Sequence record: MH706966
Length of the DNA: 54,655 nt
DNA from: Enterobacteria phage mEp021
Strand: one strand, 5' to 3'
Part shown: in pieces, positions 1-54,655 of the stretch
How positions within the stretch are numbered: the first letter of the stretch is position 1
Layout of the letters: each line of letters begins with the position of its first letter
Translations under genes and position numbers: made by a program
Notes under the pieces: generated by a model
Told to the model about the DNA's origin: nothing
Databases searched by the model: none
Seen by the model: the letters and a program-made list of their open reading frames with translations, nothing else

Positions 1-149
1 TCCAGACAGTAACGATTCGTAGTGTTTAGTTGCGTTCAGACTGGTTAATGGATGATAGAAAATATCATTTAAATTCACTAAGTTACACATCAATCTTCCG
101 CAGATGTGTTTTAATCCGTTCGATGATGTTAATATCCGTTCAGATAAAA

Positions 150-172
150 TTGTGTACCAAATCGTGACCAAA
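150..172. repeat. Candidate attL core: ttgtgtaccaaat-cgt-gaccaaa, matching 54564-54586 at 20 of 23 positions
   Basis: 13-bp exact match plus 7-bp exact match after a 3-nt gap, sited just upstream of the integrase start and just past the last tail-fibre gene. Confidence 0.3.
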
Positions 173-185
173 AAGAGGTGTCATA

Positions 186-1400
186 ATGCTGACGGATACG
201 AAATTACGCGCAATAGCAAACAAGCCATATGACGGCCCGAACGAGATAGCAGATCGCGACGGCTTGTCTGCAAGGGTAAGCCCGAAAGGGAAAATAACTT
301 TCCAGTTCAGGTACAGGTTCAACGGTAAGCCTGTAAGGATGAAGATCGGCGATTACGGCAGCATGACGTTAAAAGATGCACGCTACGCGGTTGCAGAATA
401 CAAAGAGCTATTAGCGAAGGGGAAGAACCCAACTGTTTCAGTAAAGCAAGCGATAAGTTTTGAGCGTGGCAAATTAACGATAAGCGCCATTGTGAGCGAC
501 TATTTATCTCTGCCAAACGTTATTAAGCTGGTTGCATATAATGACGTCAGGAGCGCGCTTAAGCGTCATGTTGTCGATAAATTCGGTGAGTATATTGCCG
601 ATGATGTCAGCACGAAACAATGGATGGATATGTTTGGTGAGATCACTGCGGCGGGCCACGCGGTTACGGCTGGCCTAATACTTAAGCGAATGAAGATTGT
701 TGTGAACAGTGCTATCCGGCGCGGGCTAATGACCAGTACGGCGATAAACAACATCAGGGTTATTGACGTTGGCGAAAATTATGCGGTTGGCGAACGTTAT
801 TTATCATGCGATGAAATAGGCCATTTCTGGCGAACGGTGGATGATTCGCAGATCTACCGTCAGAACAAGATAGCATTAAAGCTATTGTTGCTCACCGGGT
901 GCAGGGTGGGAGAATTGCAGAAAATGCGGAGGGAACACCTCGACCTGGATAACGGTGTGTGGACCGTTCCGGCAGCGGTGGCGAAGACAAGGAGTGAAAT
1001 CAGGCGTGGATTATCTGATCTGTCAATAGAAATGCTCAGGGAGGTATTAGCCTCCCATGAGTATGATTATGTGTTCCCGCCAGTGATTAACGGCGGTAAC
1101 AGGCCAGTAAACGCATCAGTGATAAAAGTAGCTGCAATCTTCGTGCGTAAAAGAATGGGCGGTAAGTCGTGGTCCTGTCACGACCTCCGCCGGACGTGCA
1201 GGACGCACCTGTCAGCCATAGGTGTTCCGGTACATATCGCGGAAAAGATTTTAGGCCACTCACTAAGGGGAATTCTGGCGGTGTACGACAAATATGATTA
1301 TCTTGATGAACAAAAGGATGCGCTAAATAAGTTTGCGGATTATGTATTATCTTTGGCTGACGTCAAACCAATCTCATCAAAGAACCGCATTACATCCTGA
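186..1400 (+). CDS. int: Tyrosine recombinase/integrase, P4-like family
   Basis: 404 aa; N-terminal LTDTKLRA...GLSARVSPKGKITFQFRYRFNGK arm-binding pattern; C-terminal HDLRRT...H and VYDKYDY catalytic region; SD aagagg before the ATG. Confidence 0.9.
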   Translation: MLTDTKLRAIANKPYDGPNEIADRDGLSARVSPKGKITFQFRYRFNGKPVRMKIGDYGSMTLKDARYAVAEYKELLAKGKNPTVSVKQAISFERGKLTISAIVSDYLSLPNVIKLVAYNDVRSALKRHVVDKFGEYIADDVSTKQWMDMFGEITAAGHAVTAGLILKRMKIVVNSAIRRGLMTSTAINNIRVIDVGENYAVGERYLSCDEIGHFWRTVDDSQIYRQNKIALKLLLLTGCRVGELQKMRREHLDLDNGVWTVPAAVAKTRSEIRRGLSDLSIEMLREVLASHEYDYVFPPVINGGNRPVNASVIKVAAIFVRKRMGGKSWSCHDLRRTCRTHLSAIGVPVHIAEKILGHSLRGILAVYDKYDYLDEQKDALNKFADYVLSLADVKPISSKNRITS

Positions 1401-1570
1401 TAGCGATACATGACGCCACGCCCGGTCCCCAACACATCAACCGGGTCCGGGAATGGAGTTCCGTTTTCCTCCCACTTTTTACGCCATGAATAAAACGTTC
1501 CCCTGCTAATTCCGCCCAGCATACGGCAGATGGCAGGGCGACTAAGAAGAATTGTTGCCGTCTTATCCAT
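1340..1570 (-). CDS. AlpA-like excisionase / small DNA-binding regulator
   Basis: 76 aa; LSRPAICRMLGGISRGTFYSWRKK HTH pattern typical of AlpA/Xis partners of P4-like integrases; 3' end overlaps the int 3' end convergently. Confidence 0.6.
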   Translation of the reverse strand: MDKTATILLSRPAICRMLGGISRGTFYSWRKKWEENGTPFPDPVDVLGTGRGVMYRYQDVMRFFDEIGLTSAKDNT

Positions 1571-1573
1571 TAT

Positions 1574-2227
1574 TTACCCCCCCGTGTATTCAACGTGTGC
1601 GATACAGCCATCAATAATTGCTTGTGCCATGTTGCGATAATCGCACGAAAAATCATTGTCATGGTTAAAGTCAATCTCTTTTGCCGCGTCTTCACCAATC
1701 ACCTTAGTAGCCAGCGCAAACGCAATTTGTGACAGTGCTTTTTCTTTTGGATCTATCCATCTGCGATATTTAAACCCATTCCATCTGGCTGTTTCTTCGT
1801 GTTTACCATCCTTTCTAACAAAGATCCCTAACTCATCGCCAGTAAAAATATATTTAGCTACGCAGTACATAGGGGCAAATTCCCCTGGGTAAAATTCTAG
1901 CCATACATTTAACGGCGGTCTTTCTCCTGGCTGCCATTCCTCGACTTTCTGCTTATCGCAATCATGGCGCTCATCTTCGATTAATTCATCAATGATTTCA
2001 CTTTCTTTATTCATGCCGTCATCATCCTTATTCGATAAATCATCGTATTTTTCAAATTTCCAGCCTGAAGCCATAGCCGAATAAGTGCTGCCATTGTCAG
2101 CACGGATACCTAATAAATAGTATGTTCCGAAATTATATTCTGTGCGGCATGTTGCCACCTCAAACGATGGGTAACACTCAGGGTTAGCGCGATGACTAAT
2201 CACGCCAATTGCTTTAAGTTTATTCAT
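1574..2227 (-). CDS. Hypothetical protein (217 aa)
   Basis: Long ORF with SD gaggat upstream; no recognisable motif. Confidence 0.5.
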   Translation of the reverse strand: MNKLKAIGVISHRANPECYPSFEVATCRTEYNFGTYYLLGIRADNGSTYSAMASGWKFEKYDDLSNKDDDGMNKESEIIDELIEDERHDCDKQKVEEWQPGERPPLNVWLEFYPGEFAPMYCVAKYIFTGDELGIFVRKDGKHEETARWNGFKYRRWIDPKEKALSQIAFALATKVIGEDAAKEIDFNHDNDFSCDYRNMAQAIIDGCIAHVEYTGG

Positions 2228-2241
2228 TTGCTTATCCTCAA

Positions 2242-2403
2242 TTACGCCACAGCTACATTGTCAACTTTGATAAAATATTCAGGGTGATTTTCTATTTCGT
2301 GCTGAAAGTGAGCGTGACATAATCGCCAATCACGCGCCTGGTTGTGAAAGTAATAAACGTATTCGCCATCAACCTTATACAAAATGCCTGTAGGTTTAGC
2401 CAT
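2242..2403 (-). CDS. Hypothetical small protein (53 aa)
   Basis: Fills the gap between NinB and the 217-aa ORF; below the 60-aa cut-off of the ORF track; weak SD. Confidence 0.3.
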   Translation of the reverse strand: MAKPTGILYKVDGEYVYYFHNQARDWRLCHAHFQHEIENHPEYFIKVDNVAVA

Positions 2404-2417
2404 GTAATAACTAACCA

Positions 2418-2849
2418 TTATTGCCCCCAGCGTTTTATAAATTCCTCGTTCAACTTAGTGTCACCAGACCATTGAACATTATGTTCAGCGCCGAACGAGT
2501 AGATCAGTTCGATTAGTTCGCTAAATTCTGCTTTACTCATCCGGCTGGTTGACGTACCCAGCACAACAAAACCTGATTTATCCAGGTTAGGGACAACGCC
2601 ATATTTCTTAAGTCCGGCAGTAAATACCGCCTTCCAGTCTTCCGGCGACAGCTTTTTTCCGTACCAATTAACCTGATCGCTAATGTCGGTTAACAGCGCC
2701 CATAAAAGGCTATTTTGACTAAGCGAGCGGGTTTTCTCCTGGATGGTAATTATCAGCGGGCTTTTGCTATCAGACTGGATCTCTCTTATCTGCCTGATAG
2801 CGTTTTCTTTTACGGCGTCGTTTACTATTTCAAATCTAATTTGCCTCAT
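2418..2849 (-). CDS. ninB: NinB-like recombination protein
   Basis: 143 aa; resemblance to the lambda NinB (Orf) family as recalled; sits in a nin-like context next to a methyltransferase. Confidence 0.65.
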   Translation of the reverse strand: MRQIRFEIVNDAVKENAIRQIREIQSDSKSPLIITIQEKTRSLSQNSLLWALLTDISDQVNWYGKKLSPEDWKAVFTAGLKKYGVVPNLDKSGFVVLGTSTSRMSKAEFSELIELIYSFGAEHNVQWSGDTKLNEEFIKRWGQ

Positions 2850-3573
2850 GGTTAGATAACGCCTCGTTTATTCTATTTGATGCAATTTCGAAATATTTTT
2901 CATCCTTTTCTATGCCGATAAAACGTCGGTTAGTATTAATGCAGGCAACGCCTGTAGTTCCGCTGCCCATAGTAAAATCGAGAACCGTTTCCCCTTCGTT
3001 AGTGTATGTCTTAATTAGGTATTCCATCAGTGCGACAGGCTTTTGTGTTGGGTGTACCTTGCCTTTCTGGTTTGCGTTACTTATCTCTATAATGCTTTTA
3101 GGGTGCTTATCCTTATAAGTCCTTAAATCACCATAATTAATTATGCGGTTTGCCTCCCCAGCAGAATATGTTTTACCCGTCCTTTCCTTTTGCGGAGTTT
3201 TTATTGGGTAATATTTGACAGCGCCTTTAGAAAAAACAACAACATCCTCATGCACCCTATAAGGTTGCCATTTGAGGACTTGCATGTTACCGCCTTTCTT
3301 CTTGTCCCATACCCAGCAATATTTAAACATGCTTATGTTGCTTGCAATTAGTGTTGTAGTGAACGGCTGACTTGCAGTCATCACAATGGCGCAATTCGGC
3401 TTAACTATGCGCTTTAATTGCTCCCACATTGGATTAAGAGGAATGACGGAATCCCATTTGCAGGCCGTTGTGCCGTAAGGCGGATCAGCCATTACCATAT
3501 CAACGCTACCGCCTGGGATAGAGTTCATGACCTCCAGACAATCACCCAACAATAATGTAACATCTTTATTCAT
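2836..3573 (-). CDS. DNA methyltransferase, N6-adenine or N4-cytosine type
   Basis: 245 aa; DPPY catalytic motif (MADPPYGT) near the N-terminus and AdoMet motif FTMGSGTTGVA near the C-terminus (motif IV before motif I). Confidence 0.75.
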   Translation of the reverse strand: MNKDVTLLLGDCLEVMNSIPGGSVDMVMADPPYGTTACKWDSVIPLNPMWEQLKRIVKPNCAIVMTASQPFTTTLIASNISMFKYCWVWDKKKGGNMQVLKWQPYRVHEDVVVFSKGAVKYYPIKTPQKERTGKTYSAGEANRIINYGDLRTYKDKHPKSIIEISNANQKGKVHPTQKPVALMEYLIKTYTNEGETVLDFTMGSGTTGVACINTNRRFIGIEKDEKYFEIASNRINEALSNHEAN

Positions 3574-3582
3574 TATGTTGCC

Positions 3583-3780
3583 TCATGATACACCGTTACT
3601 ATTTTTCCACTGTGACCGCGCATACATGATCGCCCACAGAGAAATAAGCCTTGAGCTAGACATATAATCGTTTTTGAGTTTTTTCATATCAATAATAACA
3701 GGACTATCAGGATCGTCACCTCGCATGTATTCCGCAATCGTGCTCAAGTCTTCCACGGTCAAATCTAATTCCCTATTCAT
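3583..3780 (-). CDS. Hypothetical protein (65 aa)
   Basis: ORF in a tightly packed leftward operon. Confidence 0.35.
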   Translation of the reverse strand: MNRELDLTVEDLSTIAEYMRGDDPDSPVIIDMKKLKNDYMSSSRLISLWAIMYARSQWKNSNGVS

Positions 3781-3789
3781 GGTCGCCCC

Positions 3790-3996
3790 TTACACAATCC
3801 GCATTGTGTTTCGTAATTCACCGCGCAACGCCTGCAAAGCGTAATGAATCGGCACAAAAGCACGGTTAAATTTTACGTGCTTATACTTGCGCATTAGTGG
3901 CGGCGTATAAACCATCGTGCCGCAAGGATCGCATGTGAATTTAAAGTGAGATTCGTCAATAAACGTTTCAACTGAATAAAAAATTACCCGTCTCAT
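3790..3996 (-). CDS. Hypothetical protein (68 aa)
   Basis: ORF in a tightly packed leftward operon; overlaps the upstream gene by 4 nt. Confidence 0.35.
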   Translation of the reverse strand: MRRVIFYSVETFIDESHFKFTCDPCGTMVYTPPLMRKYKHVKFNRAFVPIHYALQALRGELRNTMRIV

Positions 3997-4586
3997 AATT
4001 CCAACCCCGTTTCCACGTTGAGTTTTTCAATCTCAAATACTGGTTTATCAGGAAGCAGCCCGTTATTTTTACGGTATTCGTTCAGGCGGCTGTCAAAGTC
4101 AAACGCCAAATCATTAGCGTGACCGAATCGCCCAGGTTTAAACAGTGAGTAAAAGTTAACCCCGTGCCTATTTGGATCAACGCAAAGCGTTTCATCAATC
4201 ACCATTAGGCGAAGAGTACGAGAAAGATAATTCCACGGGATACCAGTCTCCGCACTAATGTCACGCATACGCTTTTTAACGCTGTAGTCACCAAATAACG
4301 ACGCAACACGCTCACGACGTTCAGCATATAACTGTTTAATACGATAGCCCAGCAGACGGCGGCGGCGTCCAAAACATGTATATACGCGCTCGACGATACC
4401 GTTTTTTATTAAGTGTTTAATTGTCTCAGGAAGTAACCCATCTTTATCATATCCAGCTAATAACCCCGTTTTATTGCGCAACTGGTGCATTGTTGCGATG
4501 CCATCAAGTTCAAGGATATTGATAACTTTTGTTTCAAGTTCAGCGCTCATTGTTTTTAGCCTCGTTTTAAACGCGATAACAGCCAC
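3993..4586 (-). CDS. Hypothetical protein (197 aa) downstream of the helicase
   Basis: Long ORF; no Walker motif seen, so not called as a helicase loader. Confidence 0.5.
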   Translation of the reverse strand: MAVIAFKTRLKTMSAELETKVINILELDGIATMHQLRNKTGLLAGYDKDGLLPETIKHLIKNGIVERVYTCFGRRRRLLGYRIKQLYAERRERVASLFGDYSVKKRMRDISAETGIPWNYLSRTLRLMVIDETLCVDPNRHGVNFYSLFKPGRFGHANDLAFDFDSRLNEYRKNNGLLPDKPVFEIEKLNVETGLEL

Positions 4587-4629
4587 CAGAAAGCGGTAAA
4601 CTTTCCGGTAAGCCGTTTGCTCATATTGA

Positions 4630-6045
4630 TTAAAAAGATGCGTTATTCTGGTTGTTTCGTTGGTTAAATCTGCCTGTGCGGTGATTCATAGACTGAATAC
4701 ACGCAGCAGCCGCGCGTGCCTGGTCGCATGGTAAAATGTTGCCGTTATCATCAAACCGCTGGTAAACAGTGCCAGATTTACCATGACGGTTTTTCGATAC
4801 AATGATTTCCATATATTCGCGGGCTACAGACTGCTCATCGTAATATCCATCGCGGTAAACCATGATGATCCTGTCAGCATCTTGTTCAAGGTTCCCGGAA
4901 TCGCGCAGATCTGAATTGTTAGGACGCTTGTTCGGTCGCTCCTCAACGCGGCGTGACAACTGCGCCAGCGCTAACACTGGAACGCGCAATTCTTTTGCCA
5001 TCATCTTCAACGACCATGACAATTGCCCAACAGCGAGATCATGACGTTCAGCCTTAGCCAGCTTCATCAACCCGATGTAGTCAATCATTACCATACCCAG
5101 GTTAGGATGTTCCTGTTTCATCCGTTCCGTGGTGGCGCGTATTTCCTCAACCGTTAACTGCGACGCGTCAACGATCCACACATCAAGATTAGCAAGTGCG
5201 CTCATACCCTTGCCGACATGCGCCCACCCCTCATCATCAAGTTTTACCGGATTACGCAGGCAGTCTGTTGATAAATTACCAGCGCCAGCTATAGCGCGTT
5301 CAGTCATCTGATCGAGTGACATTTCAAGCGTGAAGAACAAAACGCCAACCCGCTGATCTTTACTGCCAGGGTAAGGGCGCTCAGCGGCAGCGCGGGCAAT
5401 TGTCAGCGCCAACGCAGATTTACCAGACCCAGGGCGTCCAGCTAAAAGCACCAAATCAGTAGCGTTAATGCCTCCCAACATCTCATCGAGTGGATCTATC
5501 CCTGTTTTGATGTTGTCAGAATTAACACCGCATTCCATGCGCTTGCTTAAAACGTCCGTATATTCCTGTACCGCATCACGCAACAGAACAGGAATGATCT
5601 TATCTTTCGTTACCTTTAATTTTGAATACCGGGAATCAAAATCTTTCATCGTCTCTTTGACGACCTCAAGCGTCCCCGTCTCCAGTTTGTAGCGCATATC
5701 GTCGATGAGTTCCAACATCTGCCGCCGCTGGTGCTCTTCACGTAGTAGCTGTGCGTATCCCTTCAGGTTGGCAGCAGACGGGCACGATCTCGCCGTTTGC
5801 ATTAGCGGTACAAAGTTTTCGTTGCCAATCTCATCGCCAACCAATAACGCGTCAATAAGATTCCTGTTTCTGGCTTGCGCCCTGATAATTTCAAACGCAC
5901 GTTTATACAGCGGAATCGTGAACACTTCAGGATCAAGAGTGGCGAGAACATCTTGCGCGTTAGGAGTAAGGCCGCCCAACAGCAGCCCACCGATAACTGA
6001 CGCCTCACGTTCCTGCCGTAGTGAGTTTATTTGCTCAGTTACCAT
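4630..6045 (-). CDS. dnaB: Replicative DNA helicase, DnaB family
   Basis: 471 aa; Walker A GRPGSGKSALALTIA; DnaB-like N-terminal domain and overall pattern. Confidence 0.85.
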   Translation of the reverse strand: MVTEQINSLRQEREASVIGGLLLGGLTPNAQDVLATLDPEVFTIPLYKRAFEIIRAQARNRNLIDALLVGDEIGNENFVPLMQTARSCPSAANLKGYAQLLREEHQRRQMLELIDDMRYKLETGTLEVVKETMKDFDSRYSKLKVTKDKIIPVLLRDAVQEYTDVLSKRMECGVNSDNIKTGIDPLDEMLGGINATDLVLLAGRPGSGKSALALTIARAAAERPYPGSKDQRVGVLFFTLEMSLDQMTERAIAGAGNLSTDCLRNPVKLDDEGWAHVGKGMSALANLDVWIVDASQLTVEEIRATTERMKQEHPNLGMVMIDYIGLMKLAKAERHDLAVGQLSWSLKMMAKELRVPVLALAQLSRRVEERPNKRPNNSDLRDSGNLEQDADRIIMVYRDGYYDEQSVAREYMEIIVSKNRHGKSGTVYQRFDDNGNILPCDQARAAAACIQSMNHRTGRFNQRNNQNNASF

Positions 6046-6079
6046 TATGTTATTACCTCCGGTTTACAAAATGGAAAAT

Positions 6080-6586
6080 TCAGGGTAAAGAAATACCGTG
6101 ATTGCTATGAAAGTTATACATTCTTTCAGCTTCTTTTCTTGCTTTTACGGCATCATCAAATGAGTCACCGTAATAAACGTACATTGTTTTCTTTTTCCCA
6201 TCAGACCCCCTTATACCTATTTGCGCCCGCCATTTATGGGTTTTCTTGTTCCACGTAACGCCAACGCATCCGCTAGTATTACTTGATGGCATTGTTTTGT
6301 TTCTGTTATTCTCCTTCCTTGTCACTATCCTTAAGTTTTCGATTCTATCGTCACCAGGTACATGATTTATGTGATCTATTTCCATTCCATCAGGAATAGG
6401 GCCGTTAAACATTTCCCAGATAATGCGGTGACGCCATGTGCAACAAATACCATTAACGCGTATAGTCCAATATCCGCGATAATGTTTACATCCAGCCACG
6501 CTACCTGCTTTTATTTTGTTATTTGCACGGTTACAAGACCAATATAGAACGCCGTCGCTATATGTAAATAAATCATCCCACATCAT
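6080..6586 (-). CDS. HNH homing endonuclease with AP2-like domain
   Basis: EIDHINHVPGDDRIENLRIVTRKENNRNK HNH motif; start taken at the internal ATGATG (6586) that overlaps the stop of the upstream gene; paralog of 45958-46524. Confidence 0.65.
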   Translation of the reverse strand: MMWDDLFTYSDGVLYWSCNRANNKIKAGSVAGCKHYRGYWTIRVNGICCTWRHRIIWEMFNGPIPDGMEIDHINHVPGDDRIENLRIVTRKENNRNKTMPSSNTSGCVGVTWNKKTHKWRAQIGIRGSDGKKKTMYVYYGDSFDDAVKARKEAERMYNFHSNHGISLP

Positions 6587-7703
6587 GACACCCAACCATT
6601 TCAGGCCTATATACAAAGCGACCAATTTCGCCATAATCAGGGCTGTAAATGATAACCGCCGCGCAACGTTGCGATCTCCAGCCTCCATTAGTTGAATAAG
6701 CGTCTTTTCCCGCTAACGTGCCGTGGTGTTCAACTATGCCTATAGATGATTCTGTTACTGATTTATGGTGCAAATGTCCGACATGGACGTAAACATATTT
6801 CGACTTGCCAAAATCCTCACGCCAGTCAGCTACGCAAGCAGACAATAAATTTTCAGGCTTTTTGATAGTGTGCCCGTGGTGGTAAGCAAGGAATGTTTTT
6901 CCGTACTGTGTGTGGTGGACGATGGCAGGGGACACATCAACCGTCACGCGCGGTTCATCTTCGTAAAAAGCCGCCAGCGCCGCACGTAGCCAGATCATTC
7001 CTGACTGGTCGTGATTGCCGGATAACACCTGGATTTCAACATCCTTATGATTTAATAACATCTTCCCTACCGCCCGCCGGACAGACCGGATCGCTACATA
7101 AACAAGTTTTGCGTAGCGACTATCTTGATCAAGAATGTGCCCGCTTGTTGGTGTCACCGGGACCATACCGTCAGAATGAAGTAGATCGCCACCGAGGAGC
7201 AGTACTGCTTTTTCAGACATAGGAGCAGCGCCAACCGCGTAGTCAAAGAAGTCATTCAACACGCGCTCAGCGATCCCAGTATCGTAGCTCTCACCGCATT
7301 CAGCTTTATGAGCAAGTGCCCCGATATGCAGGTCAAACACCGGATAAAGAGCCAGGCTTTTTTGAAAATCAATTTCCGGCACTGGCACTGCCTCCGCGCG
7401 TGGTATTTCTTCCGTGAATGCGTCGCGGGCGGCTTCCATTAGCCTTTCCATTTCATCGCGATCACGGGCTGTTTTAATCCAGCGCATGACCGTATTACCA
7501 GCCTTATCGACAAGAACAGATTCACCAGTAACGCCAAAACCCGGTGCGCGGCGCGTTGATAATAAACCGCGTTTCGCCAGCTTTGCGCCAAGCCGCTCGA
7601 CGTTGCGTTTTGACATGCCATATTTTTCGGCGATCTGTTTATACGTTAAACCGTTGTTATATTCAGCGATCAATTGCTCATCGCTTATCTTTCTTTGCGA
7701 CAT
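6573..7703 (-). CDS. HTH domain fused to calcineurin-like metallophosphoesterase (Mre11/SbcD or lambda-PPase-like)
   Basis: 376 aa; N-terminal LTYKQIAEKYGMSKRNVERL HTH; phosphoesterase motifs LLGGDLLHSDG, LSGNHDQ, HHGH, HVGHLHH. Confidence 0.6.
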   Translation of the reverse strand: MSQRKISDEQLIAEYNNGLTYKQIAEKYGMSKRNVERLGAKLAKRGLLSTRRAPGFGVTGESVLVDKAGNTVMRWIKTARDRDEMERLMEAARDAFTEEIPRAEAVPVPEIDFQKSLALYPVFDLHIGALAHKAECGESYDTGIAERVLNDFFDYAVGAAPMSEKAVLLLGGDLLHSDGMVPVTPTSGHILDQDSRYAKLVYVAIRSVRRAVGKMLLNHKDVEIQVLSGNHDQSGMIWLRAALAAFYEDEPRVTVDVSPAIVHHTQYGKTFLAYHHGHTIKKPENLLSACVADWREDFGKSKYVYVHVGHLHHKSVTESSIGIVEHHGTLAGKDAYSTNGGWRSQRCAAVIIYSPDYGEIGRFVYRPEMVGCHDVG

Positions 7704-7736
7704 AATGTTACTTCCTCATGTTTACGTTTTGTATAT

Positions 7737-9224
7737 TCATTGGCAGAAAACAATCTCTTTAAATGCTTTTTCTACCATGTCGAATACTTCCGGCCTGTAA
7801 TAGAAAAACTCATTGCTTCCATCAAATTTCACAGGAAAATTGATTTTATAATTACTAAAAGCCTTATGCATCGTGTTTTCTAGTTTATGTATACTTTCGG
7901 TTGGCCCTTCTAACGTTTTCACGACACACAAATCAGGGATTCTAACACCTGCTTTATGTGCGCTTTTTAATATCCGATTTCTTCGCTCGTTCTCCTTAAC
8001 ACTTACGCCGATTTTCATTTGTGTAGGTAATTCCAGATCATCAACCATGATGTAAAGTTTGCCATAATCATAACGAAAGAAACCGTATTTAGCGCATTTT
8101 TGGCAACCCCTACCGCGCTTAAGTTCTCTAGGTCTAACCGACCACTTATGATTACAAACCTTACAGCGGCATGATACTTTTTTATTTACGTTCGTTATTT
8201 CTCCCAGCACTTCAACATCAGGATTAACCTTAGCAATAGCTAAAACATGTTCTTCGTGCGTTATAATCTTCCCAGCACATTTTGGGCAACCCTTCCCGCG
8301 TTTAAGGTTGCTAGGAGTAACCGACCACTTATGATTACAAACCTTACAGCGGCATGATACTTTTTTATCTACGTTCGTTATTTCTCCCAGCACTTCAACA
8401 TCAGGATTAACCTTAGCAATAGCTAAAACATGTTCTTCGTGCGTTATAATCTTCCCAGCACATTTTGGGCAACCCTTACCGCGCTTAAGGTGGTTAGGTC
8501 TAACTGACCATTCATGATCACAAACCTTGCAGCGGCATAATACTTTTTTGTCGCCACCTGTAATTTCACCCAGCACTTCAACATCAGGATTAACCTTCGC
8601 AATGGCAGCAATTTGTTTATAATGTGATAGTCTTAGTTTTTGTGCAATTTTCACACATTTACATTTCGGGCAACCGCTCCCGTGTTTAAGGGCGTCAGGC
8701 GTAGCCGACCATACACGATCACAAATCTTGCAGCGGCATAATACTTTTGTTCTGCTATTAACAATTTTCCCCAGCACTTCAACATCAGGATTAATTCTTG
8801 AGATGGCGGCGATCTGTTCTTCGTGTGATAATCTTTTTGGCCCTTGCTTTAACATTGCGCATTTCGGGCAACCATTCCCGCGTTTAAGGTTGCTAGGAGT
8901 AACCGACCACTCATGATCACAAACCTTGCAGCGGCATAATACTTTTGTGCTGTTATTTATTATTTCCCCCAACACTTCAACATCAGGATTAATTTTAGCA
9001 ATAGCCGCAATTTGTTCTTCGTGGGATAGCCTTGCGTTCCCAGCGCATTTTGGGCAACCTTTACCGTGTTTAAGGTTGCTAGGAGTAACCGACCATTCAT
9101 GATCACAAACCTTGCAGCGGCATAATACTTTTTCCCGGCTTCCAGTAATTTCTCCCATCACTTCAACATCAGGATTAACTTTCGCAATAGCTGCAACCTG
9201 TTCTTCGTGTGTTAGCTTGCACAT
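7737..9224 (-). CDS. Protein with six tandem Zn-ribbon modules and a C-terminal GIY-YIG-like (T5orf172-type) domain
   Basis: 495 aa; six ~55-aa repeats HEEQVAAIAKVNPDVEVLGEI...C.C..C.H.W...P..L..G.GCPKC; C-terminal GKLYIMVDD...KIGVS...RRNRIL pattern; repeats 5 and 6 are near-identical at DNA level. Confidence 0.55.
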   Translation of the reverse strand: MCKLTHEEQVAAIAKVNPDVEVMGEITGSREKVLCRCKVCDHEWSVTPSNLKHGKGCPKCAGNARLSHEEQIAAIAKINPDVEVLGEIINNSTKVLCRCKVCDHEWSVTPSNLKRGNGCPKCAMLKQGPKRLSHEEQIAAISRINPDVEVLGKIVNSRTKVLCRCKICDRVWSATPDALKHGSGCPKCKCVKIAQKLRLSHYKQIAAIAKVNPDVEVLGEITGGDKKVLCRCKVCDHEWSVRPNHLKRGKGCPKCAGKIITHEEHVLAIAKVNPDVEVLGEITNVDKKVSCRCKVCNHKWSVTPSNLKRGKGCPKCAGKIITHEEHVLAIAKVNPDVEVLGEITNVNKKVSCRCKVCNHKWSVRPRELKRGRGCQKCAKYGFFRYDYGKLYIMVDDLELPTQMKIGVSVKENERRNRILKSAHKAGVRIPDLCVVKTLEGPTESIHKLENTMHKAFSNYKINFPVKFDGSNEFFYYRPEVFDMVEKAFKEIVFCQ

Positions 9225-9365
9225 CGTTTCAACTCCTTAAAACGCCTCAGACACTCTACAACGCAAAAACACACCGCGTAATCCACTTGTAATGGTGCAG
9301 TGTCTTTTTTGCGCCAGAATCGCAATCAGGTGGCTAATTTTTTGATTTACAGACTGGTATGAAGG

Positions 9366-9467
9366 TTATGGATTTACTAGAAGGAACAAGCCGCCGAACA
9401 AAGCGACGTTAACAGCGATTGCAGCGGCGATGGCAAAAGCCAGGGCGAAAACGTGTTTACCGTCCAT
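9366..9467 (-). CDS. Small hydrophobic peptide (33 aa, single predicted TM helix)
   Basis: MDGKHVFALAFAIAAAIAVNVALFGGLFLLVNP; SD agagagga upstream; below the ORF-track cut-off. Confidence 0.35.
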   Translation of the reverse strand: MDGKHVFALAFAIAAAIAVNVALFGGLFLLVNP

Positions 9468-9600
9468 TTTAAAATCCTCTCTAAAACGCTCTCTAACGAG
9501 CTAAACCGCTAAAGGTATGCAAGTGTAGCACCCAATGCTTTTTAGCTCGCTTATGGGCTTGTTTTGTTGGTAATTTTTGATTTTTGCGTATTGTGGTTGG

Positions 9601-10608
9601 TCAAATAGCGCCTGCGCGTGTATCGCGTAGCGTTTTTGGTTTAAGCAGGAAATCAAGTGTCGCAGTGAAGCCATTGCCGAAGTAAAAGTCTGAAGCCGTG
9701 TTTTTAAACGCCTCAAAGTAAGCAATAAAGCCAGTGATGCTTTTGTCTTTCAGGTAGTCAGTGAACGCATAGATCTTGCGTTCAAGATCCCGATCCAGTT
9801 CAGCAGGTGGCAACAGGCCATCAAACGTGCTGTTAAATGCTTCCACTACGTCGGCAGCGTTTGCAGTGACTGACAGTTTGCTCCATTGTTCAGCATCAGC
9901 CAGATACCCATCGAATTTAGTTACCCGGCAAATGTTAACAGGCTTAGGCACTCCACCACGGCCACGCCATTGCGTTAAAGCCCACTCAATCACTAATGTG
10001 ATCTCACCCTCCGTATACGCTTTGCGTGTTTTTGTTTCTGTCAGTAGTTCTACGAATGGCTTTGCATCACGACATTTGCATCCTGCCTTGTCGTTGTAGA
10101 AGGACAGGCAACGCAATGCCGCCAGATTAACCTCCCGATCTTCTTCGCTGATAGACTCGTCTTTTTCCAATACACGAAGTGTATTGTTTTTAATGTTCTC
10201 TTTACTGGTTATATATGACTGATTAGGGTTGCTCTCTGCCACTACCCCCGGTTGCTTTGTGCCACTACCCTGGTTGCTCTCTGCCACTACCCCCGGTTGC
10301 TTTGTGCCACTACCTGACAGTGAAGGTAAAACGATTACATAGAAATTGCTCGTTTGTTCTTTCCCTCCTATTAAATATCGAGGCTGTTTTAGTAATAAAC
10401 CTTTTTTGCAAAGAGCCTCGATTGCTCTCATTGCCGTACTTTTGTTTATTTCGCATTGCTTTGCTATGTGCTGGTAAGAAGGGTAGCACTCTCCGTTATC
10501 GTTAGCGTTATCAGCCAACTTTAACAGCACAAGTTTGTGCATTGGGTTGCCGACTTCAGTATGAAAGACTTCAACCATTAGCCGCATACTCATAAGCATT
10601 AACCTCAT
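9601..10608 (-). CDS. Replication initiator, phage O-like
   Basis: N-terminal winged-HTH pattern KLVLLKLADNANDNGECYPSYQHIAKQCEINKSTAMRAIEALCKKGLL; iterons embedded in the coding sequence; true start probably the internal ATG at 10593 with a gaggt SD. Confidence 0.7.
   Translation of the reverse strand: MRLMLMSMRLMVEVFHTEVGNPMHKLVLLKLADNANDNGECYPSYQHIAKQCEINKSTAMRAIEALCKKGLLLKQPRYLIGGKEQTSNFYVIVLPSLSGSGTKQPGVVAESNQGSGTKQPGVVAESNPNQSYITSKENIKNNTLRVLEKDESISEEDREVNLAALRCLSFYNDKAGCKCRDAKPFVELLTETKTRKAYTEGEITLVIEWALTQWRGRGGVPKPVNICRVTKFDGYLADAEQWSKLSVTANAADVVEAFNSTFDGLLPPAELDRDLERKIYAFTDYLKDKSITGFIAYFEAFKNTASDFYFGNGFTATLDFLLKPKTLRDTRAGAI
10227..10314. repeat. Four tandem ~22-bp iterons (ggttgctYtSTgccactaccc), candidate replication origin
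   Basis: Direct repeats at 10227-10249, 10250-10271, 10272-10294, 10295-10314, inside the O-like gene (encoding SGTKQPGVVAESN twice). Confidence 0.6.
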
Positions 10609-10614
10609 GACGAA

Positions 10615-10860
10615 CTAAAACATTAACTGATAAACACAGAAGAAGCCTGGAAGCTGGCTAATCAGGCCGCTTCTTTTCAGTTGATGCAGTGCAGAGATAG
10701 TGTCACGTAACGAAATTTCGCACATTTCCGCGATCTCTTCCGGAGTTACTTCGCTTTTGCCGTTGCATCCGGCCTTTGTTGCCAGTGCAATTAAGATAAG
10801 TTTTTGCACATGATCATTGTTATTCAGGCGAATATCAAAAGCCTTGCGAACGTAATACAT
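10615..10860 (-). CDS. Small winged-helix DNA-binding protein, first gene of the leftward operon (Cro-like by position)
   Basis: 81 aa; KLILIALATKAGCNGKSEVTPEEIAEMCEISLRDTISALHQLKRSGLI resembles the N-terminal domain of the O-like protein; divergent from cI; SD aggaga. Confidence 0.45.
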   Translation of the reverse strand: MYYVRKAFDIRLNNNDHVQKLILIALATKAGCNGKSEVTPEEIAEMCEISLRDTISALHQLKRSGLISQLPGFFCVYQLMF

Positions 10861-11166
10861 GTTTCTTTCTCCTATGGTTAGAGTGAACGCGCGGGCGGGT
10901 ATCCAATTAGCATTAGATAGCAGTGACTGACCGCTGAACAGATCCCGCCGTTGCGTGATATTTGTTTTTCGCTTCGCAGCGACACCGGATTTTTAAAGAG
11001 CTTTTAAGGTATGTACCTTTTGTGCTTTCCCTTATCTTTTTTCTTGCATCATTGCAACTATGGCCTTACCTTGTCAGCAAGTTTACAGAATGGAGCTTTA
11101 AGATCAAGGCTTGAAAAATACGTTTTGTGACTTGCATCAAAATTTTTTAGGTTATAGGGTAGCGAT
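10861..11166. promoter_or_regulatory. Divergent promoter/operator region between the Cro-like gene and cI
   Basis: 306-bp non-coding spacer with a 14-bp palindrome aaggtatgtacctt (11007-11020), an inverted repeat ttgcatcattgcaa (11044-11057) and a second cttgcatca (11129-11137). Individual operators not assigned. Confidence 0.5.
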
Positions 11167-11814
11167 ATGAAAACAAAATGGTATGACTTAGCAAAACAAC
11201 TCATGCGGGCGCAGGGCATGAGCCAGGATTCATTGGCTGATCTTATGGGGATCACAAAAGGCGGCCTTTCTCACTGGCTGAACGGTAGACGTGAGCCAAA
11301 TCTTGAAGATATTGCGCGTATCATGCGGGCGCTTGGGCGTCGGCAGTTCACTGTCACACATGATGGAATGGTCATTGATGATTCTGTTTCTAACACGTTG
11401 CCGGGAGCGCCGCCGCGTGATTTAGGTAGTTACCCGGTTGTTGACTGGAAGGATGTAGTAAACAATATGGAAGATGCAAGGCGATCAACATTACCACACG
11501 TTACGACTAGCGTTATTTGTTCAGATGATAGTTATTGGCTGGTAGCTAAAGGCGAATCAATGAACGCGCCGCAAGGATTGAGTATACCAGCGGGGACGAT
11601 GATACTTGTCGATCCGCACGCGCCAGCTATTGACGGCAAACTGGTTATAGCCCAATTGGAGGAGGGGCAGGTACCGACGTTTAAACAGTTGATTATTGAT
11701 GGAGGTCAAAGACTTTTGCGTTCGCTCAATCCGCTGTATCCGCCAATCCCTATGAATCCAGAATCAAAAATTATAGGCGTGGTGGTTGATGCGAAGATCG
11801 TAAACCTGCCATAA
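11167..11814 (+). CDS. cI: CI-type repressor (HTH plus S24 LexA-like peptidase domain)
   Basis: 215 aa; N-terminal HTH QDSLADLMGITKGGLSHWLNGRREP; C-terminal AKGESM...DGKLVIAQL S24 autocleavage pattern. Confidence 0.85.
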   Translation: MKTKWYDLAKQLMRAQGMSQDSLADLMGITKGGLSHWLNGRREPNLEDIARIMRALGRRQFTVTHDGMVIDDSVSNTLPGAPPRDLGSYPVVDWKDVVNNMEDARRSTLPHVTTSVICSDDSYWLVAKGESMNAPQGLSIPAGTMILVDPHAPAIDGKLVIAQLEEGQVPTFKQLIIDGGQRLLRSLNPLYPPIPMNPESKIIGVVVDAKIVNLP

Positions 11815-11818
11815 ACAT

Positions 11819-11845
11819 TAGCCGCCGGATGGCGGCTTTTCTTTG
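11819..11845 (+). terminator. Rho-independent terminator after cI
   Basis: Hairpin gccgcc-ggat-ggcggc followed by ttttctttg. Confidence 0.7.
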
Positions 11846-12223
11846 CCGTAAAAACACCAAAACGTAAACAGAAAACATGTTTTATCATTTAAATATCAAT
11901 GAGATAGAAAATTTTTTAAAAAAGTATACAAAATGGATTGACTCTGTATATCACGGGGCGTATATTGCGAATCAAAGGAAGGAGGCAGGAAACAAAAAAG
12001 CACCTTCCAGGCACTTTAAAAAATCAGGCTTAACACCTTGTCAACCGTGGAGTAACTCCCCGATGGGGGACCGAAAGCGGCACTGATAACAAGGCGCATG
12101 GGGTGTTTAAAGCGTTACACCCCCCACGAAACCGCACGCAAGGCGACGAGTCAGCTTGCTTGGAGTGAGCAAGGTCACACCGGAAACGGCGATGATTGCG
12201 GGATTAGTTGAAAGATGTTAAGC

Positions 12224-12261
12224 CGCTCATTAACAATCTGGTCAGCCGCTGGAAGTGCGGC
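12224..12261 (+). promoter_or_regulatory. nutL-like site: boxA-like cgctcattaacaa plus boxB-like hairpin gccgc-tggaagt-gcggc
   Basis: Matches the boxA consensus cgctctttaacaa at 11 of 13 positions; hairpin 8 nt downstream; lies just upstream of the N-like gene. Confidence 0.45.
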
Positions 12262-12317
12262 AATTAACGAAGATGATTTTTTATTAAGTATCATCAAGGA
12301 TATAAGGAGATCAGATC

Positions 12318-12608
12318 ATGACAGTTACAATCATGTATGGCAAATGTGACAGTAAACTGAATGCCAGGGAACGCAGAAGAATAAAAAGAGAAAACGAAAG
12401 AAAATCATCACCTGCAATTAATAAAACGGACAATGTGGATAAAGCCATTCGCTTTGCAAACGAGGAAAGATGCAAACCCAATGGCATTAAAGAACGTCGC
12501 AAAGGAGCGGTAAAATGGTATACGGAAAATGAAAGCGGCAACTACTACCACGCAACGCAACCACGCCAGTTAGGGGAAAAACCCCTTGATAAAGTCCGCT
12601 ACCATTAA
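12318..12608 (+). CDS. N-like transcription antiterminator (arginine-rich motif protein)
   Basis: 96 aa; N-terminus MTVTIMYGKCDSKLNARERRRIKRENERK resembles the P22 gene 24 / lambda N arginine-rich RNA-binding motif as recalled; SD aaggaga. Confidence 0.55.
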   Translation: MTVTIMYGKCDSKLNARERRRIKRENERKSSPAINKTDNVDKAIRFANEERCKPNGIKERRKGAVKWYTENESGNYYHATQPRQLGEKPLDKVRYH

Positions 12609-12638
12609 TACAAAATGTAAATAATCGGAGGTGACATT

Positions 12639-12761
12639 ATGGTTATCGAGGCGCTCAAATTCAAACTTGCGGTAGCGGAAATGCTTCATGATGCCGAAAT
12701 GTGGAGCGCCGCGAATAAAGCCTTATACGTAGTGTTAACAGCGAAGGAGATCAAAGAGTGA
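12639..12761 (+). CDS. Hypothetical small protein (40 aa)
   Basis: Strong SD ggaggtga; stop overlaps the erf start. Confidence 0.35.
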   Translation: MVIEALKFKLAVAEMLHDAEMWSAANKALYVVLTAKEIKE

Positions 12762-13399
12762 AAACAGAGTTACACAAAAAGCTGTGGACGATTCAACAAA
12801 CGTTGAATGCGCCGAAAAATCAGCGTAATAATTTCGGTGGGTACAATTACAGGTCGGCGGAGGATATTTTAGAGGCGGTTAAGCCACTGCTTCAAAATAT
12901 CACGCTGACTGTTAGCGATGAAATCGTCCTGATCGGCAATCGCTATTATGTGAAGGCCACAGCTACGCTAAGCGACGGTGAAGATGAAATTGCGGTAACT
13001 GCTTACGCCAGGGAAGAAGAAAGCAAGAAGGGAATGGACGCAAGCCAGTTAACTGGCGCGACATCAAGTTATGCGCGGAAATACGCGTTGAACGGATTGT
13101 TCTGTATTGATGATGCGCGAGATCCTGATACTGACGCATACGCGAAGCAGACTGGCCAGCAGCCTCGCCAGCAGAAAAACACACCAAAACAACAACCACA
13201 GCAGCAGAAAGCGCCGCCAAATCCTGACGAGGTGTTAGCGCGTTTCTGTGATGCAGCAGCGAAAGCGCCTGACGCTAACAAGTTGCGCGAGATATTCGGG
13301 AAGTGCTGGAAGCTACTTCCTAAAGATTCAGAACAGCAACAGAAAGCTAAAGACGTTTATGATATTCGCTTAAAAGAGCTTAACGGGGAGATCGGTTAA
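12758..13399 (+). CDS. erf: Erf-family single-strand annealing protein
   Basis: 213 aa; N-terminus LNAPKNQRNNFGGYNYRSAEDILEAVKPLL resembles P22 Erf as recalled; GTG start with SD gaaggaga. Confidence 0.75.
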   Translation: MKTELHKKLWTIQQTLNAPKNQRNNFGGYNYRSAEDILEAVKPLLQNITLTVSDEIVLIGNRYYVKATATLSDGEDEIAVTAYAREEESKKGMDASQLTGATSSYARKYALNGLFCIDDARDPDTDAYAKQTGQQPRQQKNTPKQQPQQQKAPPNPDEVLARFCDAAAKAPDANKLREIFGKCWKLLPKDSEQQQKAKDVYDIRLKELNGEIG

Positions 13400-13809
13400 T
13401 GAGCTTAAATTCAATTACGCTTGGCGGTAACGTTGGGAATGATTGCGAAACGAGATTTACATCAAACGGGAAAGCAATCGGTAGTTTCTCACTTGCTGTA
13501 CAACAAGGTTACGGTGATAACAAACGTGCAATGTGGGTAACGTGTTTAATATTAGGTGATAGAGCAACAAAATTAGCCGAACATATTAGGAAGGGGGATC
13601 ACCTGGTTGTAAGTGGTCGGTTGGATGTTAGGGATTGGGAAGGGCAGGACGGAAGAAAAAACAAATCAGTTGAGGTTATCGTGTCAGATATTGAATTTAT
13701 GAGCGGAAATAAACGCAGCGACCAAAACCAAAACAGACAACGCGAACAGCAACAACAATATAACCAGGATAACGGCGGGCAGGACTGCGACCAAGATATC
13801 CCATTTTAG
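13399..13809 (+). CDS. ssb: Single-stranded DNA-binding protein
   Basis: 136 aa; OB-fold pattern, glutamine-rich linker and C-terminal acidic tail ending DIPF. Confidence 0.85.
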   Translation: MSLNSITLGGNVGNDCETRFTSNGKAIGSFSLAVQQGYGDNKRAMWVTCLILGDRATKLAEHIRKGDHLVVSGRLDVRDWEGQDGRKNKSVEVIVSDIEFMSGNKRSDQNQNRQREQQQQYNQDNGGQDCDQDIPF

Positions 13810-13838
13810 CGAATATAATCAATTAGTTAGGTGTTATT

Positions 13839-14363
13839 ATGAGTAATGCCGAACCATTGAAAATATGTTGTACTTGCGGGGCACTATTGCCCCTTTCTTG
13901 TTTTCATAACGATAAGGGCAAGAAAGACGGCAAATCATGTAGATGTAAAGAGTGCGCCAAAAAAGCCACTAGAGAATGGAGTGAAGCGAATAAAGAAAGA
14001 AAAAAGAAAAATGATAGCGAATACGCAAAAACAGATAAAGCCAAAAAGAAAAGGGAAGAATACAGAAAATCGCAAAGAGGTAAAGAGATCGCGGCTGAAT
14101 CAAGAAAAAAATGGAATGAGAAAAACCCTAAAAAATACCACGCCCAAGTGATGGCACATAACGCTATCCGCGACGGCAAATTAATTAAACAACCTTGCGA
14201 AGTATGCGGCAGAGATGACCGCGTACACGCGCACCATTGCGATTATGATAAGCCGCTCGATGTTATGTGGCTTTGCCCGATATGCCATCGAGAGTGGCAC
14301 AACGAACACGGTGAAGGAGCTAATGCACACGACGAGGTATTAAGTGGTGAGCGAATATCTTAA
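13839..14363 (+). CDS. Zinc-binding protein with HNH-like C-terminal motif and lysine-rich centre
   Basis: 174 aa; CCTCG...C.C.EC then HAHHCDYDKPLDVMWLCPICHREWH. Confidence 0.5.
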   Translation: MSNAEPLKICCTCGALLPLSCFHNDKGKKDGKSCRCKECAKKATREWSEANKERKKKNDSEYAKTDKAKKKREEYRKSQRGKEIAAESRKKWNEKNPKKYHAQVMAHNAIRDGKLIKQPCEVCGRDDRVHAHHCDYDKPLDVMWLCPICHREWHNEHGEGANAHDEVLSGERIS

Positions 14364-14628
14364 AGCACCGCCACCGCCACCGCGAACAAAAGAACAAGTA
14401 TTAAAAGAAGCCCGTGATCATATCGATCATGGGCTTTTTTTATGCGGAACGGCGGCGGATCGAATGGCGAAAAGATTTAGTGACCTGTACGCAAAACAAA
14501 TATGGTTCGACAACTGGCAGGCAAGTTTTTACCCACTGCAAAGAAAACCGGATATGCATTGGCCTGAATATGTCGATCCACGTATGCGCAAATATCGCGG
14601 GCGTATGGGCCAGGTTATTAACGATTAA
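14344..14628 (+). CDS. Hypothetical protein (94 aa)
   Basis: ORF in the rightward early operon. Confidence 0.4.
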   Translation: MVSEYLKAPPPPPRTKEQVLKEARDHIDHGLFLCGTAADRMAKRFSDLYAKQIWFDNWQASFYPLQRKPDMHWPEYVDPRMRKYRGRMGQVIND

Positions 14629-14642
14629 TGAGGTATTAAATC

Positions 14643-14867
14643 ATGATCGAAGATAAAGAAGTTGACGTAGAAATTCCTGACAGCGCTGATGAGCTTATCA
14701 CTTTCGGCGGCGGCCTGTATGAGTTCGATACATCGGCTGGGTGGGTTGATAAGTGGCCTCAGCCTACTCGCCAGGAATTAATTAACCGCAAATCATTCGG
14801 CGAAGATGCAGAACGCCTTGCTAATAACAAGTGGCTTAACAAGTTCATTGCGGAGGGTGATAAATGA
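14643..14867 (+). CDS. Hypothetical acidic protein (74 aa)
   Basis: ORF with SD; D/E-rich. Confidence 0.45.
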   Translation: MIEDKEVDVEIPDSADELITFGGGLYEFDTSAGWVDKWPQPTRQELINRKSFGEDAERLANNKWLNKFIAEGDK

Positions 14868-14977
14868 ACCTTGCAAAAATTGCCGCATTGCTTGCGGCTT
14901 TGTCTATCGCTGTGCTGTATCTCAGCGTATCGCTTTATATAACGGTAGCGATCATTAAACTCATTGCTAACATGTGA
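14864..14977 (+). CDS. Small membrane peptide (37 aa)
   Basis: MNLAKIAALLAALSIAVLYLSVSLYITVAIIKLIANM; ATGA overlap with the upstream stop; SD ggaggg. Confidence 0.45.
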   Translation: MNLAKIAALLAALSIAVLYLSVSLYITVAIIKLIANM

Positions 14978-14985
14978 GGTTAATC

Positions 14986-15105
14986 ATGAAAGTCGGTAAG
15001 GATATTGTGACGGTCGCGTTTTGCATTATTTGCTTCCTATTTGTGGTTGTGTTTTGTGGCGGATTTGCAGCGCTGGTTAGCTTTATTTTCAGGGGATTGT
15101 TGTGA
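14986..15105 (+). CDS. Small membrane peptide (39 aa)
   Basis: MKVGKDIVTVAFCIICFLFVVVFCGGFAALVSFIFRGLL; SD tgaggt; overlaps the next gene start. Confidence 0.45.
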   Translation: MKVGKDIVTVAFCIICFLFVVVFCGGFAALVSFIFRGLL

Positions 15106-15377
15106 TGAAAACATGGGATGCAAAGACTGGTGATCTTGTTGTATTGCCTGAATATCGTGATGACCCTGGCCTGGTTGTACTGAATAAGATGTATAACGAT
15201 CTAGATCGCCCGCTAGTGGTTAAATACCTGGACGGAACAATCATAGAACCGCGCTACTTTGATGATATTGAACTGAAGGCCCGCAACGTTCGCGTTAAGC
15301 CGTTCCGGGCTTATGTTGAGGACCACTGGCGGAAATTGTTCGCCGGACTGAATGGGATGTACGGCGTATGGCTATAA
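15102..15377 (+). CDS. Hypothetical protein (91 aa)
   Basis: ORF in a tightly packed operon. Confidence 0.45.
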   Translation: MMKTWDAKTGDLVVLPEYRDDPGLVVLNKMYNDLDRPLVVKYLDGTIIEPRYFDDIELKARNVRVKPFRAYVEDHWRKLFAGLNGMYGVWL

Positions 15378-15559
15378 AGGAAGTAAAGGTCAAAGACCTG
15401 AAAGGCGGTGAGCGATTAAAGGCGTGGTGGGGTCGCGAGTTTACAGCCGCTGCCTTCATGATCATGCAGGGCGGGGAGGTCGTTATATACGATGAAGACC
15501 TGAAGGAAGTCGGCAGGTGGCATCTTGAGCAATATATCGAGGTGTTAGATGAAAATTAA
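15368..15559 (+). CDS. Hypothetical protein (63 aa)
   Basis: ORF in a tightly packed operon. Confidence 0.4.
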   Translation: MAIKEVKVKDLKGGERLKAWWGREFTAAAFMIMQGGEVVIYDEDLKEVGRWHLEQYIEVLDEN

Positions 15560-15881
15560 ATTCCATAAAGGTTATGATTCGGTCACTAACAAGTTATCGC
15601 TATTTATTGAGTTCGAGCGCCGGATCGTGGTTGTTCCTTATTCTCGGCGCTTTAATGATGCGGCAGGGCGGCGGCAATTCGCGTTAGACATGTTGTTACG
15701 TGGCTGCGGCCTTATGCGCCCGCTATCTGATTTGAAACGGATGATGCCGGGATCGTTCGGTCAGATTGATGAAATAGAAATAAGCCCGGAAGAACTGAAG
15801 CGGGAGCGTGATTTATTCCTTTCAAGCGAAGGAAACCCGTTTAATTCAGAAACAGAAATGAAATGGCATCACCCACTATAA
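15549..15881 (+). CDS. Hypothetical protein (110 aa)
   Basis: ORF in a tightly packed operon. Confidence 0.45.
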   Translation: MKIKFHKGYDSVTNKLSLFIEFERRIVVVPYSRRFNDAAGRRQFALDMLLRGCGLMRPLSDLKRMMPGSFGQIDEIEISPEELKRERDLFLSSEGNPFNSETEMKWHHPL

Positions 15882-15894
15882 AAGGATAAATATC

Positions 15895-16515
15895 ATGAAC
15901 GACATTAAAACAGCTTATTCACTAGGCAGCGATGGCATGTTAATCACTCGCTACACTGAAGACGCAAGTTTTCATGAAGTGGAAACGAAGGATTATCACG
16001 AAGTATTAAAAGATATGGAAGCTGGCGCGTATGACGCAGATTTGAATCTGGCTTTACAGATTGTTGATATTATGATGGACGCGTCGATCCGCGATTATGT
16101 GTCTTTAAACGCTGAAGAAAAAACGGCTGTGGCTCGTTATGTCTTCTGCCTAACTTTCGTGAAACGAATGGAAGAGGAATATGGGCGCGTGCCAGTGCCG
16201 GAAGAAATTGACCCGCTGGCGTTCGGAAGCGCTGTTATTTTCCCGTTAGATGAAAATCATACTGGTAGCGTTGCGCTGCATTCTATGCGCGGCGTAATGA
16301 AATGCATCTTTGAGGCTAAAGCGCTACAGAAGTGCATTGATGAAGGGCATGACGAAGAAGACGTAAAAGCGATCATGCCGTTGTTTTATGGCGAAATGGT
16401 TGGGAACAACATGCGCGCAAATGATTTAGGTGTGCAGGCTGCCATAACTGTACTTAACGAAGCGCGGAAAATGTCGCAGCCAATGCCGGAACCTGAAAAA
16501 CGTGTACTGCATTAA
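15895..16515 (+). CDS. Hypothetical acidic protein (206 aa)
   Basis: Long ORF with SD; markedly D/E-rich. Confidence 0.5.
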   Translation: MNDIKTAYSLGSDGMLITRYTEDASFHEVETKDYHEVLKDMEAGAYDADLNLALQIVDIMMDASIRDYVSLNAEEKTAVARYVFCLTFVKRMEEEYGRVPVPEEIDPLAFGSAVIFPLDENHTGSVALHSMRGVMKCIFEAKALQKCIDEGHDEEDVKAIMPLFYGEMVGNNMRANDLGVQAAITVLNEARKMSQPMPEPEKRVLH

Positions 16516-16614
16516 CATCGTGATTGCGATCACATAAATATACATTTTGTGTTGTGATCGCATATCCGTTTTGTAAACTGAAATCAAAAGGTTTACGGCA
16601 CGGAGGAAAACAAG

Positions 16615-16833
16615 ATGGCAAGCGAATTAATGCTTTATTGTGTTGAAGGTGGCGTGGGACATGATGCCTACGTCGCCGGGAAAAGCTATCCAGCAGATGA
16701 AGTGCTTTCTAATATGCACTTCCGGGAAAATGAAAACCAGGTGTCTGTGTGGAAGCGATGCGTTGATGGCATTGAGGTAGTTAGCCTCGAAAGATATTTG
16801 GGTAAATTTGACTACGCATTGATCGAGGCTTAA
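16615..16833 (+). CDS. Hypothetical protein (72 aa)
   Basis: SD cggagg upstream. Confidence 0.45.
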   Translation: MASELMLYCVEGGVGHDAYVAGKSYPADEVLSNMHFRENENQVSVWKRCVDGIEVVSLERYLGKFDYALIEA

Positions 16834-16931
16834 CTATGGACGAAACATTGCTATTCATGTGCATTTGCTGGGGTTTTATTGCCTTATGCCTGTTTATCAG
16901 GTGGTTTATTGAATACCATATGAGGTGATAT

Positions 16932-17126
16932 ATGGAACAGAAAACTGATTATAGAATACCTGACAACCTGAAGTTAGTTGGCATTGGTTTTGGTTGTCGT
17001 TTTGTATCTGACGCAAACGGGGCGATTTATTTAGTGCGCATCATTGATGGCGTTCAACATATAAGAAGGCTAGGACTTTACATCAAAGCATTTAGAAGAG
17101 GTTATTTGAAAACTCATGAAATTTAA
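16932..17126 (+). CDS. Hypothetical protein (64 aa)
   Basis: ORF with SD gaggtga. Confidence 0.4.
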   Translation: MEQKTDYRIPDNLKLVGIGFGCRFVSDANGAIYLVRIIDGVQHIRRLGLYIKAFRRGYLKTHEI

Positions 17127-17319
17127 ACAGTATAAAGAATGGAAGATTCCAGAAGAAGCGACAAAGGCAGCGCCCGGAATTTTTTCGGGCGTTTATTTTT
17201 ATATGGGCGGTAAATGGTATTTCGGCAGCAGGCCGGATCACTATTATCAAGAATTATGCAAATCTCACACATGGGACATTAATGAACGCGTGCAAGGCGG
17301 TGTAATAGACGAGGTTTAA
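17116..17319 (+). CDS. Hypothetical protein (67 aa)
   Basis: ORF overlapping its neighbours by a few nt. Confidence 0.4.
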   Translation: MKFKQYKEWKIPEEATKAAPGIFSGVYFYMGGKWYFGSRPDHYYQELCKSHTWDINERVQGGVIDEV

Positions 17320-17320
17320 A

Positions 17321-17557
17321 ATGATTAATGGTTTTTTAAGCTGGTTAAGAGTGTGGTTTTTTGCCACGCTTTTCGTTTTTTTGGCGTTCAGCGGTGTCAT
17401 TGTCATATTTACGCTGGCGATGATGTTCATTACATGGTCAGTACCTGAATTTAACAATCTTGGAAGTATTTTTGCTGTCGCCCGCGCCATGTTTGCTTGT
17501 AGCGCATTTGTTGGTTTTTGTTGGAGTGTTTCGCCTGATTGGGATGATGAATGGTGA
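17321..17557 (+). CDS. Small membrane protein (78 aa, two predicted TM helices)
   Basis: Hydrophobic segments FFATLFVFLAFSGVIVIFTLAMMFI and FACSAFVGFCW. Confidence 0.45.
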   Translation: MINGFLSWLRVWFFATLFVFLAFSGVIVIFTLAMMFITWSVPEFNNLGSIFAVARAMFACSAFVGFCWSVSPDWDDEW

Positions 17558-17561
17558 TCCT

Positions 17562-17795
17562 ATGGCCTTGTTCAATATGTCAGAACTGCAATTCAACGCC
17601 GTAAAAGCTGCCGCCCGCGCTGCACTTTCTGCTTGCAAAGCGGAGGTAGAGAAAAACGGCTACAGCGATAAAGCCACGCGGCTGATATTAGAAAAGCATT
17701 ATCGCAAGGTCGCCCCACTAATCAGCATTGAGCGCTTTGTGTGGTTGGTGGGGTATTTAAACAACCGTTGGGGGACGGAACAAGATTATTTCTAA
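17562..17795 (+). CDS. Hypothetical protein (77 aa)
   Basis: Internal ATG start chosen to avoid overlap with the upstream membrane-protein ORF. Confidence 0.4.
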   Translation: MALFNMSELQFNAVKAAARAALSACKAEVEKNGYSDKATRLILEKHYRKVAPLISIERFVWLVGYLNNRWGTEQDYF

Positions 17796-17804
17796 GGGGG
17801 CGTA

Positions 17805-18344
17805 ATGAAAAATGATTTTGGAGGCAGCCACACTCCTAAGGAAATTAAAGATCTATGGCAGACGCCTAAACCAGTTTTCAGAGGAATGGACCGCGAATTT
17901 GAATTTGTCGCTGACGTGGCGGCAAACAAGGAAAATGCGCTAGTTCCTCGGTATATAACCGAAGAAATGGACACGTTGCATTATCCGTGGGGAGCTGTGG
18001 CAATGCCTGGTGAGTATGTCTGGCTTAATCCGCCATATTCTAAACCGGGGCCATTCGTTGAGAAGGCGGCATTAGAACATCAACGAAATCACATTGGCTG
18101 TGTAATGCTGTTGCCCGCTGACATTTCTGTTAGCTGGTTTATGAACGGCGTGGATACGGCAAACGAATGCCGATTAATCACGCGCGGGCGGCTGGCGTTT
18201 ATCAATGCTGCGACTGGTAAGCCAGTAAGCGGAAACAATAAAGGGAGCTTGTTTTTGATCTGGCATCCACGGTGCAGACATGAATGTATTTTTACACACA
18301 TAACACGTAAAGAGCTATACGCAAGAGGTGCAGATAATGACTAG
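17805..18344 (+). CDS. dam: Phage-type DNA N6-adenine methyltransferase (Dam-like)
   Basis: 179 aa; WQTPKPVF...DVAANKENALVPRYIT...WLNPPYS pattern of the phage Dam family; SD aaggggg. Confidence 0.75.
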   Translation: MKNDFGGSHTPKEIKDLWQTPKPVFRGMDREFEFVADVAANKENALVPRYITEEMDTLHYPWGAVAMPGEYVWLNPPYSKPGPFVEKAALEHQRNHIGCVMLLPADISVSWFMNGVDTANECRLITRGRLAFINAATGKPVSGNNKGSLFLIWHPRCRHECIFTHITRKELYARGADND

Positions 18345-18834
18345 TGCAGCAGATTTACTACGAATCGCAGCGGAAACAATTGAGCAAAGAGGTAAACAAA
18401 ACGGCTACGACAGAAAAGAGGAAAAATCAGCGCCAAAAATAGCCACTATATACAACGCTAAGAAGGGCGCAAATTTAACCCCACTTGATGTATGGGATCT
18501 GATGATTTGTCTTAAGGAGGCGCGTTTAGAGGCTATTTTGGTTAATGGCAGCGATCCCACTGACACTTTGGTTGACCTAATCAGCTACAGCGCACTAAAA
18601 GCTGAGCAAATATTGAATGATCTGGATGAAGAGTTAAAGAAAAATCAGTTCACTGCCGCCAATATTAATGATGGAATAATAAATGACGCAGCAATAACAA
18701 GCTGTAAGGGATTGCCGCCTTCAATGCTTAAACCTCAGTGTGGCTGTATTTCAAATCGGCTTGATTTGAGTTTTGACAGATCTGAAGCTATTCGCGACAA
18801 GAGGTATGACCCAAATGAAAAAGGTGACAATTGA
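18337..18834 (+). CDS. Hypothetical protein (about 165 aa)
   Basis: ORF with SD aagagg; no motif recognised. Confidence 0.45.
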   Translation: MTSAADLLRIAAETIEQRGKQNGYDRKEEKSAPKIATIYNAKKGANLTPLDVWDLMICLKEARLEAILVNGSDPTDTLVDLISYSALKAEQILNDLDEELKKNQFTAANINDGIINDAAITSCKGLPPSMLKPQCGCISNRLDLSFDRSEAIRDKRYDPNEKGDN

Positions 18835-19318
18835 CAGGTTATTGGCCTGCGTTTATGTCGCCGTTTTCGTGATCATCAACCTAATTGTTAACCATTGCGG
18901 CCCGTGGGTGATTCCTATCACTACGGTAGCCGCTGTGTGTGTCAATATGATGATCCGCGACTTCCTGTTATATGACGGCGGTATCAAGTGGTCGGCGACA
19001 ACATGCGCCGCCGCTGGCGCAATCACTGTGCTGATAAATTACGACGCCGGAATGGTAGCGATCGCGTCATTTGTTGCGGTTGTTTCCGGTGCACTTATTT
19101 CTGGCGGCGTTTACCGGGTTTTACCTGGTGACTTTGATTCAAAACGATGGCCTGCAAATATAGCGTCAGCAATAGGCGATGCGTTGATTTTCCCTACGCT
19201 ATCGTTTATGGCATTCATGCCGGAAATATCAGCAATGCAATTCATATCCAAAATGGCGGCGGTAACGGTGATCACTATCATCATGCGCCGCTATTTTACG
19301 TTTGAGGGTAGAAAATGA
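18806..19318 (+). CDS. Multi-pass membrane protein (possibly VUT/YhhQ-like transporter; start uncertain)
   Basis: Four or five hydrophobic segments; loose resemblance to YhhQ-type proteins from memory only. Confidence 0.4.
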   Translation: MTQMKKVTIDRLLACVYVAVFVIINLIVNHCGPWVIPITTVAAVCVNMMIRDFLLYDGGIKWSATTCAAAGAITVLINYDAGMVAIASFVAVVSGALISGGVYRVLPGDFDSKRWPANIASAIGDALIFPTLSFMAFMPEISAMQFISKMAAVTVITIIMRRYFTFEGRK

Positions 19319-20073
19319 GCAGGGGTAAACATTGGTTTAATAATTGGCTTAGAAATTGGGTCGTTTGGTCGTTGTACGACGGCAGCGGGTACGCCGTCAA
19401 AGATTGGGCGGAAGCAGGATATAAGTGCTATTGCTTCAACTATGACGGCGCAAATCACGGCGATTATGAAGGCGTTAAAATCATTCATCCAAATATTGAA
19501 TACGTTAACGTATGGATTGACAGTCACTTCCTGGTGATGTTCTCGCCTGAACTGTCAGTTTACCCAGATCCTGATATTATCCTGGGCTTCCCGCCGTGCG
19601 ACGATCTCGCCGTGTCTGGCGCTCGCTGGTTCGCTGATAAACGGAAAAAAGATCCTGACTTCCAGGTGAAGGCGGCGAATAGCGCAAAACTGGTAGAAAA
19701 ACTGGCGGATATGCACAACGTGCCGTGGATGGTGGAAAATCCGGTGGGAGCACTGTCAACGCTATGGCGCAAACCTGATTTTATTTTCAACCCTTGCGCT
19801 TACGGTGGCTACCTGCCGGAAGACGACAAACATCCTGCTTTCCCTGATGTTTACCCTGCGCGCGACGCGTATACAAAGAAAACTTGCATATGGTGCGGCA
19901 ACGGATTCAAACAGCCGCTTTTTAGACCTGTAGATCTTAACTCTGGCGATAACCCTGGGTGGGCGAAAACAGGAGGCAGGACGAAACGAACAAAGATGAT
20001 ACGCTCACTAACTCCGCGCGGCTTTGCCCGTGCTGTATTCATGGCTAACCATGACCGCGTTTTACCGGACTGA
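19315..20073 (+). CDS. Small DNA C5-cytosine methyltransferase-like protein
   Basis: 252 aa; LYDGSGY (motif I-like), GFPPCDDLAVSG (PC motif, with PCD rather than PCQ), MVENPVG (ENV motif). Confidence 0.45.
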   Translation: MSRGKHWFNNWLRNWVVWSLYDGSGYAVKDWAEAGYKCYCFNYDGANHGDYEGVKIIHPNIEYVNVWIDSHFLVMFSPELSVYPDPDIILGFPPCDDLAVSGARWFADKRKKDPDFQVKAANSAKLVEKLADMHNVPWMVENPVGALSTLWRKPDFIFNPCAYGGYLPEDDKHPAFPDVYPARDAYTKKTCIWCGNGFKQPLFRPVDLNSGDNPGWAKTGGRTKRTKMIRSLTPRGFARAVFMANHDRVLPD

Positions 20074-20170
20074 AATTTACAAAATGGCGTCATTGCGTGA
20101 TGTGGATCACATAATGGCGCTATTCACCTTGTTCTGATGTATCCATTTTGTATACTTCAAACAAGCAAAA

Positions 20171-20183
20171 TGCTCTTTAAAAA
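20171..20183 (+). promoter_or_regulatory. Second boxA-like element (tgctctttaaaaa)
   Basis: 12 of 13 match to the boxA consensus tgctctttaacaa; intergenic, upstream of the nin-like genes and Q; no clear boxB hairpin. Confidence 0.3.
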
Positions 20184-20232
20184 TCCGGCAGCGCTGAAAT
20201 GCGTAGAAATCACCTGAAAAGGAGAGAGCATT

Positions 20233-20409
20233 ATGCCTTTTAATAATTACCAATGGCATGACGACTATGAACGAGAAAGCGTCATGCGTGCAATGTGCAA
20301 TGTATGCAGCACGAAGAAAGGAGACTGCAACGAGTGCAACGAATGTTTAGATCATTGGCTAAGGGCCGGACACGCCGAAAGGCTGAACGAAACAGAAAAT
20401 CAAAAATAA
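20233..20409 (+). CDS. Small Cys-rich protein (58 aa), possibly NinF-like
   Basis: Strong SD aaaaggagagag; CNVCSTKKGDCNECNEC; same size and position as lambda NinF; below the ORF-track cut-off. Confidence 0.45.
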   Translation: MPFNNYQWHDDYERESVMRAMCNVCSTKKGDCNECNECLDHWLRAGHAERLNETENQK

Positions 20410-20423
20410 TCGGGGTGATTTTT

Positions 20424-21029
20424 ATGCAGAACCCTAAAAAACCAATACGACGCCGTTGCAAATGCTGCGGCGTTTTTTTTGAGCCTAAATATCACAATCA
20501 AACGTGGTGCAGTGATGAATGTCTGGAAGAACTGAAGTTTGACCAGCTATGCCGCGACCGAGAAAAGGCTATGAAGGCTATGGAACGGAAGAAACGCCGC
20601 GACAGCCAGCGTGAGGAACGCAACCGGAAACGTAAACAGTTAAATCCGCGCAGCTACTGGATTAAACAGGCGCAAAACGTGTTTAACGCATATATTCGCG
20701 AACGTGACGCAGGACAGCCGTGTATATCTTGCGGGACTTATTATTACGAACAATGCGGCGCTGATGCTGGACACTGGCGCACAGTAGCGGCAGCCGGACA
20801 CCTTCGCTTTAACGAGGATAACGTAAACCTACAATGCCGACATTGCAATCAGGTATTAGACGGCAATGTAGAGTTATACAGAATAAATTTAATAAAAAAA
20901 ATAGGATTAGAAAGGGTGGAGGCATTAGAAAATAATAACGAGACTCACAAATGGACGATAGAAGAATGTAAGGAAATCATAAAAGTCTATCAGGCTAAAT
21001 TGGACGCCTTAAGGAGAAAGGCGGCATGA
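20424..21029 (+). CDS. ninG: NinG/Rap-family recombination protein
   Basis: RSYWIKQAQNVFNAYIRERD...PCISCGT...AGHWRT...LRFNEDNVNLQCRHCNQ...WTIEECKEI closely parallels lambda NinG as recalled; start at the internal ATG with SD cggggtga. Confidence 0.85.
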   Translation: MQNPKKPIRRRCKCCGVFFEPKYHNQTWCSDECLEELKFDQLCRDREKAMKAMERKKRRDSQREERNRKRKQLNPRSYWIKQAQNVFNAYIRERDAGQPCISCGTYYYEQCGADAGHWRTVAAAGHLRFNEDNVNLQCRHCNQVLDGNVELYRINLIKKIGLERVEALENNNETHKWTIEECKEIIKVYQAKLDALRRKAA

Positions 21030-21433
21030 ATGAATATTCTTTTAGCCTGCCTTACCCGCCATCGAACAATCGCTATTACCGACATTCTCGCGGTTTTCAC
21101 TATATTAGCAAAGTGGGGAAGGAATACAGGGAACAAGTAAGAGACATCATCGAGCTATTAAATTTAAACATCAACCTATCTTGCCGACTGGCAATAACTA
21201 TTCATGCCGCGCCGCCTGATAACCGGATCAGAGATCTGGATAATATCCCAAAATGCCTTTTTGATAGCCTTACTTACGCCGGATTCTGGACCGACGACGG
21301 ACAAATCGATTCTATAAAAATTGTTCGCTGCCGGAAGGTGAAAGGCGGGCGATTGTTTATTAAGGTGCGCGAGCGCGGCGACCTGTTACCGGATATTGGC
21401 GAATACGAAACTAATATATGGGGTGAGAAATGA
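21026..21433 (+). CDS. rusA: RusA-family Holliday junction resolvase
   Basis: 135 aa; LPYPPSNNRYYR N-terminal signature and conserved acidic residues. Confidence 0.8.
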   Translation: MNEYSFSLPYPPSNNRYYRHSRGFHYISKVGKEYREQVRDIIELLNLNINLSCRLAITIHAAPPDNRIRDLDNIPKCLFDSLTYAGFWTDDGQIDSIKIVRCRKVKGGRLFIKVRERGDLLPDIGEYETNIWGEK

Positions 21434-21612
21434 AAAACGAAATTAAAGATCTGCAAATAGATATTCAGCGCGACGAGCTTGATTTAGCTACAGTCAGGCA
21501 AATCCAGGCTTTCCACATGAGAGAATTGCTTGCGCTGAAAGAGCTTGAAAGAAAGTTGGTCCAGTCAATATCTGATCGCAAAAGACTGGTTGCGCGTTAC
21601 GGGGGTAAATAA
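21430..21612 (+). CDS. Hypothetical small protein (60 aa)
   Basis: ORF between rusA and Q. Confidence 0.35.
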   Translation: MKNEIKDLQIDIQRDELDLATVRQIQAFHMRELLALKELERKLVQSISDRKRLVARYGGK

Positions 21613-22334
21613 TGAATTTGGAATCTATTCTTAAATTCCATTTCCCAAAGTCACCGCGTTTGTCAGATGAAAGCCGTGGAACATCACCTGATGCACTTAA
21701 TACTACTGATGCACTAACCGCCGCAGGTATGGCGCAATCTCGCGTAGAGCTTGGATATAGCGCTTTTTTAGGGAAGATGGAACTATCACAAGCCGAAAAA
21801 CATAAGGCCGTAGTTTTGCTTATAGAGCGTTTAAAGGCTATGGCAAAAGATTATAAATACGTTATGGAACTGGACGAGGCACAACGCAATGATCTCATTA
21901 TTCTTGTTGCCGTTTTTGCGTTTCGGGATTATTGCCAGAGTGCCGCGACGGAAAAAACTTGCATGGAGTGCGGCGGATATAAATTTACGTTTGACGAATA
22001 CGGTGAAAAACACCTTTGTAAAAAATGCAAGGGGCATGGGACAGTTCGCAATCATTGTAAACAATGCAAGGGCCGTGGCGAAGTACCGGACAAAGCAGCC
22101 AGCGAAGCGACGGAAATGCCAGTATTCAAAACGTGCCAGCATTGCGGCGGGCGCGGTTACTCGCGTTTCCCAGTAGATCTTGTTCGGCAGGCGGTTAATC
22201 AGCTTGTTTTCCCTGTAAGCCGATCAACATGGTGGAAGAAATACAGGGTTTTCTATGAAGACGCCATAGTGGAGCTATTCAAAGAAGAATCTCGCGCGGA
22301 AAGCGAAATCAAACGAGTGACACGGGGTGAATAA
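21612..22334 (+). CDS. Q: Late-gene antiterminator Q (lambda Q family)
   Basis: 240 aa; N-terminus LESILKFHFPKSPRLSDESRG...AAGMAQS and Zn-finger CxxC...CxxC region parallel lambda Q as recalled. Confidence 0.7.
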   Translation: MNLESILKFHFPKSPRLSDESRGTSPDALNTTDALTAAGMAQSRVELGYSAFLGKMELSQAEKHKAVVLLIERLKAMAKDYKYVMELDEAQRNDLIILVAVFAFRDYCQSAATEKTCMECGGYKFTFDEYGEKHLCKKCKGHGTVRNHCKQCKGRGEVPDKAASEATEMPVFKTCQHCGGRGYSRFPVDLVRQAVNQLVFPVSRSTWWKKYRVFYEDAIVELFKEESRAESEIKRVTRGE

Positions 22335-22564
22335 TGGAGCTAAAAATCTGGCAGGCTATCGACGTTGTTGATAATGAATTGTCTATGTTCGCCACTAACG
22401 GGAAACGCGTTGTGATCGCTACATGGACTCGTAACCATGATGATATTGCTTTTCGTCGCGCGGCGGCGGAATTGCTTTTCTCTGATGGCGGCTACACGAT
22501 GAACATCGACCAGCTTGCAAGAATGAAAGATGAAAAACTGGTTGATAGCTACACAACTGCTTAA
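22334..22564 (+). CDS. Hypothetical protein (76 aa)
   Basis: ORF directly after Q. Confidence 0.4.
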   Translation: MELKIWQAIDVVDNELSMFATNGKRVVIATWTRNHDDIAFRRAAAELLFSDGGYTMNIDQLARMKDEKLVDSYTTA

Positions 22565-22574
22565 CGGGGTGAAT

Positions 22575-22808
22575 ATGCGTATCTATGAACACAAGCGGGA
22601 TAAAACCCGCTTTTTTGTTCGTGCTGGAGTGGCGTACCAGTATCACGAATGCGGTTACATTGAGGCGCTTGCTTACGATCTGGACTTCGAGCAAGAAAAG
22701 GAATGGTTCGATTTTAAAATTTACCGGAAGCGCAAACCAACGCGCGACGAGCGACACGCTATCCGTGACTTTTTAATCAGCATTGAACGTTGGGAGACAG
22801 AGGAATGA
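22575..22808 (+). CDS. Hypothetical protein (77 aa)
   Basis: Internal ATG with SD acggggtga. Confidence 0.4.
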   Translation: MRIYEHKRDKTRFFVRAGVAYQYHECGYIEALAYDLDFEQEKEWFDFKIYRKRKPTRDERHAIRDFLISIERWETEE

Positions 22809-23032
22809 AGGTAAAATTCTTGCACGATCACGGTTATCCGTCATTGAAACAGGTTGTTGGTAAGGTCGTTGATGTCGTTCATAGCGATGATGTCACTTGC
22901 ATGATTAACGGTGCTGATCTAATTGCCGCTGGTGCTGATGACCATTACATAAATCCAGCGTGGTCGTATACGTTTAGCCTGGGCGACTTCGTTGGCGACA
23001 AGGGGCGCGGGCTGGAAGTGGTCGAGGGTTAA
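22805..23032 (+). CDS. Hypothetical protein (75 aa)
   Basis: ATGA overlap with the upstream stop. Confidence 0.4.
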   Translation: MKVKFLHDHGYPSLKQVVGKVVDVVHSDDVTCMINGADLIAAGADDHYINPAWSYTFSLGDFVGDKGRGLEVVEG

Positions 23033-23036
23033 CATC

Positions 23037-23285
23037 ATGGACGTTTACGAAGATCTATACCTCCAGACAAACACCAACACTTTTTATTTTCTTAAAAACG
23101 GCGTCGTGTATCGCAGTGACGACGGGGTGATAATGAAAGAGTGGTTATTTAAGCGTGAAGACCTACTCGACGATCTGGTTTTTGCCGGTGTATTTCGTAA
23201 ACGTCCGGCTAACCTGGAAGAAGAAATGTTGATTGAGGTTATTAAAAATGAAAATCAGGGTAAGTTATTTCCGGGCGAAAGATAA
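23037..23285 (+). CDS. Hypothetical protein (82 aa)
   Basis: SD gaggg 8 nt upstream. Confidence 0.4.
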   Translation: MDVYEDLYLQTNTNTFYFLKNGVVYRSDDGVIMKEWLFKREDLLDDLVFAGVFRKRPANLEEEMLIEVIKNENQGKLFPGER

Positions 23286-23499
23286 GGCAACAGGAAAGCA
23301 GGTGGCGATCCTGGTTAACGAGGCGCAGTACATGTTTGTCCTTCAGCCGTGGTGTATGGCTGACTATAGCAGTGATTATCGCCGTCATGCTGCGCGGAGT
23401 GCGGTAGGGATGAAGGGATGGCAACCGCGCGACATGGAAAACTATTGTGAATGGAAATTAGTAGCAAAATACACGGTCGATTATAAAGGGGTTTTCTGA
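23248..23499 (+). CDS. Hypothetical protein (83 aa)
   Basis: SD gaggt upstream. Confidence 0.4.
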   Translation: MKIRVSYFRAKDKATGKQVAILVNEAQYMFVLQPWCMADYSSDYRRHAARSAVGMKGWQPRDMENYCEWKLVAKYTVDYKGVF

Positions 23500-23571
23500 T
23501 TAATGTCACTTTCCTGGACGATGCGCGAAACAGGGGCCAAATGGCCCCATTAAACCAGAAGGGGTGGGATC

Positions 23572-23871
23572 ATGAAAAGCGATAAATTCATTGCGTGCTG
23601 TTTTGTCGAAGTTCCTAATGATGATGTTTTCTACAATTATGAATTTAAAGACAGTTGGGGCGGATCTCATGTTGTAGTTGGCAAGCGCGGCGACTGGTTA
23701 TATATCACTGATGGTGACAGGATCTTCACTAAAAACCAGTTGTTAAGAATAAAGGCAGAAAATAATGAAATACCAGTTGGTAATATGGGGATTATGAACT
23801 ACCACGCCTGCCTATGTTTAAAGCAAGATGCGGTAAATAAAGCGCGTAGCTTACCTGGTGCGGAGTTTTAA
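23572..23871 (+). CDS. Hypothetical protein (99 aa)
   Basis: SD aaggggtggga upstream. Confidence 0.45.
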   Translation: MKSDKFIACCFVEVPNDDVFYNYEFKDSWGGSHVVVGKRGDWLYITDGDRIFTKNQLLRIKAENNEIPVGNMGIMNYHACLCLKQDAVNKARSLPGAEF

Positions 23872-23873
23872 TT

Positions 23874-24047
23874 ATGGTTGTGTTCAGGCTATGGCGCGGT
23901 GTTAGTCGTACCGATGGCACGTACAGCCGCGTGATTGAAGATGTAAATCGTGGGCGTTTTTATGAACTGGCATACAATGAGGGAATGGGAAATACATATT
24001 TTGATGAATCTATCCATATGTGGCGGAAGATGGCTGGTGAAGGTTAG
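23874..24047 (+). CDS. Hypothetical small protein (57 aa)
   Basis: Read by eye; below the ORF-track cut-off. Confidence 0.3.
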   Translation: MVVFRLWRGVSRTDGTYSRVIEDVNRGRFYELAYNEGMGNTYFDESIHMWRKMAGEG

Positions 24048-24053
24048 CGACCT

Positions 24054-24230
24054 ATGAACGAGATTGAAGACGGTATCTATTTACACAAGGTATTTAACAT
24101 CACCTATTTACTTAGAGGTGAATCGGTGATGATAAGACCTGATGATGATCCGTATTGGGAATCAAGCGACATGGATCGGTGGCATATGCAAACATTACTA
24201 AATAATGGCCTGATATATAGAAAGCCGTAA
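24054..24230 (+). CDS. Hypothetical small protein (58 aa)
   Basis: Read by eye; below the ORF-track cut-off. Confidence 0.3.
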   Translation: MNEIEDGIYLHKVFNITYLLRGESVMIRPDDDPYWESSDMDRWHMQTLLNNGLIYRKP

Positions 24231-24295
24231 AGCCGTATTTGTAGAGCGTAAACAAACAGATTAAAATATTACCTAACAATGCGAAATTGTAATTA

Positions 24296-24322
24296 CCCGG
24301 CCCCGCGCCGGGTTTTTGCTTT
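24296..24322 (+). terminator. Rho-independent terminator immediately upstream of the lysis cassette (tR'-like by position)
   Basis: Hairpin cccgg-ccccgcg-ccggg followed by tttttgctttg; the holin SD and ATG follow within 20 nt. Confidence 0.6.
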
Positions 24323-24337
24323 GTTGGAGGTAAATCT

Positions 24338-24538
24338 ATGTTCGACAGAATACGGGAGGCGTGTGCGTATGTGACTGGGGCCGTAACTGCTTTTTTCGGC
24401 GCTATAACCATCAATGACGTCGCTGTTTTCGTTGGTATCTTATCAACCATAGGCACATTTGCCGTTAATTATTACTTCAAATCACAGGAGAACAAGCGGG
24501 CGCAAGAGGAACACGACGCGCGAATGGGGAATAAGTAA
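24338..24538 (+). CDS. Holin, pinholin-like (two TM segments)
   Basis: 66 aa; hydrophobic segments and a charged C-terminus; directly upstream of a SAR endolysin. Confidence 0.6.
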   Translation: MFDRIREACAYVTGAVTAFFGAITINDVAVFVGILSTIGTFAVNYYFKSQENKRAQEEHDARMGNK

Positions 24539-25030
24539 ATGATTAGCCAATCGCTGAAAAACAAGATTGTTGCGGCGGCGGCTGGTGGGGCGATCGCTAT
24601 TGCGGCGGTGATGATTAAGCCATTAGAGGGCGTGGAATACGATCCTTATCGTGATGTTGTTGGCGTATGGACTGTTTGCTACGGTCACACCGGAAAAGAC
24701 ATCATGCTTGGGAAGACTTACACGCAATCAGAATGCGATGCTTTGTTGAACAAAGATCTACATAAGACCGCAAAAGCGATTGACCCATATATCAAAGTCG
24801 AAATATCAGATTTTACCCGCGCTGCACTTTATTCATTCGCCTATAACGTAGGCGCAACCAACTTCAAAACATCAACCTTATTAAAGCTACTCAATGACGG
24901 CAAGAAATCAGAGGCGTGCGCACAGCTTAAGCGCTGGGTATACGCTGGCGGTAAGAAGTGGCAAGGCCTGGTTAACCGCCGCGAGGTTGAATATGCCGTT
25001 TGCGAATGGGGTGAGAAATGGACAAGGTGA
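24539..25030 (+). CDS. SAR endolysin (GH24 lysozyme with N-terminal signal-anchor-release segment)
   Basis: 163 aa; N-terminal weakly hydrophobic [15 protein letters not shown]; catalytic region [22 protein letters not shown]. Confidence 0.85.
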
Positions 25031-25488
25031 AGACGTTAATCATCGCCGTTGTTGTTTGCATTATTGCCGGACTGATCGCCGTAACGTGTTATTACCAGGG
25101 TGAAACGGCAAGGTTACAGGAAGAAGTCACGGTGACGAAAGGCGCACTGAAGACAGCAAGTAACACTATTCAGCAGATGAAGGAGCGAAACGCCGAACTG
25201 TCAAAACTTGATAAGAGGTATCACGATGAGATTAAAGCTATCAGATCTGACATTGCCGATCTGCGCACTGGCATTGATAACGGTACTATCAGGCTGCGCG
25301 TCAACGCCGTGCCAATGCGAACAGACAGTAATACCGGAACCTCCAGCCGCATTGATGGAGCCACCTGCGAACCTACTGCCGACGCTAAATCGGCTTATCT
25401 ATCCCTCAGAGAACAACTAAAAATAAAAGACGCACAGATCACTGGCCTACAGGACTACATCAAAACGCAGTGCTTACGCAAAGAATAA
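25018..25488 (+). CDS. Rz: i-spanin Rz
   Basis: 156 aa; N-terminal TM segment then coiled-coil periplasmic domain; position after the endolysin. Confidence 0.65.
25226..25420 (+). CDS. Rz1: o-spanin Rz1, embedded in the +1 frame of Rz
   Basis: Lipobox LSGC after a signal peptide; proline-rich mature part; SD aagagg 7 nt upstream of the ATG. Confidence 0.6.
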   Translation: MRLKLSDLTLPICALALITVLSGCASTPCQCEQTVIPEPPAALMEPPANLLPTLNRLIYPSENN

Positions 25489-25824
25489 CAGCGCGTGGAC
25501 GTGTCGCCGTTTCCGCCAGCCAGCCATAACCGGGCCAATCCTTCCCGCGAGCGACGGCAGAAATTCAAAAACACGTAATACCGGATCAACAGTCCCATTA
25601 ACAGGTCAGGCGCTACCTGGGTAGAAGAAAGCGTCATTACTCACCTGCCATGCGTAGGACGAGCGCCCGGATCTGTTTATCAGAGATGTTAAGCAGGTCC
25701 AGATTTATAAAATTCTGGAAACGGTACTCATGCAGCGCCGTTTTCAGTGTTTTATAGCTGTTTTCACTCCCTGCGGTGTCCAGTTTTGCGGGGGTTATAT
25801 TTTTCAGGATAGAGGAATATTCTG

Positions 25825-26409
25825 ATGGCTAAGGGTAAAGGCATTAAGTTGCCTCAATTCAAAGTTCCGCTCTTTGAGCATACAACAGTTTTCTTCTGCC
25901 CGACCCGCGACATGTTTTATGAATTTTGCGAAAGGGCCGGAATACCAATCGAACCTGATTTCGAACTGGCAGGAGGATTAACGCTTACTTGTACTGGTGA
26001 GAAAGGCGGTAATTTCTATGTGATCGCAGTATTCGACAATGAGTTAGGTACGCTGGTACACGAATGCGCTCACACTACATTCCACGTTCTAAGCGATGTA
26101 GGTGTCGTGGCAACCACTGATCCAACTCATCCGGCAAACGAGACATATGCTTACATGGTAGGCCGTATCTTTGACGCATTCTTCCCAATCCTGGCAGAGT
26201 CAAACGAAGCACAGATTGCAGCAATGCAGGCGGCTGAAGTTGTCGAGAAGGCATTAGATCAGGCAGAAAAGGCGACTGATGCAGCAGAGCAAGCAGTAAA
26301 ACAGGCAGAGGAACCGAAAGAAGAGAAAAAACCAGTTAAGAAAGGCAAACGTAAGCCTAAAGCAAAAGAGGCGCTTGTGCCGCGTGTTATGAGATTTAAA
26401 CGGGGGTGA
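25825..26409 (+). CDS. Zincin-like HExxH protein with lysine-rich basic C-terminal tail
   Basis: 194 aa; LVHECAHTTFH; C-terminal KEEKKPVKKGKRKPKAKEA; SD agagga. Confidence 0.5.
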   Translation: MAKGKGIKLPQFKVPLFEHTTVFFCPTRDMFYEFCERAGIPIEPDFELAGGLTLTCTGEKGGNFYVIAVFDNELGTLVHECAHTTFHVLSDVGVVATTDPTHPANETYAYMVGRIFDAFFPILAESNEAQIAAMQAAEVVEKALDQAEKATDAAEQAVKQAEEPKEEKKPVKKGKRKPKAKEALVPRVMRFKRG

Positions 26410-26411
26410 TT

Positions 26412-26486
26412 ATGATTGACCCGCTCATTATCCTTTCTGCCTGTGTCGCTGTATGGCTGGCGATCATGATATTCATCGAAAGCTGA
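26412..26486 (+). CDS. Mini-ORF 1 of a tandem array: 24-aa single-TM peptide
   Basis: MIDPLIILSACVAVWLAIMIFIES; SD cgggggtga directly upstream. Confidence 0.4.
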   Translation: MIDPLIILSACVAVWLAIMIFIES

Positions 26487-26496
26487 AGGTGTTCAC

Positions 26497-26577
26497 ATGA
26501 ACGCATACGAAATGCTATTGCTGGTGGCTGTAGTTGTAGTCATTGCCGTTGATTTCTATCGAGGGTTTAAAAGATGA
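26497..26577 (+). CDS. Mini-ORF 2: 26-aa single-TM peptide
   Basis: MNAYEMLLLVAVVVVIAVDFYRGFKR; SD aaggtg 5 nt upstream. Confidence 0.4.
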   Translation: MNAYEMLLLVAVVVVIAVDFYRGFKR

Positions 26578-26645
26578 AAGAAGCAGACTTCTTTTGCATG
26601 ATTGTAGTGATCGTCATCATTGCGGTGATTTTAAACCTTAGTTGA
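26574..26645 (+). CDS. Mini-ORF 3: 23-aa single-TM peptide
   Basis: MKEADFFCMIVVIVIIAVILNLS; ATGA overlap with mini-ORF 2; SD gaggg. Confidence 0.4.
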   Translation: MKEADFFCMIVVIVIIAVILNLS

Positions 26646-26662
26646 ATCGCAGGGGGTTGAAA

Positions 26663-26731
26663 ATGAAATGGCTTGATTTCTTTTTCCTGATTGTTGCGAT
26701 TGTTCTAACCATGACCGCGCTTGCTCAATAG
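26663..26731 (+). CDS. Mini-ORF 4: 22-aa single-TM peptide
   Basis: MKWLDFFFLIVAIVLTMTALAQ; SD aggggg 6 nt upstream. Confidence 0.4.
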   Translation: MKWLDFFFLIVAIVLTMTALAQ

Positions 26732-26800
26732 GTTATGGCTTGGACGCGCATTTTATGCGCTTCCTAAACTTAGTAAGCCAAAGAAAGAGAATGGCAAACA

Positions 26801-26884
26801 ATGAAATATCTATCCAGTTGGTTTGGTGTATCAATATACTTCGCAACATTAATCGAGTGTTTATATATAGTGAATAAATTTTAA
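26801..26884 (+). CDS. Mini-ORF 5: 27-aa hydrophobic peptide (start less certain)
   Basis: MKYLSSWFGVSIYFATLIECLYIVNKF; weaker purine-rich SD (aaagaga) about 10 nt upstream. Confidence 0.3.
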   Translation: MKYLSSWFGVSIYFATLIECLYIVNKF

Positions 26885-26894
26885 GAGGTGAATT

Positions 26895-27380
26895 ATGGCC
26901 CGCACTAAAAAGGCAAAGGCTGACGATAAAAAGACAGCCGCAAAAAGGGTGGGCCGTCCGCATGGTTATACCGAAGAAAAGGCATTAGAGATCTGTGAGC
27001 TGGTGGCGGACGGTCAAAGTATTAACAAGATTTCGAAGATGCCTGATATGCCTGCGCGTTCAACAATCCTTAAATGGTTCAGAGACGTGCCAGAGTTCTC
27101 GGACATGTACATACGCGCGAAGGAGATCGGTTTTGAGGTATTGGCTGATGAGATCATAGATATAGCAGATGCAGCGGAGAACATTGATAAAGACGAATGC
27201 CGCCGCCATCAACTGATGATTGAAACGCGTAAATGGCTATTGGCAAAACTGCAACCGCGTAAATATGGTGAACGCGTCACGCAGGAAATCGTTGGTAACA
27301 GGGAGGAAGCACCCGTCCAGGTAGAAGTCACGAAAGAAGAGATCGCCCGCATCGTCCAGGAAGTAGAAGACGAGGTGTGA
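26895..27380 (+). CDS. Terminase small subunit
   Basis: 161 aa; HTH-like N-terminal domain, position immediately upstream of the large subunit; SD aagaggtga. Confidence 0.6.
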   Translation: MARTKKAKADDKKTAAKRVGRPHGYTEEKALEICELVADGQSINKISKMPDMPARSTILKWFRDVPEFSDMYIRAKEIGFEVLADEIIDIADAAENIDKDECRRHQLMIETRKWLLAKLQPRKYGERVTQEIVGNREEAPVQVEVTKEEIARIVQEVEDEV

Positions 27381-27382
27381 TT

Positions 27383-28861
27383 ATGTTGACAATCAAAGAA
27401 CGAGTTATTCAGTCCAAATGTGAAAACGATGGCCTGTTTTTCAATCGCTATTTCTATAAACAAGCGAATGGAACGAAGATGTTAATCTCAGGCCATCATT
27501 TAGCTATCCGTGATGCACTACAACGCGTTATTAATGGTGAGATAACCCGCCTCATCATTAACATTCCCCCAGGGTACGGTAAAACCATGATCGCAACTAT
27601 CAACATGATGGCGCGGTCCCTCGCAATAAATCCCCGCACAAGATTCCTTCACGTTTCCTATTCCAACAACCTGGCGCTACTCAATTCCTCTACTGTAAGA
27701 AACATGATCTGTACGCCTGAATATCAGGCAATGTGGCCCATGAAGATCCGCAACGATGCAAACTCCAAATCGATGTGGTGGACCGAATACGGTGGCGGCG
27801 TGTATGCAACGTCATCACTTGGTCAGGTGACTGGGTTCCGTGCGGGGTACATGGAATCAGGATTTAACGGCGCGTTAATCATCGACGACCCATTAAAACC
27901 CGCTGACGCTTACTCTGACGTGGTGAGAAAGCAGGTAAACACCAACTATAACGACACACTTGCTTCACGTCTGGCAGTGCAAACAACGCCTGTTATCGTC
28001 ATCATGCAGCGCATCCACTACGATGATTTGTCCGGCTACCTGCTACGCGGTGGGAGCGGTGAAAAGTGGTATCACCTTAACCTGCCAGTGAAGATCGACA
28101 ACAGCATCGACTACTGGGATCTGTACCCTGAAAACGAGTTCGCCATCCCTATCGCTCACAACCTGCCAGATGGCTGGCTATGGCCTAAAAAGCACAATGA
28201 CAACCACGAAGCAGGACTGAAGGCACACAGAAGGTCATTCGAGGCCCAGTACATGCAGCGCCCGCGTAAATTCGACGAAGAGGGTGCATTGTGGACTGAA
28301 GCGATGATAACCGCCGCGCACCGGATGCAGATAACGCAGGAGAAAATTCGCACTGTGATAGCCATCGACCCGGCGACAACGTCATCTGATGAATCAGACG
28401 AAACAGGGATCGTGGCGTGTTCCGCTTATGGTGGCGGTAAGAATGCTCAGTATTCTGTTGATGGCGACTACTCAGGCCGCATGTCTCCTAACGACTGGGC
28501 GCAAGCCTCAATGAACGCCTACAACATCCATGAAGCTGACGCGATAGTTATCGAAACAAACCAGGGCGGCGAAATGGCAGAGGCCACGCTACGCAATGCA
28601 GGATTTAAAGGCCGCATTGTTAAGGTGCACGCAAGTAAAGGTAAATTCGCCCGCGCCGAACCAATATCAGCACTATATGCACAGGGCAGAGTAGCCCACA
28701 CTGGCAGCCTGTACACGCTGGAAAATCAAATGATGGAATACGTGCCAGCTACCGCTAAAAAATCCCCTGACCGTATGGACGCTATGGTGTGGGGCATCAC
28801 TGAACTAAGCCAACCACAGGCAATGGGCCTCATGTTACCGAAGCGCCTGCGCGGATTTTAA
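27383..28861 (+). CDS. Terminase large subunit
   Basis: Walker A-like INIPPGYGKT ATPase motif and C-terminal nuclease-like region; start set at ATG 27383 overlapping the terS stop. Confidence 0.85.
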   Translation: MLTIKERVIQSKCENDGLFFNRYFYKQANGTKMLISGHHLAIRDALQRVINGEITRLIINIPPGYGKTMIATINMMARSLAINPRTRFLHVSYSNNLALLNSSTVRNMICTPEYQAMWPMKIRNDANSKSMWWTEYGGGVYATSSLGQVTGFRAGYMESGFNGALIIDDPLKPADAYSDVVRKQVNTNYNDTLASRLAVQTTPVIVIMQRIHYDDLSGYLLRGGSGEKWYHLNLPVKIDNSIDYWDLYPENEFAIPIAHNLPDGWLWPKKHNDNHEAGLKAHRRSFEAQYMQRPRKFDEEGALWTEAMITAAHRMQITQEKIRTVIAIDPATTSSDESDETGIVACSAYGGGKNAQYSVDGDYSGRMSPNDWAQASMNAYNIHEADAIVIETNQGGEMAEATLRNAGFKGRIVKVHASKGKFARAEPISALYAQGRVAHTGSLYTLENQMMEYVPATAKKSPDRMDAMVWGITELSQPQAMGLMLPKRLRGF

Positions 28862-28918
28862 AATCTGCCTCACAATCACCCGCAAGTTTTTCTATTTTTC
28901 GCGTAGCAACGCGTAAAC

Positions 28919-30310
28919 ATGTATTCAGGAGTAAACATTATATTGCGTTTATTAGATTTGGCGGTTAATGCTGCCTTGTCACAACGTCAGGCGGCCTATG
29001 CCCGCTATGCAGCCGCCAACCCATTCACTATGGGGATAGATGCCAAACGAGATACTGCATGGAGTGAATACGGATTCAAGGAAGAAATCACGTATGACGA
29101 CCTGTACAAACTGTATAGACGCGGTGGTATTGCTCACGGTGCTATTGAGAAAATCATCACGACTTGCTGGCGCACCAGGCCAACGATGATCGAGGGAACA
29201 GAAGACGAGAAAGCGGAAACGGAAACACCCTGGGAAAGAGACATCAAGAAACAGTTTGATAACAGATTTTGGCGCACCATTGCCGAATGTGACCGCCGCC
29301 GCCTCATTGGTCGTTATGCTGGCCTGTTGATTCATGTCAGAGATAGCAAGCCGTGGGATCAGCCAGTGACAAAAGGCGTGGGTATTGCCAAATTTACCCC
29401 GGTATGGGCTGGCGCTCTCACACCGAAGGAGTTCGAAGAAGACCCTAACAGTGAAAACTATGGCCTGCCTACATGGTGGGAATACAAAGAGCGCATAAAC
29501 AGCAAGACCATTGCCAGAAAGATCCACCCTGACCGCATATTTATCTTTGGTGACTATTCTGATGATGCCATCGCCTTCCTTGAACCGTCCTATAACGCCT
29601 TTGTGTCACTTGAGAAAGTGGAAGGCGGTAGCGGTGAATCATTCCTGAAAAACGCTGCCCGCCAGTTAGCTATCTCGTTCGATAAAGAGATTGACTTCCG
29701 CTCCCTTGCTGCAACATACGGATGCGACGTCACAGAGCTACGCGAAAGATTCAATGAGGCTGCGGCTGAAATGAATAAGGGTAACGATGTGATGATGGCA
29801 TTACAGGGGGCGACAGTAAGCCCGCTGGTGACTGCCGTATCTGACCCGTCGGCAACCTATGACGTCAACCTGCAAACCGCCGCCGCTGGTATTGATATTC
29901 CAACCCGCATCCTGGTTGGGAACCAGCAGGGGGAACGCGCATCAACCGAAGACCTCCGCTACTTCAACAGTCGCTGCATGACCCGCAGGGAGGAAATCGG
30001 GGGTGAGCTTGAAGATCTGTTTCGCAAGATGGCAGATCTCCGCCTTATCAGTATGCCAGTCGATGTATCAGTTTTATGGGACGACCTGAACGCCATGACC
30101 AAAGCCGAACTACTGGAAGCGGCATACAAAATGGCACAAATCAATCAGGCTTGTCTGGCTACTGGTGAAGAAATATTTAGCGGTGATGAGATCCGCGAGG
30201 CTGCCGGATACGATGGCCCTGCCAGTGTAGTAGAAACGGAAGAGGAAAACGATGATGAAGGTGAAGAAGATAATCAGGCGAATACCTCCAGCCGCGATAA
30301 TGCCATCTAA
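28919..30310 (+). CDS. Portal protein (start uncertain)
   Basis: 463 aa; position after the terminase, acidic C-terminus; no SD at the annotated ATG, which lies inside a conserved 31-bp element. Confidence 0.65.
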   Translation: MYSGVNIILRLLDLAVNAALSQRQAAYARYAAANPFTMGIDAKRDTAWSEYGFKEEITYDDLYKLYRRGGIAHGAIEKIITTCWRTRPTMIEGTEDEKAETETPWERDIKKQFDNRFWRTIAECDRRRLIGRYAGLLIHVRDSKPWDQPVTKGVGIAKFTPVWAGALTPKEFEEDPNSENYGLPTWWEYKERINSKTIARKIHPDRIFIFGDYSDDAIAFLEPSYNAFVSLEKVEGGSGESFLKNAARQLAISFDKEIDFRSLAATYGCDVTELRERFNEAAAEMNKGNDVMMALQGATVSPLVTAVSDPSATYDVNLQTAAAGIDIPTRILVGNQQGERASTEDLRYFNSRCMTRREEIGGELEDLFRKMADLRLISMPVDVSVLWDDLNAMTKAELLEAAYKMAQINQACLATGEEIFSGDEIREAAGYDGPASVVETEEENDDEGEEDNQANTSSRDNAI

Positions 30311-31196
30311 CACAGAAGACCCTACCATGACAGGGAAGTTAAGGTCAGGCGCTATCAAGCGTTTTAAAGCCTGCCTTAAGAAAGTGGCGGATCCATATAT
30401 TGCCATACTGGACAGAATGCAATACAGCCTTGCTGTTAATAAGAAATACACCTTTCAGATCTACATTGACGAATTACATGACTTACTGGAAGACGCCAGC
30501 GACATGATTGATGAGATATTCGAGTTAACAGACCCGGAAAACTTCTGGTTCTGGCAAGAATATGTGAAGGTGGCATATCAACGCGGCACTTCTCAGGAAT
30601 ATGCCAACCTCGCTAATCAGTCAGTCACATATTCCAGGGCTTATCCTGAAGTGTCAGCGGTATTAACCAGCCAGACCTATCGCACGCGTCTTGCCCTGGT
30701 CCGTACCCGTGTATTTGAAGAGATGCGCGGGCTGACGGCACAGATCAAGAAGGATATGGCCCGCCGATTAACTGAAGGCATGGCCCGTGGTTTAAACCCG
30801 CTTGAAATAGCGCGTACATTGCAGCAGGAAACGCAATTACCGCTATACAGGTGCAAACGTATTGCCCGTACTGAAATATGCACAGCGTTACGCACAGCGC
30901 GTATGGATGAGGCAGAAGCGGCGACGGAAGAGCTTAACTTGCGCACTATGCAAATGCACATTTCGGCATTGTCACCGACTACCAGGCTATCACACGCACA
31001 GCGACACGGGAAAACATACACCATAGAAGAGCAGCGCGAATGGTGGAGTAGATCCCCTAATTCAATTAACTGCAAATGTAGCACTATTACCGTGATGGTT
31101 GATGAGTCTGGTAATATATTAAACAAACGAATATTAGATCGGGCGCAAGAAAACTATAAGGTTGCGCACGCTAAATATGGCGAAGATTGGGAGTAA
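30300..31196 (+). CDS. Head morphogenesis / minor head protein (Mu F / SPP1 gp7-like)
   Basis: Position after portal; start ambiguous between 30252 and 30300. Confidence 0.5.
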   Translation: MPSNTEDPTMTGKLRSGAIKRFKACLKKVADPYIAILDRMQYSLAVNKKYTFQIYIDELHDLLEDASDMIDEIFELTDPENFWFWQEYVKVAYQRGTSQEYANLANQSVTYSRAYPEVSAVLTSQTYRTRLALVRTRVFEEMRGLTAQIKKDMARRLTEGMARGLNPLEIARTLQQETQLPLYRCKRIARTEICTALRTARMDEAEAATEELNLRTMQMHISALSPTTRLSHAQRHGKTYTIEEQREWWSRSPNSINCKCSTITVMVDESGNILNKRILDRAQENYKVAHAKYGEDWE

Positions 31197-32473
31197 TAAC
31201 CGTGAGTAAAGAATTAATTCAGGTTAATACCAAATTAACCGCTAATACCATCCGCCGGGAAACGTATAACGGGCGTGAGCATATTGTTGTTCCGTCTTAT
31301 ACGTTACCCTTCAATATCGTTATGAATCGTGAATATTACCCGGAAGCTGAAATTATCGCTAATTATCAATCTCTGGAAGGCACGCTCGCACCGCTGGGTC
31401 ATCCTACGGTTGACGGTGAATTTGTTTCCGCATTTAGCCCGGAAGGTCTGAATATTGGCTTTTGTGGGGCATGGAACAGAAATGTTGAATTACGCGGCAA
31501 TCGTGTTTATGTGGAAAAATGGGTTGATGTTGAAACAGCCAGCCATTCAGAACAGGGCCGAGAATTATTAAGCCGAATTGAAGCGCTGGAAAAAGGCGAA
31601 AGCAAAGATCCGATCTGGTCATCCGTAGCCGTATATCGTCAGCGTATGCCAGCTACCGAAGAAATGAAAGCCCAGGGTGCTGACAGCGTTGTCAAAATTA
31701 TGTCGATTGACCATGATGCTATCTTACTGCATGAACCGCCAGCCGCATCGCCAGAACAGGGCGTTGGCCTGATGGTTAACACTGACCAGGCGAAGCCGTT
31801 AATGGCGGTGGCAATGAAAGAAAACAGCTATCGCACGCTTGAAAGACAATTGGAAGAAGCTGCGCGTGAACTGTTCCACGATGCAGATTATGTCTATGTT
31901 GTGGACTTCACAGATAAAGAAGTGACGATTGCCACTAATACCGAAAGTGCTCAAGTTTGCACATATGAAAAACAGGCTGATAAAATTATCTCTGATAATG
32001 GCGAGCTTGCAACCAATGAGGAAAGCAAATCCTGGTTTACGCAGTTCGCCGAACACCTTTCTAATCTTTTCTCCCTGAATGAAAAAATAAAGGCCAATAA
32101 ATCGGAGGACGATCCCATGCCTTTGACCAAAGAAGAACGCGCCGAACTGGTAAAAGAAATTAACGAAGGTTTAGCCGCTAATATCGCTAATGCAGTAGCA
32201 GAGGCATTAAAACCAGTACAGGCAAGCGTTGAAGAATTACAGACCAACCAGAAAGCGATTAAAGAAGAGATCGCAGCAAACGCAAATAAAGAAGTAGCAG
32301 AAAAACGCGCCGCAGTAGCAAAAGTTCACGGCGAAATTGTTGCTAACGCTTTAAGCGGTGAAGCGTTAGAAGCAATGTTTAAATCCCTGGGTAAAGCAGC
32401 ACCAATGGCAGCAAACTCAGCCGCTGGTGGAAATAAACCTGCCACCCCTGACATTAACAACTATTTCGCATAA
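31187..32473 (+). CDS. Scaffold-like head protein with coiled-coil C-terminus
   Basis: 428 aa; alanine/lysine/glutamate-rich helical C-terminal half; position before the capsid genes; possible GTG start at 31202. Confidence 0.45.
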   Translation: MGVITVSKELIQVNTKLTANTIRRETYNGREHIVVPSYTLPFNIVMNREYYPEAEIIANYQSLEGTLAPLGHPTVDGEFVSAFSPEGLNIGFCGAWNRNVELRGNRVYVEKWVDVETASHSEQGRELLSRIEALEKGESKDPIWSSVAVYRQRMPATEEMKAQGADSVVKIMSIDHDAILLHEPPAASPEQGVGLMVNTDQAKPLMAVAMKENSYRTLERQLEEAARELFHDADYVYVVDFTDKEVTIATNTESAQVCTYEKQADKIISDNGELATNEESKSWFTQFAEHLSNLFSLNEKIKANKSEDDPMPLTKEERAELVKEINEGLAANIANAVAEALKPVQASVEELQTNQKAIKEEIAANANKEVAEKRAAVAKVHGEIVANALSGEALEAMFKSLGKAAPMAANSAAGGNKPATPDINNYFA

Positions 32474-32484
32474 GAGGTGAAATT

Positions 32485-32886
32485 ATGGCCCGTTTTCGTC
32501 GTGTAAATATTGACGGTAAATCCGTTACTGAAACCGCAGTATCTGCCGCAGCACTTAAGCCTGGCACCCCGGTAAAAATGGCGTCTGGTAAATTCGCTGC
32601 CGCAACTGATACCACAGGACGTATTTATGTTGTTAATCCGGCATACCATGAAGGTTTAGGCATTGAAGATGCGATCCCGGTTGGTCATTCCGTGGTTGCT
32701 GACTACGCAGAAGAAGGACGCGAATTTGCAATTCTGCTTCCTGAAGGTACTTACACCAAAGACGCTGCCATCACCATCGGTGAAGGTGGGTTCAAATTGG
32801 TAGCATCTGATGAACCGGTTTTCGCTTTCTGCCAGGAAACTGTAACCCTTGAAGCGGCTGATTTTGTACGTGTCCGCGTTGCATAA
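32485..32886 (+). CDS. Head accessory protein (possible decoration or cement protein)
   Basis: 133 aa; strong SD; sits between the scaffold and the major capsid gene. Confidence 0.4.
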   Translation: MARFRRVNIDGKSVTETAVSAAALKPGTPVKMASGKFAAATDTTGRIYVVNPAYHEGLGIEDAIPVGHSVVADYAEEGREFAILLPEGTYTKDAAITIGEGGFKLVASDEPVFAFCQETVTLEAADFVRVRVA

Positions 32887-32905
32887 TAATAAGAGGTGAA
32901 AAACT

Positions 32906-33958
32906 ATGTTGTTTAATAAACACAACCTTGCTACCAACAGCCGCATTCGTGCTCAGTGGGATCACCTTTGGGCGCAGCGCAACATGTTCAATGATCGTGA
33001 CGGCGCTCTTATTGCCGCAAATATGGCAAACATGACCGCTGACATCCTGGCATGTAATGCCGTTGGCGGCTTCGATCAGGAATTCTGGAAAGCTATCGAT
33101 AACCAGATTATCGAAATGAGCACCGAAGAGACTGGCATCGAAATTGTAAACGACCTGATGGCTGTTCAAACCGTATTACCAATCGGTAAAACCGAGAAAA
33201 TGTACAGCGTATCCGGTGATATTAACGATGAAGTTGTCGTTAGTATTGATGGTCAAGCGCCACACGGCTTTGATCACACCGAATACGGTAGCGATGGCGA
33301 CCCGATCCCGATGTTCACAGCGGGTTACGGTGTCAACTGGCGTCATTCCGAAGGTCTGAAAACTGCGGGTATTGACCTTGCACTGGATAGCCAGCGCCTG
33401 AAACTGCAAAAATTCAACAAAGCCCGCGTTGATTATTACCTTAACGGTAACGCAAAAATCAACGTCAACGGTAAACCGGGCCAGGGTATTAAAAATCACC
33501 GTAATACCCAACAGCTGGTAATGACCTCCGAAGACCTCACCACTGACGGATTTGACGATCTCATCAAATTCTTCACCACTGGTGCATTCGGTGTAATGGC
33601 CCGCAATAACCGTGTTGATCAGTATGACATCATGTGGGTGTCCCCTGAAATTATGGCTAACATGGCGGCGCCGCACATTGCTAACGGTACTGTTGTTGGT
33701 ACTGTACTGAATATCGTTAAACCGTTCATTCCGGTTAAAGAAATCCGTCAGACCTTTGCACTGAAAGGCAACGAGTTCATTGCTTACCAACGCCGTCGCA
33801 ACGTCATTACCCCGCTGGTTGGTATGACCACTGGTGTTGTCCCAATGCCGCGCTTTATGCCTACCGATAACTACAACTTCAAAATCATGTCTGCCGAAGG
33901 CTTACAAATCACCTGCGACATGCTGGGCCGTTCCGGTGTTGTTTACGGTCACAAATAA
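32906..33958 (+). CDS. Major capsid protein
   Basis: 350 aa; strong SD; position; followed by a strong terminator, as expected for a highly expressed gene. Confidence 0.55.
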   Translation: MLFNKHNLATNSRIRAQWDHLWAQRNMFNDRDGALIAANMANMTADILACNAVGGFDQEFWKAIDNQIIEMSTEETGIEIVNDLMAVQTVLPIGKTEKMYSVSGDINDEVVVSIDGQAPHGFDHTEYGSDGDPIPMFTAGYGVNWRHSEGLKTAGIDLALDSQRLKLQKFNKARVDYYLNGNAKINVNGKPGQGIKNHRNTQQLVMTSEDLTTDGFDDLIKFFTTGAFGVMARNNRVDQYDIMWVSPEIMANMAAPHIANGTVVGTVLNIVKPFIPVKEIRQTFALKGNEFIAYQRRRNVITPLVGMTTGVVPMPRFMPTDNYNFKIMSAEGLQITCDMLGRSGVVYGHK

Positions 33959-33977
33959 TTTCCTTATTTCCTGTAAC

Positions 33978-34008
33978 TCCCCGGCGCAATGCCGGGGATT
34001 TTTTTTGT
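33978..34008 (+). terminator. Rho-independent terminator after the major capsid gene
   Basis: Hairpin tccccggc-gcaat-gccgggga followed by a T-run of 9. Confidence 0.75.
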
Positions 34009-34024
34009 ATGTGGAGCAAACAAA

Positions 34025-34411
34025 ATGGTCACTACAGAACAGGCGCGGGAATATCTTGAAAGCCAGGGTATTGACCTGCCAGACATTATCTTATCCTTGC
34101 TGGTGGAGCAGGCAAACAGCGTTAACGAATGCCTTGATGCCAACTATCCGGCCTCCACTGCAACATTAATTCAACTTTATCTGATTGGCCTGTCAGGACT
34201 AACCCAGGCTAACAAATACGTTTCCTCGCAGACTGGTCCGAACGGTGCAAGCCAGTCATACCGCTATGTCGATTTTAATAAAAAATGGAAGGCGGCCTAT
34301 TCGTTGCTTTATTCCCTGGACAAACATCACTGTACAGCAGAACTAATTCCACCAGATCCAGAAAACACCGCGCACGCCGGGCTGTGGATAGGTAAAAGCG
34401 GGAGGATGTAA
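34025..34411 (+). CDS. Head-tail joining / head completion protein (by position)
   Basis: Start at the internal ATG downstream of the terminator. Confidence 0.4.
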   Translation: MVTTEQAREYLESQGIDLPDIILSLLVEQANSVNECLDANYPASTATLIQLYLIGLSGLTQANKYVSSQTGPNGASQSYRYVDFNKKWKAAYSLLYSLDKHHCTAELIPPDPENTAHAGLWIGKSGRM

Positions 34412-34413
34412 CA

Positions 34414-34599
34414 ATGTGGAATGACCTGACATTACCGAATCCGTTATTACCGAAACCGTTTACCCGCGTATGGGTGCAGACTGATACCGGGAGGCAGGTG
34501 GCGGCATATCTTAATGACGCTGGCGAATGGGTGATTCTATGCCCGCGCGTGGCGAAAACCCATCCGAAAATCATCAAATGGAGTTGCGGATATGAGTAA
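34414..34599 (+). CDS. Hypothetical structural protein (61 aa)
   Basis: ORF in a packed structural operon. Confidence 0.35.
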   Translation: MWNDLTLPNPLLPKPFTRVWVQTDTGRQVAAYLNDAGEWVILCPRVAKTHPKIIKWSCGYE

Positions 34600-34960
34600 G
34601 ATCGCGAGATTCAGCTATAAGGCATTAGCCACCATTTACCCCGTGACGCGTGACGACTGGACAAACTCCGACGTATACGGAACGCCATACCTGATTGATT
34701 GTGCATGGGAACGCACTGACGGAACCGCAACAGACGCAAACGGGAATGAGGTTAGCAACACAATAACCGTATATACCGAACTGCTTCACAAGATGCAGCC
34801 AGTACAGCGCCCGGAAAAAGGGTGGATGCTTGCCACTGGTGACACTACTGCTATTGCTGACCCGCTGGCGGCTGGGGCCAACTTTATAACCGGGATCGTT
34901 GAATGGGACATGAGCATGTTTAACGACACGCCGGACTATAAGATCGTCACAGGAGGTTAA
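34592..34960 (+). CDS. Head-tail connector protein (by position)
   Basis: 122 aa; packed operon. Confidence 0.4.
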   Translation: MSKIARFSYKALATIYPVTRDDWTNSDVYGTPYLIDCAWERTDGTATDANGNEVSNTITVYTELLHKMQPVQRPEKGWMLATGDTTAIADPLAAGANFITGIVEWDMSMFNDTPDYKIVTGG

Positions 34961-34962
34961 TT

Positions 34963-35403
34963 ATGCCTATTAGGGGCGTCAAACGTGTCAGGGAGCGATT
35001 AAAGCAGGAGCTAAAGGAAATCACAGATAAGAAAACTTATGAGGTGTTATGGCGAGTAGGGATGCTGGCTGGTGGCTTCGCAGCGAACATGACCCCAGTT
35101 GACACGGGTTTTTTAATTAACAGTCAATTTCAGTATATAGGTAACACGGCGGAGGGTATGCAATTACGACTGGGGTATACGGCCCGTTACGCTGAATGGG
35201 TGCATGACATGCCGGGTAAATTAAAAGGCCAGCCGCGTAAACATTTCGGCAAAACCAGAGAAGGCGTAGAATTTGGCGGCGGTACTGGTAAGGGTAATTA
35301 TTGGGACCCAAACGCGGAGCCGGAATTTTTGCGTAATGCATTTGAAGATCCAAACAACGCTGACGATATTTATAAAACGATTATAGAAGGTTACAAAACA
35401 TGA
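34963..35403 (+). CDS. Head-tail connector / tail completion protein (by position)
   Basis: 146 aa; packed operon. Confidence 0.4.
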   Translation: MPIRGVKRVRERLKQELKEITDKKTYEVLWRVGMLAGGFAANMTPVDTGFLINSQFQYIGNTAEGMQLRLGYTARYAEWVHDMPGKLKGQPRKHFGKTREGVEFGGGTGKGNYWDPNAEPEFLRNAFEDPNNADDIYKTIIEGYKT

Positions 35404-35786
35404 AACGCAGCGAGGTTTACGACGAAATAAGGGATTGGATTAAATCCCACGGGTACGACGAAGGTTATATTTTGCAGGCCCGTTTCTGGAATGAGCGATC
35501 CAATTCGAATAACAGCAGATATATTGTCATACAGCAAAACGGCGGAGCGGCGGGAGAAGAGGCGATAACCCGCGACTATTTCCGCATCCTGGTTATTTCG
35601 GCGCGTAATGACGCAAATATCAGTGAAGTGGAAGATCTCGCCGATGCAATACGGCAAAGTATGATAACAGAGTATAAAACTGATAAAATTACATACATGA
35701 AGCCAGTAGGCGCTATTCCTGCAATGCAGACAAGAGAAGGGCGCTTTATTTTTACCGTAGCTTTTCAAACCATCATATCAAGATAA
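35400..35786 (+). CDS. Tail completion protein (by position)
   Basis: 128 aa; packed operon. Confidence 0.4.
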   Translation: MKRSEVYDEIRDWIKSHGYDEGYILQARFWNERSNSNNSRYIVIQQNGGAAGEEAITRDYFRILVISARNDANISEVEDLADAIRQSMITEYKTDKITYMKPVGAIPAMQTREGRFIFTVAFQTIISR

Positions 35787-35799
35787 GAGGTAACTAAAC

Positions 35800-36276
35800 A
35801 TGTCTCAGACTTGTGATAAAGGTTCGTTCTTAGGCCGCGACGTTGCCGTATTTTACGCTATCGCTTGCCCTAATGCGAAACCTGAAGAAAGCGCTTATAA
35901 AGCGTTAGGCATGATGCGTGGCAAATCTCTTTCCGTAGAATGGGAAACCGCAGACGCCACCGCTGATAAATCAGCAGACTACACCAAAGAATCACTGGTA
36001 ACTTACAAATCTGTTGCCTTCTCAGGTGACGGCGTATCACGCACCGAAGAGATCTACAATCAGAAAGCACTTAAACGCCACGTTATTAACCCTGGCGAAA
36101 CAACTGGTGCGCAGCCTTACGTCTGGTTGAAACTCGTTTCCCCGCTCGACGTAACAGAAGGCCCGTTTCTTTGCACCTCCTTTAAAGAAGAGGATCCGCA
36201 CGACGATGTGTCCACTTGGTCCATTGAATGCGAAAGCGCTGGCAAAGTCACGGTAGGTGACGTTCCGTCAGTGTAA
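35800..36276 (+). CDS. Major tail protein (by position and size)
   Basis: 158 aa; strong SD; followed by a terminator hairpin. Confidence 0.45.
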   Translation: MSQTCDKGSFLGRDVAVFYAIACPNAKPEESAYKALGMMRGKSLSVEWETADATADKSADYTKESLVTYKSVAFSGDGVSRTEEIYNQKALKRHVINPGETTGAQPYVWLKLVSPLDVTEGPFLCTSFKEEDPHDDVSTWSIECESAGKVTVGDVPSV

Positions 36277-36293
36277 CAATAAATATTAACATC

Positions 36294-36320
36294 GGGGCCA
36301 TTTGGCCCCTTTATTTTTTA
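36294..36320 (+). terminator. Rho-independent terminator after the major tail gene
   Basis: Hairpin ggggcc-attt-ggcccc followed by tttatttttta. Confidence 0.7.
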
Positions 36321-36331
36321 TGGTGACAGTT

Positions 36332-37012
36332 ATGATTCATGTTCGAACCGGACAATTTGCGGTCGTTGTTGATGGCAGACGTTACGAGTTCAACCCATGC
36401 TTTGCTGCAATGGCTAAGATCGGCAGTGACAGGGAACTGGTTGAATATTTCGCAACTGTGCACGGTGGCAAATACCCACAGCGTTTGCCAACGGATCCAG
36501 ACCTCCGCAATCGCATTATGGCGCGTTGTTATGGTGAGTTAGTGCAAACGTCCATCCACGTCCTGAAATGTTGCTCAGAATGCGAAATAGGCCAGTTATT
36601 GGGCGAATGCAGCTTTACTCCTTCGGGTAAGTTGAGACTGAAACCTGGGTTGATGCCCACCAGCGACGTTATCACACTGGCGCAACACTGCATGTATCAC
36701 GGTTTGATTGGTGACGGACCAGATGAGGACACTGGCGAGGAGCAGGAAGGAGACTATAAACAGACGTTTGACATCCTTGAATACGTTTACTCCGCTGTTG
36801 CTCACCTGGGATTGTCTGAATCTGAAGCATGGGGCATGACAATGACCGGATACAGGGCCGCTGTACGCGCTAAAACGCCACCAGACGAAAGAAACGAGAA
36901 ACGTAAGCCAAACGTTCATATAAATAAACGTGATTATGATGAGCAAATGGAGGCAGCTAAAAGGGTGCTGGAATTGATGAAAAAACGCGAGCAAGAAAAA
37001 GCCCGGGGTTAG
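36332..37012 (+). CDS. Tail assembly chaperone (G/GT-like by position)
   Basis: Position between the major tail gene and the tape measure gene; start moved downstream of the terminator. Confidence 0.4.
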   Translation: MIHVRTGQFAVVVDGRRYEFNPCFAAMAKIGSDRELVEYFATVHGGKYPQRLPTDPDLRNRIMARCYGELVQTSIHVLKCCSECEIGQLLGECSFTPSGKLRLKPGLMPTSDVITLAQHCMYHGLIGDGPDEDTGEEQEGDYKQTFDILEYVYSAVAHLGLSESEAWGMTMTGYRAAVRAKTPPDERNEKRKPNVHINKRDYDEQMEAAKRVLELMKKREQEKARG

Positions 37013-37052
37013 CCGGGCGTTATATGTCGATGATGCTTTTTGATGGTGCCAA

Positions 37053-37469
37053 TTATCTGAACCTTGCTATTTCAATTCTGCCGTTGCCCAAGTCAATGAT
37101 GGCATGATTTTTTATACCCGCGCCGCCTTCGTTAAATATTCTTTCAGCAAATGCGGCTTTATCAGCGTTACACTCATTGGCTATTCTGTTTCTTATTTCA
37201 TCGTTGCCTTCGAATACGACGCCTACAGCAGCCTCCTTCACAAGTCCCCAGTTAAACCATCTTGCGTAAACCGGTTTACCTTCGAAATGATCGTCAATTG
37301 CTTTATAAAAAACCTTGATAGCTGCGGGTTCCTTCTTGAAGATTTTGTGGTATTCGGCAACATTATTAGCTACATCATCGCAGTTTATATTCATCACATC
37401 GTTTGCGTTGGCGTTGAATGCTAAACCTACCATTACCGCCATCACTGCCGCTTTGATTAGCCGTTTCAT
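37053..37469 (-). CDS. Secreted/periplasmic protein of unknown function (moron)
   Basis: 138 aa; N-terminal signal peptide MKRLIKAAVMAVMVGLAFNANA; two Cys; opposite strand to the tail genes; SD gggggtgggg. Confidence 0.55.
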   Translation of the reverse strand: MKRLIKAAVMAVMVGLAFNANANDVMNINCDDVANNVAEYHKIFKKEPAAIKVFYKAIDDHFEGKPVYARWFNWGLVKEAAVGVVFEGNDEIRNRIANECNADKAAFAERIFNEGGAGIKNHAIIDLGNGRIEIARFR

Positions 37470-37482
37470 ACCCCACCCCCGC

Positions 37483-37569
37483 TTATTTTTTGTTTTTAAG
37501 TGCCTTCAGCATTTCTTCGATAAAGTCGGCATAGTGCTCATGCTCGTTGGGTCGGTAGTAGTTTTTCAT
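37483..37569 (-). CDS. Small hydrophilic protein (28 aa), first gene of a two-gene moron operon
   Basis: MKNYYRPNEHEHYADFIEEMLKALKNKK; SD aagagga 7 nt upstream. Confidence 0.35.
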   Translation of the reverse strand: MKNYYRPNEHEHYADFIEEMLKALKNKK

Positions 37570-37725
37570 TTTCTTATCCTCTTTGCTTCCTCCGGTTAAT
37601 CCGACCTTCTAAATCCCTTTACTCTATCCCTTTCCTTTAGCCTCTTTATACAAAATGTATTCGTTGAAGTGAAGCCATTTTGTATAAAATAGAGATCAGT
37701 ATCACACTTTTTACGAGGTTAAATC

Positions 37726-40071
37726 ATGTCCACCAGTTTAGGTACAATTTATTACGAAGTTGATGCAAAAACTGGTCAACTTCTAGTCGCTCAGAGACAG
37801 GCGGATCAGGCTTTTGACAGTATCGAGCGTGGCGCAAAACGCGCTGACCGCCAGGTTAACACGCTTAAAACTTCAATCAAAGCACTATCCAGGGTTATAC
37901 ATCTGCTACTTGCTGCGGAGGCTGTGCGCCAGTTTATTGACATGGCGGAGCAAGCAAAAATGCTTCGTGTCAAAATTAAAATGCTCACAGGTGACGCAGA
38001 GGCCGCAGGACGTGTTTTTGACGGCCTGAAAAAAATATCAAAGGAAACCGGGCAAAGCCTTAAAGACACTGGCGAATTGTGGCAAGGCCTGGCTATTTCA
38101 CTAAAGAATACTTCCGCTACGGAAGGCCAATTGCTCAACCTGGTTGGCACTATTCAGAAGATGGGGGCGTTAGGAGGCGCGTCAGCGGAACAGATGTCTA
38201 ATTCTATGCGCCAGTTCCGCCAGTCTATAGACGGCGGCGTGCTGCGTGCTGAAGAGTTTAACAGCCTGTTAGAGAACACGCCGACCATCGTACAGACAAT
38301 GGCCCGCCATATGGGGTTGTCAATGGGCCAGTTCCGCGCCGAAATGCTGGACGGCAAGATCACGGCTGAAAGGATGGTTAACGCGATTCAGGCAGCTACA
38401 CAGGAAACAAACGAGAAGTTTGCACAGTTGCCGCGCACGTCCGGCAAGGCTATCAATGAGCTTAAAGTTGAGGTGATGGGGCTTGTCGAACAACTTGACG
38501 ATCTTTTCGGCATATCAGATGGCGTTGTATCAGCTATCGACTTAATAACTGGCGGCGTTGAGGGATTAGGTAAAGGCGCTAAATTCGCCGCAACCTGTTT
38601 TAATACACTCAAAACGGCTGGCAGTGAGTTCATAGACATGTTTGACGACGTGGCTGTTAAGGCTGGCGAGGTGGCGGAAGAAATCATTAGAATGGTAACG
38701 CCAATCAAGGCGCTAATGGATGGCTACAAATGGATGAAGGAGATTGTAGGAAAGCAAACAGAAGAATATAACACCAATTATGAGAAGAAATACGGTAAAA
38801 GACTTGGTAAGGGAATGCAATTTTGGGATGATTGGCAGGCCGTACTTAACCAAACAAAAGAAAACAAGGGAACCGACACCGCTGACGACGGCAAGATCAC
38901 CGGATTCGAGCCACCAGTAGATAAGCCAGGAAAACCGAAAAAAGGAAAAAAAGACAAGAAATCTGAAGCTGATCGGCTTGGTGATGAAGGTATAAAAGTG
39001 TCCGACCAGTACAACAAGGACGCCGCCGCTATGCGCAAAGCATTAGAGAACGGCAAGGCCATTGATGCTGCATTCGCCCAGGGCAAAATCACCCTCCTTG
39101 AGTACAAGGCCGCGCAAAAGGGGATAGGCAAGGAACTGAAGGACGAATTGGCACAAATCCCGGTGGAAGAATTGCAAGATAAATGGGCGCACATAGTAAG
39201 CCCAATGGATCAGCTTAAGGGCGAAATTGACCCAATCAAACAGGCGCAGAATGAGTGGGCTGTCAGAAAACAAATGCTATTAGACCTGGGAGCTACAGAA
39301 GCGCAACAGAGACAGGCGCAGTTAGAATATGAGCAACAGATCAGGGATCTGAAGTGGGAGCAATGGCAGGCGCAAAGCGACACAAACAGCCTGATTGGTG
39401 CTTGTGTTAGCGGCCTCAAGGGTGGCATGGGTAATGCGCTTACTGGCCTGTTAAACGGTACTCAATCATTAAGCGAGGTTTTTGCCAACCTGGGAAGCAG
39501 CATACTTAACACCGTAGGCAATAAACTTTCGGAAATAGCCGCTAACTGGATAGCAGATCAATTGATGATGGAAACGCAAAGCAAGGCTACACAGGCAAGT
39601 ACAGCGGCTGGCGCTGTGGCAGCGCAGGGCGAGATTGCTGCGGCAGCGGCCCCGGCAGCGGCTGCGACGGCGGCATCAACTGGCGGTAGCTGGGCGGCGG
39701 CTGGTGCTGCGGCGCTTTCTGCTATCATGTCGCTGGCAACGTCAATTTTTGGCGGCGGTCGTTATAATGGTGGTTCTGTGAATGGTGGCAGTCTGTATCG
39801 CGTAGGGGAACACGGAATACCGGAGCTATTCCAGACGAGCAACGGGCGTCAGTATATGATTCCTGGGGAAAATGGCAGGGTTATTCCTGGCCGCGATCTT
39901 TTCAGTGGTGGCAGCATCAGTATGCCTGTTAACATTACCGTTCAGACCACAAACGGGTTTAGCGAAGAGGACAGTCGCAGATTGCAAGACGCCATGAAAC
40001 GCGTTGCAATGGGAGTAATTAAAGAGCAAAGTTCAAGGCCCGGAGGTCTTATCCAACCACGAAGAAAATAA
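37726..40071 (+). CDS. Tail tape measure protein
   Basis: 781 aa; helical N-terminal two-thirds, glycine/alanine-rich segment, position in the tail module; SD gaggt. Confidence 0.85.
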   Translation: MSTSLGTIYYEVDAKTGQLLVAQRQADQAFDSIERGAKRADRQVNTLKTSIKALSRVIHLLLAAEAVRQFIDMAEQAKMLRVKIKMLTGDAEAAGRVFDGLKKISKETGQSLKDTGELWQGLAISLKNTSATEGQLLNLVGTIQKMGALGGASAEQMSNSMRQFRQSIDGGVLRAEEFNSLLENTPTIVQTMARHMGLSMGQFRAEMLDGKITAERMVNAIQAATQETNEKFAQLPRTSGKAINELKVEVMGLVEQLDDLFGISDGVVSAIDLITGGVEGLGKGAKFAATCFNTLKTAGSEFIDMFDDVAVKAGEVAEEIIRMVTPIKALMDGYKWMKEIVGKQTEEYNTNYEKKYGKRLGKGMQFWDDWQAVLNQTKENKGTDTADDGKITGFEPPVDKPGKPKKGKKDKKSEADRLGDEGIKVSDQYNKDAAAMRKALENGKAIDAAFAQGKITLLEYKAAQKGIGKELKDELAQIPVEELQDKWAHIVSPMDQLKGEIDPIKQAQNEWAVRKQMLLDLGATEAQQRQAQLEYEQQIRDLKWEQWQAQSDTNSLIGACVSGLKGGMGNALTGLLNGTQSLSEVFANLGSSILNTVGNKLSEIAANWIADQLMMETQSKATQASTAAGAVAAQGEIAAAAAPAAAATAASTGGSWAAAGAAALSAIMSLATSIFGGGRYNGGSVNGGSLYRVGEHGIPELFQTSNGRQYMIPGENGRVIPGRDLFSGGSISMPVNITVQTTNGFSEEDSRRLQDAMKRVAMGVIKEQSSRPGGLIQPRRK

Positions 40072-40126
40072 TTTATTGATTTAATCTTACGCCCGCAAGA
40101 TAATGACGTATCCTTGCGGGCTTTGC

Positions 40127-41461
40127 TTACGCGGCTTTTATAATTTCTTTATACTTATCTTCCACCATGTTAAAAACCTCTGGTCTGTAGTAGAAAAATT
40201 CGCAACTACCATCAAATTTTACTGGGAAGTTAATTTTGTAATTATTAAGGGTTTTGTGTATCGCGCCTTCTAGTTCATAGATATTTTGTGTCGGACCTTC
40301 TAATGTTTTTACGATATGCAAATCAGGAATCGTTACACCCGCTTTATGTGCGCTACTTAGTATTCTATTTCTTCGTTCGTTTTCCTTAACACTTACCCCT
40401 ACTTTCATTAGCGTTGGTACTTCCAGATCGTCAACCATGATATAAAGTTTGCCGCGTTCGTAGGATAAAAAACCCTTTTTAGCACATTTAGAACAGCCGC
40501 TACCTTCCTTAAGTTTTTGCGGCGTGGTTCGCCACTTATAACCACACACTTTACATAAACACGATACTTTGTTTTTATTCCCTGTTATTTTACCTACCAC
40601 TTTGATATTAGGGTTGATGTTGGCAATGGCTTTTACTTGCTCATCATGTGATATTCTTCGTGCTTGCGATCCTTTTCGTTTCGCACACTTCGGGCAACCA
40701 GTACCTTTTTTAAGGCTGGCTGGAGTAGTTAACCACTCATGACTGCAAGACTTACAGCGGCATAACGTTCTCGTAGTATTGTTAATAATTTTTTCTAATA
40801 CCTCAACGCTAGGACTGGTTTTCGCAATAACTGCAATTTGTTCTTCATGTGATAGTTTGGTGTGTCCGCTACATTTCGGGCAGCCAGTACCATGCTTGAT
40901 GTTGTTGGGAGTTGCTGGCCATTCATGATTGCAAATCTTACATTTGCATAATACTTTTTTTAAACTCGCAGATTAAAAGGGGTTTTATTCAATATTGCTG
41001 TTAACCTTCGCAATAGCTGCAACTTGTTCTTCATGCGTTAATCTTCTATCTGCGCATTTTGGGCAACCTTGCCCGATTTTAAGTGTTTCAGGTCTAGCCA
41101 ACCATTCATGATCACAAACTTTGCAATGGCATAATACCTTTGTTTTATTATTAATAATTACCCCTAACACCTTAATATCAGGATTAACTTTAGCAATAAT
41201 TGCAACCTGTTCTTCGTGTGGTAATGCCCGTTTTTGTGCTCTTTTTAACGCCGCACATTTAGGGCAACCAACACCGCGCTTAAGATCAGCAGGTCTACCA
41301 AACCATTCGTGATTACAAGTTTTGCAGCAGCATGATACTTTTTCCATATTCCCGGTAATTACCCCTATCACCTCGATATTGGGGTTAACTTTTGCAATAG
41401 CGGCAACTTGTTCTTCGTGTGTTAATTTTTTTGTCATAATACCGCTCCTACAATCTTCCAT
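40127..41461 (-). pseudogene. Disrupted paralog of the Zn-ribbon/GIY-YIG-like gene at 7737-9224
   Basis: A single reading frame of about 445 codons carries about five Zn-ribbon modules and an intact C-terminal GIY-YIG-like domain but is interrupted by two in-frame TAA stops (+ strand 40985-40987 and 40973-40975). Confidence 0.55.
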
Positions 41462-41547
41462 TCCGTCCTACATAACTCCTGCCGAACATTACCAACCAGA
41501 TGCTCCAGATCTCCCGCCATGTGTATTTCTCATTCTTCATACCCGCC

Positions 41548-41802
41548 TCACTTATGAGCGCCTTTTACGCCACATAACTTGTTATAAAAATGGTGCTCAA
41601 CGATTAACCAAACCCTCAGATCTTCACTGAACAGCCGCCAATCAGGATTAATGTCAAACTTCCAGCCATAACCATCGCGTAACTTTTTGGGGTTGGCCTC
41701 TTTCTTCAGGAAAGCATTTAATAAGGCTTTTCCCTTTTTGATGATCCGGTCCTGTGCGTTTTTCTGTGCTTTCAGGTTTTTACCAATCGCCACCAATTTC
41801 AT
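41548..41802 (-). CDS. Small protein (84 aa), possibly RelE/YafQ-like toxin fold
   Basis: Lysine-rich N-terminal helices then GYGWKFDINPDWRLFSEDLRVWLIVEHHFYNKL, loosely resembling the YafQ PDW-L-Y pattern from memory; SD gcggggtgg. Confidence 0.3.
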   Translation of the reverse strand: MKLVAIGKNLKAQKNAQDRIIKKGKALLNAFLKKEANPKKLRDGYGWKFDINPDWRLFSEDLRVWLIVEHHFYNKLCGVKGAHK

Positions 41803-41820
41803 AATCCACCCCGCAATCAA

Positions 41821-41976
41821 TTAGTTGACCACTTTCAGGAAGAAATCACAGTATTCATCTTCTTTTGCATTCATCATGAACTGACCGTATTTGAATGCGT
41901 CATCAAAGCCTTTTACAATCGCCACTTCCACCTGTTCGAATGCGTTGTTCAGCATTACCACTACATAGCGTTTCAT
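41821..41976 (-). CDS. Small protein (51 aa), upstream partner of the 84-aa gene
   Basis: MKRYVVVMLNNAFEQVEVAIVKGFDDAFKYGQFMMNAKEDEYCDFFLKVVN; strong SD aaaggagggg 4 nt upstream of the ATG. Confidence 0.4.
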   Translation of the reverse strand: MKRYVVVMLNNAFEQVEVAIVKGFDDAFKYGQFMMNAKEDEYCDFFLKVVN

Positions 41977-42146
41977 GATGCCCCTCCTTTGTTGGTACTG
42001 CTTTCTCTTCTTGCCTCCTATATACATCTTGTTACGTCATGTGTGAAGCCATTTTGTAAACTGGGTATAATTCTTGTGACGAAGTTCTCATTTTTCGCGT
42101 AGAAGCGCGTAAAGATGTATGCAATATGTAACTTATAGGGGGAATC

Positions 42147-42500
42147 ATGCCTGAAGTTTTCAGATGGACGCCGCAAAGAAGCTACAGCGTGACCAGGGAA
42201 CCAAATGTGTCGGTCGTTAAACTTGGTGATGGTTATGAACAGCGCCAGGCTAAAGGGATTAACACGTTGCTTGATAGCTACACCCTGGTTTTTAAAGGCA
42301 GTAGCGCAGGATGCGGTGATAGTGGGAACGTGGCGATCCAGGCAGAAGCATTCTTGAGGGCGCGCGGCGCTGTCGAGGCTTTTTACTGGTCGCCGTCTAT
42401 GGATGGTGTGCAAAGGCTTTTTGTTTGCCGTAGCTGGAGTATGACAAAGGACGGGCCTGTATACACGCTAAACGCAACATTTGAGCAAGTTGTCAGTTAG
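42147..42500 (+). CDS. M: Minor tail protein M
   Basis: 117 aa; size and position as lambda gpM, immediately before gpL-like; SD taggggga. Confidence 0.65.
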   Translation: MPEVFRWTPQRSYSVTREPNVSVVKLGDGYEQRQAKGINTLLDSYTLVFKGSSAGCGDSGNVAIQAEAFLRARGAVEAFYWSPSMDGVQRLFVCRSWSMTKDGPVYTLNATFEQVVS

Positions 42501-42697
42501 TGGGGGTTAATATGTACGGGACTTGTGTAGTGGACAAAACTGACGCTTTTACATTGTTTGACGACTACGAGATCAACGACCTTACTGTAAAGGCTGACAA
42601 TGGCGATACATGGTATCTTCATGATGTTGGTGATGGTTATGTGGGATGCAGATCCAGAGAAGGCAAGGAGGTTTTATTTTTGGTTGATGGCGTATAA
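42500..42697 (+). CDS. Hypothetical protein (65 aa)
   Basis: ORF overlapping the gpM stop. Confidence 0.35.
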   Translation: MGVNMYGTCVVDKTDAFTLFDDYEINDLTVKADNGDTWYLHDVGDGYVGCRSREGKEVLFLVDGV

Positions 42698-42876
42698 TAA
42701 CAACCCCGCTTCGCGCGGGGTTTTCTTGTCAGTAGTTAATGTACATCAAACTCATTGGGTGAGCGTGCGCCATATTATTGGCTATCGCCGCCCAGTCCCA
42801 ATCGGCAGCATGAACGCCAAATACTATCAGTCCCATTATTATTAGCGCCAAAACTTCTATTTTCATAATCTGTCAC

Positions 42877-43191
42877 CTATAAGTTATCACGCAGGTAATT
42901 AACGCCCTTATCAGTGACGAATGAATGGTTTACCTGGTTTTCATCCGTCATGATGATGAATAACTTTTCCTGTAGGTATTTCGCTTTCGGGTACAGTGTT
43001 AAACAGACCTGGTACAGTATCCCGCGCTCAATCAGCAAATCAATAAATTCGTGCTCATGATAACCGATAAGGCGGGCGGCCTGTTTCAACGTGTACACAT
43101 AGTCACCGTGATTACGCCGTGCCATGATTTTATTCTCACATATCAAAAAATAGCATGTCAGGTATAAAAGTATCGCCGCAAGAATTTCCAT
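42877..43191 (-). CDS. Hypothetical protein, possible HTH DNA-binding protein (start ambiguous)
   Basis: YTLKQAARLIGYHEHEFIDLLIERGIL HTH-like segment; alternative start at 43125. Confidence 0.4.
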   Translation of the reverse strand: MEILAAILLYLTCYFLICENKIMARRNHGDYVYTLKQAARLIGYHEHEFIDLLIERGILYQVCLTLYPKAKYLQEKLFIIMTDENQVNHSFVTDKGVNYLRDNL

Positions 43192-43369
43192 ATCCTTTTA
43201 CCGTACTACCATCAATATCAATCACTGTGAGCGGCACAAAATTTAAACAGTCATCGACAGTGAAACGGCTGCCAGAAGGTGTAATGAATAATGGGTATCT
43301 ATTTTTTATATTAAAATCATCATTTTTGTTAGATGTAACAACGAGTTTGATAACACCTATCATCTTCAT
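43136..43369 (-). CDS. Hypothetical protein (77 aa)
   Basis: ORF in the opposite-strand island. Confidence 0.35.
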   Translation of the reverse strand: MKMIGVIKLVVTSNKNDDFNIKNRYPLFITPSGSRFTVDDCLNFVPLTVIDIDGSTVKGYGNSCGDTFIPDMLFFDM

Positions 43370-43384
43370 ATATCGGCCTACACT

Positions 43385-43738
43385 TTATTTGCCATTAAAA
43401 CAGCCCAGGTTATCTATGCAGAAGTCTTTTGCCGCTTTTTCGTATTCGCGTTTTGCTTCCGGATCGTCAGCTGGAAAACCTTTTGCGTGTATTTCTCCAG
43501 GGCAAGATTGATCCATAGAATCAGCAAATTCAACATTGACGTTAAAGTTAATATCTTTCGGGTTCATCTCTTCCACCTTATCCGGTACTTGGACCGGAGT
43601 AATATCAAAATCACGATAGTTAAACCCACAGCGAAGTAATTCACGACCTTCATCACGCGCCGCAGCATATGTGTCAAATAGGCCCATGCGTTCCCATCCG
43701 CATTTATTAGTAAACACGTCTAAACTGTATTTTTGCAT
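43385..43738 (-). CDS. Hypothetical protein (117 aa)
   Basis: ORF in the opposite-strand island. Confidence 0.45.
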   Translation of the reverse strand: MQKYSLDVFTNKCGWERMGLFDTYAAARDEGRELLRCGFNYRDFDITPVQVPDKVEEMNPKDINFNVNVEFADSMDQSCPGEIHAKGFPADDPEAKREYEKAAKDFCIDNLGCFNGK

Positions 43739-43750
43739 TTTGTTAACCTC

Positions 43751-43981
43751 TCATTTGACGGGTTCGATCTCGTACCCCAAAACGCGTTCGTCTTCAGCAA
43801 GTAAAAGCGCGTCAACCAGCGCATCGCCTTCATCTTTATACAGGGCCACAAGCATTTCCCTGCCATCAGCCAGGAACACCGTCAACCTCCACACCTTATC
43901 ATCCATCGCACACCTCCGCGCCATTTTGTTAACCCTGCTTCCTTTTGAGTACAATATACATATTGTAAAAAGCGCTATCAA
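43751..43981 (-). CDS. Hypothetical protein (57-76 aa)
   Basis: First gene of the opposite-strand island; acidic. Confidence 0.35.
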   Translation of the reverse strand: MIALFTICILYSKGSRVNKMARRCAMDDKVWRLTVFLADGREMLVALYKDEGDALVDALLLAEDERVLGYEIEPVK

Positions 43982-44033
43982 CCGTTTTGGTATGATTTAG
44001 CGTGACGTAGATCACAAATTGCAAGGTGATAAA

Positions 44034-44738
44034 ATGCGCAGCATACCTACAGAAATGATTATTGATTCCGTGGATGCCGGAGTCGGCGCGGTAATTGACT
44101 TGTTTGAATTAGACCTCACGCCCCTGGGTGGCGAGGTTATCCGCTTCCATTCCGGCGCGAATGGCTATTACGGCCCGGTTATCTGGAAGGGGGTGGCCTA
44201 CAACAGCTACCCAATCGAGGCGACTGGCTTCGAAATGAAAAACGAAGGCGTTTACTCACGCCCACAAATGGTAGTAGCCAACATCGGCGGGCTAATCACC
44301 GGGATGAATAACGATTTTAACGACCTGCGAGGAATGAAGGTTACGCGCCGCCAGGTGGAGGTAAAATACCTGGACGCCGTTAATTTCCCCAACGGCAACC
44401 CGGATGCAGATCCATCTATTGAGGCTGTGTCTTTTTACGTCGTTGAAGCGATGAGTGAAGAAACAGCCGACCAGGTGCAATATGAACTGTCAACGCCAAT
44501 TGATGCTGATAAGGCGGTTATCCCTGGGCGCACAATTCTCGCTGACGTTTGCCAGTGGCAATATCGCGGCGACGGTTGCGGATACAGTGGCGGCCCTGTA
44601 GCTACAGATAAAGACGAATCGACCAGCGATCCAAAACTGGATAGATGCAGCCACCGCCTGAGCGGTTGCCGTTTGCGTTTTCCGCGCCCCAACCCGTTAC
44701 CAATTTCCTGTTTCCCGGGATCAAGCAAGGTGGGTTGA
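44034..44738 (+). CDS. L: Minor tail protein L
   Basis: Closely parallels lambda gpL as recalled, including the C-terminal Cys cluster CQWQYRGDGCGYSG...CSHRLSGC; SD aaggtg. Confidence 0.85.
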   Translation: MRSIPTEMIIDSVDAGVGAVIDLFELDLTPLGGEVIRFHSGANGYYGPVIWKGVAYNSYPIEATGFEMKNEGVYSRPQMVVANIGGLITGMNNDFNDLRGMKVTRRQVEVKYLDAVNFPNGNPDADPSIEAVSFYVVEAMSEETADQVQYELSTPIDADKAVIPGRTILADVCQWQYRGDGCGYSGGPVATDKDESTSDPKLDRCSHRLSGCRLRFPRPNPLPISCFPGSSKVG

Positions 44739-44740
44739 TT

Positions 44741-45472
44741 ATGGCGCTTGAAGATAAAATGATTCGCTATGCCGCAGCACACCCGGAAGAGGAGGTGTGC
44801 GGGCTGGTGATAGATAACGATTATTTTTACCCGTGCTTAAACGTGTCTGAAACGCCGCACAACAGCTTTAAAATATCGCCTGACGATTATATCAAAGCTG
44901 ACGAATTAGGCGTTATAACCGCCGTTTTTCACTCCCATACTGACAATTCGTTGATATTGTCAGCACGGGATCGACAACAGCAGGTTATTTCCGGCCTGCC
45001 GTGGTATTTGTGTTCCGGCGGCAGGGTTAGAAAGTTCCGCCCGGTGGCGCACCTGTTGGGCCGTAAATTTGAACACGGTAAAACAGATTGTTACTCGCTT
45101 TTCCGTGACGCATATCACCTATGCGGCGTGGATCTGCCCGACTTTGAGCGCCACGATGGGTGGTGGCTGCGTGGGGAAAACCTGTACATAAAAAACCTGC
45201 CATTGAACGGGTTTTTCATGGTTGACGCGCAAAGCATTCAGCCAGGTGATGTGATTATTCGCCAGCCTTTTAAAGGCGCTGACCCATGTCACGCGATGAT
45301 TTACCTGGGCGATAACACCGTTTTGCATCATGACAATGCCGGACTGTTAAGCCGCCGCGAGCAAATGCGGCCAGCTTATGTTAGGCAAACGCATTCAATA
45401 TGGAGATCTGACAAATGCTCAAATTTAGATTTACGGGCAATCTTCGAAGATATTACGGCAAGGTGTGTTTAA
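44741..45472 (+). CDS. K: Tail assembly protein K (JAB/MPN plus NlpC/P60-like domains)
   Basis: Closely parallels lambda gpK as recalled (EEVCGLV, HSH, FEHGKTDCYSLFRDAYHL). Confidence 0.85.
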   Translation: MALEDKMIRYAAAHPEEEVCGLVIDNDYFYPCLNVSETPHNSFKISPDDYIKADELGVITAVFHSHTDNSLILSARDRQQQVISGLPWYLCSGGRVRKFRPVAHLLGRKFEHGKTDCYSLFRDAYHLCGVDLPDFERHDGWWLRGENLYIKNLPLNGFFMVDAQSIQPGDVIIRQPFKGADPCHAMIYLGDNTVLHHDNAGLLSRREQMRPAYVRQTHSIWRSDKCSNLDLRAIFEDITARCV

Positions 45473-45945
45473 ACGTTGATACGCCAGCGCAGGGACTTCG
45501 CTTATTGACCGCACAGAATCAGGAGTTCAAGAAGGCTTTTTTAAACACCCCATTGCGCTTGCGAATTGCCGGAAAAGATTACGACGAAAAGACCGCACCC
45601 GCAGCGGTTAACAGTAAATACCAGGATGGTACTACCGTCATTGTTGCGCCAGTGGTGGAAGGCGGTATTGCAGGGATTGGCGTTGTAGGCTGGATTTTGA
45701 TCGGTGTTTCGGTTGTTAGCGTTGCGTTCTCAAGAGTTGTGTCACGCAACATGAAGATAAAAACATCAGCAGAAAGCGCACAAGATAACACCATATCTAA
45801 CAACACATACACCAGCGTTGAAAACAAGGTTGGCCAGGGTAGACCAGTGCCGATCCTGTTGGGTGAAATGAAAATAGGTTCAAACGTCGGATCGTTAGGC
45901 ATAGACACAAGTAATAACAAAGACGCCTTAGACGTTGTAAGTTAA
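45415..45945 (+). CDS. I: Tail assembly protein I
   Basis: 176 aa; N-terminal ubiquitin-like region and C-terminal glycine-rich hydrophobic segment as in lambda gpI; overlaps the gpK end. Confidence 0.7.
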   Translation: MLKFRFTGNLRRYYGKVCLNVDTPAQGLRLLTAQNQEFKKAFLNTPLRLRIAGKDYDEKTAPAAVNSKYQDGTTVIVAPVVEGGIAGIGVVGWILIGVSVVSVAFSRVVSRNMKIKTSAESAQDNTISNNTYTSVENKVGQGRPVPILLGEMKIGSNVGSLGIDTSNNKDALDVVS

Positions 45946-45957
45946 TAGGGGGTTACA

Positions 45958-46524
45958 GTGAACTGGTCTGAATTGTTTGTTTATGATGAAGATTCTCCTT
46001 CATGTTTAAGGTGGAAAGTCACCGCTAACAGCAGAACGGCGAGGACTGGCGATGCGGCAGGAAAAATAGTAGCGGCAAAAAGCGGCAATAAGTACTGGAA
46101 AATCACATGGAAGGGCCGTCGCTATTATGCTCACCGGATTGTTTACGAATTATGCAGTGGCAGAAAATTAAAACGCAGTGAGATCATCGATCACATTGAT
46201 GGTAATGGGCTTAATAATAAATTCAATAACATACGCGTAACAGATAAAAAAGGTAACGCCAGAAATATGACCATAGGTCGCGCGACAAGGGAGAGCGGAT
46301 TGCCATTTGGGATATGTTGGCACGCAGAAGGGAGATCTATTAGAGCACGTATCACCGCTGATAACGACAAAAGAGTTAGTAAATCATTTAGCGTTATAGC
46401 GTGCGGTGGACTTGAAATGGCTATTAATGCCGCCGTCGCGTGGCGGTCATTCATGATTGAAGAGCTAAATAAAGCTGGCGCAGGATACACGAAATTACAC
46501 GAAACAGGGGGTTTATATGTCTAG
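45958..46524 (+). CDS. HNH homing endonuclease with AP2-like domain, inserted between I and J
   Basis: 188 aa; SEIIDHIDGNGLNNKFNNIRVTDKKGNARN HNH motif; GTG start with SD aggggg; paralog of 6080-6586. Confidence 0.7.
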   Translation: MNWSELFVYDEDSPSCLRWKVTANSRTARTGDAAGKIVAAKSGNKYWKITWKGRRYYAHRIVYELCSGRKLKRSEIIDHIDGNGLNNKFNNIRVTDKKGNARNMTIGRATRESGLPFGICWHAEGRSIRARITADNDKRVSKSFSVIACGGLEMAINAAVAWRSFMIEELNKAGAGYTKLHETGGLYV

Positions 46525-49500
46525 TGGCGGCGGTAAAGCAAAAACGCCAACTTTGCTTAATGATAATTTGTTTCATAAACAATTTTATCGGGTTTTAGAT
46601 ATTCTAAGTGAAGGACCAATTTTTGGAGTAGTTAACCAAACAGCGCCATTAAACAGCGTAATGCTTAATGACACGCCTATCACTGACGCAAGCGGAAACA
46701 CATCAGTCCCTGGCGTTAGCTTAGCGTGGCGTAATGGTACGGCTGACCAGTCACCAATCAACGGCTTCAACGCTATTGAGTCAACCGTTATTGTCAACGC
46801 AAAAGTAACTCACGACACACCAATAATCAGGACCATTTCAGATCCCAACGTTAACCGCGTAAGGCTGAATCTTGGCGTTGACTCTTTGGTAAGGTCAGAT
46901 GACAAGGGCAATCAATACAATACATCCGTTATGTTGATGGTTGATGTCAAACCTTCATCGTCATCAACGTGGTCACTGGTTAAAGATATTACTATTGGCC
47001 CAGGCAAACAAAGCGGTGAGTATCTAGAAGCCCACATTATCAACGCGCCGGATGAAAAACCGTTTGATATTCGCGTTCGTCGCGTAACGCCAGACAGCAC
47101 GGGAGATCTTCTTCACAATGATACCAGGTGGAGCAGTTACAGCGAGATAATCGATGATAATTTGTCTTATCCCCATACCGCTGTTGCTGGCGCGGTAATT
47201 GACCACGATCAGTATACTGATACGCCTACCCGCACCTATCATCTGCGTGGGCTGATTGTTGATGTTCCTGATAACTACGACCCGGAAACGCGCACGTATT
47301 CAGGATTATGGCTTGGTGGCTTTAAAAAGGCGTATACCAATAACCCTGCATGGCTTTTCCGGTATCTGGTTAAAAATGAACGTTTCGGGCTTGCCCGTCA
47401 TGCTGGTTACATTGATGTTGACGACGGCGCATTATATACGCTTTCTCAATACTGCGACCAGTTGGTTAGCGACGGATACGGCGGCTTTGAACCTCGCATG
47501 ACGCTTAATGCTTACATCACGGAGCAAATGAGCGCACGCGACTTACTTGATAACATTGCAGGCATGTTCCGTGGTATCGCGTTATGGGACGGGCAACGCC
47601 TTACCGTGATGATTGATGCACCACAAGATCCGATCGCCACCATTACAAATGCAAACGTCGTTGATGGCGCGTTTACTCGTTCAAGTATTGCCCGCGCAGA
47701 ATCTTACAACGCCGTGATTGTGTCATGGACTGACCCAGAAAACGGCTGGGAGCAATCAAAAGAATACGTGGCAGATGATGAATTGATCGCCCGCGACGGT
47801 TATAACGAAACAACGCTAGAGGCGTTCGGTTGCACGTCACGCGGGCAAGCGTACCGCGCTGGCAAATGGCTGATAGAAACGGCAAAACGCGAGCCATCAA
47901 AATTCACGTTTAAAATGGCCCGTGACGCAATTCACTTCACCCCCGGGGATATTATCGAGATACTCGACAATAACCGCGCTGGCGCTCGTTTAGGCGGCCG
48001 CATCGTGGCGAACAGTGGGAAGGTGATAACGGTAGACAAGGTTGATTCTGAATATATCGCGGCTGGTGACACTATCAGTTTACTTGATAGTGATGGCAAG
48101 TTTAAAAAACACCAGATCACCGGAGTTAACGGAAACAACATCACCCTTGCAACCGCCCCCGCATGGATTCGTAACGGGACCGTATTCGCTGTGTCAACTG
48201 AAGCGGCAAAACCTGTTCTGTGTCGAATTATCAGCGTAGCAGAAACAGAAAATAACAGCGTGTACACCATCGAGGCAGCACAACATGACCCACACAAACA
48301 GGCTGTAGTTGATGAAGGCGCAATCTTCGAGGTAAACAACGACACGCTTAATCACTTCCGCGTGCCGAACATTGAAAATCTGAAGGTGTTAAACGTTGGT
48401 TCTGAAACTGTTCAATGTCGCGCTACATGGGAAACACAGACGACAACGCATCGCCTGACCTTTGAAATACGCGTATATAACGCCGAAGGCCGCGTGGTGG
48501 CAGCTTATGAAACAACGAATTACCGCTATGATTTTTATGGCCTCGATGCTGGCAGCTACACACTTGGTATTCGCGGTCGTAATGACACTGGCATGAAGGG
48601 GGCGGAAAGTATTGTTGACCTGGTTATTGGCGCGCCAGCGGCCCCAATTGGAGTTAATTGGGTTCCCGGCGTTTTCCAGGCAACAGTATACCCGATCAGC
48701 AAAACAACACTGACAACTGATACAGCATACGAGTTCTATTTCTCAGGTGAAAATCAGATCACTGACCCATCAAAAGTAACAACTTTGGCGCAGTTTACCG
48801 GGCGCGGCTATCAGTGGACTTTTGGCGGAATGAACACGGGCCATACCTATTACGTTTATGTCCGCACACGTAACGCTTTTGGTGTGTCAGATTTCGTTGA
48901 GTCATCAGGAAAACCAACTGAAAACTTCGATGAAATTAGCGACTACGTCACCAAAGACGTGATTAACTCAGAACAGTTTAAAGGGATGATTAGCGACATT
49001 AAAGATCTTGGCGACCGCGCCGACCTTATCGAAAGCGCTACAAATGACCTTAAAACTGCTACCGACAACCTCAAAACTGCAACTGATAACCTGACAAACA
49101 TCACTGACGATTTAATGGTTGACACTGACAACCTGACAAACATCACTGACGAATTGAGGACTGATACGGACGGCTTAATCACAGAAACAGGGGCCATAAA
49201 AGCTGATACGGACACACTGAAAAAACAAACGGAAGATCTTTATAAAAAGGTTGGGGAAAACGCCGATGATATTGGACAGCATGAGGCAAGAATAGATTCA
49301 CTGGAGGTATCTAGCGAAAAAGTTGGCAGTGAACTTGCGCAAGCAAAAGCAAGCCTGCAAAACGCGTCATTGGCGCTTATCAATAACTCACTTGCACAGA
49401 CTAACACTCGCGTAACTCTTACCGCTCAGTATAAGAAAGGCAGGACAGAGACGAAGGCTGAAATTGACCGTATTGACAACGTTATTGCTGAAGAGAAAAA

Positions 49501-51700
49501 GGCAACGGCTGAATCACTGGAAACCATCACGGCAGAAATGAACACGATGGATTCTAACCTTAAAGGTCAGATCTCAAGCGTGGAACGCGCAGTGGCTGAC
49601 GAGGCCAGCGCACGCGCAGAAGCCATTAACGGTGTGAACGCATCAATAAGCAATCTAGACAAGAAAACAGACGCCAGCATCAATAGACTTGATCAAGCTA
49701 TTGCAGACGAAACGAACGCCCGCACACAGGCAGTCAGTGACGTTAACGCGAGTATCTCATCGCTAGACAAGAAAACTGACGCCAGCGTTAAACGCTTGGA
49801 TCAAGCAATTGCAGACGAAACCAGTGCAAGAACTGAAGCTATCAGCGGCGTGAACGCATCAATTTCCACTCTTGATAGCAAGGTAACAAGCAATGTAACG
49901 CGCATAGATAAAGCTATTGCAGACGAAACGAAGGCACGCACTGACGCAATCAGCGGCGTTAATGCAAGTATTAGCACACTCGAAGGCAACACCAATTCAG
50001 AAGTGAAACGCCTTGATCAAGCAATAGCTGACGAGACTAGTGCCCGCACACAGGCTATCAGCGGTGTAAATGCTTCGATAAGCAATCTTGAAAGCAAAAC
50101 TGACGCGAGCGTTTCCCGTCTTGATAAAGCAATATCAGATGAAACGCAGGCAAGAAGTGCCGCAATAACAGAGGTTAAAGCTGATTTGTCAACGCTCGAA
50201 AATAGCACAAACGCCAGCGTTAAACGCCTTGATCAGGCGATTGCCGACGAATCAAGCGCACGCGCTGAAGCAATATCGGGCATCAACGCAGAGATTGGCA
50301 ACATTGAAAATAATGTTGACAAAAACAGCGATGATATAAATCAGACAAAAGCAAGCCTGCAAAACGCGTCTATCGCGCTTATTAACAACTCAATCGCTCA
50401 AACAAACACGCGTGTTACGCTTACGGCCCAATACAAGAAAGGCCGCAAAGAAACCAACGCGCAAATTGACCGTATTGACAATGTTATCGCTGAAGAGAAA
50501 AAGGCTACAGCGGAAGCGGTTAGCGTGGTAAAAGCATCGATCACGGATCTTGATAAGAAGACTGACGCGAGTGTTTCCCGTCTCGACAAGGCTATCGCAG
50601 ACGAAACAAGCGCACGCAGCGAGGCTATTAGCGGAGTAAATGCCTCAGTGTCAGCGCTAGACAAGAAAACGGATTCAAACATAAGCCGTCTTGATAAAGC
50701 CATTGCAGATGAGACAAGCGCAAGAACTGAAGCTATCAGTGGAGTGAATGCAAGTATTATCACTCTTGAAAGCAACACTGAATCTGAAGTTGGCAGGCTG
50801 GATCAGGCAATTGCCGACGAATCAAGTGCCCGCGCCCAGGCTATAAGCGGAGTGAACGCATCAATTTCCACTCTTGATAGTAAGGTGACAAGTAACGTAA
50901 CCCGTATTGATAAGGCTATTGCAGACGAAACGAAGGCACGCACTGACGCGATAAGTAGCCTTAATTCATCGCTTACCAGTACGATTAATTCGAAAGTGTC
51001 TGAAGTATCAACGGCACTTTCTACGCATGAAGCATCAAGCGCTGAAAAATTTAGCCAGATCTCTGCGTCTTTCGAATCTGTAAACTCAAGTATTACAGAA
51101 TGGTCACAATCTATGGCAACGGCTGACGAGGCATTGTCAACCAAAATTGATCAGTTAACAGTAACCGTTAACGGTAACAAAACGGCGATCGAGACGACAT
51201 CGAATGCGCTAACCGATTTCAAGGGTAACGTTGATGCGTCATATTCAATCAAGCTCGCCACCGATAACAACGGCATGAAGTACGCGACAGGTATGTCGCT
51301 TGGCCTGACTGGTAACGGCACAAACTTTCAATCGCAGTGTATTTTCCTCGTTGACCGCTTCGTGTTAATGACCTCAGCAAACGGCACATATACAACACCT
51401 TTCTATGTCACCAATGGTGCGATGTATGTGAAAGAAGCGTTTATTAAAGACGGATCGATCGATACTGCAAAAATAGCGCAGCAAATCCAGTCAACTGTAT
51501 TTGTTCAAGACTCAAAAGGTTGGATGATTAACAAAGATGGATGGGCGCAATTCAACGAAGTTACTGTAAGGGGTAACGTCATTGTTAAAGGCAATCAAAA
51601 TTTCGATGTACGCAATAGTGACGGACGGGTAATTATTAACAATAATGGCATTACAGTAAATCTTCCTAGTGGTGGTAAAATTATTATCGGTGTTTGGTAA
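46517..51700 (+). CDS. J: Central tail fibre / host specificity protein J, expanded by internal repeats
   Basis: 1727 aa; N-terminal about 800 aa parallels lambda J as recalled; about 13 copies of a 33-aa repeat in the centre; lambda-J-like distal region retained. Confidence 0.9.
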   Translation: MSSGGGKAKTPTLLNDNLFHKQFYRVLDILSEGPIFGVVNQTAPLNSVMLNDTPITDASGNTSVPGVSLAWRNGTADQSPINGFNAIESTVIVNAKVTHDTPIIRTISDPNVNRVRLNLGVDSLVRSDDKGNQYNTSVMLMVDVKPSSSSTWSLVKDITIGPGKQSGEYLEAHIINAPDEKPFDIRVRRVTPDSTGDLLHNDTRWSSYSEIIDDNLSYPHTAVAGAVIDHDQYTDTPTRTYHLRGLIVDVPDNYDPETRTYSGLWLGGFKKAYTNNPAWLFRYLVKNERFGLARHAGYIDVDDGALYTLSQYCDQLVSDGYGGFEPRMTLNAYITEQMSARDLLDNIAGMFRGIALWDGQRLTVMIDAPQDPIATITNANVVDGAFTRSSIARAESYNAVIVSWTDPENGWEQSKEYVADDELIARDGYNETTLEAFGCTSRGQAYRAGKWLIETAKREPSKFTFKMARDAIHFTPGDIIEILDNNRAGARLGGRIVANSGKVITVDKVDSEYIAAGDTISLLDSDGKFKKHQITGVNGNNITLATAPAWIRNGTVFAVSTEAAKPVLCRIISVAETENNSVYTIEAAQHDPHKQAVVDEGAIFEVNNDTLNHFRVPNIENLKVLNVGSETVQCRATWETQTTTHRLTFEIRVYNAEGRVVAAYETTNYRYDFYGLDAGSYTLGIRGRNDTGMKGAESIVDLVIGAPAAPIGVNWVPGVFQATVYPISKTTLTTDTAYEFYFSGENQITDPSKVTTLAQFTGRGYQWTFGGMNTGHTYYVYVRTRNAFGVSDFVESSGKPTENFDEISDYVTKDVINSEQFKGMISDIKDLGDRADLIESATNDLKTATDNLKTATDNLTNITDDLMVDTDNLTNITDELRTDTDGLITETGAIKADTDTLKKQTEDLYKKVGENADDIGQHEARIDSLEVSSEKVGSELAQAKASLQNASLALINNSLAQTNTRVTLTAQYKKGRTETKAEIDRIDNVIAEEKKATAESLETITAEMNTMDSNLKGQISSVERAVADEASARAEAINGVNASISNLDKKTDASINRLDQAIADETNARTQAVSDVNASISSLDKKTDASVKRLDQAIADETSARTEAISGVNASISTLDSKVTSNVTRIDKAIADETKARTDAISGVNASISTLEGNTNSEVKRLDQAIADETSARTQAISGVNASISNLESKTDASVSRLDKAISDETQARSAAITEVKADLSTLENSTNASVKRLDQAIADESSARAEAISGINAEIGNIENNVDKNSDDINQTKASLQNASIALINNSIAQTNTRVTLTAQYKKGRKETNAQIDRIDNVIAEEKKATAEAVSVVKASITDLDKKTDASVSRLDKAIADETSARSEAISGVNASVSALDKKTDSNISRLDKAIADETSARTEAISGVNASIITLESNTESEVGRLDQAIADESSARAQAISGVNASISTLDSKVTSNVTRIDKAIADETKARTDAISSLNSSLTSTINSKVSEVSTALSTHEASSAEKFSQISASFESVNSSITEWSQSMATADEALSTKIDQLTVTVNGNKTAIETTSNALTDFKGNVDASYSIKLATDNNGMKYATGMSLGLTGNGTNFQSQCIFLVDRFVLMTSANGTYTTPFYVTNGAMYVKEAFIKDGSIDTAKIAQQIQSTVFVQDSKGWMINKDGWAQFNEVTVRGNVIVKGNQNFDVRNSDGRVIINNNGITVNLPSGGKIIIGVW
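49560..50960 (+). repeat. Coding tandem repeats within J (about 99-bp units) plus a roughly 1-kb segmental duplication
   Basis: Repeat unit ...DASVxRLDxAIADETSARTEAISGVNASISxLDxKT...; the linker gcaagcctgcaaaacgcgtc... occurs at about 49345 and again at about 50350. Confidence 0.8.
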
Positions 51701-51740
51701 CCACTGTTGCCCCGCCAAATGGTTGGGGCAACTAATTTTA

Positions 51741-52685
51741 TTAATAAATTACTGGCAAATAAGGAAGATTCATACCTATACAGAAATCCGGCCTGTTACC
51801 TATTTCATACCTGACAATCCTTGATCCTGTTCCGCTTTTCACCTGCCCGTTGTACATCATAATGCCTTTGTATCTTAGTTCCTTGTATGCTGATATAGCT
51901 CTAGTATTAAAGCCGCATCTCAATATTGGGAAGAACGCGTCACCTATTGTCTGGTAACTATTCGATAACGCTATAAATCCCTTAACAACCAATGGCCTTT
52001 GTTTTGTTGAAAACACGCATTGATTATTTTTATTAATGATGGTTATTCCGTCGCCAGGTGATGGCGGTGATTTGCTAAAAATAGCCAAATTCATCGTTAC
52101 CGATCCATATGTGTCACCAGTTGCAGAAGTGTTTGTGTTTGTACAGATCAATTTATTGTTTCCGTCAAACTCAACTGAAACACCGCTATTGCTCCAGTTA
52201 CCGAAAGGAACACCGGCAACTGGCATAGTGTAAGAACCATTAAAGCTAACACTCCCAACCCATAAACATGACATCAATGTATCGTTAGTCGTTATCGATG
52301 CAAAATCTGTGCTATCTGCAACTAATATACCCTCACCAGTAGACGCCTTTGCTATCTCAAACACGCTACCGCTAAAATTAGTGATCCTATCAGAATATGC
52401 GTTCTCACCACTAATTGAAATCCTTGCCGTGCCACCAGAAGCACTAAAGCCTGATATAAAATATGTTTCAACACCCCTGTCAAGCTCAAACGCGTAAGCG
52501 CCTACCTTTGGGATTAGAAACTTATCGCCGCCAGTTAAATCCTTTATGGAAAAACTTTGCGAAAACCCAGCATTTTGAATATTGAAATCTCCAGCGTGTG
52601 AGAACGCACGCAACCCGCTTGTTATTTCCATTGCAGGGCGTCCGTCATTCAGCCCAATATATATACCCGCCCCCATTAGTACCAC
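51741..52685 (-). CDS. Hypothetical Gly/Ser/Thr/Asn-rich protein (314 aa), opposite strand after J
   Basis: Long ORF; beta-rich composition; no motif recognised. Confidence 0.5.
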   Translation of the reverse strand: MVLMGAGIYIGLNDGRPAMEITSGLRAFSHAGDFNIQNAGFSQSFSIKDLTGGDKFLIPKVGAYAFELDRGVETYFISGFSASGGTARISISGENAYSDRITNFSGSVFEIAKASTGEGILVADSTDFASITTNDTLMSCLWVGSVSFNGSYTMPVAGVPFGNWSNSGVSVEFDGNNKLICTNTNTSATGDTYGSVTMNLAIFSKSPPSPGDGITIINKNNQCVFSTKQRPLVVKGFIALSNSYQTIGDAFFPILRCGFNTRAISAYKELRYKGIMMYNGQVKSGTGSRIVRYEIGNRPDFCIGMNLPYLPVIY

Positions 52686-52894
52686 TCCTTACTTCCGCAA
52701 TCTCTAGTCTTGCCACTATGACCATCAGTGCCATCATAAACGCGACAGATCTCACCGGACGGAACCTTAGCCCCGTCAACCCATCTTTCATAGCAGACAC
52801 CGTATGCGCTAGTTGCACAATGGCCGTTGTGTCGATTAGTGTCAGCGCAACCAACCAGAATAGCCGCAACAGCGATAATTGTTACCATTTTCAT
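52676..52894 (-). CDS. Small Cys-rich lipoprotein (72 aa), moron
   Basis: MKMVTIIAVAAILVGCADTN... signal peptide with lipobox LVGC; six Cys; SD ggggtg. Confidence 0.55.
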   Translation of the reverse strand: MKMVTIIAVAAILVGCADTNRHNGHCATSAYGVCYERWVDGAKVPSGEICRVYDGTDGHSGKTRDCGSKEWY

Positions 52895-53028
52895 TAGTAC
52901 ACCCCACTCAGATTGTGTGTATTTGTTGCTTTGTTTATTATAATATACATTTTGTATAAGCATAAAATGCAACATAGATCACAAAATGGTAGAATTATTC
53001 CGTTAATTAACATAATGGAGTCATTGCG

Positions 53029-54378
53029 ATGATTTACACAACTGGAACAATTGCCATCAATGGCAACACTGTTACAGGCACGGGTACAAACTTTTCCGCG
53101 CCGCTTTCTCTCATTCGTGTAGGTTGCACGCTCATTACCATCGGCAATCCGGTGCAGATCTTTACCATCACAGAAAGGCCCAGCGGTACTGAACTGTCAG
53201 TAACGCCAGCGGCTAACCCTGCGATCCCCGCCGGAACAAAATTTAGCATTCTGCTTTCTGACTCGATCTCAGTAGATGGTCTTGCTCAGGACGTAGCTGA
53301 AACGCTGCGTTACTACCAGGGTAAGGAAACTGAAATTGCAGAAGCAATTGAATTTTTCCATGAATTTGATTTCAATGCACTTACAACGCTGGCTAACCAG
53401 GTTCACACTGATTCAGCGCAAGTAAGCGCAGATAAAGCGATAGTTCAGCAATATAAAACAGATTCCGAATCAGCCAAATCAGCAGCAGAAGCTGCAAAAG
53501 GTCAGGCGGTGTTAGCTCAAACCGCCGCAGAGACAGCTAATACCAACGCGCAAGCCGCCAGCACTGCAGCGCAGGGATTTTGCGATCGGGCCGAAGAATG
53601 GGCGCAAAGCGTAAACCCCGACAACCTGCTAACTAAAGCCGGCAACCTGGCAGGGTTGACAGATAAATCGGCGGCGAGGTCCAATCTTGGGGTTGGAGAT
53701 AATAGTTTAGTTAAGTTAGGTGCGCTGCACCTGAATGGTGGTGAGTCATTAGTGTTAAGGGGCGCAGAGTCTAACGAGTTAAGGTTGTCAAACTCTTTAT
53801 ACGGGGCTGATAGCTGGGTTGGGATGACGATGCATAAGTGGTACGAGGATTGGACGCGGGCTGGCTTGGTAAGGGGAGGTGGTACCAAATTATCAGACTA
53901 CCGCATCCATGTGTGGAAAGATGGTATATCTGATGCTTTATTCCGATTTTTGCCCGACCAAAGGCTTATTAGCGGCAACAGTGACAACCCGGCGGTTAAC
54001 GAGTTCCAGAAAGCGCCGCTATCGGACCGCGACCATAAAAAAGAAATCCAATACACGGACGGCGAGGAAAGCTACAACCGCGTTCGCCAATGGCTTCCGG
54101 TAATGTTTAAGTATAAAGAGTCGGATGTACAGCGATACGGCCTTATCGCGCAGGACCTGGTAAGGATTGACCCGGAATACGTGCATTTGCTGCCGGGCTA
54201 CGCCATCTATGAGGACGTCAAGGGGGTGGACGAGGAAGGGAACGAGGTAGTAGTAGACCGGAAGGAGATCGGGTATACAGACGATGTGCTGTCTCTAGAC
54301 AGTAATGTGCTGTTGATGGATCTGTGTGCCGCCTTCGTTCATCTGTTGCATAAAGTGGAGAAGCTGGAAGGTAAGTAA
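53029..54378 (+). CDS. Side tail fibre protein with C-terminal intramolecular-chaperone (S74-like) domain
   Basis: 449 aa; N-terminal MIYTTGTIAINGNTVTGTGTNF; Ala/Gln-rich coiled-coil centre; C-terminal ...YGLIAQDL... segment typical of autoproteolytic chaperone domains. Confidence 0.7.
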   Translation: MIYTTGTIAINGNTVTGTGTNFSAPLSLIRVGCTLITIGNPVQIFTITERPSGTELSVTPAANPAIPAGTKFSILLSDSISVDGLAQDVAETLRYYQGKETEIAEAIEFFHEFDFNALTTLANQVHTDSAQVSADKAIVQQYKTDSESAKSAAEAAKGQAVLAQTAAETANTNAQAASTAAQGFCDRAEEWAQSVNPDNLLTKAGNLAGLTDKSAARSNLGVGDNSLVKLGALHLNGGESLVLRGAESNELRLSNSLYGADSWVGMTMHKWYEDWTRAGLVRGGGTKLSDYRIHVWKDGISDALFRFLPDQRLISGNSDNPAVNEFQKAPLSDRDHKKEIQYTDGEESYNRVRQWLPVMFKYKESDVQRYGLIAQDLVRIDPEYVHLLPGYAIYEDVKGVDEEGNEVVVDRKEIGYTDDVLSLDSNVLLMDLCAAFVHLLHKVEKLEGK

Positions 54379-54384
54379 GGAAAA

Positions 54385-54411
54385 GGGGCCATACGGCCCC
54401 TTCTTTAGTTT
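54385..54411 (+). terminator. Rho-independent terminator after the tail fibre gene
   Basis: Hairpin ggggcc-atac-ggcccc followed by ttctttagttt. Confidence 0.7.
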
Positions 54412-54536
54412 GAGTTTTCCCAGCCCATTTTACGCCGCACCAACGAGATTTCGTAGTATTCCTTGCCTTCTACCTCCACCAACGGCCAATCGTTAATAAT
54501 CACGTATATCTCCGCTATACCTCAATCACGCCGCGC

Positions 54537-54566
54537 GAAACGAGGCTAACGCCTCGTTTCTTTTTG
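54537..54566 (+). terminator. Terminator-like hairpin immediately before the candidate attR core
   Basis: aaacgaggc-taac-gcctcgttt followed by ctttttgtg. Confidence 0.5.
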
Positions 54567-54586
54567 TGTACCAAATAGAGACCAAA
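54564..54586. repeat. Candidate attR core: ttgtgtaccaaat-aga-gaccaaa
   Basis: 20 of 23 match to 150-172. Confidence 0.3.
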
Positions 54587-54655
54587 TATCCAAAACAAAA
54601 AGCAAAAGCACTGTAACATACTGTTTTATAAATGATTATTCACAACACTAATCAT

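Follow-up and report, generated by a model that had tools for sequence, protein, structure and literature searches.

Five short open reading frames (ORFs), here called A–E, are, judging by their sequences and conservation, real genes that encode tiny hydrophobic proteins under selection and lie in the two early operons of Escherichia phage mEp021, a temperate coliphage of the mEpimmI group (described in PMC11893012) that shares 97.5% identity with mEp515 and whose family is prevalent in the human gut. The DNA matches the partial mEp021 record at 100%. The window, that is, the whole stretch of DNA that was analyzed, comprises 54,655 nucleotides. Each of the following ORFs combines a Shine–Dalgarno (SD) site with a hydrophobic helix, occupies a syntenic position in related genomes and is under purifying selection on its amino acid sequence:

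A: 9366–9467, minus strand, 33-aa protein with a single helix.
B: 14864–14977, plus strand, 37-aa protein with a single helix.
C: 14986–15105, plus strand, 39-aa protein with a single helix.
E: 16836–16928, plus strand, 30-aa protein with a single helix.
D: 17321–17557, plus strand, 78-aa protein with one strong and one marginal helix.

The original prediction had listed A, B, C, and D with coordinates and lengths that are all correct, while E, a fifth ORF of the same type inside the same interval, was absent from its list. The claim that these ORFs are preceded by SD sites also holds, since A–D all start with ATG and carry GAGG or AGAGGA 5–8 nt upstream. The best 19-residue Kyte–Doolittle windows range from 2.3 to 3.0 across the ORFs (2.4–3.0 for A–D), and each of them contains a window with negative summed dG on the Hessa scale. 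Thus, the description as single- or double-helix peptides is right in that each of A–D has a strong helix, although the second helix of D is only marginal.

A scan for short, hydrophobic, SD-led ORFs in region 9001–18000 returned five, whereas dinucleotide shuffles of the sequence (n = 300) returned 0.12 on average and none of the 300 reached five. A chance origin of the five ORFs is therefore excluded. Moreover, conservation of the frames, which had been named as a check, was found in a comparison set of 43–44 related phages and prophages (n = 43 loci for A, B, C, and E; n = 44 for D), which retain the open frames along with their ATG starts and GAGG sites. The ratio pN/pS, calculated in the annotated frame and compared with other frames and with neighboring genes, is lowest in the annotated frame (0.13–0.43) and amounts to 0.7–2.6 in the remaining frames, the antisense frame with shared third positions being the exception. 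Neighboring genes show values of 0.06–0.26, so that the constraint on C and D (about 0.4) is looser than that on their neighbors, and numerous invariant residues are written with two to four different codons among the relatives. B, C, D, and E occur in every related genome whose contig spans them, and the genome comparison indicates that they are core genes of the phage group; at least A and D are dispensable, since A is missing from two prophages and four of the 44 D alleles are frameshifted.

These data also bear on the view that the peptides as such do not matter and that the ORFs are either chance frames or spacers that hold ribosomes on the transcript for translational coupling and protection from Rho polarity. 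The ORFs are indeed very short and of low-complexity composition, and the tight packing of their starts and stops with those of neighboring genes would suit a coupling role. However, the excess over shuffled sequence, the preservation of amino acids at the pN/pS values given above while synonymous sites vary, and the retention of both B and C even in genomes with a KilA-N gene inserted between the two make this view highly improbable.

The 33-aa peptide A (MDGKHVFALAFAIAAAIAVNVALFGGLFLLVNP) belongs to the leftward (replication) operon. Its gene lies downstream of an O-like gene (9601–10608) and is isolated, with 33 nt separating it from the upstream ORF; its minus-strand orientation was left unstated by the original prediction. 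Its SD site, AGAGGA, lies 7 nt upstream of the ATG. The gene is present in 33 of 43 related loci as 24 nucleotide alleles with a pN/pS of 0.13–0.15, and a MarR-like gene replaces it in two prophages, PAR and KKa019. Twenty-one of the 33 positions are invariant, many of them with two to four synonymous codons, and among the first six genomes 12 of the 14 variable columns are third positions. The helix displays an invariant A8-A12-A16-N20 series along one face, plus G25G26. The exact sequence of A has no copy in a collection of 15 billion proteins.

In the plus-strand operon, the 37-aa peptide B (MNLAKIAALLAALSIAVLYLSVSLYITVAIIKLIANM) has the SD site GGAGG, and its ATG overlaps the TGA of a 74-aa gene (14643–14867) in an ATGA junction. 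It was found in 41 of 43 loci, the two that lack it being 4-kb contigs, with a pN/pS of 0.23–0.29. Its C-terminal half, YLSxSLYITVAIIKLI, is almost invariant and places the invariant residues Y19 and S23 inside the helix. A hairpin at 14882–14898 within B was considered as a terminator and rejected as a by-product of the Ala-Ala-Leu-Leu-Ala-Ala codons, whose residues vary in relatives. The 39-aa peptide C (MKVGKDIVTVAFCIICFLFVVVFCGGFAALVSFIFRGLL) follows after an 8-nt gap that contains its GAGG site, and its stop codon shares 1 nt with the ATG of the next gene (TGATG); should that gene start at the GTG at 15102 instead, the overlap would be 4 nt. It is likewise present in 41 of 43 loci, with a pN/pS of 0.33–0.42, an almost invariant N-terminal half, KDIVTVAFC(I/V)ICFLF, and invariant C13, C16, C24, and G25 in the helix. 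A search with the 40-aa mEp044 allele of C retrieved 55 clusters (90% identity) from public data, with no function among the source names; the grouping of C with the 90-aa downstream protein in a protein-cluster table was treated as a clustering artifact. The 30-aa peptide E (MDETLLFMCICWGFIALCLFIRWFIEYHMR) has a GAGG site and is present in all 43 loci, with a pN/pS of 0.14–0.19. The original prediction had counted two ATGA couplings to neighbors, of which that at the start of B is borne out, but no other true ATGA exists.

The largest of the five, D, has a GAGG site and starts 1 nt after the TAA of the upstream DUF7274 gene, while the gene downstream begins 11 nt inside D. Helix 1 (about residues 11–37) is a robust transmembrane (TM) helix, whereas helix 2 (47–69) is marginally hydrophobic (+4 kcal/mol, Hessa sum) and contains the invariant Arg55. 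The AlphaFold2 model predicts a two-helix hairpin (H2-40/H47-69, pLDDT 72) with an acidic C-terminal tail, PDWDDEW. Besides R55, the invariant residues and motifs include TWSxP (T38-W39-S40-x-P42), SAFxG, and S61. D has a pN/pS of 0.42–0.43. Of its 44 loci, about 40 have an intact frame and four show 1-nt indels in G5/T6 homopolymers; a subsidiary and rather improbable possibility is that slippage at these tracts makes its expression switchable. A profile search with the D alignment yielded only eight representative clusters in 1.84 billion proteins, and P0115 and P0116, the two most distant of them and the only ones whose context was read, come from syntenic prophages of the same group.

The plus-strand early operon contains B, C, E, and D together with gp17 (N-like), erf, ssb, and dam, with cI on the same strand, while A belongs to the divergent replication operon. 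Two candidate signals were located in the plus-strand operon:

11938–11966, plus strand: sigma-70-like site, TTGACT-17-TATATT, 10 of 12 matches, the best of the region.
17169–17193, plus strand: strong intrinsic-terminator-like hairpin with an 11-bp stem, six GC pairs, and a T-run.

The first lies downstream of the cI terminator (11820–11837) and is probably the early promoter of the operon (gp17, erf, ssb, B, C, E, D). The second is inside the DUF7274 gene and precedes D by 130 nt, and a terminator is annotated at the equivalent position in four of five sister mEp phages; its location implies that D and the genes downstream would need antitermination. According to PMC11893012, Gp17 acts as an antiterminator at nut sites. 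A scan with consensus patterns, which is a weak test, revealed no pair of promoter and terminator flanking any of A–E, nor did it detect a convincing antisense promoter. Farther downstream, the lysis cassette comprises a class II holin (24338–24538; Phage_holin_2_3, E = 7e-15) followed by a 163-aa ORF (24539–25030), presumed by its position to be the endolysin, and Rz/Rz1.

None of the five peptides resembles a characterized protein in PHROGs, Pfam, NCBIfam, PADLOC, or BFVD. The PHROGs search with all five returned two weak matches of unknown function (E = 0.011 and 0.036), Pfam gave nothing or noise for A–E, NCBIfam and PADLOC gave zero matches, and Foldseek found no match for the D model in BFVD. 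A permissive Rfam search of 9000–18500 likewise returned only sub-threshold noise. On the strength of all these searches, A–E are taken as orphan families limited to this phage group. Being short, conserved, orphan, and easily synthesized, they are practical candidates in screens for phage–host membrane interactions. The claim that such genes are mostly overlooked stands in part. Of the five, only D exceeds 60 aa, and A, B, C, and E are omitted by PGAP in every RefSeq prophage examined; however, the GenBank records of sister phages already list the ORFs as hypothetical proteins, namely the PHANOTATE-based records of mEp515, mEp554, mEp010, mEp044, mEp013, and MagusPhagus (B, C, D, and E in the latter). 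In RefSeq prophages, D is named "cell division protein FtsK", an unsupported designation that was rejected, as the protein has 78 aa and no Pfam or NCBIfam match at E ≤ 0.1–1, whereas FtsK is long, with multiple TM segments at its N-terminus and an FtsK/SpoIIIE DNA-translocase ATPase domain; in both RefSeq and nr, the name is an inherited label only. Small membrane proteins are systematically under-annotated, and four conserved genes missing from RefSeq prophages with a fifth misnamed FtsK provide an example.

Regarding function, the reading that we favor, and consider somewhat more probable than all others together, is that A–E are early-expressed inner-membrane accessory proteins that would act by specific helix–helix contacts. 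Each ORF would be translated from its own GAGG site, and translational coupling is favored by the tight packing, with overlaps or gaps of 1–8 nt (A, at 33 nt, lies apart). As the operons appear to be controlled by cI and dependent on antitermination, the lysogen is expected not to make the peptides, whose production would follow infection or induction. Once made, they would most likely insert into the cytoplasmic membrane, as predicted from their helices, and probably bind larger membrane proteins of host or phage there, modulating them by sequence-specific helix–helix contacts. The invariant small and polar residues inside the helices of A, B, C, and D point to specific contacts rather than to bulk hydrophobicity. 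We infer timing, membrane insertion, topology, and the mode of partner binding, the last by analogy with bacterial small membrane proteins, whose insertion and partner binding are reviewed in PMC12648545 (see also PMC7549839). A more ambitious version would make B, C, E, and D, joined by A as an accessory member, a conserved battery of micro-proteins. Early in lytic growth, each of them would aim at one particular inner-membrane machine of the host, such as a membrane-bound defense effector, a protease, or a complex for division or transport. This version is distinctly unlikely at present; if true, it would reveal a new set of host-takeover or anti-defense factors.

Two other functions deserve consideration. 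A–E might be membrane-permeabilizing peptides (type I toxin-, viroporin-, or holin-like) whose pores or lesions serve host shut-off, lysis timing, or killing. In size and composition, they are close to TisB, Hok, Ldr, and Ibs, toxins of a class reviewed in PMC12648545, and A, B, C, and E, with 30–39 aa and a single TM helix, fall within the size range of type I toxins (<60 aa). The two small-residue faces of A (V6-A10-A14-A18-A22-G26 and A8-A12-A16-N20) and its invariant mid-helix Asn would favor self-association, and D, if its predicted second helix is indeed a TM helix, would fit the roughly 70-aa, two-helix format of class II holins (about 65–95 aa). Nevertheless, the peptides would be co-expressed early with replication and recombination genes, when depolarization would hurt the phage. 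Moreover, no antisense-RNA antitoxin family was detected by Rfam in 9000–18500, and B, C, E, and D overlap or abut same-strand genes within an operon rather than forming independent, stand-alone cassettes. As for lysis, the canonical cassette already has its own class II holin (24338–24538), so that D was rejected as the lysis holin; in addition, D matches no holin model and its tail is acidic, not basic. Altogether, a permeabilizing function is unlikely.

It would be similarly surprising if A–E were superinfection-exclusion or immunity proteins that block the entry of DNA from other phages at the inner membrane. Small TM exclusion proteins are well known, as exemplified by HK97 gp15, T4 Imm/Sp, and P22 SieA, and the identical ORF scan detects HK97 gp15. 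The mEpimmI group, moreover, invests in exclusion via Lpp lipoproteins (PMC11893012). However, the same work credits exclusion to the Lpp proteins and not to A–E, and searches of PHROGs and Pfam did not link the peptides to any known exclusion protein. Furthermore, no convincing promoter of its own was found for any of A–E, and since their operons are expected to be repressed in the lysogen, exclusion would be possible only during lytic growth.

The original prediction further held that the phage encodes an unusually large number of tiny membrane proteins. Applied to whole genomes, the identical scan returned nine matches in the window, five in lambda (about two credible), and four in HK97 (about three credible); the overall tally is about 10 in mEp021 against 1–3 in lambda and HK97. 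The claim thus has only modest support: mEp021 is enriched relative to lambda and HK97, but it is not an outlier, with two phages as a thin baseline. Lambda contains an unannotated 26-aa TM ORF between ren and ninB with ATGA overlaps at both ends, which suggests that this architecture is common in temperate coliphages. Accordingly, A–E are an ordinary type of phage gene, and the result is otherwise unsurprising.

Among known systems, AcrZ, MgrB, and MgtS are small membrane proteins that work by binding larger membrane proteins. The Hemm/Storz class to which they belong (with CydX, KdpF, and YohP) resembles A–E in having one hydrophobic helix, a short polar end, and an SD site of its own, as well as in its length of 30–50 aa, its conservation at the amino acid level, and the fact that annotation pipelines routinely overlook it. 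The defining traits of small membrane proteins (a conserved peptide of up to about 50 aa with a single TM helix and a ribosome-binding site of its own) are all seen in A, B, C, and E, but the class has no sequence similarity to A–E, and the mEp021 genes are phage-encoded and located inside early lytic operons. The type I toxins (Hok, Ldr, TisB, Ibs, ShoB) are likewise short single-helix hydrophobic peptides, some of them prophage-borne (PMC12648545), as are A, B, C, and E in their format; however, they form independent toxin/antitoxin loci, whereas in mEp021 the SD sites are strong and accessible, and the genes are coupled to their operon neighbors. Class II holins of the P21 S/HP1 type are similar to D in length (about 70–80 aa) and in the predicted two-helix hairpin, while D differs in lacking a holin profile match, in lying 7 kb from the lysis cassette, and in its acidic C-terminus and marginal helix 2. 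HK97 gp15 is expressed in lysogens; it is an annotated moron product, encoded in the tail region and followed by a putative terminator, unlike the mEp021 genes, which lie inside early operons. Finally, neither gp15 nor the lambda 26-aa ORF is homologous to A–E, but both share their size class and SD-led architecture and are picked up by the identical scan, and the overlap type of the lambda ORF equals that at the start of B.

Four small hydrophobic ORFs (A to D) had been proposed in the early regions of mEp021, and all of them are present with the proposed coordinates and lengths, together with a fifth of similar type within the interval, E, that was absent from the original prediction:

9366-9467, minus strand: A, 33 aa
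14864-14977, plus strand: B, 37 aa
14986-15105, plus strand: C, 39 aa
16836-16928, plus strand: E, 30 aa
17321-17557, plus strand: D, 78 aa

A to D start with ATG and are each preceded by GAGG or AGAGGA 5-8 nt upstream, as expected for the Shine-Dalgarno (SD) sites attributed to them, and each contains a 19-residue window with a mean Kyte-Doolittle hydropathy of 2.4-3.0. A scan of positions 9001-18000 for SD-led ORFs of 25-90 aa containing a hydrophobic window retrieved 5 ORFs vs. a mean of 0.12 in 300 dinucleotide shuffles, none of which reached five. Coupling through ATGA overlaps had been proposed for two ORFs and holds for one, since only the start of B forms a true ATGA overlap. The stop of C shares one base with the next ATG (TGATG), D starts 1 base past the upstream stop and is entered by the next gene 11 nt within its own frame, and A is free-standing.

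Conservation was assessed in 43-44 related genomes, comprising six phages, E. coli prophages, 31 IMG/VR contigs and two highly divergent prophages. The region 9000-18000 matches the partial mEp021 record at 100%, which identifies the window as mEp021, the complete genomes of the sister phages mEp515, mEp554, mEp010, mEp044 and mEp013 at 89-97.5% and that of MagusPhagus at 85%. E is found in 43/43 loci, B and C in 41/43 (both exceptions are 4-kb contigs ending short of them), D in all loci, with about 40 intact copies, and A in 33 of 43; it is truly absent from the PAR and KKa019 prophages, which carry a MarR-like gene instead. The relatives keep the start codons and GAGG sites as well as the frames, whose conservation had been put forward as a check. 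The four 1-nt indels in D among 44 genomes (loci L006, L043, L044 and L045) all fall in G5 or T6 homopolymer tracts and could be sequencing errors or slippage-prone sites; L044 also has another split gene. In the STEC306 prophage of E. coli (L011), B and C are separated by an inserted KilA-N domain gene (~3083-3796) and both peptides are intact, indicating that this junction tolerates foreign genes.

Within the annotated frame, pooled pN/pS amounts to 0.13-0.15 for A, 0.23-0.29 for B, 0.33-0.42 for C, 0.42-0.43 for D and 0.14-0.19 for E, in every case lower than in any of the other five frames. These have values of 0.7-2.6, except the antisense frame sharing third positions, and the same calculation for neighbours, erf, dam and the N-like gene among them, yields 0.06-0.26. 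Moreover, many invariant residues are specified by two to four different codons, which indicates that selection acts on the peptides rather than on any RNA or DNA element, and an Rfam search of the region returned no RNA family. This selection at the amino-acid level speaks against the less well supported reading of A to E as mere coupling ORFs. Thus, on comparative sequence grounds, A, B, C, D and E are real, conserved protein-coding genes.

These genes belong to a known kind and are already on record: the PHANOTATE-based GenBank entries of the five sister mEp phages contain an equal-length ORF at all five positions, and MagusPhagus, compared at the positions of B, C, D and E, has all four annotated. 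RefSeq prophage annotation leaves out A, B, C and E, in line with the claim that such genes are mostly missed. In the RefSeq/PGAP loci L007-L012, D is named 'cell division protein FtsK' and the gene following C (90 aa; 15105-15377, plus strand) 'toxin-antitoxin system toxin subunit', names without Pfam or NCBIfam support that are probably propagated legacy names. Searches of Pfam, PHROG, NCBIfam and PADLOC gave no family matching any of A to E. C falls into 55 clusters at 90% identity, whose source names give no function, and a profile search with D of 1.84 billion representative proteins found eight clusters; the contigs of the two most distant are prophages of the same gene order retaining B, C and an E-like gene. 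In L046, the group's most divergent prophage, an extra 39-aa transmembrane (TM) ORF (MELVEIILGFWILMAGLFTFYFDYEERKLAELRQRKGGK; 5378-5497, plus strand) lies beside a divergent 29-aa E-like gene (5500-5589, plus strand), and the E locus seems, from this arrangement, to gather small TM genes. The five genes are real, conserved and poorly annotated, and the initial observation stands, extended by E.

In the predicted products of A, B, C and E, a short polar N-terminus precedes a single helix of 19-23 hydrophobic residues, and each of the five peptides contains a window with negative summed dG (approximate Hessa-scale values). D has a strong first helix (~11-37), a conserved loop TWSxPEFN, a second helix (47-69) with an invariant Arg55, and an acidic tail. 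Its AlphaFold2 model (18-sequence alignment) is a two-helix hairpin of moderate confidence (pLDDT 72) without a match in BFVD. The proposed single- or double-helix architecture fits A, B and C well and D less firmly, its second helix being only marginally hydrophobic. D was rejected as a lysis holin because the window holds a canonical lysis cassette with its own holin:

24338-24538: class II holin (Phage_holin_2_3, E=7e-15), beside a 163-aa ORF, presumed from its position to be the endolysin, and Rz/Rz1

Conservation along A, B and C is uneven, including two small-residue helix faces, the mid-helix Asn20 and Gly25-Gly26 in A, Tyr19 and Ser23 in B, and three Cys and Gly25 in C, a pattern that may reflect specific helix-helix contacts.

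mEp021 serves as the archetype of 'mEpimmI', a group of Nus-dependent, non-lambdoid temperate coliphages in which Gp17 antitermination has been described (PMC11893012). Its layout here is similar to the lambda immunity region:

9601-10608, minus strand: O/DnaD-like replication gene of the divergent operon, which also holds a cro-like gene
11167-11814, plus strand: LexA-type cI repressor
11820-11837: terminator after cI
11938-11966: best promoter-like site of the region, downstream of the cI terminator
12318-12608: N-like antiterminator Gp17, after the promoter-like site
17169-17193, plus strand: strong terminator-like hairpin of intrinsic type (11-bp stem and T-run) within the DUF7274 coding sequence, just upstream of D

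Gp17 is followed by erf, ssb, an abc2-like gene and a series of small genes up to dam. The order erf, ssb, abc2-like gene and a 74-aa gene (14643-14867, plus strand; weak DUF2737 match) parallels that of HK97 (erf, gp40, abc2, DUF2737), and here the operon is mosaic with P22/HK97-type phages; B and C start where the similarity stops. Directly downstream of A, where the genome is variable, 7737-9224 (minus strand) encodes a 495-aa protein in which five tandem DUF4379/CapR treble-clef zinc-finger repeats precede a T5orf172/MUG113 (GIY-YIG-like) domain; the protein weakly matches PADLOC PDC-S57.

Since A to E lie in cI-controlled operons requiring Gp17 antitermination, as exemplified by the hairpin upstream of D (4/5 sister mEp phages have a terminator annotated at the corresponding position), they would be expressed after infection or induction and not in the lysogen, and their tight spacing suggests translational coupling with flanking genes. 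A role as superinfection exclusion proteins in lysogens is less well supported, since a consensus scan gave no convincing promoters of their own and exclusion in this group has been experimentally assigned to the Lpp system (PMC11893012); their early co-expression with replication genes likewise speaks against pore-forming toxins. If they behave like bacterial small membrane proteins, which insert into membranes and bind larger proteins (PMC12648545; PMC7549839), the peptides would insert into the inner membrane and bind larger membrane proteins, most likely as their modulators. The interpretation originally offered is partly supported.

Four to five tiny hydrophobic ORFs (23-29 aa) lie in a row at 26406-26731 (plus strand), possibly to 26884, directly before the gene for the terminase small subunit (26895); this run is presumably the 'five-gene array' mentioned in the original prediction, and mEp515 annotates it partially and partly in another frame. 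Under identical criteria, the whole window gives 9 matches, namely A to E, one ORF of this run (~26.4-26.7 kb), an Rz1-like lipoprotein and two that are probably false positives. HK97 (L014) gives 4, including the known gp15 and two unannotated SD-led hydrophobic ORFs, and lambda (L013, NC_001416) gives 5, with just two of them, Rz1 and an unannotated ORF, looking real:

HK97 13560-13658, plus strand: 32-aa ORF
HK97 28006-28161, minus strand: 51-aa ORF
lambda 40567-40647, plus strand: 26-aa hydrophobic ORF MTIYITELITGLLVIAGLFIWGRGKS, GGAG SD site

With the run included, mEp021 has about 10 tiny TM genes vs. 1-3 in lambda and HK97, an enrichment over a baseline of two genomes that lends modest support to the claim of an unusually large number. 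The lambda 26-aa ORF is joined to both neighbours by ATGA overlaps, of its ATG with the ren stop and of its stop with the ninB ATG, which shows that this architecture is general in the early operons of temperate phages.

Follow-up and report, generated by a model that had tools for sequence, protein, structure and literature searches.

On several independent lines of comparative evidence, the repeat array at positions 10227-10314 of Enterobacteria phage mEp021 (MH706966), a temperate E. coli phage, is most probably the iteron set of a phage replication origin lying inside the initiator gene, and its units are probably the initiator's own binding sites. Positions are those of the window, by which we mean the whole stretch of DNA analysed (54,655 nt). 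A sequence-only reading of the window had taken this array to mark the probable origin, and the expectations that follow from that at the level of sequence held: an A+T-rich tract adjoins the array, the array is constrained as DNA, it is linked to the N-domain of the initiator, and a helicase is encoded in the same module. The mechanism that we infer has three steps: binding, unwinding, and helicase recruitment. The winged-helix N-domain would bind the four units, whose partial dyad symmetry makes binding as dimers probable; the nucleoprotein complex formed in this way would destabilise the adjoining A+T-rich tract (10157-10226); and the helical C-domain would bring in the phage's own DnaB-like helicase. 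The features are collected in Table 1.

Table 1. Features of the proposed origin, its initiator gene and neighbouring genes in the window
Feature	Position	Strand	Remarks
Initiator gene, 335-aa ORF	9601..10608	-	conserved start MSMRLMV at 10593
Winged-helix N-domain coding region (ORF residues 6-97, Pfam HTH_36)	10318..10593	-	proposed iteron-binding domain
Iteron array	10227..10314	-	four 20-nt units: 10295-10314, 10272-10291, 10250-10269, 10227-10246
9-mer copy 1 of NAYCAGTMA, AATCAGTCA (coding strand)	10216..10224	-	begins 3 nt past last iteron
9-mer copy 2, AACCAGTAA (coding strand)	10202..10210	-	14 nt past first copy
A+T-rich tract, proposed unwinding region	10157..10226	.	directly 3' of array in coding direction; GC minimum of the gene
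Palindrome CAATACAC-GAA-GTGTATTG, 8-bp arms	10168..10186	.	A+T-rich tract ends here
All-helical C-domain coding region (ORF residues ~146-335)	9604..10173	-	proposed helicase-recruiting part
Stand-alone HTH_36-like protein, 81 aa	10615-10860		directly upstream of initiator
DnaB-family replicative helicase gene, 471 aa	4630..6045	-	in the initiator's leftward early operon

The four direct repeats of about 22 bp that had been described here, within the coding sequence of the initiator, are returned at 10227-10314 by Tandem Repeats Finder, by a repeat search, and by a search with a degenerate unit. Each reads GGTAGTGGCA[C/G]A[A/G]AGCAACC on the coding strand (20 nt, n=4), and the start-to-start spacing of 23, 22, and 23 nt corresponds to roughly two helical turns. 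Tandem Repeats Finder parses the array as 2.0 exact copies of a 45-nt unit (score 176) or, alternatively, as 3.9 copies of a 23-nt unit (score 134), and the repeat search gives two 43-nt copies at 100% identity. With up to three mismatches allowed, the degenerate 20-nt unit GGTAGTGGCANANAGCAACC has four matches in the entire window, all of them in the array and all exact, against a chance expectation of 0.04 (four were reached in 0 of 100 shuffles); Tandem Repeats Finder found no other array of comparable form in the window. Within the minus-strand ORF, the array occupies gene nt 295-382, or codons 99-128 of 335. The unit cores begin at gene nt 295, 318, 340, and 363, in reading phases 0, 2, 0, and 2, and identical array DNA is translated alternately as GSGTKQP and GVVAESN, the frame being kept because the spacing alternates between 23 and 22 nt. 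The arms of the window's unit, GTGGC and GCAAC, are complementary at four of five positions.

An adjacent AT-rich region, proposed earlier as the thing to search for, is present. Its GC content is 0.283 over 10157-10216 and 0.225 over 10177-10216, the latter being the minimum of the gene and starting 11 nt past the array; equally low values occur in only 1.4% (60-nt scale) and 0.6% (40-nt scale) of the whole window. Among nine initiator genes that share the window's N-domain (type A, below), nucleotide diversity drops to 0.019 in this tract, which also contains the longest invariant run of the gene (26 nt, 10193-10218). When the array and tract are folded together as single-stranded DNA (z=-1.49), the palindrome at the end of the tract alone stands out, and, with the T-run after it, this palindrome has a terminator-like score on the antisense (plus) strand.

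From its N-domain, the initiator continues into a segment predicted to be a disordered linker, for which the array and the A+T-rich tract code, and then into a helical C-domain. Pfam places HTH_36 at residues 21-72 (E=1.1e-14), with DnaD_N matching weakly, and gives no match to Phage_rep_O (PF04492) at E<=0.01; in PHROGs, the protein falls in several "replication initiation (O-like)" families, NCBIfam has no family for it, and a sequence search of the PDB returned nothing significant. An AF2 model built on a 31-sequence alignment (mean pLDDT 84.6) has a confident winged helix (model residues 1-94) and a confident all-helical C-domain, and pLDDT falls below 50 at model residues 95-140, that is, ORF residues 100-145, the exact stretch encoded by the array and the tract. 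The array and the tract are thus predicted to encode a disordered linker between the DNA-binding and C-terminal domains. The 15 extra residues in the relative L009, and the variable amino acids of this segment, fit a tolerant linker. For the C-domain, no solved structural relative was found, and its helicase-recruiting role is for that reason a guess. The resemblance of the N-domain to winged-helix plasmid initiators that bind iterons (PDB 4pql, 4pt7, 5kbj, 4pta), to RctB (5ubd), and to DnaD-N (2vn2) is no greater than its resemblance to many MarR/ArsR-type regulators, and because these regulators match as strongly, the similarity establishes no specific relationship to plasmid initiators.

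Published experiments with three phages, lambda, P27, and 933W, show that the iterons are bound by dimers of O, that they lie mid-gene beside an AT-rich tract, and that a plasmid no longer replicates when the iterons are mutated without any change to the protein (PMC7466680). The lambda record has four 18-nt iterons in O at gene nt 349-433, spaced by 20, 24, and 23 nt in phases 0, 2, 2, and 1, and the GC40 minimum of O (0.20) starts at nt 436, 3 nt past the array, as compared with 0.225 from nt 393 in the window's gene. The arrangement known for lambda ori inside O, which the sequence-only reading had recognised here, is borne out: an array is followed by an AT-rich tract on its 3' side, in the same order and at the same mid-gene position (nt 295-382 against 349-433), in the region between the DNA-binding N-domain and the C-domain. 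With lambda ori and the Stx phages P27 and 933W, the window also shares the general form of the array, which in those phages comprises four or six partly dyad-symmetric iterons of ~18-20 nt, about two helical turns apart and in several frames. The proteins, however, are different. The N-domain of lambda O is Phage_rep_O PF04492 (5.7e-36), whereas that of the window is HTH_36; BLASTP of the window's initiator against lambda O gave spurious short matches only, and the C-domains are also dissimilar. The iteron sequences are unrelated (GGTAGTG-N9-AAC in the window, ATCCCTCAAAACGAGGGA in lambda), and the helicase partner is a phage DnaB-like helicase in the window and a P-type helicase loader in lambda. 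Of the earlier description of the initiator as "O-like", architecture and role therefore stand, and membership of the protein family does not. On this comparison, the initiator is a functional analogue of lambda O that lies outside the lambda O protein family, and its origin function is argued by analogy, since its sequence shows no relationship to lambda O that could be detected. Two PHROG families join the systems reciprocally: phrog_391 combines a window-type N-domain with a lambda O C-domain, and phrog_345 combines a lambda O N-domain with a window-type C-terminal end, so that window-type and lambda O domains do replace each other in nature.

A comparison with related initiator genes, which had also been proposed, was run on relatives of the C-domain (42 IMG/VR loci and four mEp phages), and it divides them by their N-domains into type A (HTH_36; 10 genes, the window's and L001-L009) and type B (Lin1244_N; 37 genes). 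The 22/23-nt array is present at the corresponding position in all 10 type-A genes; nine of them have four copies, and L009 has six (spaced 23/22/23/22/23). In all 37 type-B genes, that position is taken by another array, with an exact spacing of 11 nt and four to five units: 35 have four GGTCA[T/G]G cores in phases 1, 0, 2, and 1, and the other two have five CCATG[G/A/T] cores and an N-domain that is 80.5% identical, as against 90.3% for the C-domain. The type-B genes, found in sister mEpimmI-like phages, resemble the window's gene in their C-domain (~85-90% identical), in genome position, and in the order of array, AT-rich tract (here A-rich, GC40 0.20), and palindrome; they differ in the family of the N-domain and in the 11-nt array with its GGTCATG or CCATGG cores. 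The first sequence common to both types is the palindrome ATACACTTCGTGTAT, and because homology starts there, it marks a module junction. The pattern indicates that the exchanged unit is the N-domain, the array, and the A+T-rich tract together.

Among relatives with the window's N-domain, the iterons come in three variants. A1 (GTGGC-N5-GCAAC) occurs in the window and L008; A2 (GTGAC-ACAGA-GTCAC) in mEp010, mEp044, mEp013, L005, and L006; and A3 (GTGTC-AGAGA-GACAC, or the perfect palindrome GTGTCAC-A-GTGACAC) in mEp554, L007, and L009. Each genome has one variant throughout: copies within a genome are 91.3% identical, as compared with 81.4% for copies of the same ordinal between variant groups. 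The 42 units of the ten genes agree at core positions 1-7, 9-10, 15, and 18-20 and differ only at positions 8, 11-14, 16, and 17. In 37 of these 42, the base at arm position 4 changes together with its partner (G:C, A:T, or T:A); 46 of 48 distinct units are complementary at pair 5/11, and the relatives have perfect arms (GTGAC/GTCAC; GTGTCAC/GTGACAC). The variant groups differ from one another at ten N-domain residues, eight of which fall within the predicted helix-turn-helix (ORF residues 45-68; p=2.4e-4). L007 has A3 iterons, yet at three of the variable positions (Q46, Q51, I63) its N-domain agrees with A1. With less than 300 nt between them, the association of iteron and N-domain variants could reflect linkage and not co-adaptation.

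The early operon that contains the initiator gene runs leftward, with a cI-type repressor gene opposite it at 11167-11814 (HTH_3 + Peptidase_S24), and endonuclease-like genes and an exonuclease-like gene lie between the initiator and helicase genes. No lambda-P-like protein was found among the replication-module proteins scanned, which are part of the window's ORFs. Escherichia phages mEp010, mEp044, mEp554, and mEp013 match the window at ~90% identity, and their annotation names the gene product "DNA replication protein O"; a 2025 paper on the mEpimmI phage group makes no mention of iterons, origin, or helicase. The small HTH_36-like protein encoded upstream of the initiator was considered as the iteron binder and rejected on two grounds: it does not track the iteron variants, since A1 and A3 phages encode the very same protein, and L007 and L008 lack it while retaining their arrays. 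Five DnaA boxes (TTWTNCACA) occur in the window against 6.7 expected, none of them in the array or the tract (the nearest is at 10802), and a promoter scan around the array stayed at background level. The cumulative GC skew has its minimum near 9-11 kb, coinciding with the switch to divergent transcription at ~11 kb, and because it is confounded by this switch in transcription direction, it does not discriminate.

Plasmid iterons usually lie outside the rep gene, and they also act in control. The units could accordingly be true sites for the initiator or another DNA-binding protein and still be regulatory, serving autorepression, copy control, or titration, with replication starting elsewhere, and a second HTH_36-like protein is encoded close by at 10615-10860. 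We consider this unlikely: the array is coupled, in the order of the lambda origin, to the strongest AT-rich tract of the gene, the window contains no other iteron-like array, and the small protein stays the same while the iterons vary and is absent from two genomes that have arrays.

The window's initiator belongs to a wide class, which we define by an HTH_36 N-domain starting MSM.LM... and an array ~90-100 codons into the gene, both of which the window has. N-domain relatives at 52-61% identity number at least 534 in IMG/VR and 151 among phage records, and a library of 1.84 billion proteins yields 4,681 cluster representatives of the N-domain at E<=1e-3. Library matches cover either residues 6 to ~130, with varied C-termini, or residues ~150-335, with varied N-termini, which places the mosaic break in the origin/linker region. 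At 75 of 77 distinct loci (N-domains 52-61% identical), two to six GTG-N9-CAC units, mostly five, follow directly after the domain at a spacing of 21-24 nt. The window is one of the two loci missing the strict pattern: all four of its units, and those of L008, read GTG-N9-AAC, one base off (CAC to AAC), while A2 and A3 fit the skeleton. Haemophilus prophages carry units of the form GGTAGTGAAAAWWTTGCACT, and their neighbouring downstream genes include a lambda-P homologue; the "O" gene of Stx phage phi24B has three copies of GGTGGGGCAGGAGCTGCCC; and similar arrays occur in Vibrio D67, Pectobacterium ZF40, and Stenotrophomonas BUCT708. In ZF40 and BUCT708, a replicative helicase gene directly follows the initiator, and the BUCT708 initiator is a full-length homologue of the window's. 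The genes of phi24B (O), Min27 (O), ST64B (sb42), mEp460, and the Haemophilus prophages thus resemble that of the window in a homologous N-domain (52-61%) followed by two to six units of the GTG-N9-CAC type and then by the AACCAGTCA pair; these genes differ in having C-domains of lambda-O or other type, P or primase-helicase partners, CAC in place of the window's AAC, and 9-mers 17 nt apart where the window has 14. In the literature searched, we found no paper describing the origins of the HTH_36 "O" genes of lambdoid phages.

The array could, on the other hand, have come about through slippage or duplication in a disordered linker that tolerates such change, with an effect on the peptide at most and no function as DNA. 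The 45-nt units are 100% identical (two in the window, three in L009), which points to recent duplication or conversion, the copy number ranges from four to six, and the encoded segment is predicted to be disordered. The substitutions in the nine type-A genes speak against this source of the repeats: third codon positions are variable in only 6 of 30 array codons, as compared with 184 of 281 elsewhere (Fisher p=1.9e-6), while amino acids change in 17 of the same 30. By this measure, the array is constrained as DNA rather than as protein, the opposite of ordinary coding constraint. Slippage would also have to accommodate a sub-unit of 22/23 nt, a length not divisible by three, that is translated in two frames, a skeleton that recurs at 75 of 77 distant loci of different sequence, and a different array wherever the N-domain is different, and it does not predict an invariant A+T-rich tract next to the repeats; we therefore regard it as very improbable. 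A role for the dyad-symmetric units as hairpins of the initiator's mRNA, such as pausing or regulating its translation, is scarcely credible in spite of the perfect short palindromes of some relatives (GTGTCAC-A-GTGACAC) and the G:C, A:T, and T:A covariation of the arms, since the array RNA is predicted to be no more stably folded than shuffled controls (-27.0 vs -28.05 kcal/mol, z=+0.33), the arms have a central mismatch in all four copies of the window, and the switch of array with N-domain would be left unexplained.

The iterons are followed by a second element that is conserved across the class. At least two NAYCAGTMA 9-mers, beginning 3-4 nt past the last unit, are found at 75 of the 77 loci, usually spaced by 17 nt (14 nt in the window), with the class consensus AGAACCAGTCACTCTTTWGAACCAGTCA. 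Among Vibrio, Haemophilus, Pectobacterium, Stenotrophomonas, and E. coli, this 37-nt element is 92.4% identical, as compared with 63.8% for the adjacent N-domain coding sequence. Where residues are invariant in the five genera, identical codons are used at 7 of 7 positions in the element and at 1 of 36 in the N-domain, a difference (p=2.5e-7) that is inflated because the search pattern fixed many of the bases; the element is plain in the raw sequences, apart from this bias. Its DNA is read in three frames, as RTSHSFEPVNEP at most loci, PESVTLLNQS at L049, P0051, and P0064, and PNQSYITSKEN in the window, and it contains GTCAC, which resembles the right half of many units. A literature search with the string gtgcaggagattcac found it in no paper (searches with other strings returned primer noise). 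We speculate that the 9-mer pair is part of the origin, either as auxiliary half-sites for the initiator or as a signal for unwinding or helicase entry. As far as sequence comparison and the literature searched can tell, the newer parts here are how large and coherent the HTH_36 iteron class is, together with this ultraconserved 9-mer element.

The three iteron variants may also have a meaning of their own. In mEpimmI phages that are otherwise ~90% identical, A1, A2, and A3 would be switches of replicon specificity, created when the recognition helix and every iteron copy change in concert. Taken jointly, the readings of the 9-mer pair as an undescribed origin element constrained as DNA and of A1/A2/A3 as specificity switches are tentative, and we would put their chance at somewhat below even.

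The gut-prevalent and recently described mEpimmI coliphages gain from this analysis a concrete candidate origin and a candidate minimal replicon, consisting of the initiator, the array, the A+T-rich tract, and the DnaB-like helicase. The alternating spacing of 23 and 22 nt illustrates how a DNA repeat whose length is not divisible by three can be accommodated in an open reading frame, and the 9-mer pair offers a new, specific target for origin biochemistry. More broadly, the lambda solution, in which the origin lies in the linker-coding part of the initiator gene, would recur with an unrelated winged helix in thousands of phage initiators, including the "O" genes of some Shiga-toxin phages, and the mosaic breakpoints of these initiator genes would coincide with the origin itself.

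The locus L009 (IMGVR_UViG_2737471838_000004), a relative whose initiator gene carries the same HTH_36 N-domain as that of mEp021 (type A), is a natural copy-number variant of the iteron array: at nt 277-412 of its gene, it has six iterons, arranged as three exact 45-nt units, versus four in the window, a difference that parallels that between lambda (four) and the Stx phages (six). The 9-mer pair that accompanies the iterons in the window has the class consensus AGAACCAGTCACTCTTTWGAACCAGTCA and recurs in the relatives' loci L048, L050, L131-L134, and most of L054-L130, with ~92% identity across five genera; its translation falls in three frames. The palindrome and its T-run (see the table) score as intrinsic-terminator-like in antisense orientation relative to the initiator gene, and the palindrome is the first sequence that type-A genes have in common with type-B versions, which join a Lin1244_N N-domain to the same C-domain.

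Features around the initiator gene (window coordinates unless a locus is named)
Feature	Position	Strand	Remarks
HNH endonuclease gene	6080-6688	minus	directly upstream of DnaB-like helicase gene
376-aa 'DNA repair exonuclease'-like gene	6573-7703	minus	N-terminal HTH
495-aa ORF	7737-9224	minus	zinc-ribbon repeats; PHROG label 'endonuclease'
Tandem repeat within 495-aa ORF	8091-9214		183-nt period x5.9
Palindrome	10168-10186		CAATACAC-GAA-GTGTATTG, then T-run
9-mer pair NAYCAGTMA	10202-10224		just 3' of iterons
81-aa protein	10615-10860	minus	'cro' position; stand-alone HTH_36-like domain
Small ORF equivalent to 81-aa protein	L010 1501-1758

Upstream of the initiator, the 81-aa protein resembles initiator N-domains (phrog_4617, 1.9e-9). 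The equivalent small ORF of type-B phages (MSMHMMNEVWNVKLNSPIQKLVLMALAEKADNKG...) is similar enough to the type-A N-domain to give a tblastn match, a resemblance hinting that one of the two derives from the other.

Between the initiator and exonuclease-like genes lies the 495-aa ORF, composed of about six ~61-aa zinc-ribbon modules (DUF4379/CapR) in tandem, with a T5orf172/MUG113 domain in its C-terminal part. Since the matching interval of mEp010, an Escherichia phage ~90% identical to the window, contains only three tiny ORFs (33-51 aa), the 495-aa ORF looks like a mobile homing-endonuclease insertion within the replication module. The HNH endonuclease gene overlaps the 3' end of the exonuclease-like gene by 116 nt, a layout shared with mEp010, where the annotation reads 'homing endonuclease'.

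The Haemophilus influenzae contig of L048 (JALPGN010000003.1) ends inside the homologous gene, ~130 nt beyond the array; three homologues of 142-161 aa from H. influenzae, P0015, P0016, and P0018, carry the label 'partial'; and L049 and L050 have the gene as two ORFs, with the split shortly past the array region. The tandem repeats may break assemblies or gene calls, which, if true, could conceal intragenic iteron origins in draft genomes.

Follow-up and report, generated by a model that had tools for sequence, protein, structure and literature searches.

Gp17, an N-like protein, and three nut sites in the early region of Enterobacteria phage mEp021

The early region and its genes

The DNA studied in this work is a stretch of 54,655 nt from Enterobacteria phage mEp021 (record MH706966), referred to below as the window. 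The region around the gp17 gene shows 92–96% DNA identity to the Escherichia phages mEp515, mEp010 and MagusPhagus, which assigns it to the mEpimmI coliphage group; mEp044, mEp013 and mEp554 match the region apart from one indel, and the genome layout is that of the group. The mEpimmI phages have been described as Nus-dependent, non-lambdoid, temperate coliphages (PMC11893012, Negrete-Mendez et al. 2025; Nus dependence according to Kameyama et al. 1999). Early antitermination in mEp021 is ascribed to the N-like protein Gp17 (Valencia-Toxqui et al. 2023, Arch Virol 168:92, as cited in PMC11893012), and its Arg17, Arg19, Arg20 and Arg24 are reported to be fully conserved. Three nut sites are given as its targets, of which nutL is found upstream of the repressor gene, nutR1 in front of gp17 and nutR2 beyond the methyltransferase gene. 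Gp17-dependent read-through of terminators in mEp021 is attributed there to the same work (Valencia-Toxqui et al. 2023, as cited in PMC11893012). Gp17 antitermination, its action on the three nut sites and the Nus dependence are taken here from the literature (PMC11893012), while the sites with their strand, number, conservation and covariation, as well as the family placement of the protein, were computed in this work. The main features are collected in Table 1.

Table 1. Features of the early region, in the coordinates of the window
Feature	Position	Strand	Evidence or description
nutL: boxA AGCTCTTTAAAAA (11002-10990), spacer, boxB UCGCU-GCGA-AGCGA (10982-10969)	10965..11002	-	56.5 bits with the nut model
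CI-like repressor gene (HTH and S24 peptidase)	11167..11814	+	Pfam HTH_3 7e-13, Peptidase_S24 5e-19
Bidirectional terminator-like hairpin after the CI-like gene	11820-11837		terminator scan
Sigma-70 promoter-like site, TTGACT-17-TATATT, likely the early rightward promoter	11938..11966	+	10/12 consensus positions
boxA-like relic GCACTTTAAAAAATCAGG, no boxB after it	12011..12028	+	found in 34 loci
Structured leader RNA domain, ~200 nt, insertion relative to short-leader relatives	12027..12224	+	alignment indel
nutR1 boxA CGCTCATTAACAA	12224..12236	+	boxA-like 13-mer
nutR1 boxB hairpin GCCGC-UGGAAGU-GCGGC	12245..12261	+	folding and stem covariation; full site 12224-12264, 48.1 bits
gp17 homologue, N-like antiterminator	12318..12608	+	ORF, 96 aa, start MTVTIMYGKCDSKLNARERRRIKRENERK
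Strongest intrinsic-terminator-like hairpin between nutR1 and nutR2	17169..17193	+	11-bp stem followed by a T run
nutR2: boxA TGCTCTTTAAAAA (20171-20183), spacer, boxB GCGC-UGAAAU-GCGU (20191-20204)	20171..20208	+	54.8 bits with the nut model
Terminator-like hairpin ~250 nt past nutR2, within the 5′ portion of ninG	20454..20472	+	T8 run
Q-type late antiterminator gene, distal end of the rightward unit	21612..22334	+	Pfam Antiterm PF03589, E 1e-29

At the places corresponding to the CI-like gene and the hairpin that follows it, the mEp515 annotation carries a cI repressor and a terminator. The hexamers of the promoter-like site are kept in all aligned relatives, and, judging by its sequence, this site is likely to be the early rightward promoter that feeds nutR1 and gp17. 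The gp17 gene is followed by genes that include a Kil-like 40-aa ORF, Erf and SSB, to which relatives add abc2. Both rightward nut sites have terminator-like hairpins downstream of them. The strongest one between nutR1 and nutR2 is a candidate target of antitermination, and the homologous gene of mEp515 carries the ARNold-predicted terminator T4; further terminator-like candidates in the rightward unit were found at 13878-13893, 14882-14898, 17347-17373 and 19111-19131. Terminator-like hairpins of the window match T4, T5 and T6 annotated by ARNold in mEp515, where T6 lies in ninG.

The first-pass annotation had proposed a 96-aa protein with an N-terminal arginine-rich motif of the lambda N or P22 gene 24 type. 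The ORF was found as described, and the type assignment is borne out by the match to PHROG 271 (E 1e-10), the alignment with the P22 gp24 family and the published activity of Gp17 (PMC11893012). A ribosome-binding site, AAGGAG, is present at 12304-12309, 8 nt upstream of the ORF. The protein has a pI of 9.96, with 10 lysines and arginines in its first 30 residues; its identity to the proteins of six named mEpimmI phages is 93–100%, with 100% for mEp515 and mEp044. It contains Arg17, Arg19, Arg20, Arg21 and Arg24, including all four of the published invariant arginines. Across 15 diverse family members, Asn15, Ala16, Arg17, Arg20 and Arg24 are invariant, and Arg19 and Arg21 nearly so.

At the profile level, residues 2–95 of Gp17 match PHROG 271 ("anti-termination protein N-like") with an E-value of 1.1e-10, and the same profile takes in lambda N (4e-23), P22 gp24 (7e-40) and divergent Gp17 homologues (4e-9 and 1e-8). 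On membership in the N family, however, the profiles are divided, as the Pfam N_peptide profile PF25694 (the P22 gp24 family) gave an E-value of 0.012 and 16.6 bits, under the cut-off of 27.9 bits; 13 of the 15 diverse family members matched it too, all below the threshold (best E 4.8e-4). Comparison of the Gp17 family with the P22 gp24 family by hhalign gave an E-value of 2.6e-4 with a probability of only 43% over residues 2–55, a span that covers the N-terminus, the arginine-rich motif and a second common motif, V-x-KAI. In a single BLASTP comparison with P22 gp24, the first 20 residues aligned with 11/20 identities (E 0.008). When aligned manually, A16-R-E-R-R-R-I-K-R24 faces A15-K-T-R-R-H-E-R-R23 of P22, so that the four arginines reported as invariant fall on P22 Lys16, Arg18, Arg19 and Arg23.

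No pairwise similarity between Gp17 and lambda N was detected by BLASTP, and sequence searches of the PDB with Gp17 alone and with the family profile returned no N-peptide match but only noise. A tblastn search of 50,697 phage records (E up to 1) retrieved six members of the group only and no bridge to P22 or lambda. The AlphaFold model of Gp17 is of low confidence (mean pLDDT 59.9), its only better-supported element being a helix of residues 16–30 that covers the arginine-rich motif; a model of this kind is what one would expect for an N-like protein. The Gp17 family is small, with 52 clusters that come from E. coli or metagenomes and of which none bears a name; it occurs in 35 of 5426 complete E. 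coli genomes. As to the annotation, MagusPhagus has the gene as "anti-termination protein N-like protein", and in the mEp records, as in RefSeq/PGAP and most phage records, it is a "hypothetical protein"; in RefSeq/PGAP and most phage records the three nut sites bear no RNA feature. Naming the gene and the sites correctly has a value for annotation, as it explains how the 10-kb early operon reaches Q.

The three nut sites

The boxA-like sequence and the hairpin that had been noticed upstream of gp17 are both present, at 12224-12236 and 12245-12261. The boxA cgctcattaacaa agrees with the rrn boxA consensus TGCTCTTTAACAA at 11 of 13 positions; it departs from the consensus at the fifth core base (GCUCAUUA), where two relatives have AUUCUUUA, and the short-leader relatives carry a perfect TGCTCTTTAACAA (13/13) at this position. 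The label "nutL-like" in the first-pass annotation was right in that a nut site lies upstream of the gene, but the published name of the site is nutR1 (PMC11893012). The label was reasonable by analogy, because the genes after gp17 resemble the P22 PL operon.

The second boxA-like sequence, reported as lying far downstream in the same rightward unit, does exist as well: tgctctttaaaaa at 20171-20183 matches 12 of the 13 consensus positions. It is, however, part of a full nut site, nutR2, with a boxB at 20191-20204. This site lies downstream of the methyltransferase ORF 19315-20073 (phrog_757), and its boxB starts 20 nt from the start of boxA, with the same spacing as at the other two sites. Being inside the rightward unit, nutR2 has no predicted promoter immediately before it. 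The third site, nutL, occupies the minus strand (11002-10965), ~40 nt downstream of a promoter-like site on that strand (11077-11048), and it precedes genes of the HTH and replication types, at 10615-10860 and 9601-10608. The nutR2 boxB, nutL and a structured leader insertion of ~200 nt had all gone unseen at first. The positions of the three sites correspond to the published ones (the repressor gene being 11167-11814 and the methyltransferase gene 19315-20073), and we conclude that the N-like protein and the nut sites described here are the published Gp17 and nutR1-nutR2-nutL system, with no difference of substance. The antiterminator and its three sites have thus already been published for the mEpimmI group and are not new.

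The sites stand out statistically. The 17-mer GCTCTTTAAAAATCCGG has two exact copies, at 20172-20188 (plus strand) and 11001-10985 (minus strand), and a third copy at 12225-12241 that carries three mismatches; this makes three occurrences at up to three mismatches vs. 0.19 expected, each copy being followed by a short G+C hairpin. A composite motif, defined as a boxA with up to two mismatches, a G+C hairpin 5–12 nt later and GNRA in the loop, was observed three times vs. 0.013 expected, and none of 300 dinucleotide shuffles reached three. Furthermore, we built a nut covariance model from 20 distinct site variants, all of them mEpimmI sites. When run over the whole window, it gave 56.5, 54.8 and 48.1 bits for the three sites and 9.5 bits for the next best place; since the three sites of the window belong to the training set, the informative result here is the absence of a fourth site. 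In 49 related loci the model produced 137 matches, at most three per locus and always at the same three positions. The loci collected comprised 43 from IMG/VR, three contigs with the most divergent homologues (63–69% identity) and E. coli prophages. A search of the whole window against Rfam at gathering thresholds returned nothing meaningful. Two other boxA-like sequences on the minus strand, 40016-40028 and 28617-28629, were rejected as nut sites, each scoring less than 10 bits with the nut model; the former is antisense to a 781-aa ORF (37726-40071).

The hairpin of nutR1 is kept in related phages with compensatory changes, which upholds the initial expectation of its conservation. Its stem reads GCCGC/GCGGC, UGCAC/GUGCA, GCAC/GUGC, GCUC/GAGC, UCGC/GCGA or GCUAC/GUAGC in different genomes, and the flanking C-U-G…G and the loop persist while the stem varies. 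The last of these stems belongs to STEC307, whose nutR1 had been left out of model building and scored 39.4 bits. In the alignment of 15 distinct boxB hairpins, 82.7% of the cells pair; the covariation score is 0.41 vs. 0.10 in shuffles (0/500 reach it), and controls with a slid partner gave at most 0.105. One stem position shows as many as five pair types (UA, CG, GC, AU and GU). At nutR2, the outer pair is G·U in the window and C-G or A-U in relatives.

Folding of nutR1, which had been suggested as a check, gave a mixed picture. The hairpin alone folds with -10.1 kcal/mol and 97% of the ensemble (z -2.1), and it reappears when the whole leader is folded, but in a 51-nt context a competing structure is the minimum-energy fold and the z-score is not significant.

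The boxB loops read U-GAAA-U/A, U-GCGA-A/U, U-GUGA-A and U-GCAA-U, that is, GNRA tetraloops closed by U·U or U-A. Such a U-GNRA-U/A loop is found at every site and in every relative, except for the nutR1 of the main clade, and its sequence suggests a loop of the GNRA-fold type. The 7-nt loop, pointed out earlier as unusual, is real; this UGGAAGU is peculiar to the main clade's nutR1 and contains GGAA, itself a GNRA. In one relative, C replaces its last U. The loop might be a GGAA tetraloop closed by U·G with a bulged base, which fits the C variant.

Relation to known systems and proposed mode of action

The closest classical relative of this system is the P22 gene 24 protein with its nutL. The N-terminus of P22 gp24, MTVITYGK, is to be compared with MTVTIMYGK here, the arginine-rich motifs share a pattern, and both proteins belong to PHROG 271. 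The P22 nutL reads CGCUCUUUAAC-(9 nt)-GCGCUGACAAAGCGC and nutR2 of the window UGCUCUUUAAA-(9 nt)-GCGCUGAAAUGCG; in P22 as in the mEpimmI phages, boxA is of the rrn-consensus type and boxB starts 20–21 nt after the start of boxA. The boxB itself is GCGC-U-GACAA-A-GCGC in P22 vs. GCGC-U-GAAA-U-GCG at nutR2. When the mEpimmI nut model was applied to 5 kb of P22, the best match was the annotated nutL (13.5 bits, E 0.005). The Kil-like, Erf and SSB genes after gp17, joined by abc2 in relatives, are similar to the P22 PL operon. The systems differ in that P22 has a GACAA pentaloop, whereas the loops here are 4-nt GNRA with U·U or U-A flanks (or UGGAAGU); the mEpimmI system has three sites, of which one operon holds two, and the operon that the N-like gene opens extends into nin and Q. 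The likeness to P22 is one at the profile level only, with N_peptide under its cut-off and tblastn without a connection.

The logic of lambda N is also alike: an early operon begins with the gene of a small and basic protein that is largely disordered, the RNA sites have a boxA-spacer-boxB arrangement, and there is Nus dependence (PMC11893012). Lambda N and Gp17 both fall into PHROG 271, in spite of the lack of pairwise similarity. The lambda boxA is CGCUCUUA, with boxB 16 nt from its start, pentaloops GAAAA/GAAGA and two sites only, and the nut model recognizes the lambda nutR boxB weakly (6.1 bits, E 0.59).

Taken together, the data make us confident that Gp17 and the three nut sites of the window form the system for early processive antitermination of an mEpimmI-group phage. 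Most probably, a transcript starting at the early rightward promoter (~11938-11966) would pass nutR1 (12224-12261) and then gp17. The N-terminal arginine-rich helix of Gp17 (approximately residues 15–30) would bind boxB of the nascent RNA, and the neighbouring boxA would recruit the host NusB/NusE. The complex, together with NusA and NusG, is then expected to stay on the RNA polymerase, allowing read-through of terminators in the 10-kb early operon up to Q, across the recombination, methylase and nin genes. The nutR2 site (20171-20208), 8 kb downstream and just before the terminator-like site in ninG, may load or re-load the complex before nin and Q, and nutL (11002-10965, minus strand) would likewise serve the leftward operon with its replication genes. 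Three elements of this scheme are inferred: the identity of the overridden terminators, re-loading at nutR2 and the way in which the boxB loop is recognized.

One could argue instead that Gp17 is an exclusion factor like Nun of HK022, which would bind boxB of competing phages and arrest their transcription. Nun, too, is arginine-rich, binds boxB and has its gene at the N position; the gene position and the N-terminal arginine-rich motif are common to N, Nun and Gp17, and the likeness of Gp17 to authentic N proteins is seen at the profile level only. However, Nun terminates transcription on the nut RNA of another phage, and HK022 itself uses put RNAs for its own antitermination, whereas here three cognate boxA-boxB sites with covarying stems occupy the transcribed strands of the phage's own early operons. 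The stems are kept in all relatives, which makes sense only if Gp17 acts on its own transcripts. In addition, HK022 Nun has a penultimate tryptophan at its C-terminus, and the Gp17 C-terminus, …DKVRYH, is without it. Given also that antitermination activity of mEp021 Gp17 has been reported (PMC11893012), we regard a Nun-like role as very improbable. Another view concerns 20171-20183 alone, which might be a boxA-only site of the rrn type that binds NusB/E/G/A and shields a long transcript from Rho with no phage protein needed. The 12/13 match to the rrn consensus speaks in favour of this, and the initial inspection had seen no hairpin there; antitermination of the rrn type (NusB/NusE/SuhB) is indeed alike in its boxA, given the 12/13 of nutR2 and the 13/13 of nutR1 in short-leader relatives. 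Nevertheless, every boxA here goes together with a covarying boxB and an arginine-rich protein of the phage, the hairpin 20191-20204 stands at exactly the spacing of the other two sites, its outer pair changes from G·U to C-G or A-U in relatives, and the published list has the site as nutR2, acted on by Gp17 (PMC11893012). A boxA-only function of this site is thus quite unlikely.

As for the idea that the motifs are protein-binding sites at the DNA level or chance matches, with the hairpins being incidental, we find it hardly credible. It is true that two copies of the 17-bp block GCTCTTTAAAAATCCGG are identical, as might be the case for a DNA site, and that the short hairpins, when folded in context, have no significant z-scores. 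But all three sites are oriented with transcription, the stems vary in such a way that base pairing is kept, which indicates a constraint at the RNA level, the GNRA loops are retained through four different sequences, and composite sites essentially never arise in shuffles. We therefore hold to the antitermination system described above. Relative to the papers of 2023 and 2025, the present analysis adds little biology, save for three points: independent support for boxB from covariation, the GNRA type of all its loops, and the fact that in form the system closely resembles P22 gene 24 with its nutL.

A structured leader RNA upstream of nutR1

In the window as in most relatives, the leader domain lies between the boxA-like relic (12011-12028) and the nutR1 boxA. 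It has no counterpart in short-leader relatives such as mEp044, mEp013 and mEp554, where the nutR1 boxA is ~45 nt from the promoter. Since phages without it are viable, the domain is dispensable. Some nine in ten of the group's E. coli prophages carry it, as a single copy restricted to these prophages (31/5426 genomes). We rejected a mobile element, as the insertion is single copy in every carrier genome, and a coding gene, as its variants change small ORFs non-synonymously. The relic was likewise rejected as a fourth nut site: it is followed by no boxB and scored 5.6 bits (9.3 bits in STEC307). Neither an Rfam match (the leader was searched at E-values up to 10) nor a tRNA was found in the domain.

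More tentatively, one might read the leader as an uncharacterised cis-acting RNA (which could, for instance, be a site of processing, modulate the use of nutR1 or regulate gp17 expression) and boxB as a genuine GNRA tetraloop with U·U or U-A closure, a combined reading that we consider possible but rather doubtful. If boxB were such a tetraloop, the Gp17 motif would read a 4-nt loop directly, as opposed to a pentaloop with an extruded base. Both the leader domain and the tetraloop reading appear to lie outside the published description.

The ends of the domain pair with each other (GGCUUAACA/UGUUAAGCC), and the fold of the whole leader has a z-score of -3.6. No compensatory change was seen in the domain within the main clade. 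The leader hairpin 12153-12171 shows three compensatory swaps (CG to AU, UA to CG and GC to AU) in the STEC307/RM9245/E21845 lineage.

Structured RNA in the leader of gp17

The early leader of gp17, the N-like antiterminator gene of the mEpimmI coliphage group, carries a structured insertion of about 200 nt located between a boxA-like relic (12011-12028) and the nut site nutR1. Among the 35 gp17-carrying prophages of E. coli, 31 have this domain, which is closed by a 9-bp helix; the group members mEp044, mEp013 and mEp554 lack it. In a divergent lineage, three compensatory pair swaps were detected, all in one internal hairpin of the domain. A search for a corresponding Rfam family gave no match.

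Beyond the boxB of nutR1, folding of the leader predicted a further hairpin, just 5′ of the gp17 ribosome-binding site. By analogy with the lambda N leader, this hairpin could have a bearing on the translation of gp17.

Coordinates of the features considered in this part
Feature	Position	Strand	Remark
Structured RNA domain, ~200 nt	12027-12224	+	Insertion in early leader
Hairpin GAUGAU…AUCAUC, 6 bp	within 12262-12317	+	Predicted in leader fold
Near-perfect intrinsic terminator	17169-17193	+	11-bp stem, then T run
Q-type antiterminator gene	21612-22334	+	Antiterm domain
boxA-like 13-mer, 2 mismatches	28617-28629	-	<10 bits with the covariance model of nut sites
boxA-like 13-mer, 2 mismatches	40016-40028	-	<10 bits with the same model

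Terminator-like site and additional boxA-like sequences

The terminator-like site lies within the coding sequence of a 67-aa ORF (17116-17319), whose counterpart in related phages is DUF7274; the homologous gene of mEp515 also bears a terminator predicted by ARNold. As for the two additional boxA-like 13-mers, neither was found to have a boxB partner, and the one at 40016-40028 is antisense to a 781-aa ORF (37726-40071). Both are probably matches by chance.

Layout of the early operons

The arrangement of the operons in 9601-11814 and 12318-22334 departs from that of lambda: the N-like gene and Q, together with the recombination and nin genes, share one rightward unit, encoded on the strand that also carries the repressor gene. 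The replication-type genes belong to the opposite unit, under the control of nutL. Downstream of the replication genes, the leftward operon contains a 495-aa ORF (7737-9224, minus strand). In this ORF, a unit of about 60 aa that includes two CxxC pairs (…VLCRCKVCDHEWSVTPSNLKxGxGCPKCA…) is repeated in tandem to give six copies, after which comes a distinct C-terminal domain.

In the Q-type antiterminator, the Antiterm domain is preceded by a zinc-finger segment of the DnaJ-like CxxCxGxG type, which matches Pfam DnaJ_CXXCXGXG at 9e-6, short of the cut-off, and two terminator-like hairpins (22451-22471 and 22593-22612) are located 3′ of the gene.

Follow-up and report, generated by a model that had tools for sequence, protein, structure and literature searches.

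Acidic early proteins gp22 and gp25 of phage mEp021: a divergent DUF2737 protein encoded beside abc2 and a lineage-specific alpha/beta protein

The acidity of gp22 and gp25, two early proteins of Enterobacteria phage mEp021, is ordinary, modest and not diagnostic of function. Based on profile comparisons, gp22 is assigned to the uncharacterised DUF2737 (PF10930) family as a divergent member, and the gp25 family appears to be confined to the mEp021 phage lineage. Our preferred, though tentative, reading is that, with nothing unusual in their acidity, gp22 is a DUF2737 protein working with Abc2 and gp25 is a lineage-specific protein binder. As originally posed, the acidity finding matters little, since moderate acidity is common in phage proteins and does not single out these two.

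The window, i.e., the whole 54,655-nucleotide stretch that was analysed (MH706966), is a complete coliphage genome and matches mEp515 at 100% identity over the tested region. Both open reading frames named in the preliminary description are present in it exactly as given there, and their products match mEp021_22 and mEp021_25 exactly. The features considered here are:

12758-13399, + strand: erf, part of the recombination module that precedes abc2 and gp22, as annotated in mEp515 and MagusPhagus
13399-13809, + strand: ssb, same module (annotations of mEp515 and MagusPhagus)
14344..14628, + strand: divergent homologue of abc2 (anti-RecBCD), 94 aa, with gp22 starting 14 nt after it
14643..14867, + strand: gp22 (mEp021_22 / mEp515_30), annotated hypothetical gene, 74 aa, product identical to AXN54141.1
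14643..14750, + strand: acidic N-terminal extension of gp22, residues 1-36, net charge -10, 31% D/E, -0.28 per residue, dN/dS 0.31
14751..14864, + strand: DUF2737 core of gp22, residues 37-74, net charge +2, dN/dS 0.10, three short helices in the model
15895..16515, + strand: gp25 (mEp021_25 / mEp515_36), annotated hypothetical gene, 206 aa

Both are genuine, selectively constrained delayed-early genes. A Shine-Dalgarno-like sequence is located 9-10 nt 5' of the ATG in each, dN/dS across six phages (dS up to 1.0) is 0.19 for gp22 and 0.12 for gp25, and the homologues form 84 and 453 clusters at 90% identity, respectively. Many small ORFs of this region are annotated by PHANOTATE only, which would be in keeping with chance open frames or decaying genes whose composition is meaningless. 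However, that reading is refuted by the low dN/dS ratios at saturating dS, and the full-length conservation across hundreds of clusters, the confident fold of gp25 and the ribosome-binding sites of both genes also count against it, leaving it a negligible probability. On the published map (PMC11893012), nutR1 (upstream of gp17) and nutR2 (downstream of gp32) flank the region that contains both genes, so the description of them as early is correct, and they belong to the Gp17 (N-like)-dependent early operon. A promoter and terminator scan revealed no separate transcription unit for gp22 or gp25, with promoter-like sites at the level expected from shuffling. Nothing was found in the literature on the function of gp22, gp25, DUF2737, PHROG 1515 or P22 ORF56.

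With 23.0% D+E, gp22 has a net charge of -8 (-0.108 per residue) and a pI of 4.33; the corresponding values for gp25 are 18.0%, -17 (-0.083 per residue) and 4.66. Among 88 non-overlapping ORFs, gp22 ranks first and gp25 fifth in D+E content, and first and third in net charge per residue. Relative to the pooled D+E content of 11.9%, the binomial P values for enrichment are 0.0057 (gp22) and 0.0075 (gp25), and therefore 0.50 and 0.66 such ORFs would be expected by chance among the 88. More significant enrichment than in either is seen in the portal protein and in two others of 161 and 217 aa, and pI values of 4.7-4.8 are found for the portal protein and for the major and minor tail proteins. Thus, the two proteins, described at the outset as conspicuously D/E-rich, are indeed the most acidic early products by rank and pI, but the magnitude of the effect is modest, with about 0.5 such ORFs per 88 arising by chance.

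For gp22, residues 35-73 align with the DUF2737 family alignment (hhalign, 96.9%, E 1.9e-10), and the protein matches the profiles phrog_28542 (E 1.1e-46) and phrog_4684 (E 5.5e-6). The match to PF10930 itself (E 0.006, 16.9 bits) falls under the Pfam gathering cutoff of 25 bits; with this profile just 3 of 15 family members reach E < 0.01. The family core motif, P-x-P-[ST]-R-x-E-L-x-x-R-[NK]-S-F-[GP]...N-K-[YW]-L-[ND], is present in gp22 in the alignment, where it reads P.PTR.EL..RKSFG....NNKWL and carries a 4-residue insertion relative to the canonical proteins. The proteins to whose core gp22 aligns include P22 ORF56, HK97 gp38, HK620 HkaI and epsilon34 gp32. Canonical members are 54-57 aa long, basic or neutral (net charge +6 and pI 10.4 in the HK97 and P22-like proteins), and do not have the N-terminal extension, so the acidity of gp22 lies entirely in this lineage-specific addition of 36 residues. 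The extension has a conserved motif of its own, D..D.F..F.GG.YEF[DE]TSAGW.DKW (residues 13-38), shared by the 74-aa and 81-83-aa subfamilies. The structural model of gp22 has a pLDDT of 63, and most of residues 1-26 are below 50; because the model is weak, N-terminal disorder is assigned tentatively. A fold search with a model of this confidence was not justified.

Like the DUF2737 genes of temperate lambdoid and P22-like phages, gp22 immediately follows abc2 in an early operon that contains erf. The abc2 homologue matches phrog_656 ('abc2 anti-RecBCD'; E 1.8e-30, residues 4-94), is 43% identical to HK97 Abc2 over its C-terminal 37 aa (BLASTP) and is annotated as abc2 in MagusPhagus. The gene order in HK97 is identical: erf, one gene, abc2, DUF2737. 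The DUF2737 gene begins 10 nt downstream of abc2 in HK97, BIS08P22 and epsilon34, ORF56 follows abc2 in P22, and hkaI follows hkaJ in HK620; an abc2-adjacent DUF2737 gene is part of the Erf/Abc2 module of P22, HK97, HK620, Sf6 and Stx phages. In phage records, 223 contain a full-length DUF2737 and 225 an abc2, both genes are spanned in 209 of 238 DNA matches, and DUF2737 directly follows abc2 in ~210 to 225 lambdoid and P22-like records. This almost perfect coupling in over 200 genomes of lambdoid, P22-like and Stx phages, together with the recurrence of DUF2737 in the non-lambdoid mEp021 group as a divergent, acidic protein, makes the family a cheap, testable candidate for a missing partner in the redirection of RecBCD by Abc2 and Erf. 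The DUF2737 core also occurs in ~470 Guernseyvirinae/Kagunavirus-type records that have no abc2, and thus DUF2737 is not strictly dependent on Abc2. RecBCD is bound in vitro by Abc2 without any DUF2737 partner (PMC9836394). The supplement of an accessory-gene screen lists abc2-DUF2737 neighbours and gives no function for DUF2737.

A role in host takeover, which the preliminary description had proposed for both proteins on the basis of their acidity, is plausible for gp22, as a DUF2737 gene that accompanies abc2; the link is synteny with a RecBCD-hijacking gene and not composition. We infer that gp22 may be a small protein-binding accessory, co-expressed with Abc2, that would act on or beside host RecBCD or the recombination machinery and would not be a folded DNA mimic. 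The operon logic is shared with P22, where Erf is combined with small accessory proteins (Abc2, Abc1 and Arf) that reprogram RecBCD. However, gp22 is not homologous to P22 Abc1 or Arf, and its counterpart in that phage is the unstudied ORF56 downstream of abc2.

The AlphaFold model of gp25 is a compact alpha/beta structure with 12 secondary-structure elements (pLDDT 88, pTM 0.84), for which no significant structural match was found in the PDB or BFVD. The sequence matches PHROG 1515, a family without annotation, from end to end (E 2.5e-54, residues 7-206 on profile positions 4-203 of 203), and in large databases this family comprises the mEp021-type cluster and one sister cluster. A word-indexed homologue search returned relatives that were all >93% identical, whereas an exhaustive search of 1.84 billion representatives identified one true distant cluster (P0209). 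A second candidate, P0210, was rejected as a spurious repeat protein, and a further search with P0209 as the query added only P0211. A tblastn search of 50,697 phage records returned six mEp021-type phages and no gp25 outside that type. Across homologues of 24-28% identity, Asp47, Asp49, Leu205 and His206 of gp25 are invariant, the first two forming a conserved D-x-D loop and the last two the Leu-His end of a flexible C-terminal tail. The block in which gp25 lies (a 110-aa gene, gp25, a 72-aa gene and a 30-aa gene) keeps its order in a distant phage contig (L003), where gp25 is 25% identical and its neighbours are 37-65% identical.

It had been suggested that gp22, gp25 or both imitate DNA and thereby fill the DNA-binding site of restriction enzymes or of other defences that bind DNA, and this we consider very unlikely. 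The proposal draws on their standing as the most acidic early products, but within the genome their composition is unexceptional, and pI and charge do not discriminate, as the charge densities of both lie between those of Lambda Gam and Ocr. T7 Ocr (gp0.3) is likewise early, acidic and of low pI, with values of about 4 for Ocr and ArdA (bioRxiv preprint 10.1101/2023.04.06.535777), but its 34 D/E in 117 aa give a net charge of -28, or -0.239 per residue (PMC3439906), and the whole-protein densities of gp22 and gp25 are 35-45% of that value. The gp22 extension taken separately is Ocr-like in charge density. These values do not refute mimicry, because Lambda Gam, a true mimic, has just -0.058 per residue and is thus less acidic than gp22 or gp25, and because mimics share no common fold; the known ones fold diversely, often in novel ways.

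The hallmark of a mimic is the arrangement of negative charges like those of DNA on a suitably shaped surface (PMC3902945), and among Ocr homologues about 15 of 34 acidic positions are conserved (PMC3439906). In gp25, the net negative charge is kept in the homologues of 24-28% identity (-13 and -16), in favour of mimicry, and 11 of 37 acidic positions are acidic in both of them, but the most obvious acidic clusters, EEE (93-95) and DEGHDEED (149-156), are lost. In gp22, the acidic part is modelled with low confidence, and relatives have a basic version of the conserved domain. A parallel is offered by Lambda Gam and T7 gp5.9, mimics that inhibit RecBCD, in that they are small, acidic and encoded in recombination modules equivalent to the one that contains gp22, and P22 Arf, a small acidic recombination protein, is already suspected of mimicry (PMC9836394). 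However, Gam and gp5.9 are dimeric, all-helical and compact (PMC9836394), whereas structure prediction, one of the checks proposed at the outset, yielded a mixed alpha/beta globule for gp25 and a weak model for gp22 in which the acidic half has low confidence, and neither protein is homologous to them. Several further observations argue against mimicry: (i) gp22 and gp25 have no sequence or fold similarity to Ocr or relation to other known mimics, and no match to Ocr, ArdA or other anti-restriction families was found in Pfam, NCBIfam, PADLOC or PDB sequences, in searches with single sequences and profiles whose sole match was the weak one to DUF2737. (ii) The family does not extend beyond one phage lineage, while ocr and ardA are widely mobile. 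(iii) Restriction could be evaded in another way, as the phage encodes at least two orphan DNA methyltransferases. With anti-restriction matches absent from these databases, a charge density one third to one half that of Ocr, acidic clusters of gp25 that its distant homologues lack, and a gp22 domain with basic counterparts in relatives, the DNA-mimic claim is unsupported. A bolder combination is also improbable, namely that DUF2737 is the third part of an Abc2-type RecBCD-hijacking module and the Ocr-like gp22 extension a flexible decoy that mimics nucleic acid and is tethered by the DUF2737 core or, alternatively, that gp25, with a new fold, mimics DNA or inhibits defence.

For gp25, the default inference is that it would work through protein-protein binding to a host or phage partner. 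It is possible, if on the unlikely side, that gp25 inhibits host defence or aids host takeover by binding a specific protein rather than by mimicking DNA, with a host factor as its opponent in an arms race. Its location in the early operon, its divergence from the distant contig, by far the greatest within the conserved block (25% vs 37-65%), a fold without detectable relatives, which is typical of phage inhibitors, and the conserved terminal dipeptide on a flexible tail are consistent with such a role. Strong purifying selection within the mEp021 group (0.12), the occurrence of gp25 in each of the six sequenced phages as part of a fixed syntenic block and not of a variable accessory region, and the lack of a match in PADLOC or elsewhere point the other way. 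An unlikely alternative would make gp25 a phage-internal protein, i.e., an accessory of replication, recombination or regulation particular to the lineage. Such a role would suit its core-gene behaviour, with synteny retained in a phage whose proteins are only about 25-55% identical, its restriction to the lineage and its position between the recombination genes and Dam/NinG/RusA. However, Pfam and PHROG searches detected no nucleic-acid-binding or enzymatic domain, the replication genes (HTH_36 initiator-like and DnaB) are in the other operon, and DNA-binding proteins do not typically have an acidic surface. As an early, lineage-specific protein with a confident model and no structural relatives, gp25 is a reasonable target for functional screens; the mEp021 phage group reportedly equals lambdoid phages in prevalence in the human gut.

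The window is the complete genome of mEp021, the prototype of the Nus-dependent, non-lambdoid mEpimmI group (PMC11893012). Over positions 12700-18400 its identity is 100% to Escherichia phage mEp515 and 84-91% to mEp554, mEp010, mEp044, mEp013 and MagusPhagus. Two acidic open reading frames in this stretch, for which the preliminary description gave exact coordinates and lengths, match deposited proteins exactly, gp22 being mEp021_22 (AXN54141.1) and gp25 mEp021_25 (AXN54144.1); both are labelled "hypothetical protein" in every deposited annotation.

14643-14867, + strand: gp22, 74 aa
15895-16515, + strand: gp25, 206 aa

The published map puts nutR1 before the N-like gp17 and nutR2 after gp32 (PMC11893012). 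Both genes fall between these sites, and the label "early" is therefore correct. The start codons of gp22 and gp25 are preceded at a distance of 9-10 nt by GAGG and AAGGA motifs. Pairwise Nei-Gojobori dN/dS, averaged over six phages, is 0.12 for gp25 (dS up to 1.0) and 0.19 for gp22 (codons 1-36, 0.31; codons 37-74, 0.10), and the homologue clusters at 90% identity (453 and 84) come almost entirely from prophages of E. coli and contigs of phage size. Both are real genes. Of the terminator-like hairpins in the region, the strongest (11 bp, 6 GC, T-run) is at 17169-17193 (+), within ORF 17116-17319; it corresponds to the annotated terminator T4 of mEp515 and is presumably read through via Gp17 antitermination.

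The two products had been called conspicuously D/E-rich, an observation that is partly confirmed. Among 88 non-overlapping ORFs of the window, gp22 ranks first and gp25 fifth in D+E content (23.0% and 18.0%), and first and third in net charge per residue. However, with the pooled D+E frequency (11.9%) as the expectation, the binomial tail probabilities are 0.0057 for gp22 and 0.0075 for gp25, at which 0.5 and 0.66 such ORFs among the 88 are expected by chance. Enrichment is stronger still in the portal protein and in proteins of 161 and 217 aa, and a pI of 4.7-4.8 is found for the portal and for the major and minor tail proteins. The acidity is thus true but unremarkable. The 217-aa protein (1574-2227, -; D+E 18.4%, net -14, pI 4.8, binomial P 0.0036) resembles gp25 in acidity; with zero matches in Pfam and in PHROG, it is, as far as sequence searches go, a more complete orphan than gp22 or gp25.

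Computed charge of gp22, gp25 and two known DNA mimics
T7 Ocr: 117 aa; D+E 34; net -28; -0.239 per residue; pI 4.05
Lambda Gam: 138 aa; D+E 24; net -8; -0.058 per residue; pI 5.53
gp22: 74 aa; D+E 17; net -8; -0.108 per residue; pI 4.33
gp25: 206 aa; D+E 37; net -17; -0.083 per residue; pI 4.66

Per residue, Ocr is far more negative than gp22 and gp25, and Gam is less acidic than either. Ocr and ArdA have a pI of about 4 (bioRxiv 10.1101/2023.04.06.535777), and some 16 carboxylates per Ocr monomer must reportedly be neutralised for its binding to M.EcoKI to weaken to roughly the affinity of DNA (PMC3439906). From these values and the literature it follows that composition does not discriminate: it neither qualifies nor disqualifies gp22 or gp25 as DNA mimics, the decisive feature being the charge surface.

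Against Pfam, gp22 gives a weak match to DUF2737 (E 0.006, 16.9 bits, below the cutoff of 25); among PHROGs it matches phrog_28542 and, more weakly, phrog_4684 and phrog_1117. Aligned with HK97 gp38, one P22-like homologue and one Guernseyvirinae homologue, it shares with all of them the core P-x-P-[ST]-R-x-E-L-x-x-R-[NK]-S-F-G...N-K-[YW]-L-[ND], and when the profile of its family is compared with that of seven DUF2737 proteins, residues 35-73 align at 96.9% probability (E 1.9e-10). The gp22 start lies 14 nt past the end of a divergent homologue of the anti-RecBCD gene abc2, which erf, ssb and an HNH-type endonuclease gene precede.

14344-14628, + strand: divergent abc2 homologue (phrog_656, E 1.8e-30, full length)

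The C-terminal part of its product is 43% identical to HK97 Abc2. The Pfam Abc2 model (PF11043) gives no match to it, and abc2 goes unmentioned in the mEpimmI group paper (PMC11893012). The homologue begins at a GTG inside the 3' end of the HNH gene, and the mEp515 record annotates it merely as a truncated 54-aa hypothetical protein (14464-14628). The HNH or endonuclease VII-like gene (13839-14363, +; phrog_2340, E 3.4e-41; a weak match also to Lar-like restriction alleviation, phrog_5558) lies between ssb and abc2 in mEp021, mEp515 and mEp554, is absent from mEp010, mEp044 and MagusPhagus, and looks like a mobile insertion.

The same neighbourhood recurs elsewhere. The HK97 order is erf, gp40, abc2, DUF2737; the abc2-DUF2737 pair is found with a 10-nt spacer in BIS08P22 and epsilon34, in P22 (abc2, ORF56) and HK620 (hkaJ, hkaI); two Salmonella prophages of a published supplement have the pair as well. 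By tblastn over phage records, full-length DUF2737 occurs in 223 and Abc2 in 225, with equal counts in the Stx2a (51) and the Stx1a (15) phages, and of 238 records matched by a DNA query that runs across both genes, 209 cover 80% or more of it. The two genes, 10 nt apart, form a near-obligate pair in lambdoid, P22-like and Stx phages (e.g., locus L004, 2131-2599, and loci L005 and L013). About 470 more records (Guernseyvirinae, Kagunavirus and similar) have DUF2737 as the core alone, without abc2, so the domain is not strictly dependent on Abc2; in these lytic genomes the core adjoins NinH-like genes. Taken together, the evidence turns gp22 from an acidic unknown into a divergent DUF2737 protein and conserved companion of abc2.

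Canonical members of DUF2737 are neutral or basic (net +6 and pI 10.4 in HK97 and P22-like proteins, net 0 in SP-031), and the acidity of gp22 is confined to residues 1-36 (net -10; 31% D/E, an Ocr-like density), residues 37-74 being net +2; the acidity is therefore a lineage-specific add-on, not a conserved property of the family. In an AlphaFold2 model from a 16-sequence alignment, pLDDT is 63 overall, below 50 over most of residues 1-26 and about 80 over residues 41-70, modelled as three short helices. Residues 13-38, whose motif F.GG.YEF[DE]TSAGW.DKW is kept in both the 74-aa and the 81-83-aa subfamilies, may fold upon binding.

Abc2 binds RecC jointly with the host protein PpiB and is believed to steer RecBCD to the phage recombinase (PMC9836394). 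Judging from its synteny with abc2, the most economical mechanism would make gp22 a small binding accessory of a host-recombination takeover module. Two accessory proteins of P22, Abc1 and Arf, are uncharacterised; its small size and acidity make Arf a suspected mimic (PMC9836394). The earlier idea of a host-takeover factor is thus plausible for gp22, but on grounds of abc2 synteny rather than composition.

Over its whole length gp25 matches PHROG 1515, annotated "unknown function" (E 2.5e-54); single-sequence and profile searches found no match in Pfam, NCBIfam, PADLOC or PDB sequences. When 1.84 billion representatives were scanned exhaustively with HMMER, the hits were the gp25 cluster itself, fragments of it and one true distant cluster (P0209, 27% identity), from which a further search added a single homologue (P0211). 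A repeat protein also matched in the scan was spurious. With tblastn hits in only six mEp021-type phages among 50,697 phage records, the family is very narrow. P0211 lies on an 11.9-kb phage contig with the gene order of the window: a 108-aa gene, the gp25 homologue (2221-2883), 71-aa and 30-aa genes, Dam, DUF6378, NinG, RusA and Q-like genes. In this block, whose other members are well conserved, gp25 is the most diverged (25% identity, versus 37-65% for its neighbours). The 110-aa protein just upstream of gp25 (15549-15881, +) is paralogous over its N-terminal 65 residues (32% identity, pairwise E 1e-10) to a 76-aa ORF directly after the Q-like antiterminator gene (22334-22564, +), and the contig has the same paralogy.

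The AlphaFold2 model of gp25, from an 8-sequence alignment, is compact (pLDDT 88, pTM 0.84), with strands 5-9, 15-20 and 27-32, helices 34-42, 50-65 and 73-96, strands 98-100, 112-117 and 123-126, helices 128-149, 154-166 and 177-193, and a flexible tail. Among homologues of 24-28% identity, the invariant residues include D23, D47, D49, E104 and the last two of the chain, L205-H206. Conservation is lacking in the acidic clusters that stand out most (EEE 93-95 and DEGHDEED 149-156); 11 of 37 acidic positions are acidic in both distant homologues, which keep net charges of -13 and -16. gp25 is a folded, constrained, lineage-specific protein, and we infer that it would bind a protein partner by means of its conserved D-x-D loop and the Leu-His that ends the flexible tail. 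That partner could be a host factor, as the fast long-range divergence of gp25 suggests, or gp25 could be directed at a phage process, with which its core-like synteny is consistent. The gap 3' of gp25 (16516-16614, ~100 nt), unusually long in this tightly packed operon, holds the palindrome GTGATTGCGATCAC and a nearby repeat, TGTGATCGCA, and may act as a regulatory site; in mEp554 and mEp010 an ORF of 29-33 aa is annotated there.

DNA mimicry, proposed for both proteins from their composition, is unsupported and improbable: their acidity is unremarkable, that of gp22 is a lineage add-on and the main acidic clusters of gp25 are not conserved. The genome also encodes orphan DNA methyltransferases, and a further putative cytosine methyltransferase has been mentioned for the phage (PMC11893012).

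2836-3573, - strand: N6_N4_Mtase orphan DNA methyltransferase (E 4.7e-36)
17805-18344, + strand: Dam-like orphan DNA methyltransferase

Self-methylation, an alternative way past restriction, is probably one strategy of mEp021. In the replication-side operon, a 494-aa protein (7737-9224, -) has an unusual domain architecture, in which five treble-clef zinc-finger repeats of DUF4379 and four stretches of CapR homology are combined with a T5orf172/MUG113 (GIY-YIG-like) domain at the C-terminus.

Follow-up and report, generated by a model that had tools for sequence, protein, structure and literature searches.

Two short sequence boxes recur together in intergenic spacers of Enterobacteria phage mEp021 (MH706966), a temperate coliphage of the mEp021 group (mEpimmI), and raise the question of whether they are parts of promoters and operators or a recombination linker at which cargo genes were inserted. 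The window analyzed here is a 54,655-nt stretch of this phage. Every string quoted in the initial annotation was found in its place, apart from a single one-base shift: tagatcacaaa stands unchanged at 52975-52985, but its other copy occupies 44008-44018 rather than 44007-44017. Two perfect copies of the 16-bp repeat gtgaagccattttgta lie at 37669-37684 and 42043-42058. When compared with a shuffled background, the enrichment proved real. CATWTTGTA occurs 12 times in the window against 1.65 expected, a count reached in 0 of 100 shuffles, and the window also holds 5 copies of GATCACAWAA (0.40 expected), 4 of TACAWWWTGTA (0.22 expected), 7 of GTGA-N6-TCAC (0.71 expected) and 38 of the generalized form CRWWHTG(G)TAnnnn (16.8 +/- 4.3 expected). 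By our reading of gene starts and stops, 9 of the 12 exact CATWTTGTA copies lie in true intergenic spacers, two, at 2378 and 30125, are coding, and the twelfth, at 6065, forms the 3' end of a core gene in relatives without the homing endonuclease; with a crude mechanical ORF mask, 5-8 of the 12 fall outside ORFs, a space that makes up 7-18% of the window (P ~1e-3). Additional copies were found on the minus strand at 11927, 12609, 20078, 37649 and 52980, together with a variant at 11080-11093 (minus strand) and degenerate leftward copies at 42019-42031, 43953-43965 and 52942-52954.

Both boxes recur as originally described, but they are not independent, GATCACAAAATGG being the reverse complement of CCATTTTGTGATC, and the GATCACA box, although real, is only the right arm of a 16-bp palindrome, YGTGA-N6-TCACA. 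Likewise, the proposed location at cargo junctions holds for four junctions, but boxes also lie around P_L, P_RM and P_R and just upstream of nutR2. The family is confined to one lineage: CATTTTGTA has a density of 2.2-3.5 per 10 kb in group relatives (~1.6 Mb) and is absent from 645 kb of sequence from more distant phages having gpM in common, and IMG/VR matches to the motif of the first junction (J1) were all in mEpimmI contigs, with none outside the group. The J1 region is carried by 21 of 5426 complete E. coli genomes, among them those of the prophage-bearing strains GN05505, N921 and N1286. Among ~40 relatives, box positions 0-9 are conserved at 94-100%, compared to 80-92% for the flanks. 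The paper on the group describes no promoters, operators or repeats of such a kind (PMC11893012), and a literature search with the motif strings returned unrelated primer matches only. The elements at the four tail-gene junctions are as follows.

37645..37706: J1, between Lpp-type cargo and the tape measure gene
J1 leftward candidate promoter (J1L): TACAAAATGG, C, TTCACT (37673-68), 17-nt spacer, CATTTTG-TATAAA (hexamer 37650-45)
37675-88: J1 rightward box CCATTTTG-TATAAA
37691-706: J1 palindrome-like site AGAGATCAGTATCACA
42019..42132: J2, between cargo and gpM
J2 leftward candidate promoter (J2L): TTCACA (42047-42), 17-nt spacer, CAAGATG-TATATA (hexamer 42024-19)
J2 rightward elements: CCATTTTG-TAAACT (42049-62) and TATAAT (42066-71)
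42075-90: J2 site TGTGACGAAGTTCTCA
42096-109: J2 hairpin CGCG-TAGAAG-CGCG
~42117-32: J2 third box, TATACAAAATGTAAC in relatives
43950..44016: J3, between cargo and gpL (gpL ATG 44034)
43950-67: J3 palindrome TACAATATACATATTGTA
J3 leftward candidate promoter (J3L): TTGATA (43981-76), 17-nt spacer, TATATT (43958-53)
43982-96: J3 rightward extended -10 box CCGTTTTG-G-TATGAT
44001-16: J3 palindrome CGTGACGTAGATCACA
52942..52995: J4, between cargo and the tail fibre gene (fibre ATG 53029)
J4 palindromic box AATATACATTTTGTATAAG: leftward TATATT (52947-42), rightward TATAAG (52955-60)
52968-83: J4 palindrome-like site TGCAACATAGATCACA, TGTAAC...ATCACA in relatives
52982-95: J4 extended -10 box CAAAATG-G-TAGAAT

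The remaining elements lie in the early region, including two modules designated E1 and E2.

6065..6073, minus strand: CCATTTTGTAA, upstream of the helicase gene
11080..11107, minus strand: candidate early leftward promoter, TTGATC (11107-11102), 16-nt spacer, TAAACT (11085-11080), after CCATTCTG
11077-11048: second candidate leftward promoter, CTGACA-18-AATGAT with TG
11126..11141: CRP-like palindrome TGTGACTTGCATCAAA, with just 3 variants in 42 relatives
Candidate leaderless cI promoter: TTGCAT (11132-37), 17-nt spacer, TAGGGT (11155-60); cI ATG 11167
11923..11966, plus strand: candidate P_R, TATACAAAATGG (11925-36), A, TTGACT (11938-43), 17-nt spacer, TATATT (11961-66)
12609..12619: palindromic box TACAAAATGTA, directly after the stop codon of gp17 (N-like)
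16519..16579, plus strand: E1, ~29 nt upstream of ATG 16615
16519-34: E1 palindrome CGTGATTGCGATCACA, centre 47.5 bp from the first base of TAAACT
16537-51: E1 palindromic box AATATACATTTTGTG, its leftward TATATT hexamer ending 2 bp from the palindrome
16553-62: E1 half-site TGTGATCGCA
16566-79: E1 box CCGTTTTG-TAAACT
20078..20204, plus strand: E2, promoter and nutR2 unit, with a leftward box at 20078-86
20096-111: E2 palindrome CGTGATGTGGATCACA, extended arms covering 20085-20121
E2 candidate promoter elements: TTGTTC (20129-34), 16-nt spacer, CCATTTTG-TATACT (hexamer 20151-56)
E2 nutR2: boxA GCTCTTTAAAAA (20172-83), boxB (~20191-204)

The first box adjoins -10-like hexamers, as had been suggested: CAWWWTG abuts a TAnnnn hexamer, and TA follows the box at every copy except box 1 of E1 (TG in the window). 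About half of the hexamers (TAAACT, TATACT, TATATT, TATGAT, TAGAAT) have the T at position 6 on which a -10 element ordinarily depends, and TATAAA, TATAAG, TAAAAA and TATTAA lack it. The TATAAT of J2 is invariant in relatives, a few of which have the box variants CATTTCGTA or CATTTTGAA. Matches to the -35 hexamer of at least 4/6 were found at 7 of 22 boxes, compared to a background of 12.6% (P = 0.016); they are good, 16-18 bp upstream, at J1L, J2L, J3L, P_R and the P_L box, and poor (2-3/6) for many rightward boxes, including most of those at the junctions. An independent sigma-70 scan gave 10/12 consensus matches for P_R and for J3L, the latter being the best within 36-54.6 kb, and 9/12 for the leftward 11935 box, with no overall excess of promoter-like sites (26 vs 29.7); J1L and J2L score 9/12. 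Since TG adjoins the hexamer directly in most copies, these are not canonical extended -10 promoters; the TG-n form occurs at three copies only, in J3 (TG-G-TATGAT), in J4 (TG-G-TAGAAT) and at 22.6 kb in the relative mEp554 (TG-T-TATATA). The boxes are co-oriented with downstream genes, and by our coordinates the 5'UTR is estimated at 27-31 nt for four rightward cases and at ~70 nt for two that bear nut or nut-like elements. The boxes at 6065 and 12611 and the third box of J1 and of J2 lie so near the Shine-Dalgarno that a promoter reading makes no sense there.

The reverse complement of box 1, ACAAAATGG, stands just upstream of the opposite -35 at P_R, J1L, J2L and J3L, so that it flanks the -35 hexamers of the region's best sigma-70-like candidates, and the 16-bp repeat GTGAAGCCATTTTGTA comprises the leftward -35 and this element. 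From this anatomy we infer promoter activity, with two roles for box 1. CA(W)3TG together with TAnnnn would form the -10 region of a sigma-70-type promoter, the palindromic TATACA-WWW-TGTATA form providing two -10 regions that face opposite ways, and the other strand of the CC-form would place ACAAAATGG between roughly -45 and -37, next to the opposite -35 on its upstream side, where an A-tract UP-element proximal subsite would lie. A plan common to P_R, J1L, J2L and J3L may accordingly be written ACAAAATGG - N - TTSAYW - ~10 nt - CAWWWTG - TATAWW. Work on rrnB P1 placed the proximal subsite, AAAAAARNR, at -46 to -38, and in our own alignment to this consensus the four elements match at 6/8 specified positions; unlike the subsite, they contain no pure A-tract, and the same bases also belong to the -10-proximal region of the opposite promoter. 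Neither the conservation of CCATTTTG nor its lineage specificity is accounted for by host RNA polymerase alone.

In the immunity region, most relatives read CCATTTTGTAAACT at the 11080..11107 box, which lies ~70 nt upstream of nutL boxA, and the TGTGACTTGCATCAAA palindrome overlaps the -35 of the candidate leaderless cI promoter. The P_R block is conserved in 35 unique relatives; its box is an upstream flank in the rightward direction and, read leftward, is CCATTTTG-TATACT (hexamer 11928-11923). At TACAAAATGTA, a start from the rightward reading would fall inside the Shine-Dalgarno of the next gene. At E2, the box at 20144 is followed 15-20 nt downstream by boxA of nutR2, which has been located downstream of gp32 (PMC11893012). 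The box at 6065 is present with or without the homing-endonuclease gene (6080-6688 in the window), and in mEp554, which lacks that gene, it forms the last codons and stop of the upstream core gene. We rejected a homing-endonuclease target here, given that the box codes for the end of a core gene and is found irrespective of the endonuclease; it probably does not act as a promoter either.

The palindrome YGTGA-N6-TCACA matches the E. coli CRP consensus, TAGATCACA being equal to the right half of that consensus (AAATGTGATCTAGATCACATTT). Scored against the core TGTGA-N6-TCACA, E1, E2, J3 and J2 match at 9/10 positions each, J1 at 8/10, and J4 at 8/10 in the window and 9/10 in relatives. A seventh module, in mEp554, carries a perfect site (TGTGATAAAGATCACA, 10/10) 48.5 bp upstream of TG-t-TATATA. 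The arms are fixed in ~40 relatives and the N6 spacer varies freely, with 13 variants at E2, 13 at J3 (spread over two classes) and 10 at J2. The palindromes follow one -10 hexamer by 1-7 bp and precede another by 47.5-50.5 bp, or in single cases by 58.5 and 28.5 bp, with centre-to-hexamer distances of 47.5, 47.5, 48.5, 48.5, 50.5, 58.5 and 28.5 bp; the corresponding distances are 49.5 at lacP1 and 29.5 at galP1. Taking the start site as the hexamer end + 7, with a scatter of +/- 2 bp, the centres are estimated from the hexamers, not from mapped starts, at -59.5, -59.5, -60.5, -60.5, -62.5, -70.5 and -40.5. CRP-dependent promoters have sites centred near -41.5, -61.5 or -71.5, and these estimated distances would fit such class I/II positions. 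The likeness to lacP1, galP1 and malT extends to a core of 8-10/10, the TAGATCACA half-site, a free spacer, weak -35 hexamers and estimated site centres near -41, -60 and -71. Unlike in those promoters, the predicted sites also lie over the start of an opposite promoter, the flanks (CCATTW) are conserved beyond what CRP needs, and some relatives have an FNR-type TTGAT-N4-ATCAA at the equivalent place. At P_L and P_RM, the CRP-like sites might just as well be repressor operators.

The cassettes beside these modules differ between phages. There are 8 cargo types at J1, where the module is kept in 35 unique relatives, 6 at J2 and 3 at J3, and bidirectional terminators of the factor-independent type are present at 37001-18 and 42702-22. 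In the HK97 and HK022 definition, a moron is an additional gene lying between core genes and equipped with a promoter and terminator of its own. The mEp021 cassettes fit this definition as variable cassettes between core genes with predicted promoters (9-10/12) and terminators; like lambdoid morons, they lie on the opposite strand between tail genes, are absent or different in close relatives, and have a sigma-70-like promoter at the upstream end of each. They differ in that the promoter lies outside the moving unit, a conserved, repeated module staying and the cargo changing, and in that the module is joined back to back to a promoter-like element directed rightward and to a palindrome of operator type.

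Given this anatomy and the comparative data, which favor a promoter/operator over a linker, we consider it somewhat probable that the boxes are recurring parts of one family of compact divergent sigma-70 promoter/operator modules, a design that is new in detail and built from ordinary parts. From the geometry we infer both the identity of the bound protein and the direction of regulation. YGTGA-N6-TCACA would bind a dimeric protein, most simply host cAMP-CRP, which over the start point of one promoter would be in a repressing position and, ~48-50, 58.5 or 28.5 bp upstream of the other -10, in a CRP class I/II activating position. At the four tail-gene junctions, the modules would drive a leftward cargo cassette and restart rightward transcription into the next structural gene, although such restart promoters would be superfluous for Q-modified polymerase; in the early region, one module lies directly upstream of nutR2. 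The arrangement is reminiscent of lambda P_R/P_RM, with back-to-back, overlapping promoters (~57 bp between estimated starts) and a palindrome so positioned that it could repress one promoter and perhaps assist its partner. Unlike in lambda, the unit occurs at least 6 times, in early and late regions beyond the immunity region, and its operator resembles a host factor site. A more elaborate scheme, which we regard as doubtful, would make each junction module an 'expression socket' with a one-site toggle: a CRP or CRP-like dimer near +4 of the rightward structural-gene promoter and near -61, -71 or -41 of the leftward cargo promoter would block the former and activate the latter, placing cargo under cAMP control in lysogens, and the early copies, among them the promoter before nutR2 and perhaps a fourth nut at gpM, would couple lytic transcription to that signal.

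Among other candidates, sigma-32, sigma-S, sigma-28, sigma-E and sigma-54 promoters were rejected by eye on spacing or key bases. Compared with their consensuses, sites for IHF (WATCAANNNNTTR), LexA, DnaA and OmpR, half-sites of GntR/HutC and LacI type, P2 Ogr (TGT-N12-ACA) and lambda CII (TTGC-N6-TTGC) were not consistent across copies. A Q-binding element was dismissed, as no box accompanies the candidate late promoter after Q (24238-24266), and a palindrome at 12164 was rejected as an operator because it is not conserved.

An alternative that we consider unlikely is that the boxes, with or without the palindrome (11-bp half-site CCATTWTGTRA), are sites for a phage DNA-binding protein, either the CI-like Rep021 or an unrecognized small protein, distributed genome-wide so that one protein controls every promoter. 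This would suit the absence of the motif from distant relatives and a conservation of CCATTTTG stronger than a polymerase spacer needs. Five box-like copies lie in the immunity region around P_L, P_RM and P_R, the most conserved P_R block is the box plus -35, CRP-like palindromes overlap the P_L -10 and the P_RM -35, and both arms of the E2 palindrome continue to YCATTRYGTGA, more than CRP needs. Mycobacteriophage L5 offers a loose parallel in its stoperators, many asymmetric 13-bp repressor sites in intergenic spacers; the mEp021 motif is likewise short, asymmetric, repeated in intergenic spacers genome-wide and co-oriented with local transcription, but its copies lie at promoter hexamers in divergent or palindromic pairs, unlike elongation blocks inside operons. 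Against a phage protein, YGTGA-N6-TCACA is absent at P_R, where a repressor operator would be required, and the 9-11-bp box is too short or too asymmetric for a dimer of the lambda CI type, with which Rep021 aligns. Moreover, the same boxes stand on leftward cargo promoters, which are expected to be active in lysogens, and a Pfam search of 20 early ORFs, returning SSB, Dam and DUFs only, revealed no phage-encoded CRP/FNR-like or other helix-turn-helix protein. All 41 relatives have one CI in common (93-99% identity), and this single immunity leaves no repressor-operator covariation to read.

Very unlikely, in our estimation, is that the boxes are A/U-rich RNA leader elements upstream of the Shine-Dalgarno (translation enhancers or binding sites) and the palindromes RNA hairpins (stabilizers, terminators or boxB-like). 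A box or half-box does lie 5-12 nt upstream of the Shine-Dalgarno at 6065, 12611, J1, J2 and J3, the sequence being GATCACATTTTGTATGAGG in relatives at J1 and TATACAAAATGTAACTTATGGGGG at J2, and the E2 palindrome, immediately behind a stop codon, can also form a strong hairpin (-21.3 kcal/mol, z = -5.5). At J2, a 10-pair hairpin is conserved, its loop purine-rich and boxB-like; there, TCTCATTTTT followed by CGCG-UAGAAG-CGCG resembles nutR1 (GCTCATTAACAA ... GCCGC-UGGAAGU-GCGGC), with an invariant stem, a variable loop and no covariation. However, with the boxes arranged as divergent pairs in both orientations, half would be outside the relevant transcript, and many are 45-100 nt from the start codon. 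Compensatory changes were absent from every stem, an Rfam search gave no match, and the recurrence of the arm sequence GTGA/TCAC at independent loci suggests that sequence rather than shape is what matters.

Least probable of all is that the boxes are passive recombination linkers for cargo exchange: the modules do flank regions of varied cargo, J1 and J2 are identical over 16 bp and up to ~55 bp at 80%, and mosaic breakpoints fall 5-25 bp left of the leftward box, but no cargo is common to two junctions, the ~55-bp module being the sole cross-junction homology, boxes also occur at P_L, P_R and nutR2, where no insert exists, a linker needs no orientation, hexamer adjacency, -35 partners or constant start-codon distances, and the expectation that phages without cargo would also lack the boxes fails in the relative L026, which has lost the J3 cargo and keeps the module.

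It was only in 2025 that a new family was proposed for the mEpimmI phages, and their transcription map is blank beyond the repressor, Gp17 (N-like) and three nut sites. The boxes add about a dozen candidate promoters to this map, along with six or seven candidate operator sites. If the modules work otherwise than as divergent promoter/operators, the lineage-specific conservation of CCATTTTG would point to a phage DNA-binding factor. If the promoter/operator reading is true, it would explain how opposite-strand cargo is expressed inside the late operon and why different cargo accumulates at the same four junctions, and host catabolite control would then extend to genes of lysogenic conversion and to an early promoter linked to nut.

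With 97-99% identity to Escherichia phage mEp515 and a 100% match to the 1450-bp mEp021 fragment in GenBank, the window belongs to the mEpimmI group, described in 2025 as Nus-dependent and non-lambdoid (PMC11893012). That paper, which covers the CI-like repressor Rep021, N-like Gp17, three nut sites, integrases, receptors and exclusion lipoproteins, describes no promoters, operators or repeated boxes. The genes serving as landmarks are:

186-1400, integrase
leftward, replication operon
11167-11814, cI
12318-12608, gp17
21612-22334, Q-like antiterminator
37726, tape measure gene
42147, gpM
44034, gpL
46517-51700, J
53029, fibre gene

An extra HNH gene in the mEp515 head region is absent from the window. 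The O-like replication gene contains a 45-bp unit repeated at 10227-10314, with a 23-bp sub-repeat (GGTTGCTCTCTGCCACTACCCCC), that has the look of origin iterons. Within the leftward ORF 7737-9224 (495 aa), a 183-186-bp unit reading THEEQ..AIAKVNPDVEVLGE..KKVLCRCKVCDHEW is repeated in tandem about 5.9 times (8091-9214); the array is shorter in mEp515. Two copies of this module recur (40900-41461) at cargo ORF 40985-41461, whose mEp515 counterpart is annotated as HNH Gp2.8/7.7-like.

All strings quoted in the initial annotation were found, with tagatcacaaa at 44008-44018, one base from its assigned coordinate. Both proposed boxes exceed background, CATWTTGTA (box 1) occurring 12 times (1.65 expected) and GATCACAWAA (box 2) 5 times (0.40 expected), as do TACAWWWTGTA (4 versus 0.22) and a generalised box 1 (38 versus 16.8). 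Nine of the 12 exact box 1 matches lie in real spacers and two in coding sequence; in relatives lacking the homing endonuclease, the last (6065) makes up the coding 3' terminus of a core gene. This intergenic bias holds even under a crude ORF mask (P about 1e-3). Several minus-strand copies, missing from the initial annotation, pair divergently with copies it listed. Compared with mEp554 (L003 5311-5340), the homing-endonuclease gene (6080-6688) is inserted between the core gene and a helicase gene, and a remnant of the core-gene end (..PEFSIL stop, CCATTTTGTAA) persists downstream. The cassette at the cargo-gpL junction (J3) contains two leftward cargo genes with an identical start context, GGTTAACAAAATG (43724-43738 and 43916-43932); matches to CCATTTTGTT there were rejected as boxes, since this shared context makes them start codons on the other strand.

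Box 1 appears to be promoter-associated in two ways, beside a -10-like hexamer and upstream of an opposite -35. A TAnnnn hexamer directly adjoins CA(W)3TG, with canonical extended -10 spacing in three copies (rightward candidates J3R2 and J4R2, and mEp554 at 22.6 kb), and the palindromic copies TATACA-WWW-TGTATA at J3, the tail-fibre junction J4, early module E1 and 12609 comprise two divergent CA(W)3TG-TAnnnn elements. The reverse complement of the CCATTTTGTA-type form, ACAAAATGG, directly precedes the -35 hexamer of the opposite candidate, a plan found in the four best sigma-70-like promoters (J1 and J2 being the tape measure and gpM junctions):

P_R, TACAAAATGG-A-TTGACT-17-TATATT, 10/12
J1L, leftward, ...GG-C-TTCACT-17-TATAAA
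J2L, leftward, ...GG-C-TTCACA-17-TATATA
J3L, leftward, TTGATA/TTGATC-17-TATATT, 10/12, top match in the 36-54.6 kb region

Because of this arrangement, the 16-bp exact repeat GTGAAGCCATTTTGTA probably represents a leftward -35 hexamer plus the ACAAAATGG element, which at -45 to -37 occupies the position of a UP-element proximal subsite. The promoter reading is further supported by the enrichment of -35-like hexamers at boxes (7/22 versus 12.6% background, P = 0.016), by estimated leaders of 27-31 nt for four rightward candidates and about 70 nt for two carrying nutR2 or a nut-like hairpin, and by the box at 20144, 15-20 nt upstream of nutR2 boxA, with which it would form a promoter-plus-nut unit. 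Additionally, in most relatives the candidate P_L, which lies about 70 nt 5' of nutL, carries the CCATTTTGTAAACT form. The putative gpM leader (42086-42113) has TCTCATTTTT and, after it, a conserved hairpin, CGCG-UAGAAG-CGCG; the pair resembles nutR1 boxA/boxB (GCTCATTAACAA ... GCCGC-UGGAAGU-GCGGC) and may add a fourth nut-like site to those already published. The hairpin stem is invariant, with no covariation among relatives, and the loop variable. The region 24238-24320, about 1.9 kb 3' of the Q gene and just 5' of the lysis genes, contains a candidate late promoter (TTGTAG, 17-nt spacer, TAAAAT) and then a candidate terminator (hairpin CCCGGCCCCGCGCCGGG, then a T-run), but no box.

Box 2, through its GATCACA part, is the right arm of YGTGA-N6-TCACA; GTGA-N6-TCAC occurs 7 times in the window (0.71 expected). 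The palindromes are:

16519-34, E1, CGTGATTGCGATCACA
20096-111, early module E2, CGTGATGTGGATCACA
44001-16, J3, CGTGACGTAGATCACA
37691-706, J1, weaker, AGAGATCAGTATCACA
42075-90, J2, weaker, TGTGACGAAGTTCTCA
52968-83, J4, weaker, TGCAACATAGATCACA
11072-87, P_L/P_RM region, TGTCAGCAAGTTTACA
11126-41, P_L/P_RM region, TGTGACTTGCATCAAA

Among about 40 relatives from IMG/VR, the arms are fixed and the central six bases free (13 variants at E2, 13 at J3, 10 at J2), a pattern that looks like the signature of a dimeric-protein contact site. The core and the string TAGATCACA agree with the E. coli CRP consensus, and mEp554 carries one more module with a perfect TGTGATAAAGATCACA. The E2 palindrome, which directly follows the stop codon of gene 19315-20073 and precedes the nutR2 promoter candidate, extends to about 37 bp (20085-20125; GGCGTCATTGCGTGAT GTGG ATCACATAATGGCGCT); as RNA it forms a strong hairpin (-21.3 kcal/mol, z = -5.5) and could be a terminator or processing hairpin in addition to a putative protein site. 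The J4 region of many relatives (L009, L014, L017 and others) has an exact FNR-consensus palindrome, TTGATATAAATCAA, immediately 3' of the leftward -10 hexamer, where the window (~52920-52945) has unrelated sequence.

The palindrome begins 1-7 bp past one -10 hexamer (J1R 2, E1L 2, J2R 3, J3R2 4, J4R1 7, mEp554 1), and would thus cover the predicted start point. Measured to the first base of a second -10 hexamer, its centre lies 47.5 bp away at E1 box 2 and E2, 48.5 bp at J1L and the mEp554 module, 50.5 bp at J3L, 58.5 bp at J2L and 28.5 bp at J4L; the same distance is 49.5 in lacP1 and 29.5 in galP1, known CRP promoters. Since the palindrome would cover one start and stands at a CRP-like distance from the other promoter, a single bound dimer could repress one way and activate the other, a geometry that, with start sites estimated, is suggestive only.

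Box columns are 94-100% conserved versus 80-92% for flanks, in a group only about 10% diverged as a whole, and modules stay fixed in place beside changing cargo (8 types at J1, 6 at J2, 3 at J3). One empty site, counted among these types, retains its module. In L020 a plus-strand gene replaces the J2 module, which is thus not essential for gpM. The J1 module is restricted to the mEpimmI group within IMG/VR, and no box occurs in 645 kb of more distant phages sharing gpM.

Of the readings considered, a shared promoter/operator is the best supported, by sequence anatomy and conservation, and we consider it slightly favoured for the box modules. A phage-encoded factor acting at the boxes or palindromes is a live rival, because the immunity region holds five box-like copies and two CRP-like sites; however, the palindrome is missing at P_R, Rep021 is a lambda-CI homologue, and no further DNA-binding protein was found among 20 early ORFs. 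Host polymerase by itself leaves the conservation of CCATTTTG in this lineage unexplained. Position-6 T is missing in half of the box-associated hexamers, TG mostly abuts the hexamer, and several boxes lie just 5' of Shine-Dalgarno sequences, where a promoter reading is senseless. Inverted copies (CAAAATGG ... CCRTTTTG) flank the -35 hexamer on both sides in several candidates and could be a protein site. A recombination linker is not supported, and no cargo common to different junctions was found.

Within the immunity region, candidate P_RM (11132-11169; TTGCAT, 17-nt spacer, TAGGGT) would place the first transcribed base on, or adjacent to, the A of the cI initiation codon, giving a leaderless mRNA like that of lambda cI. 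The candidate P_R transcript has a roughly 340-nt leader (11974-12318) without a Cro-like ORF ahead of gp17, and no obvious Cro gene was found in the region. Inside the gp17 3' end (12575-12620) lies GGGGAAAAACCCC, a boxB-like stem closed by an A5 loop; a leftward box, CATTTTG-TATTAA (12617-12605), is directed into it and could conceivably give a short transcript antisense to gp17.

Returning to the promoter/operator reading, the predicted parts are ordinary in kind, namely promoters, a UP-like tract and a CRP-type site. Combined into a repeated divergent module, they would provide variable cargo with a fixed site of expression, an arrangement not previously described for the mEpimmI phage family.
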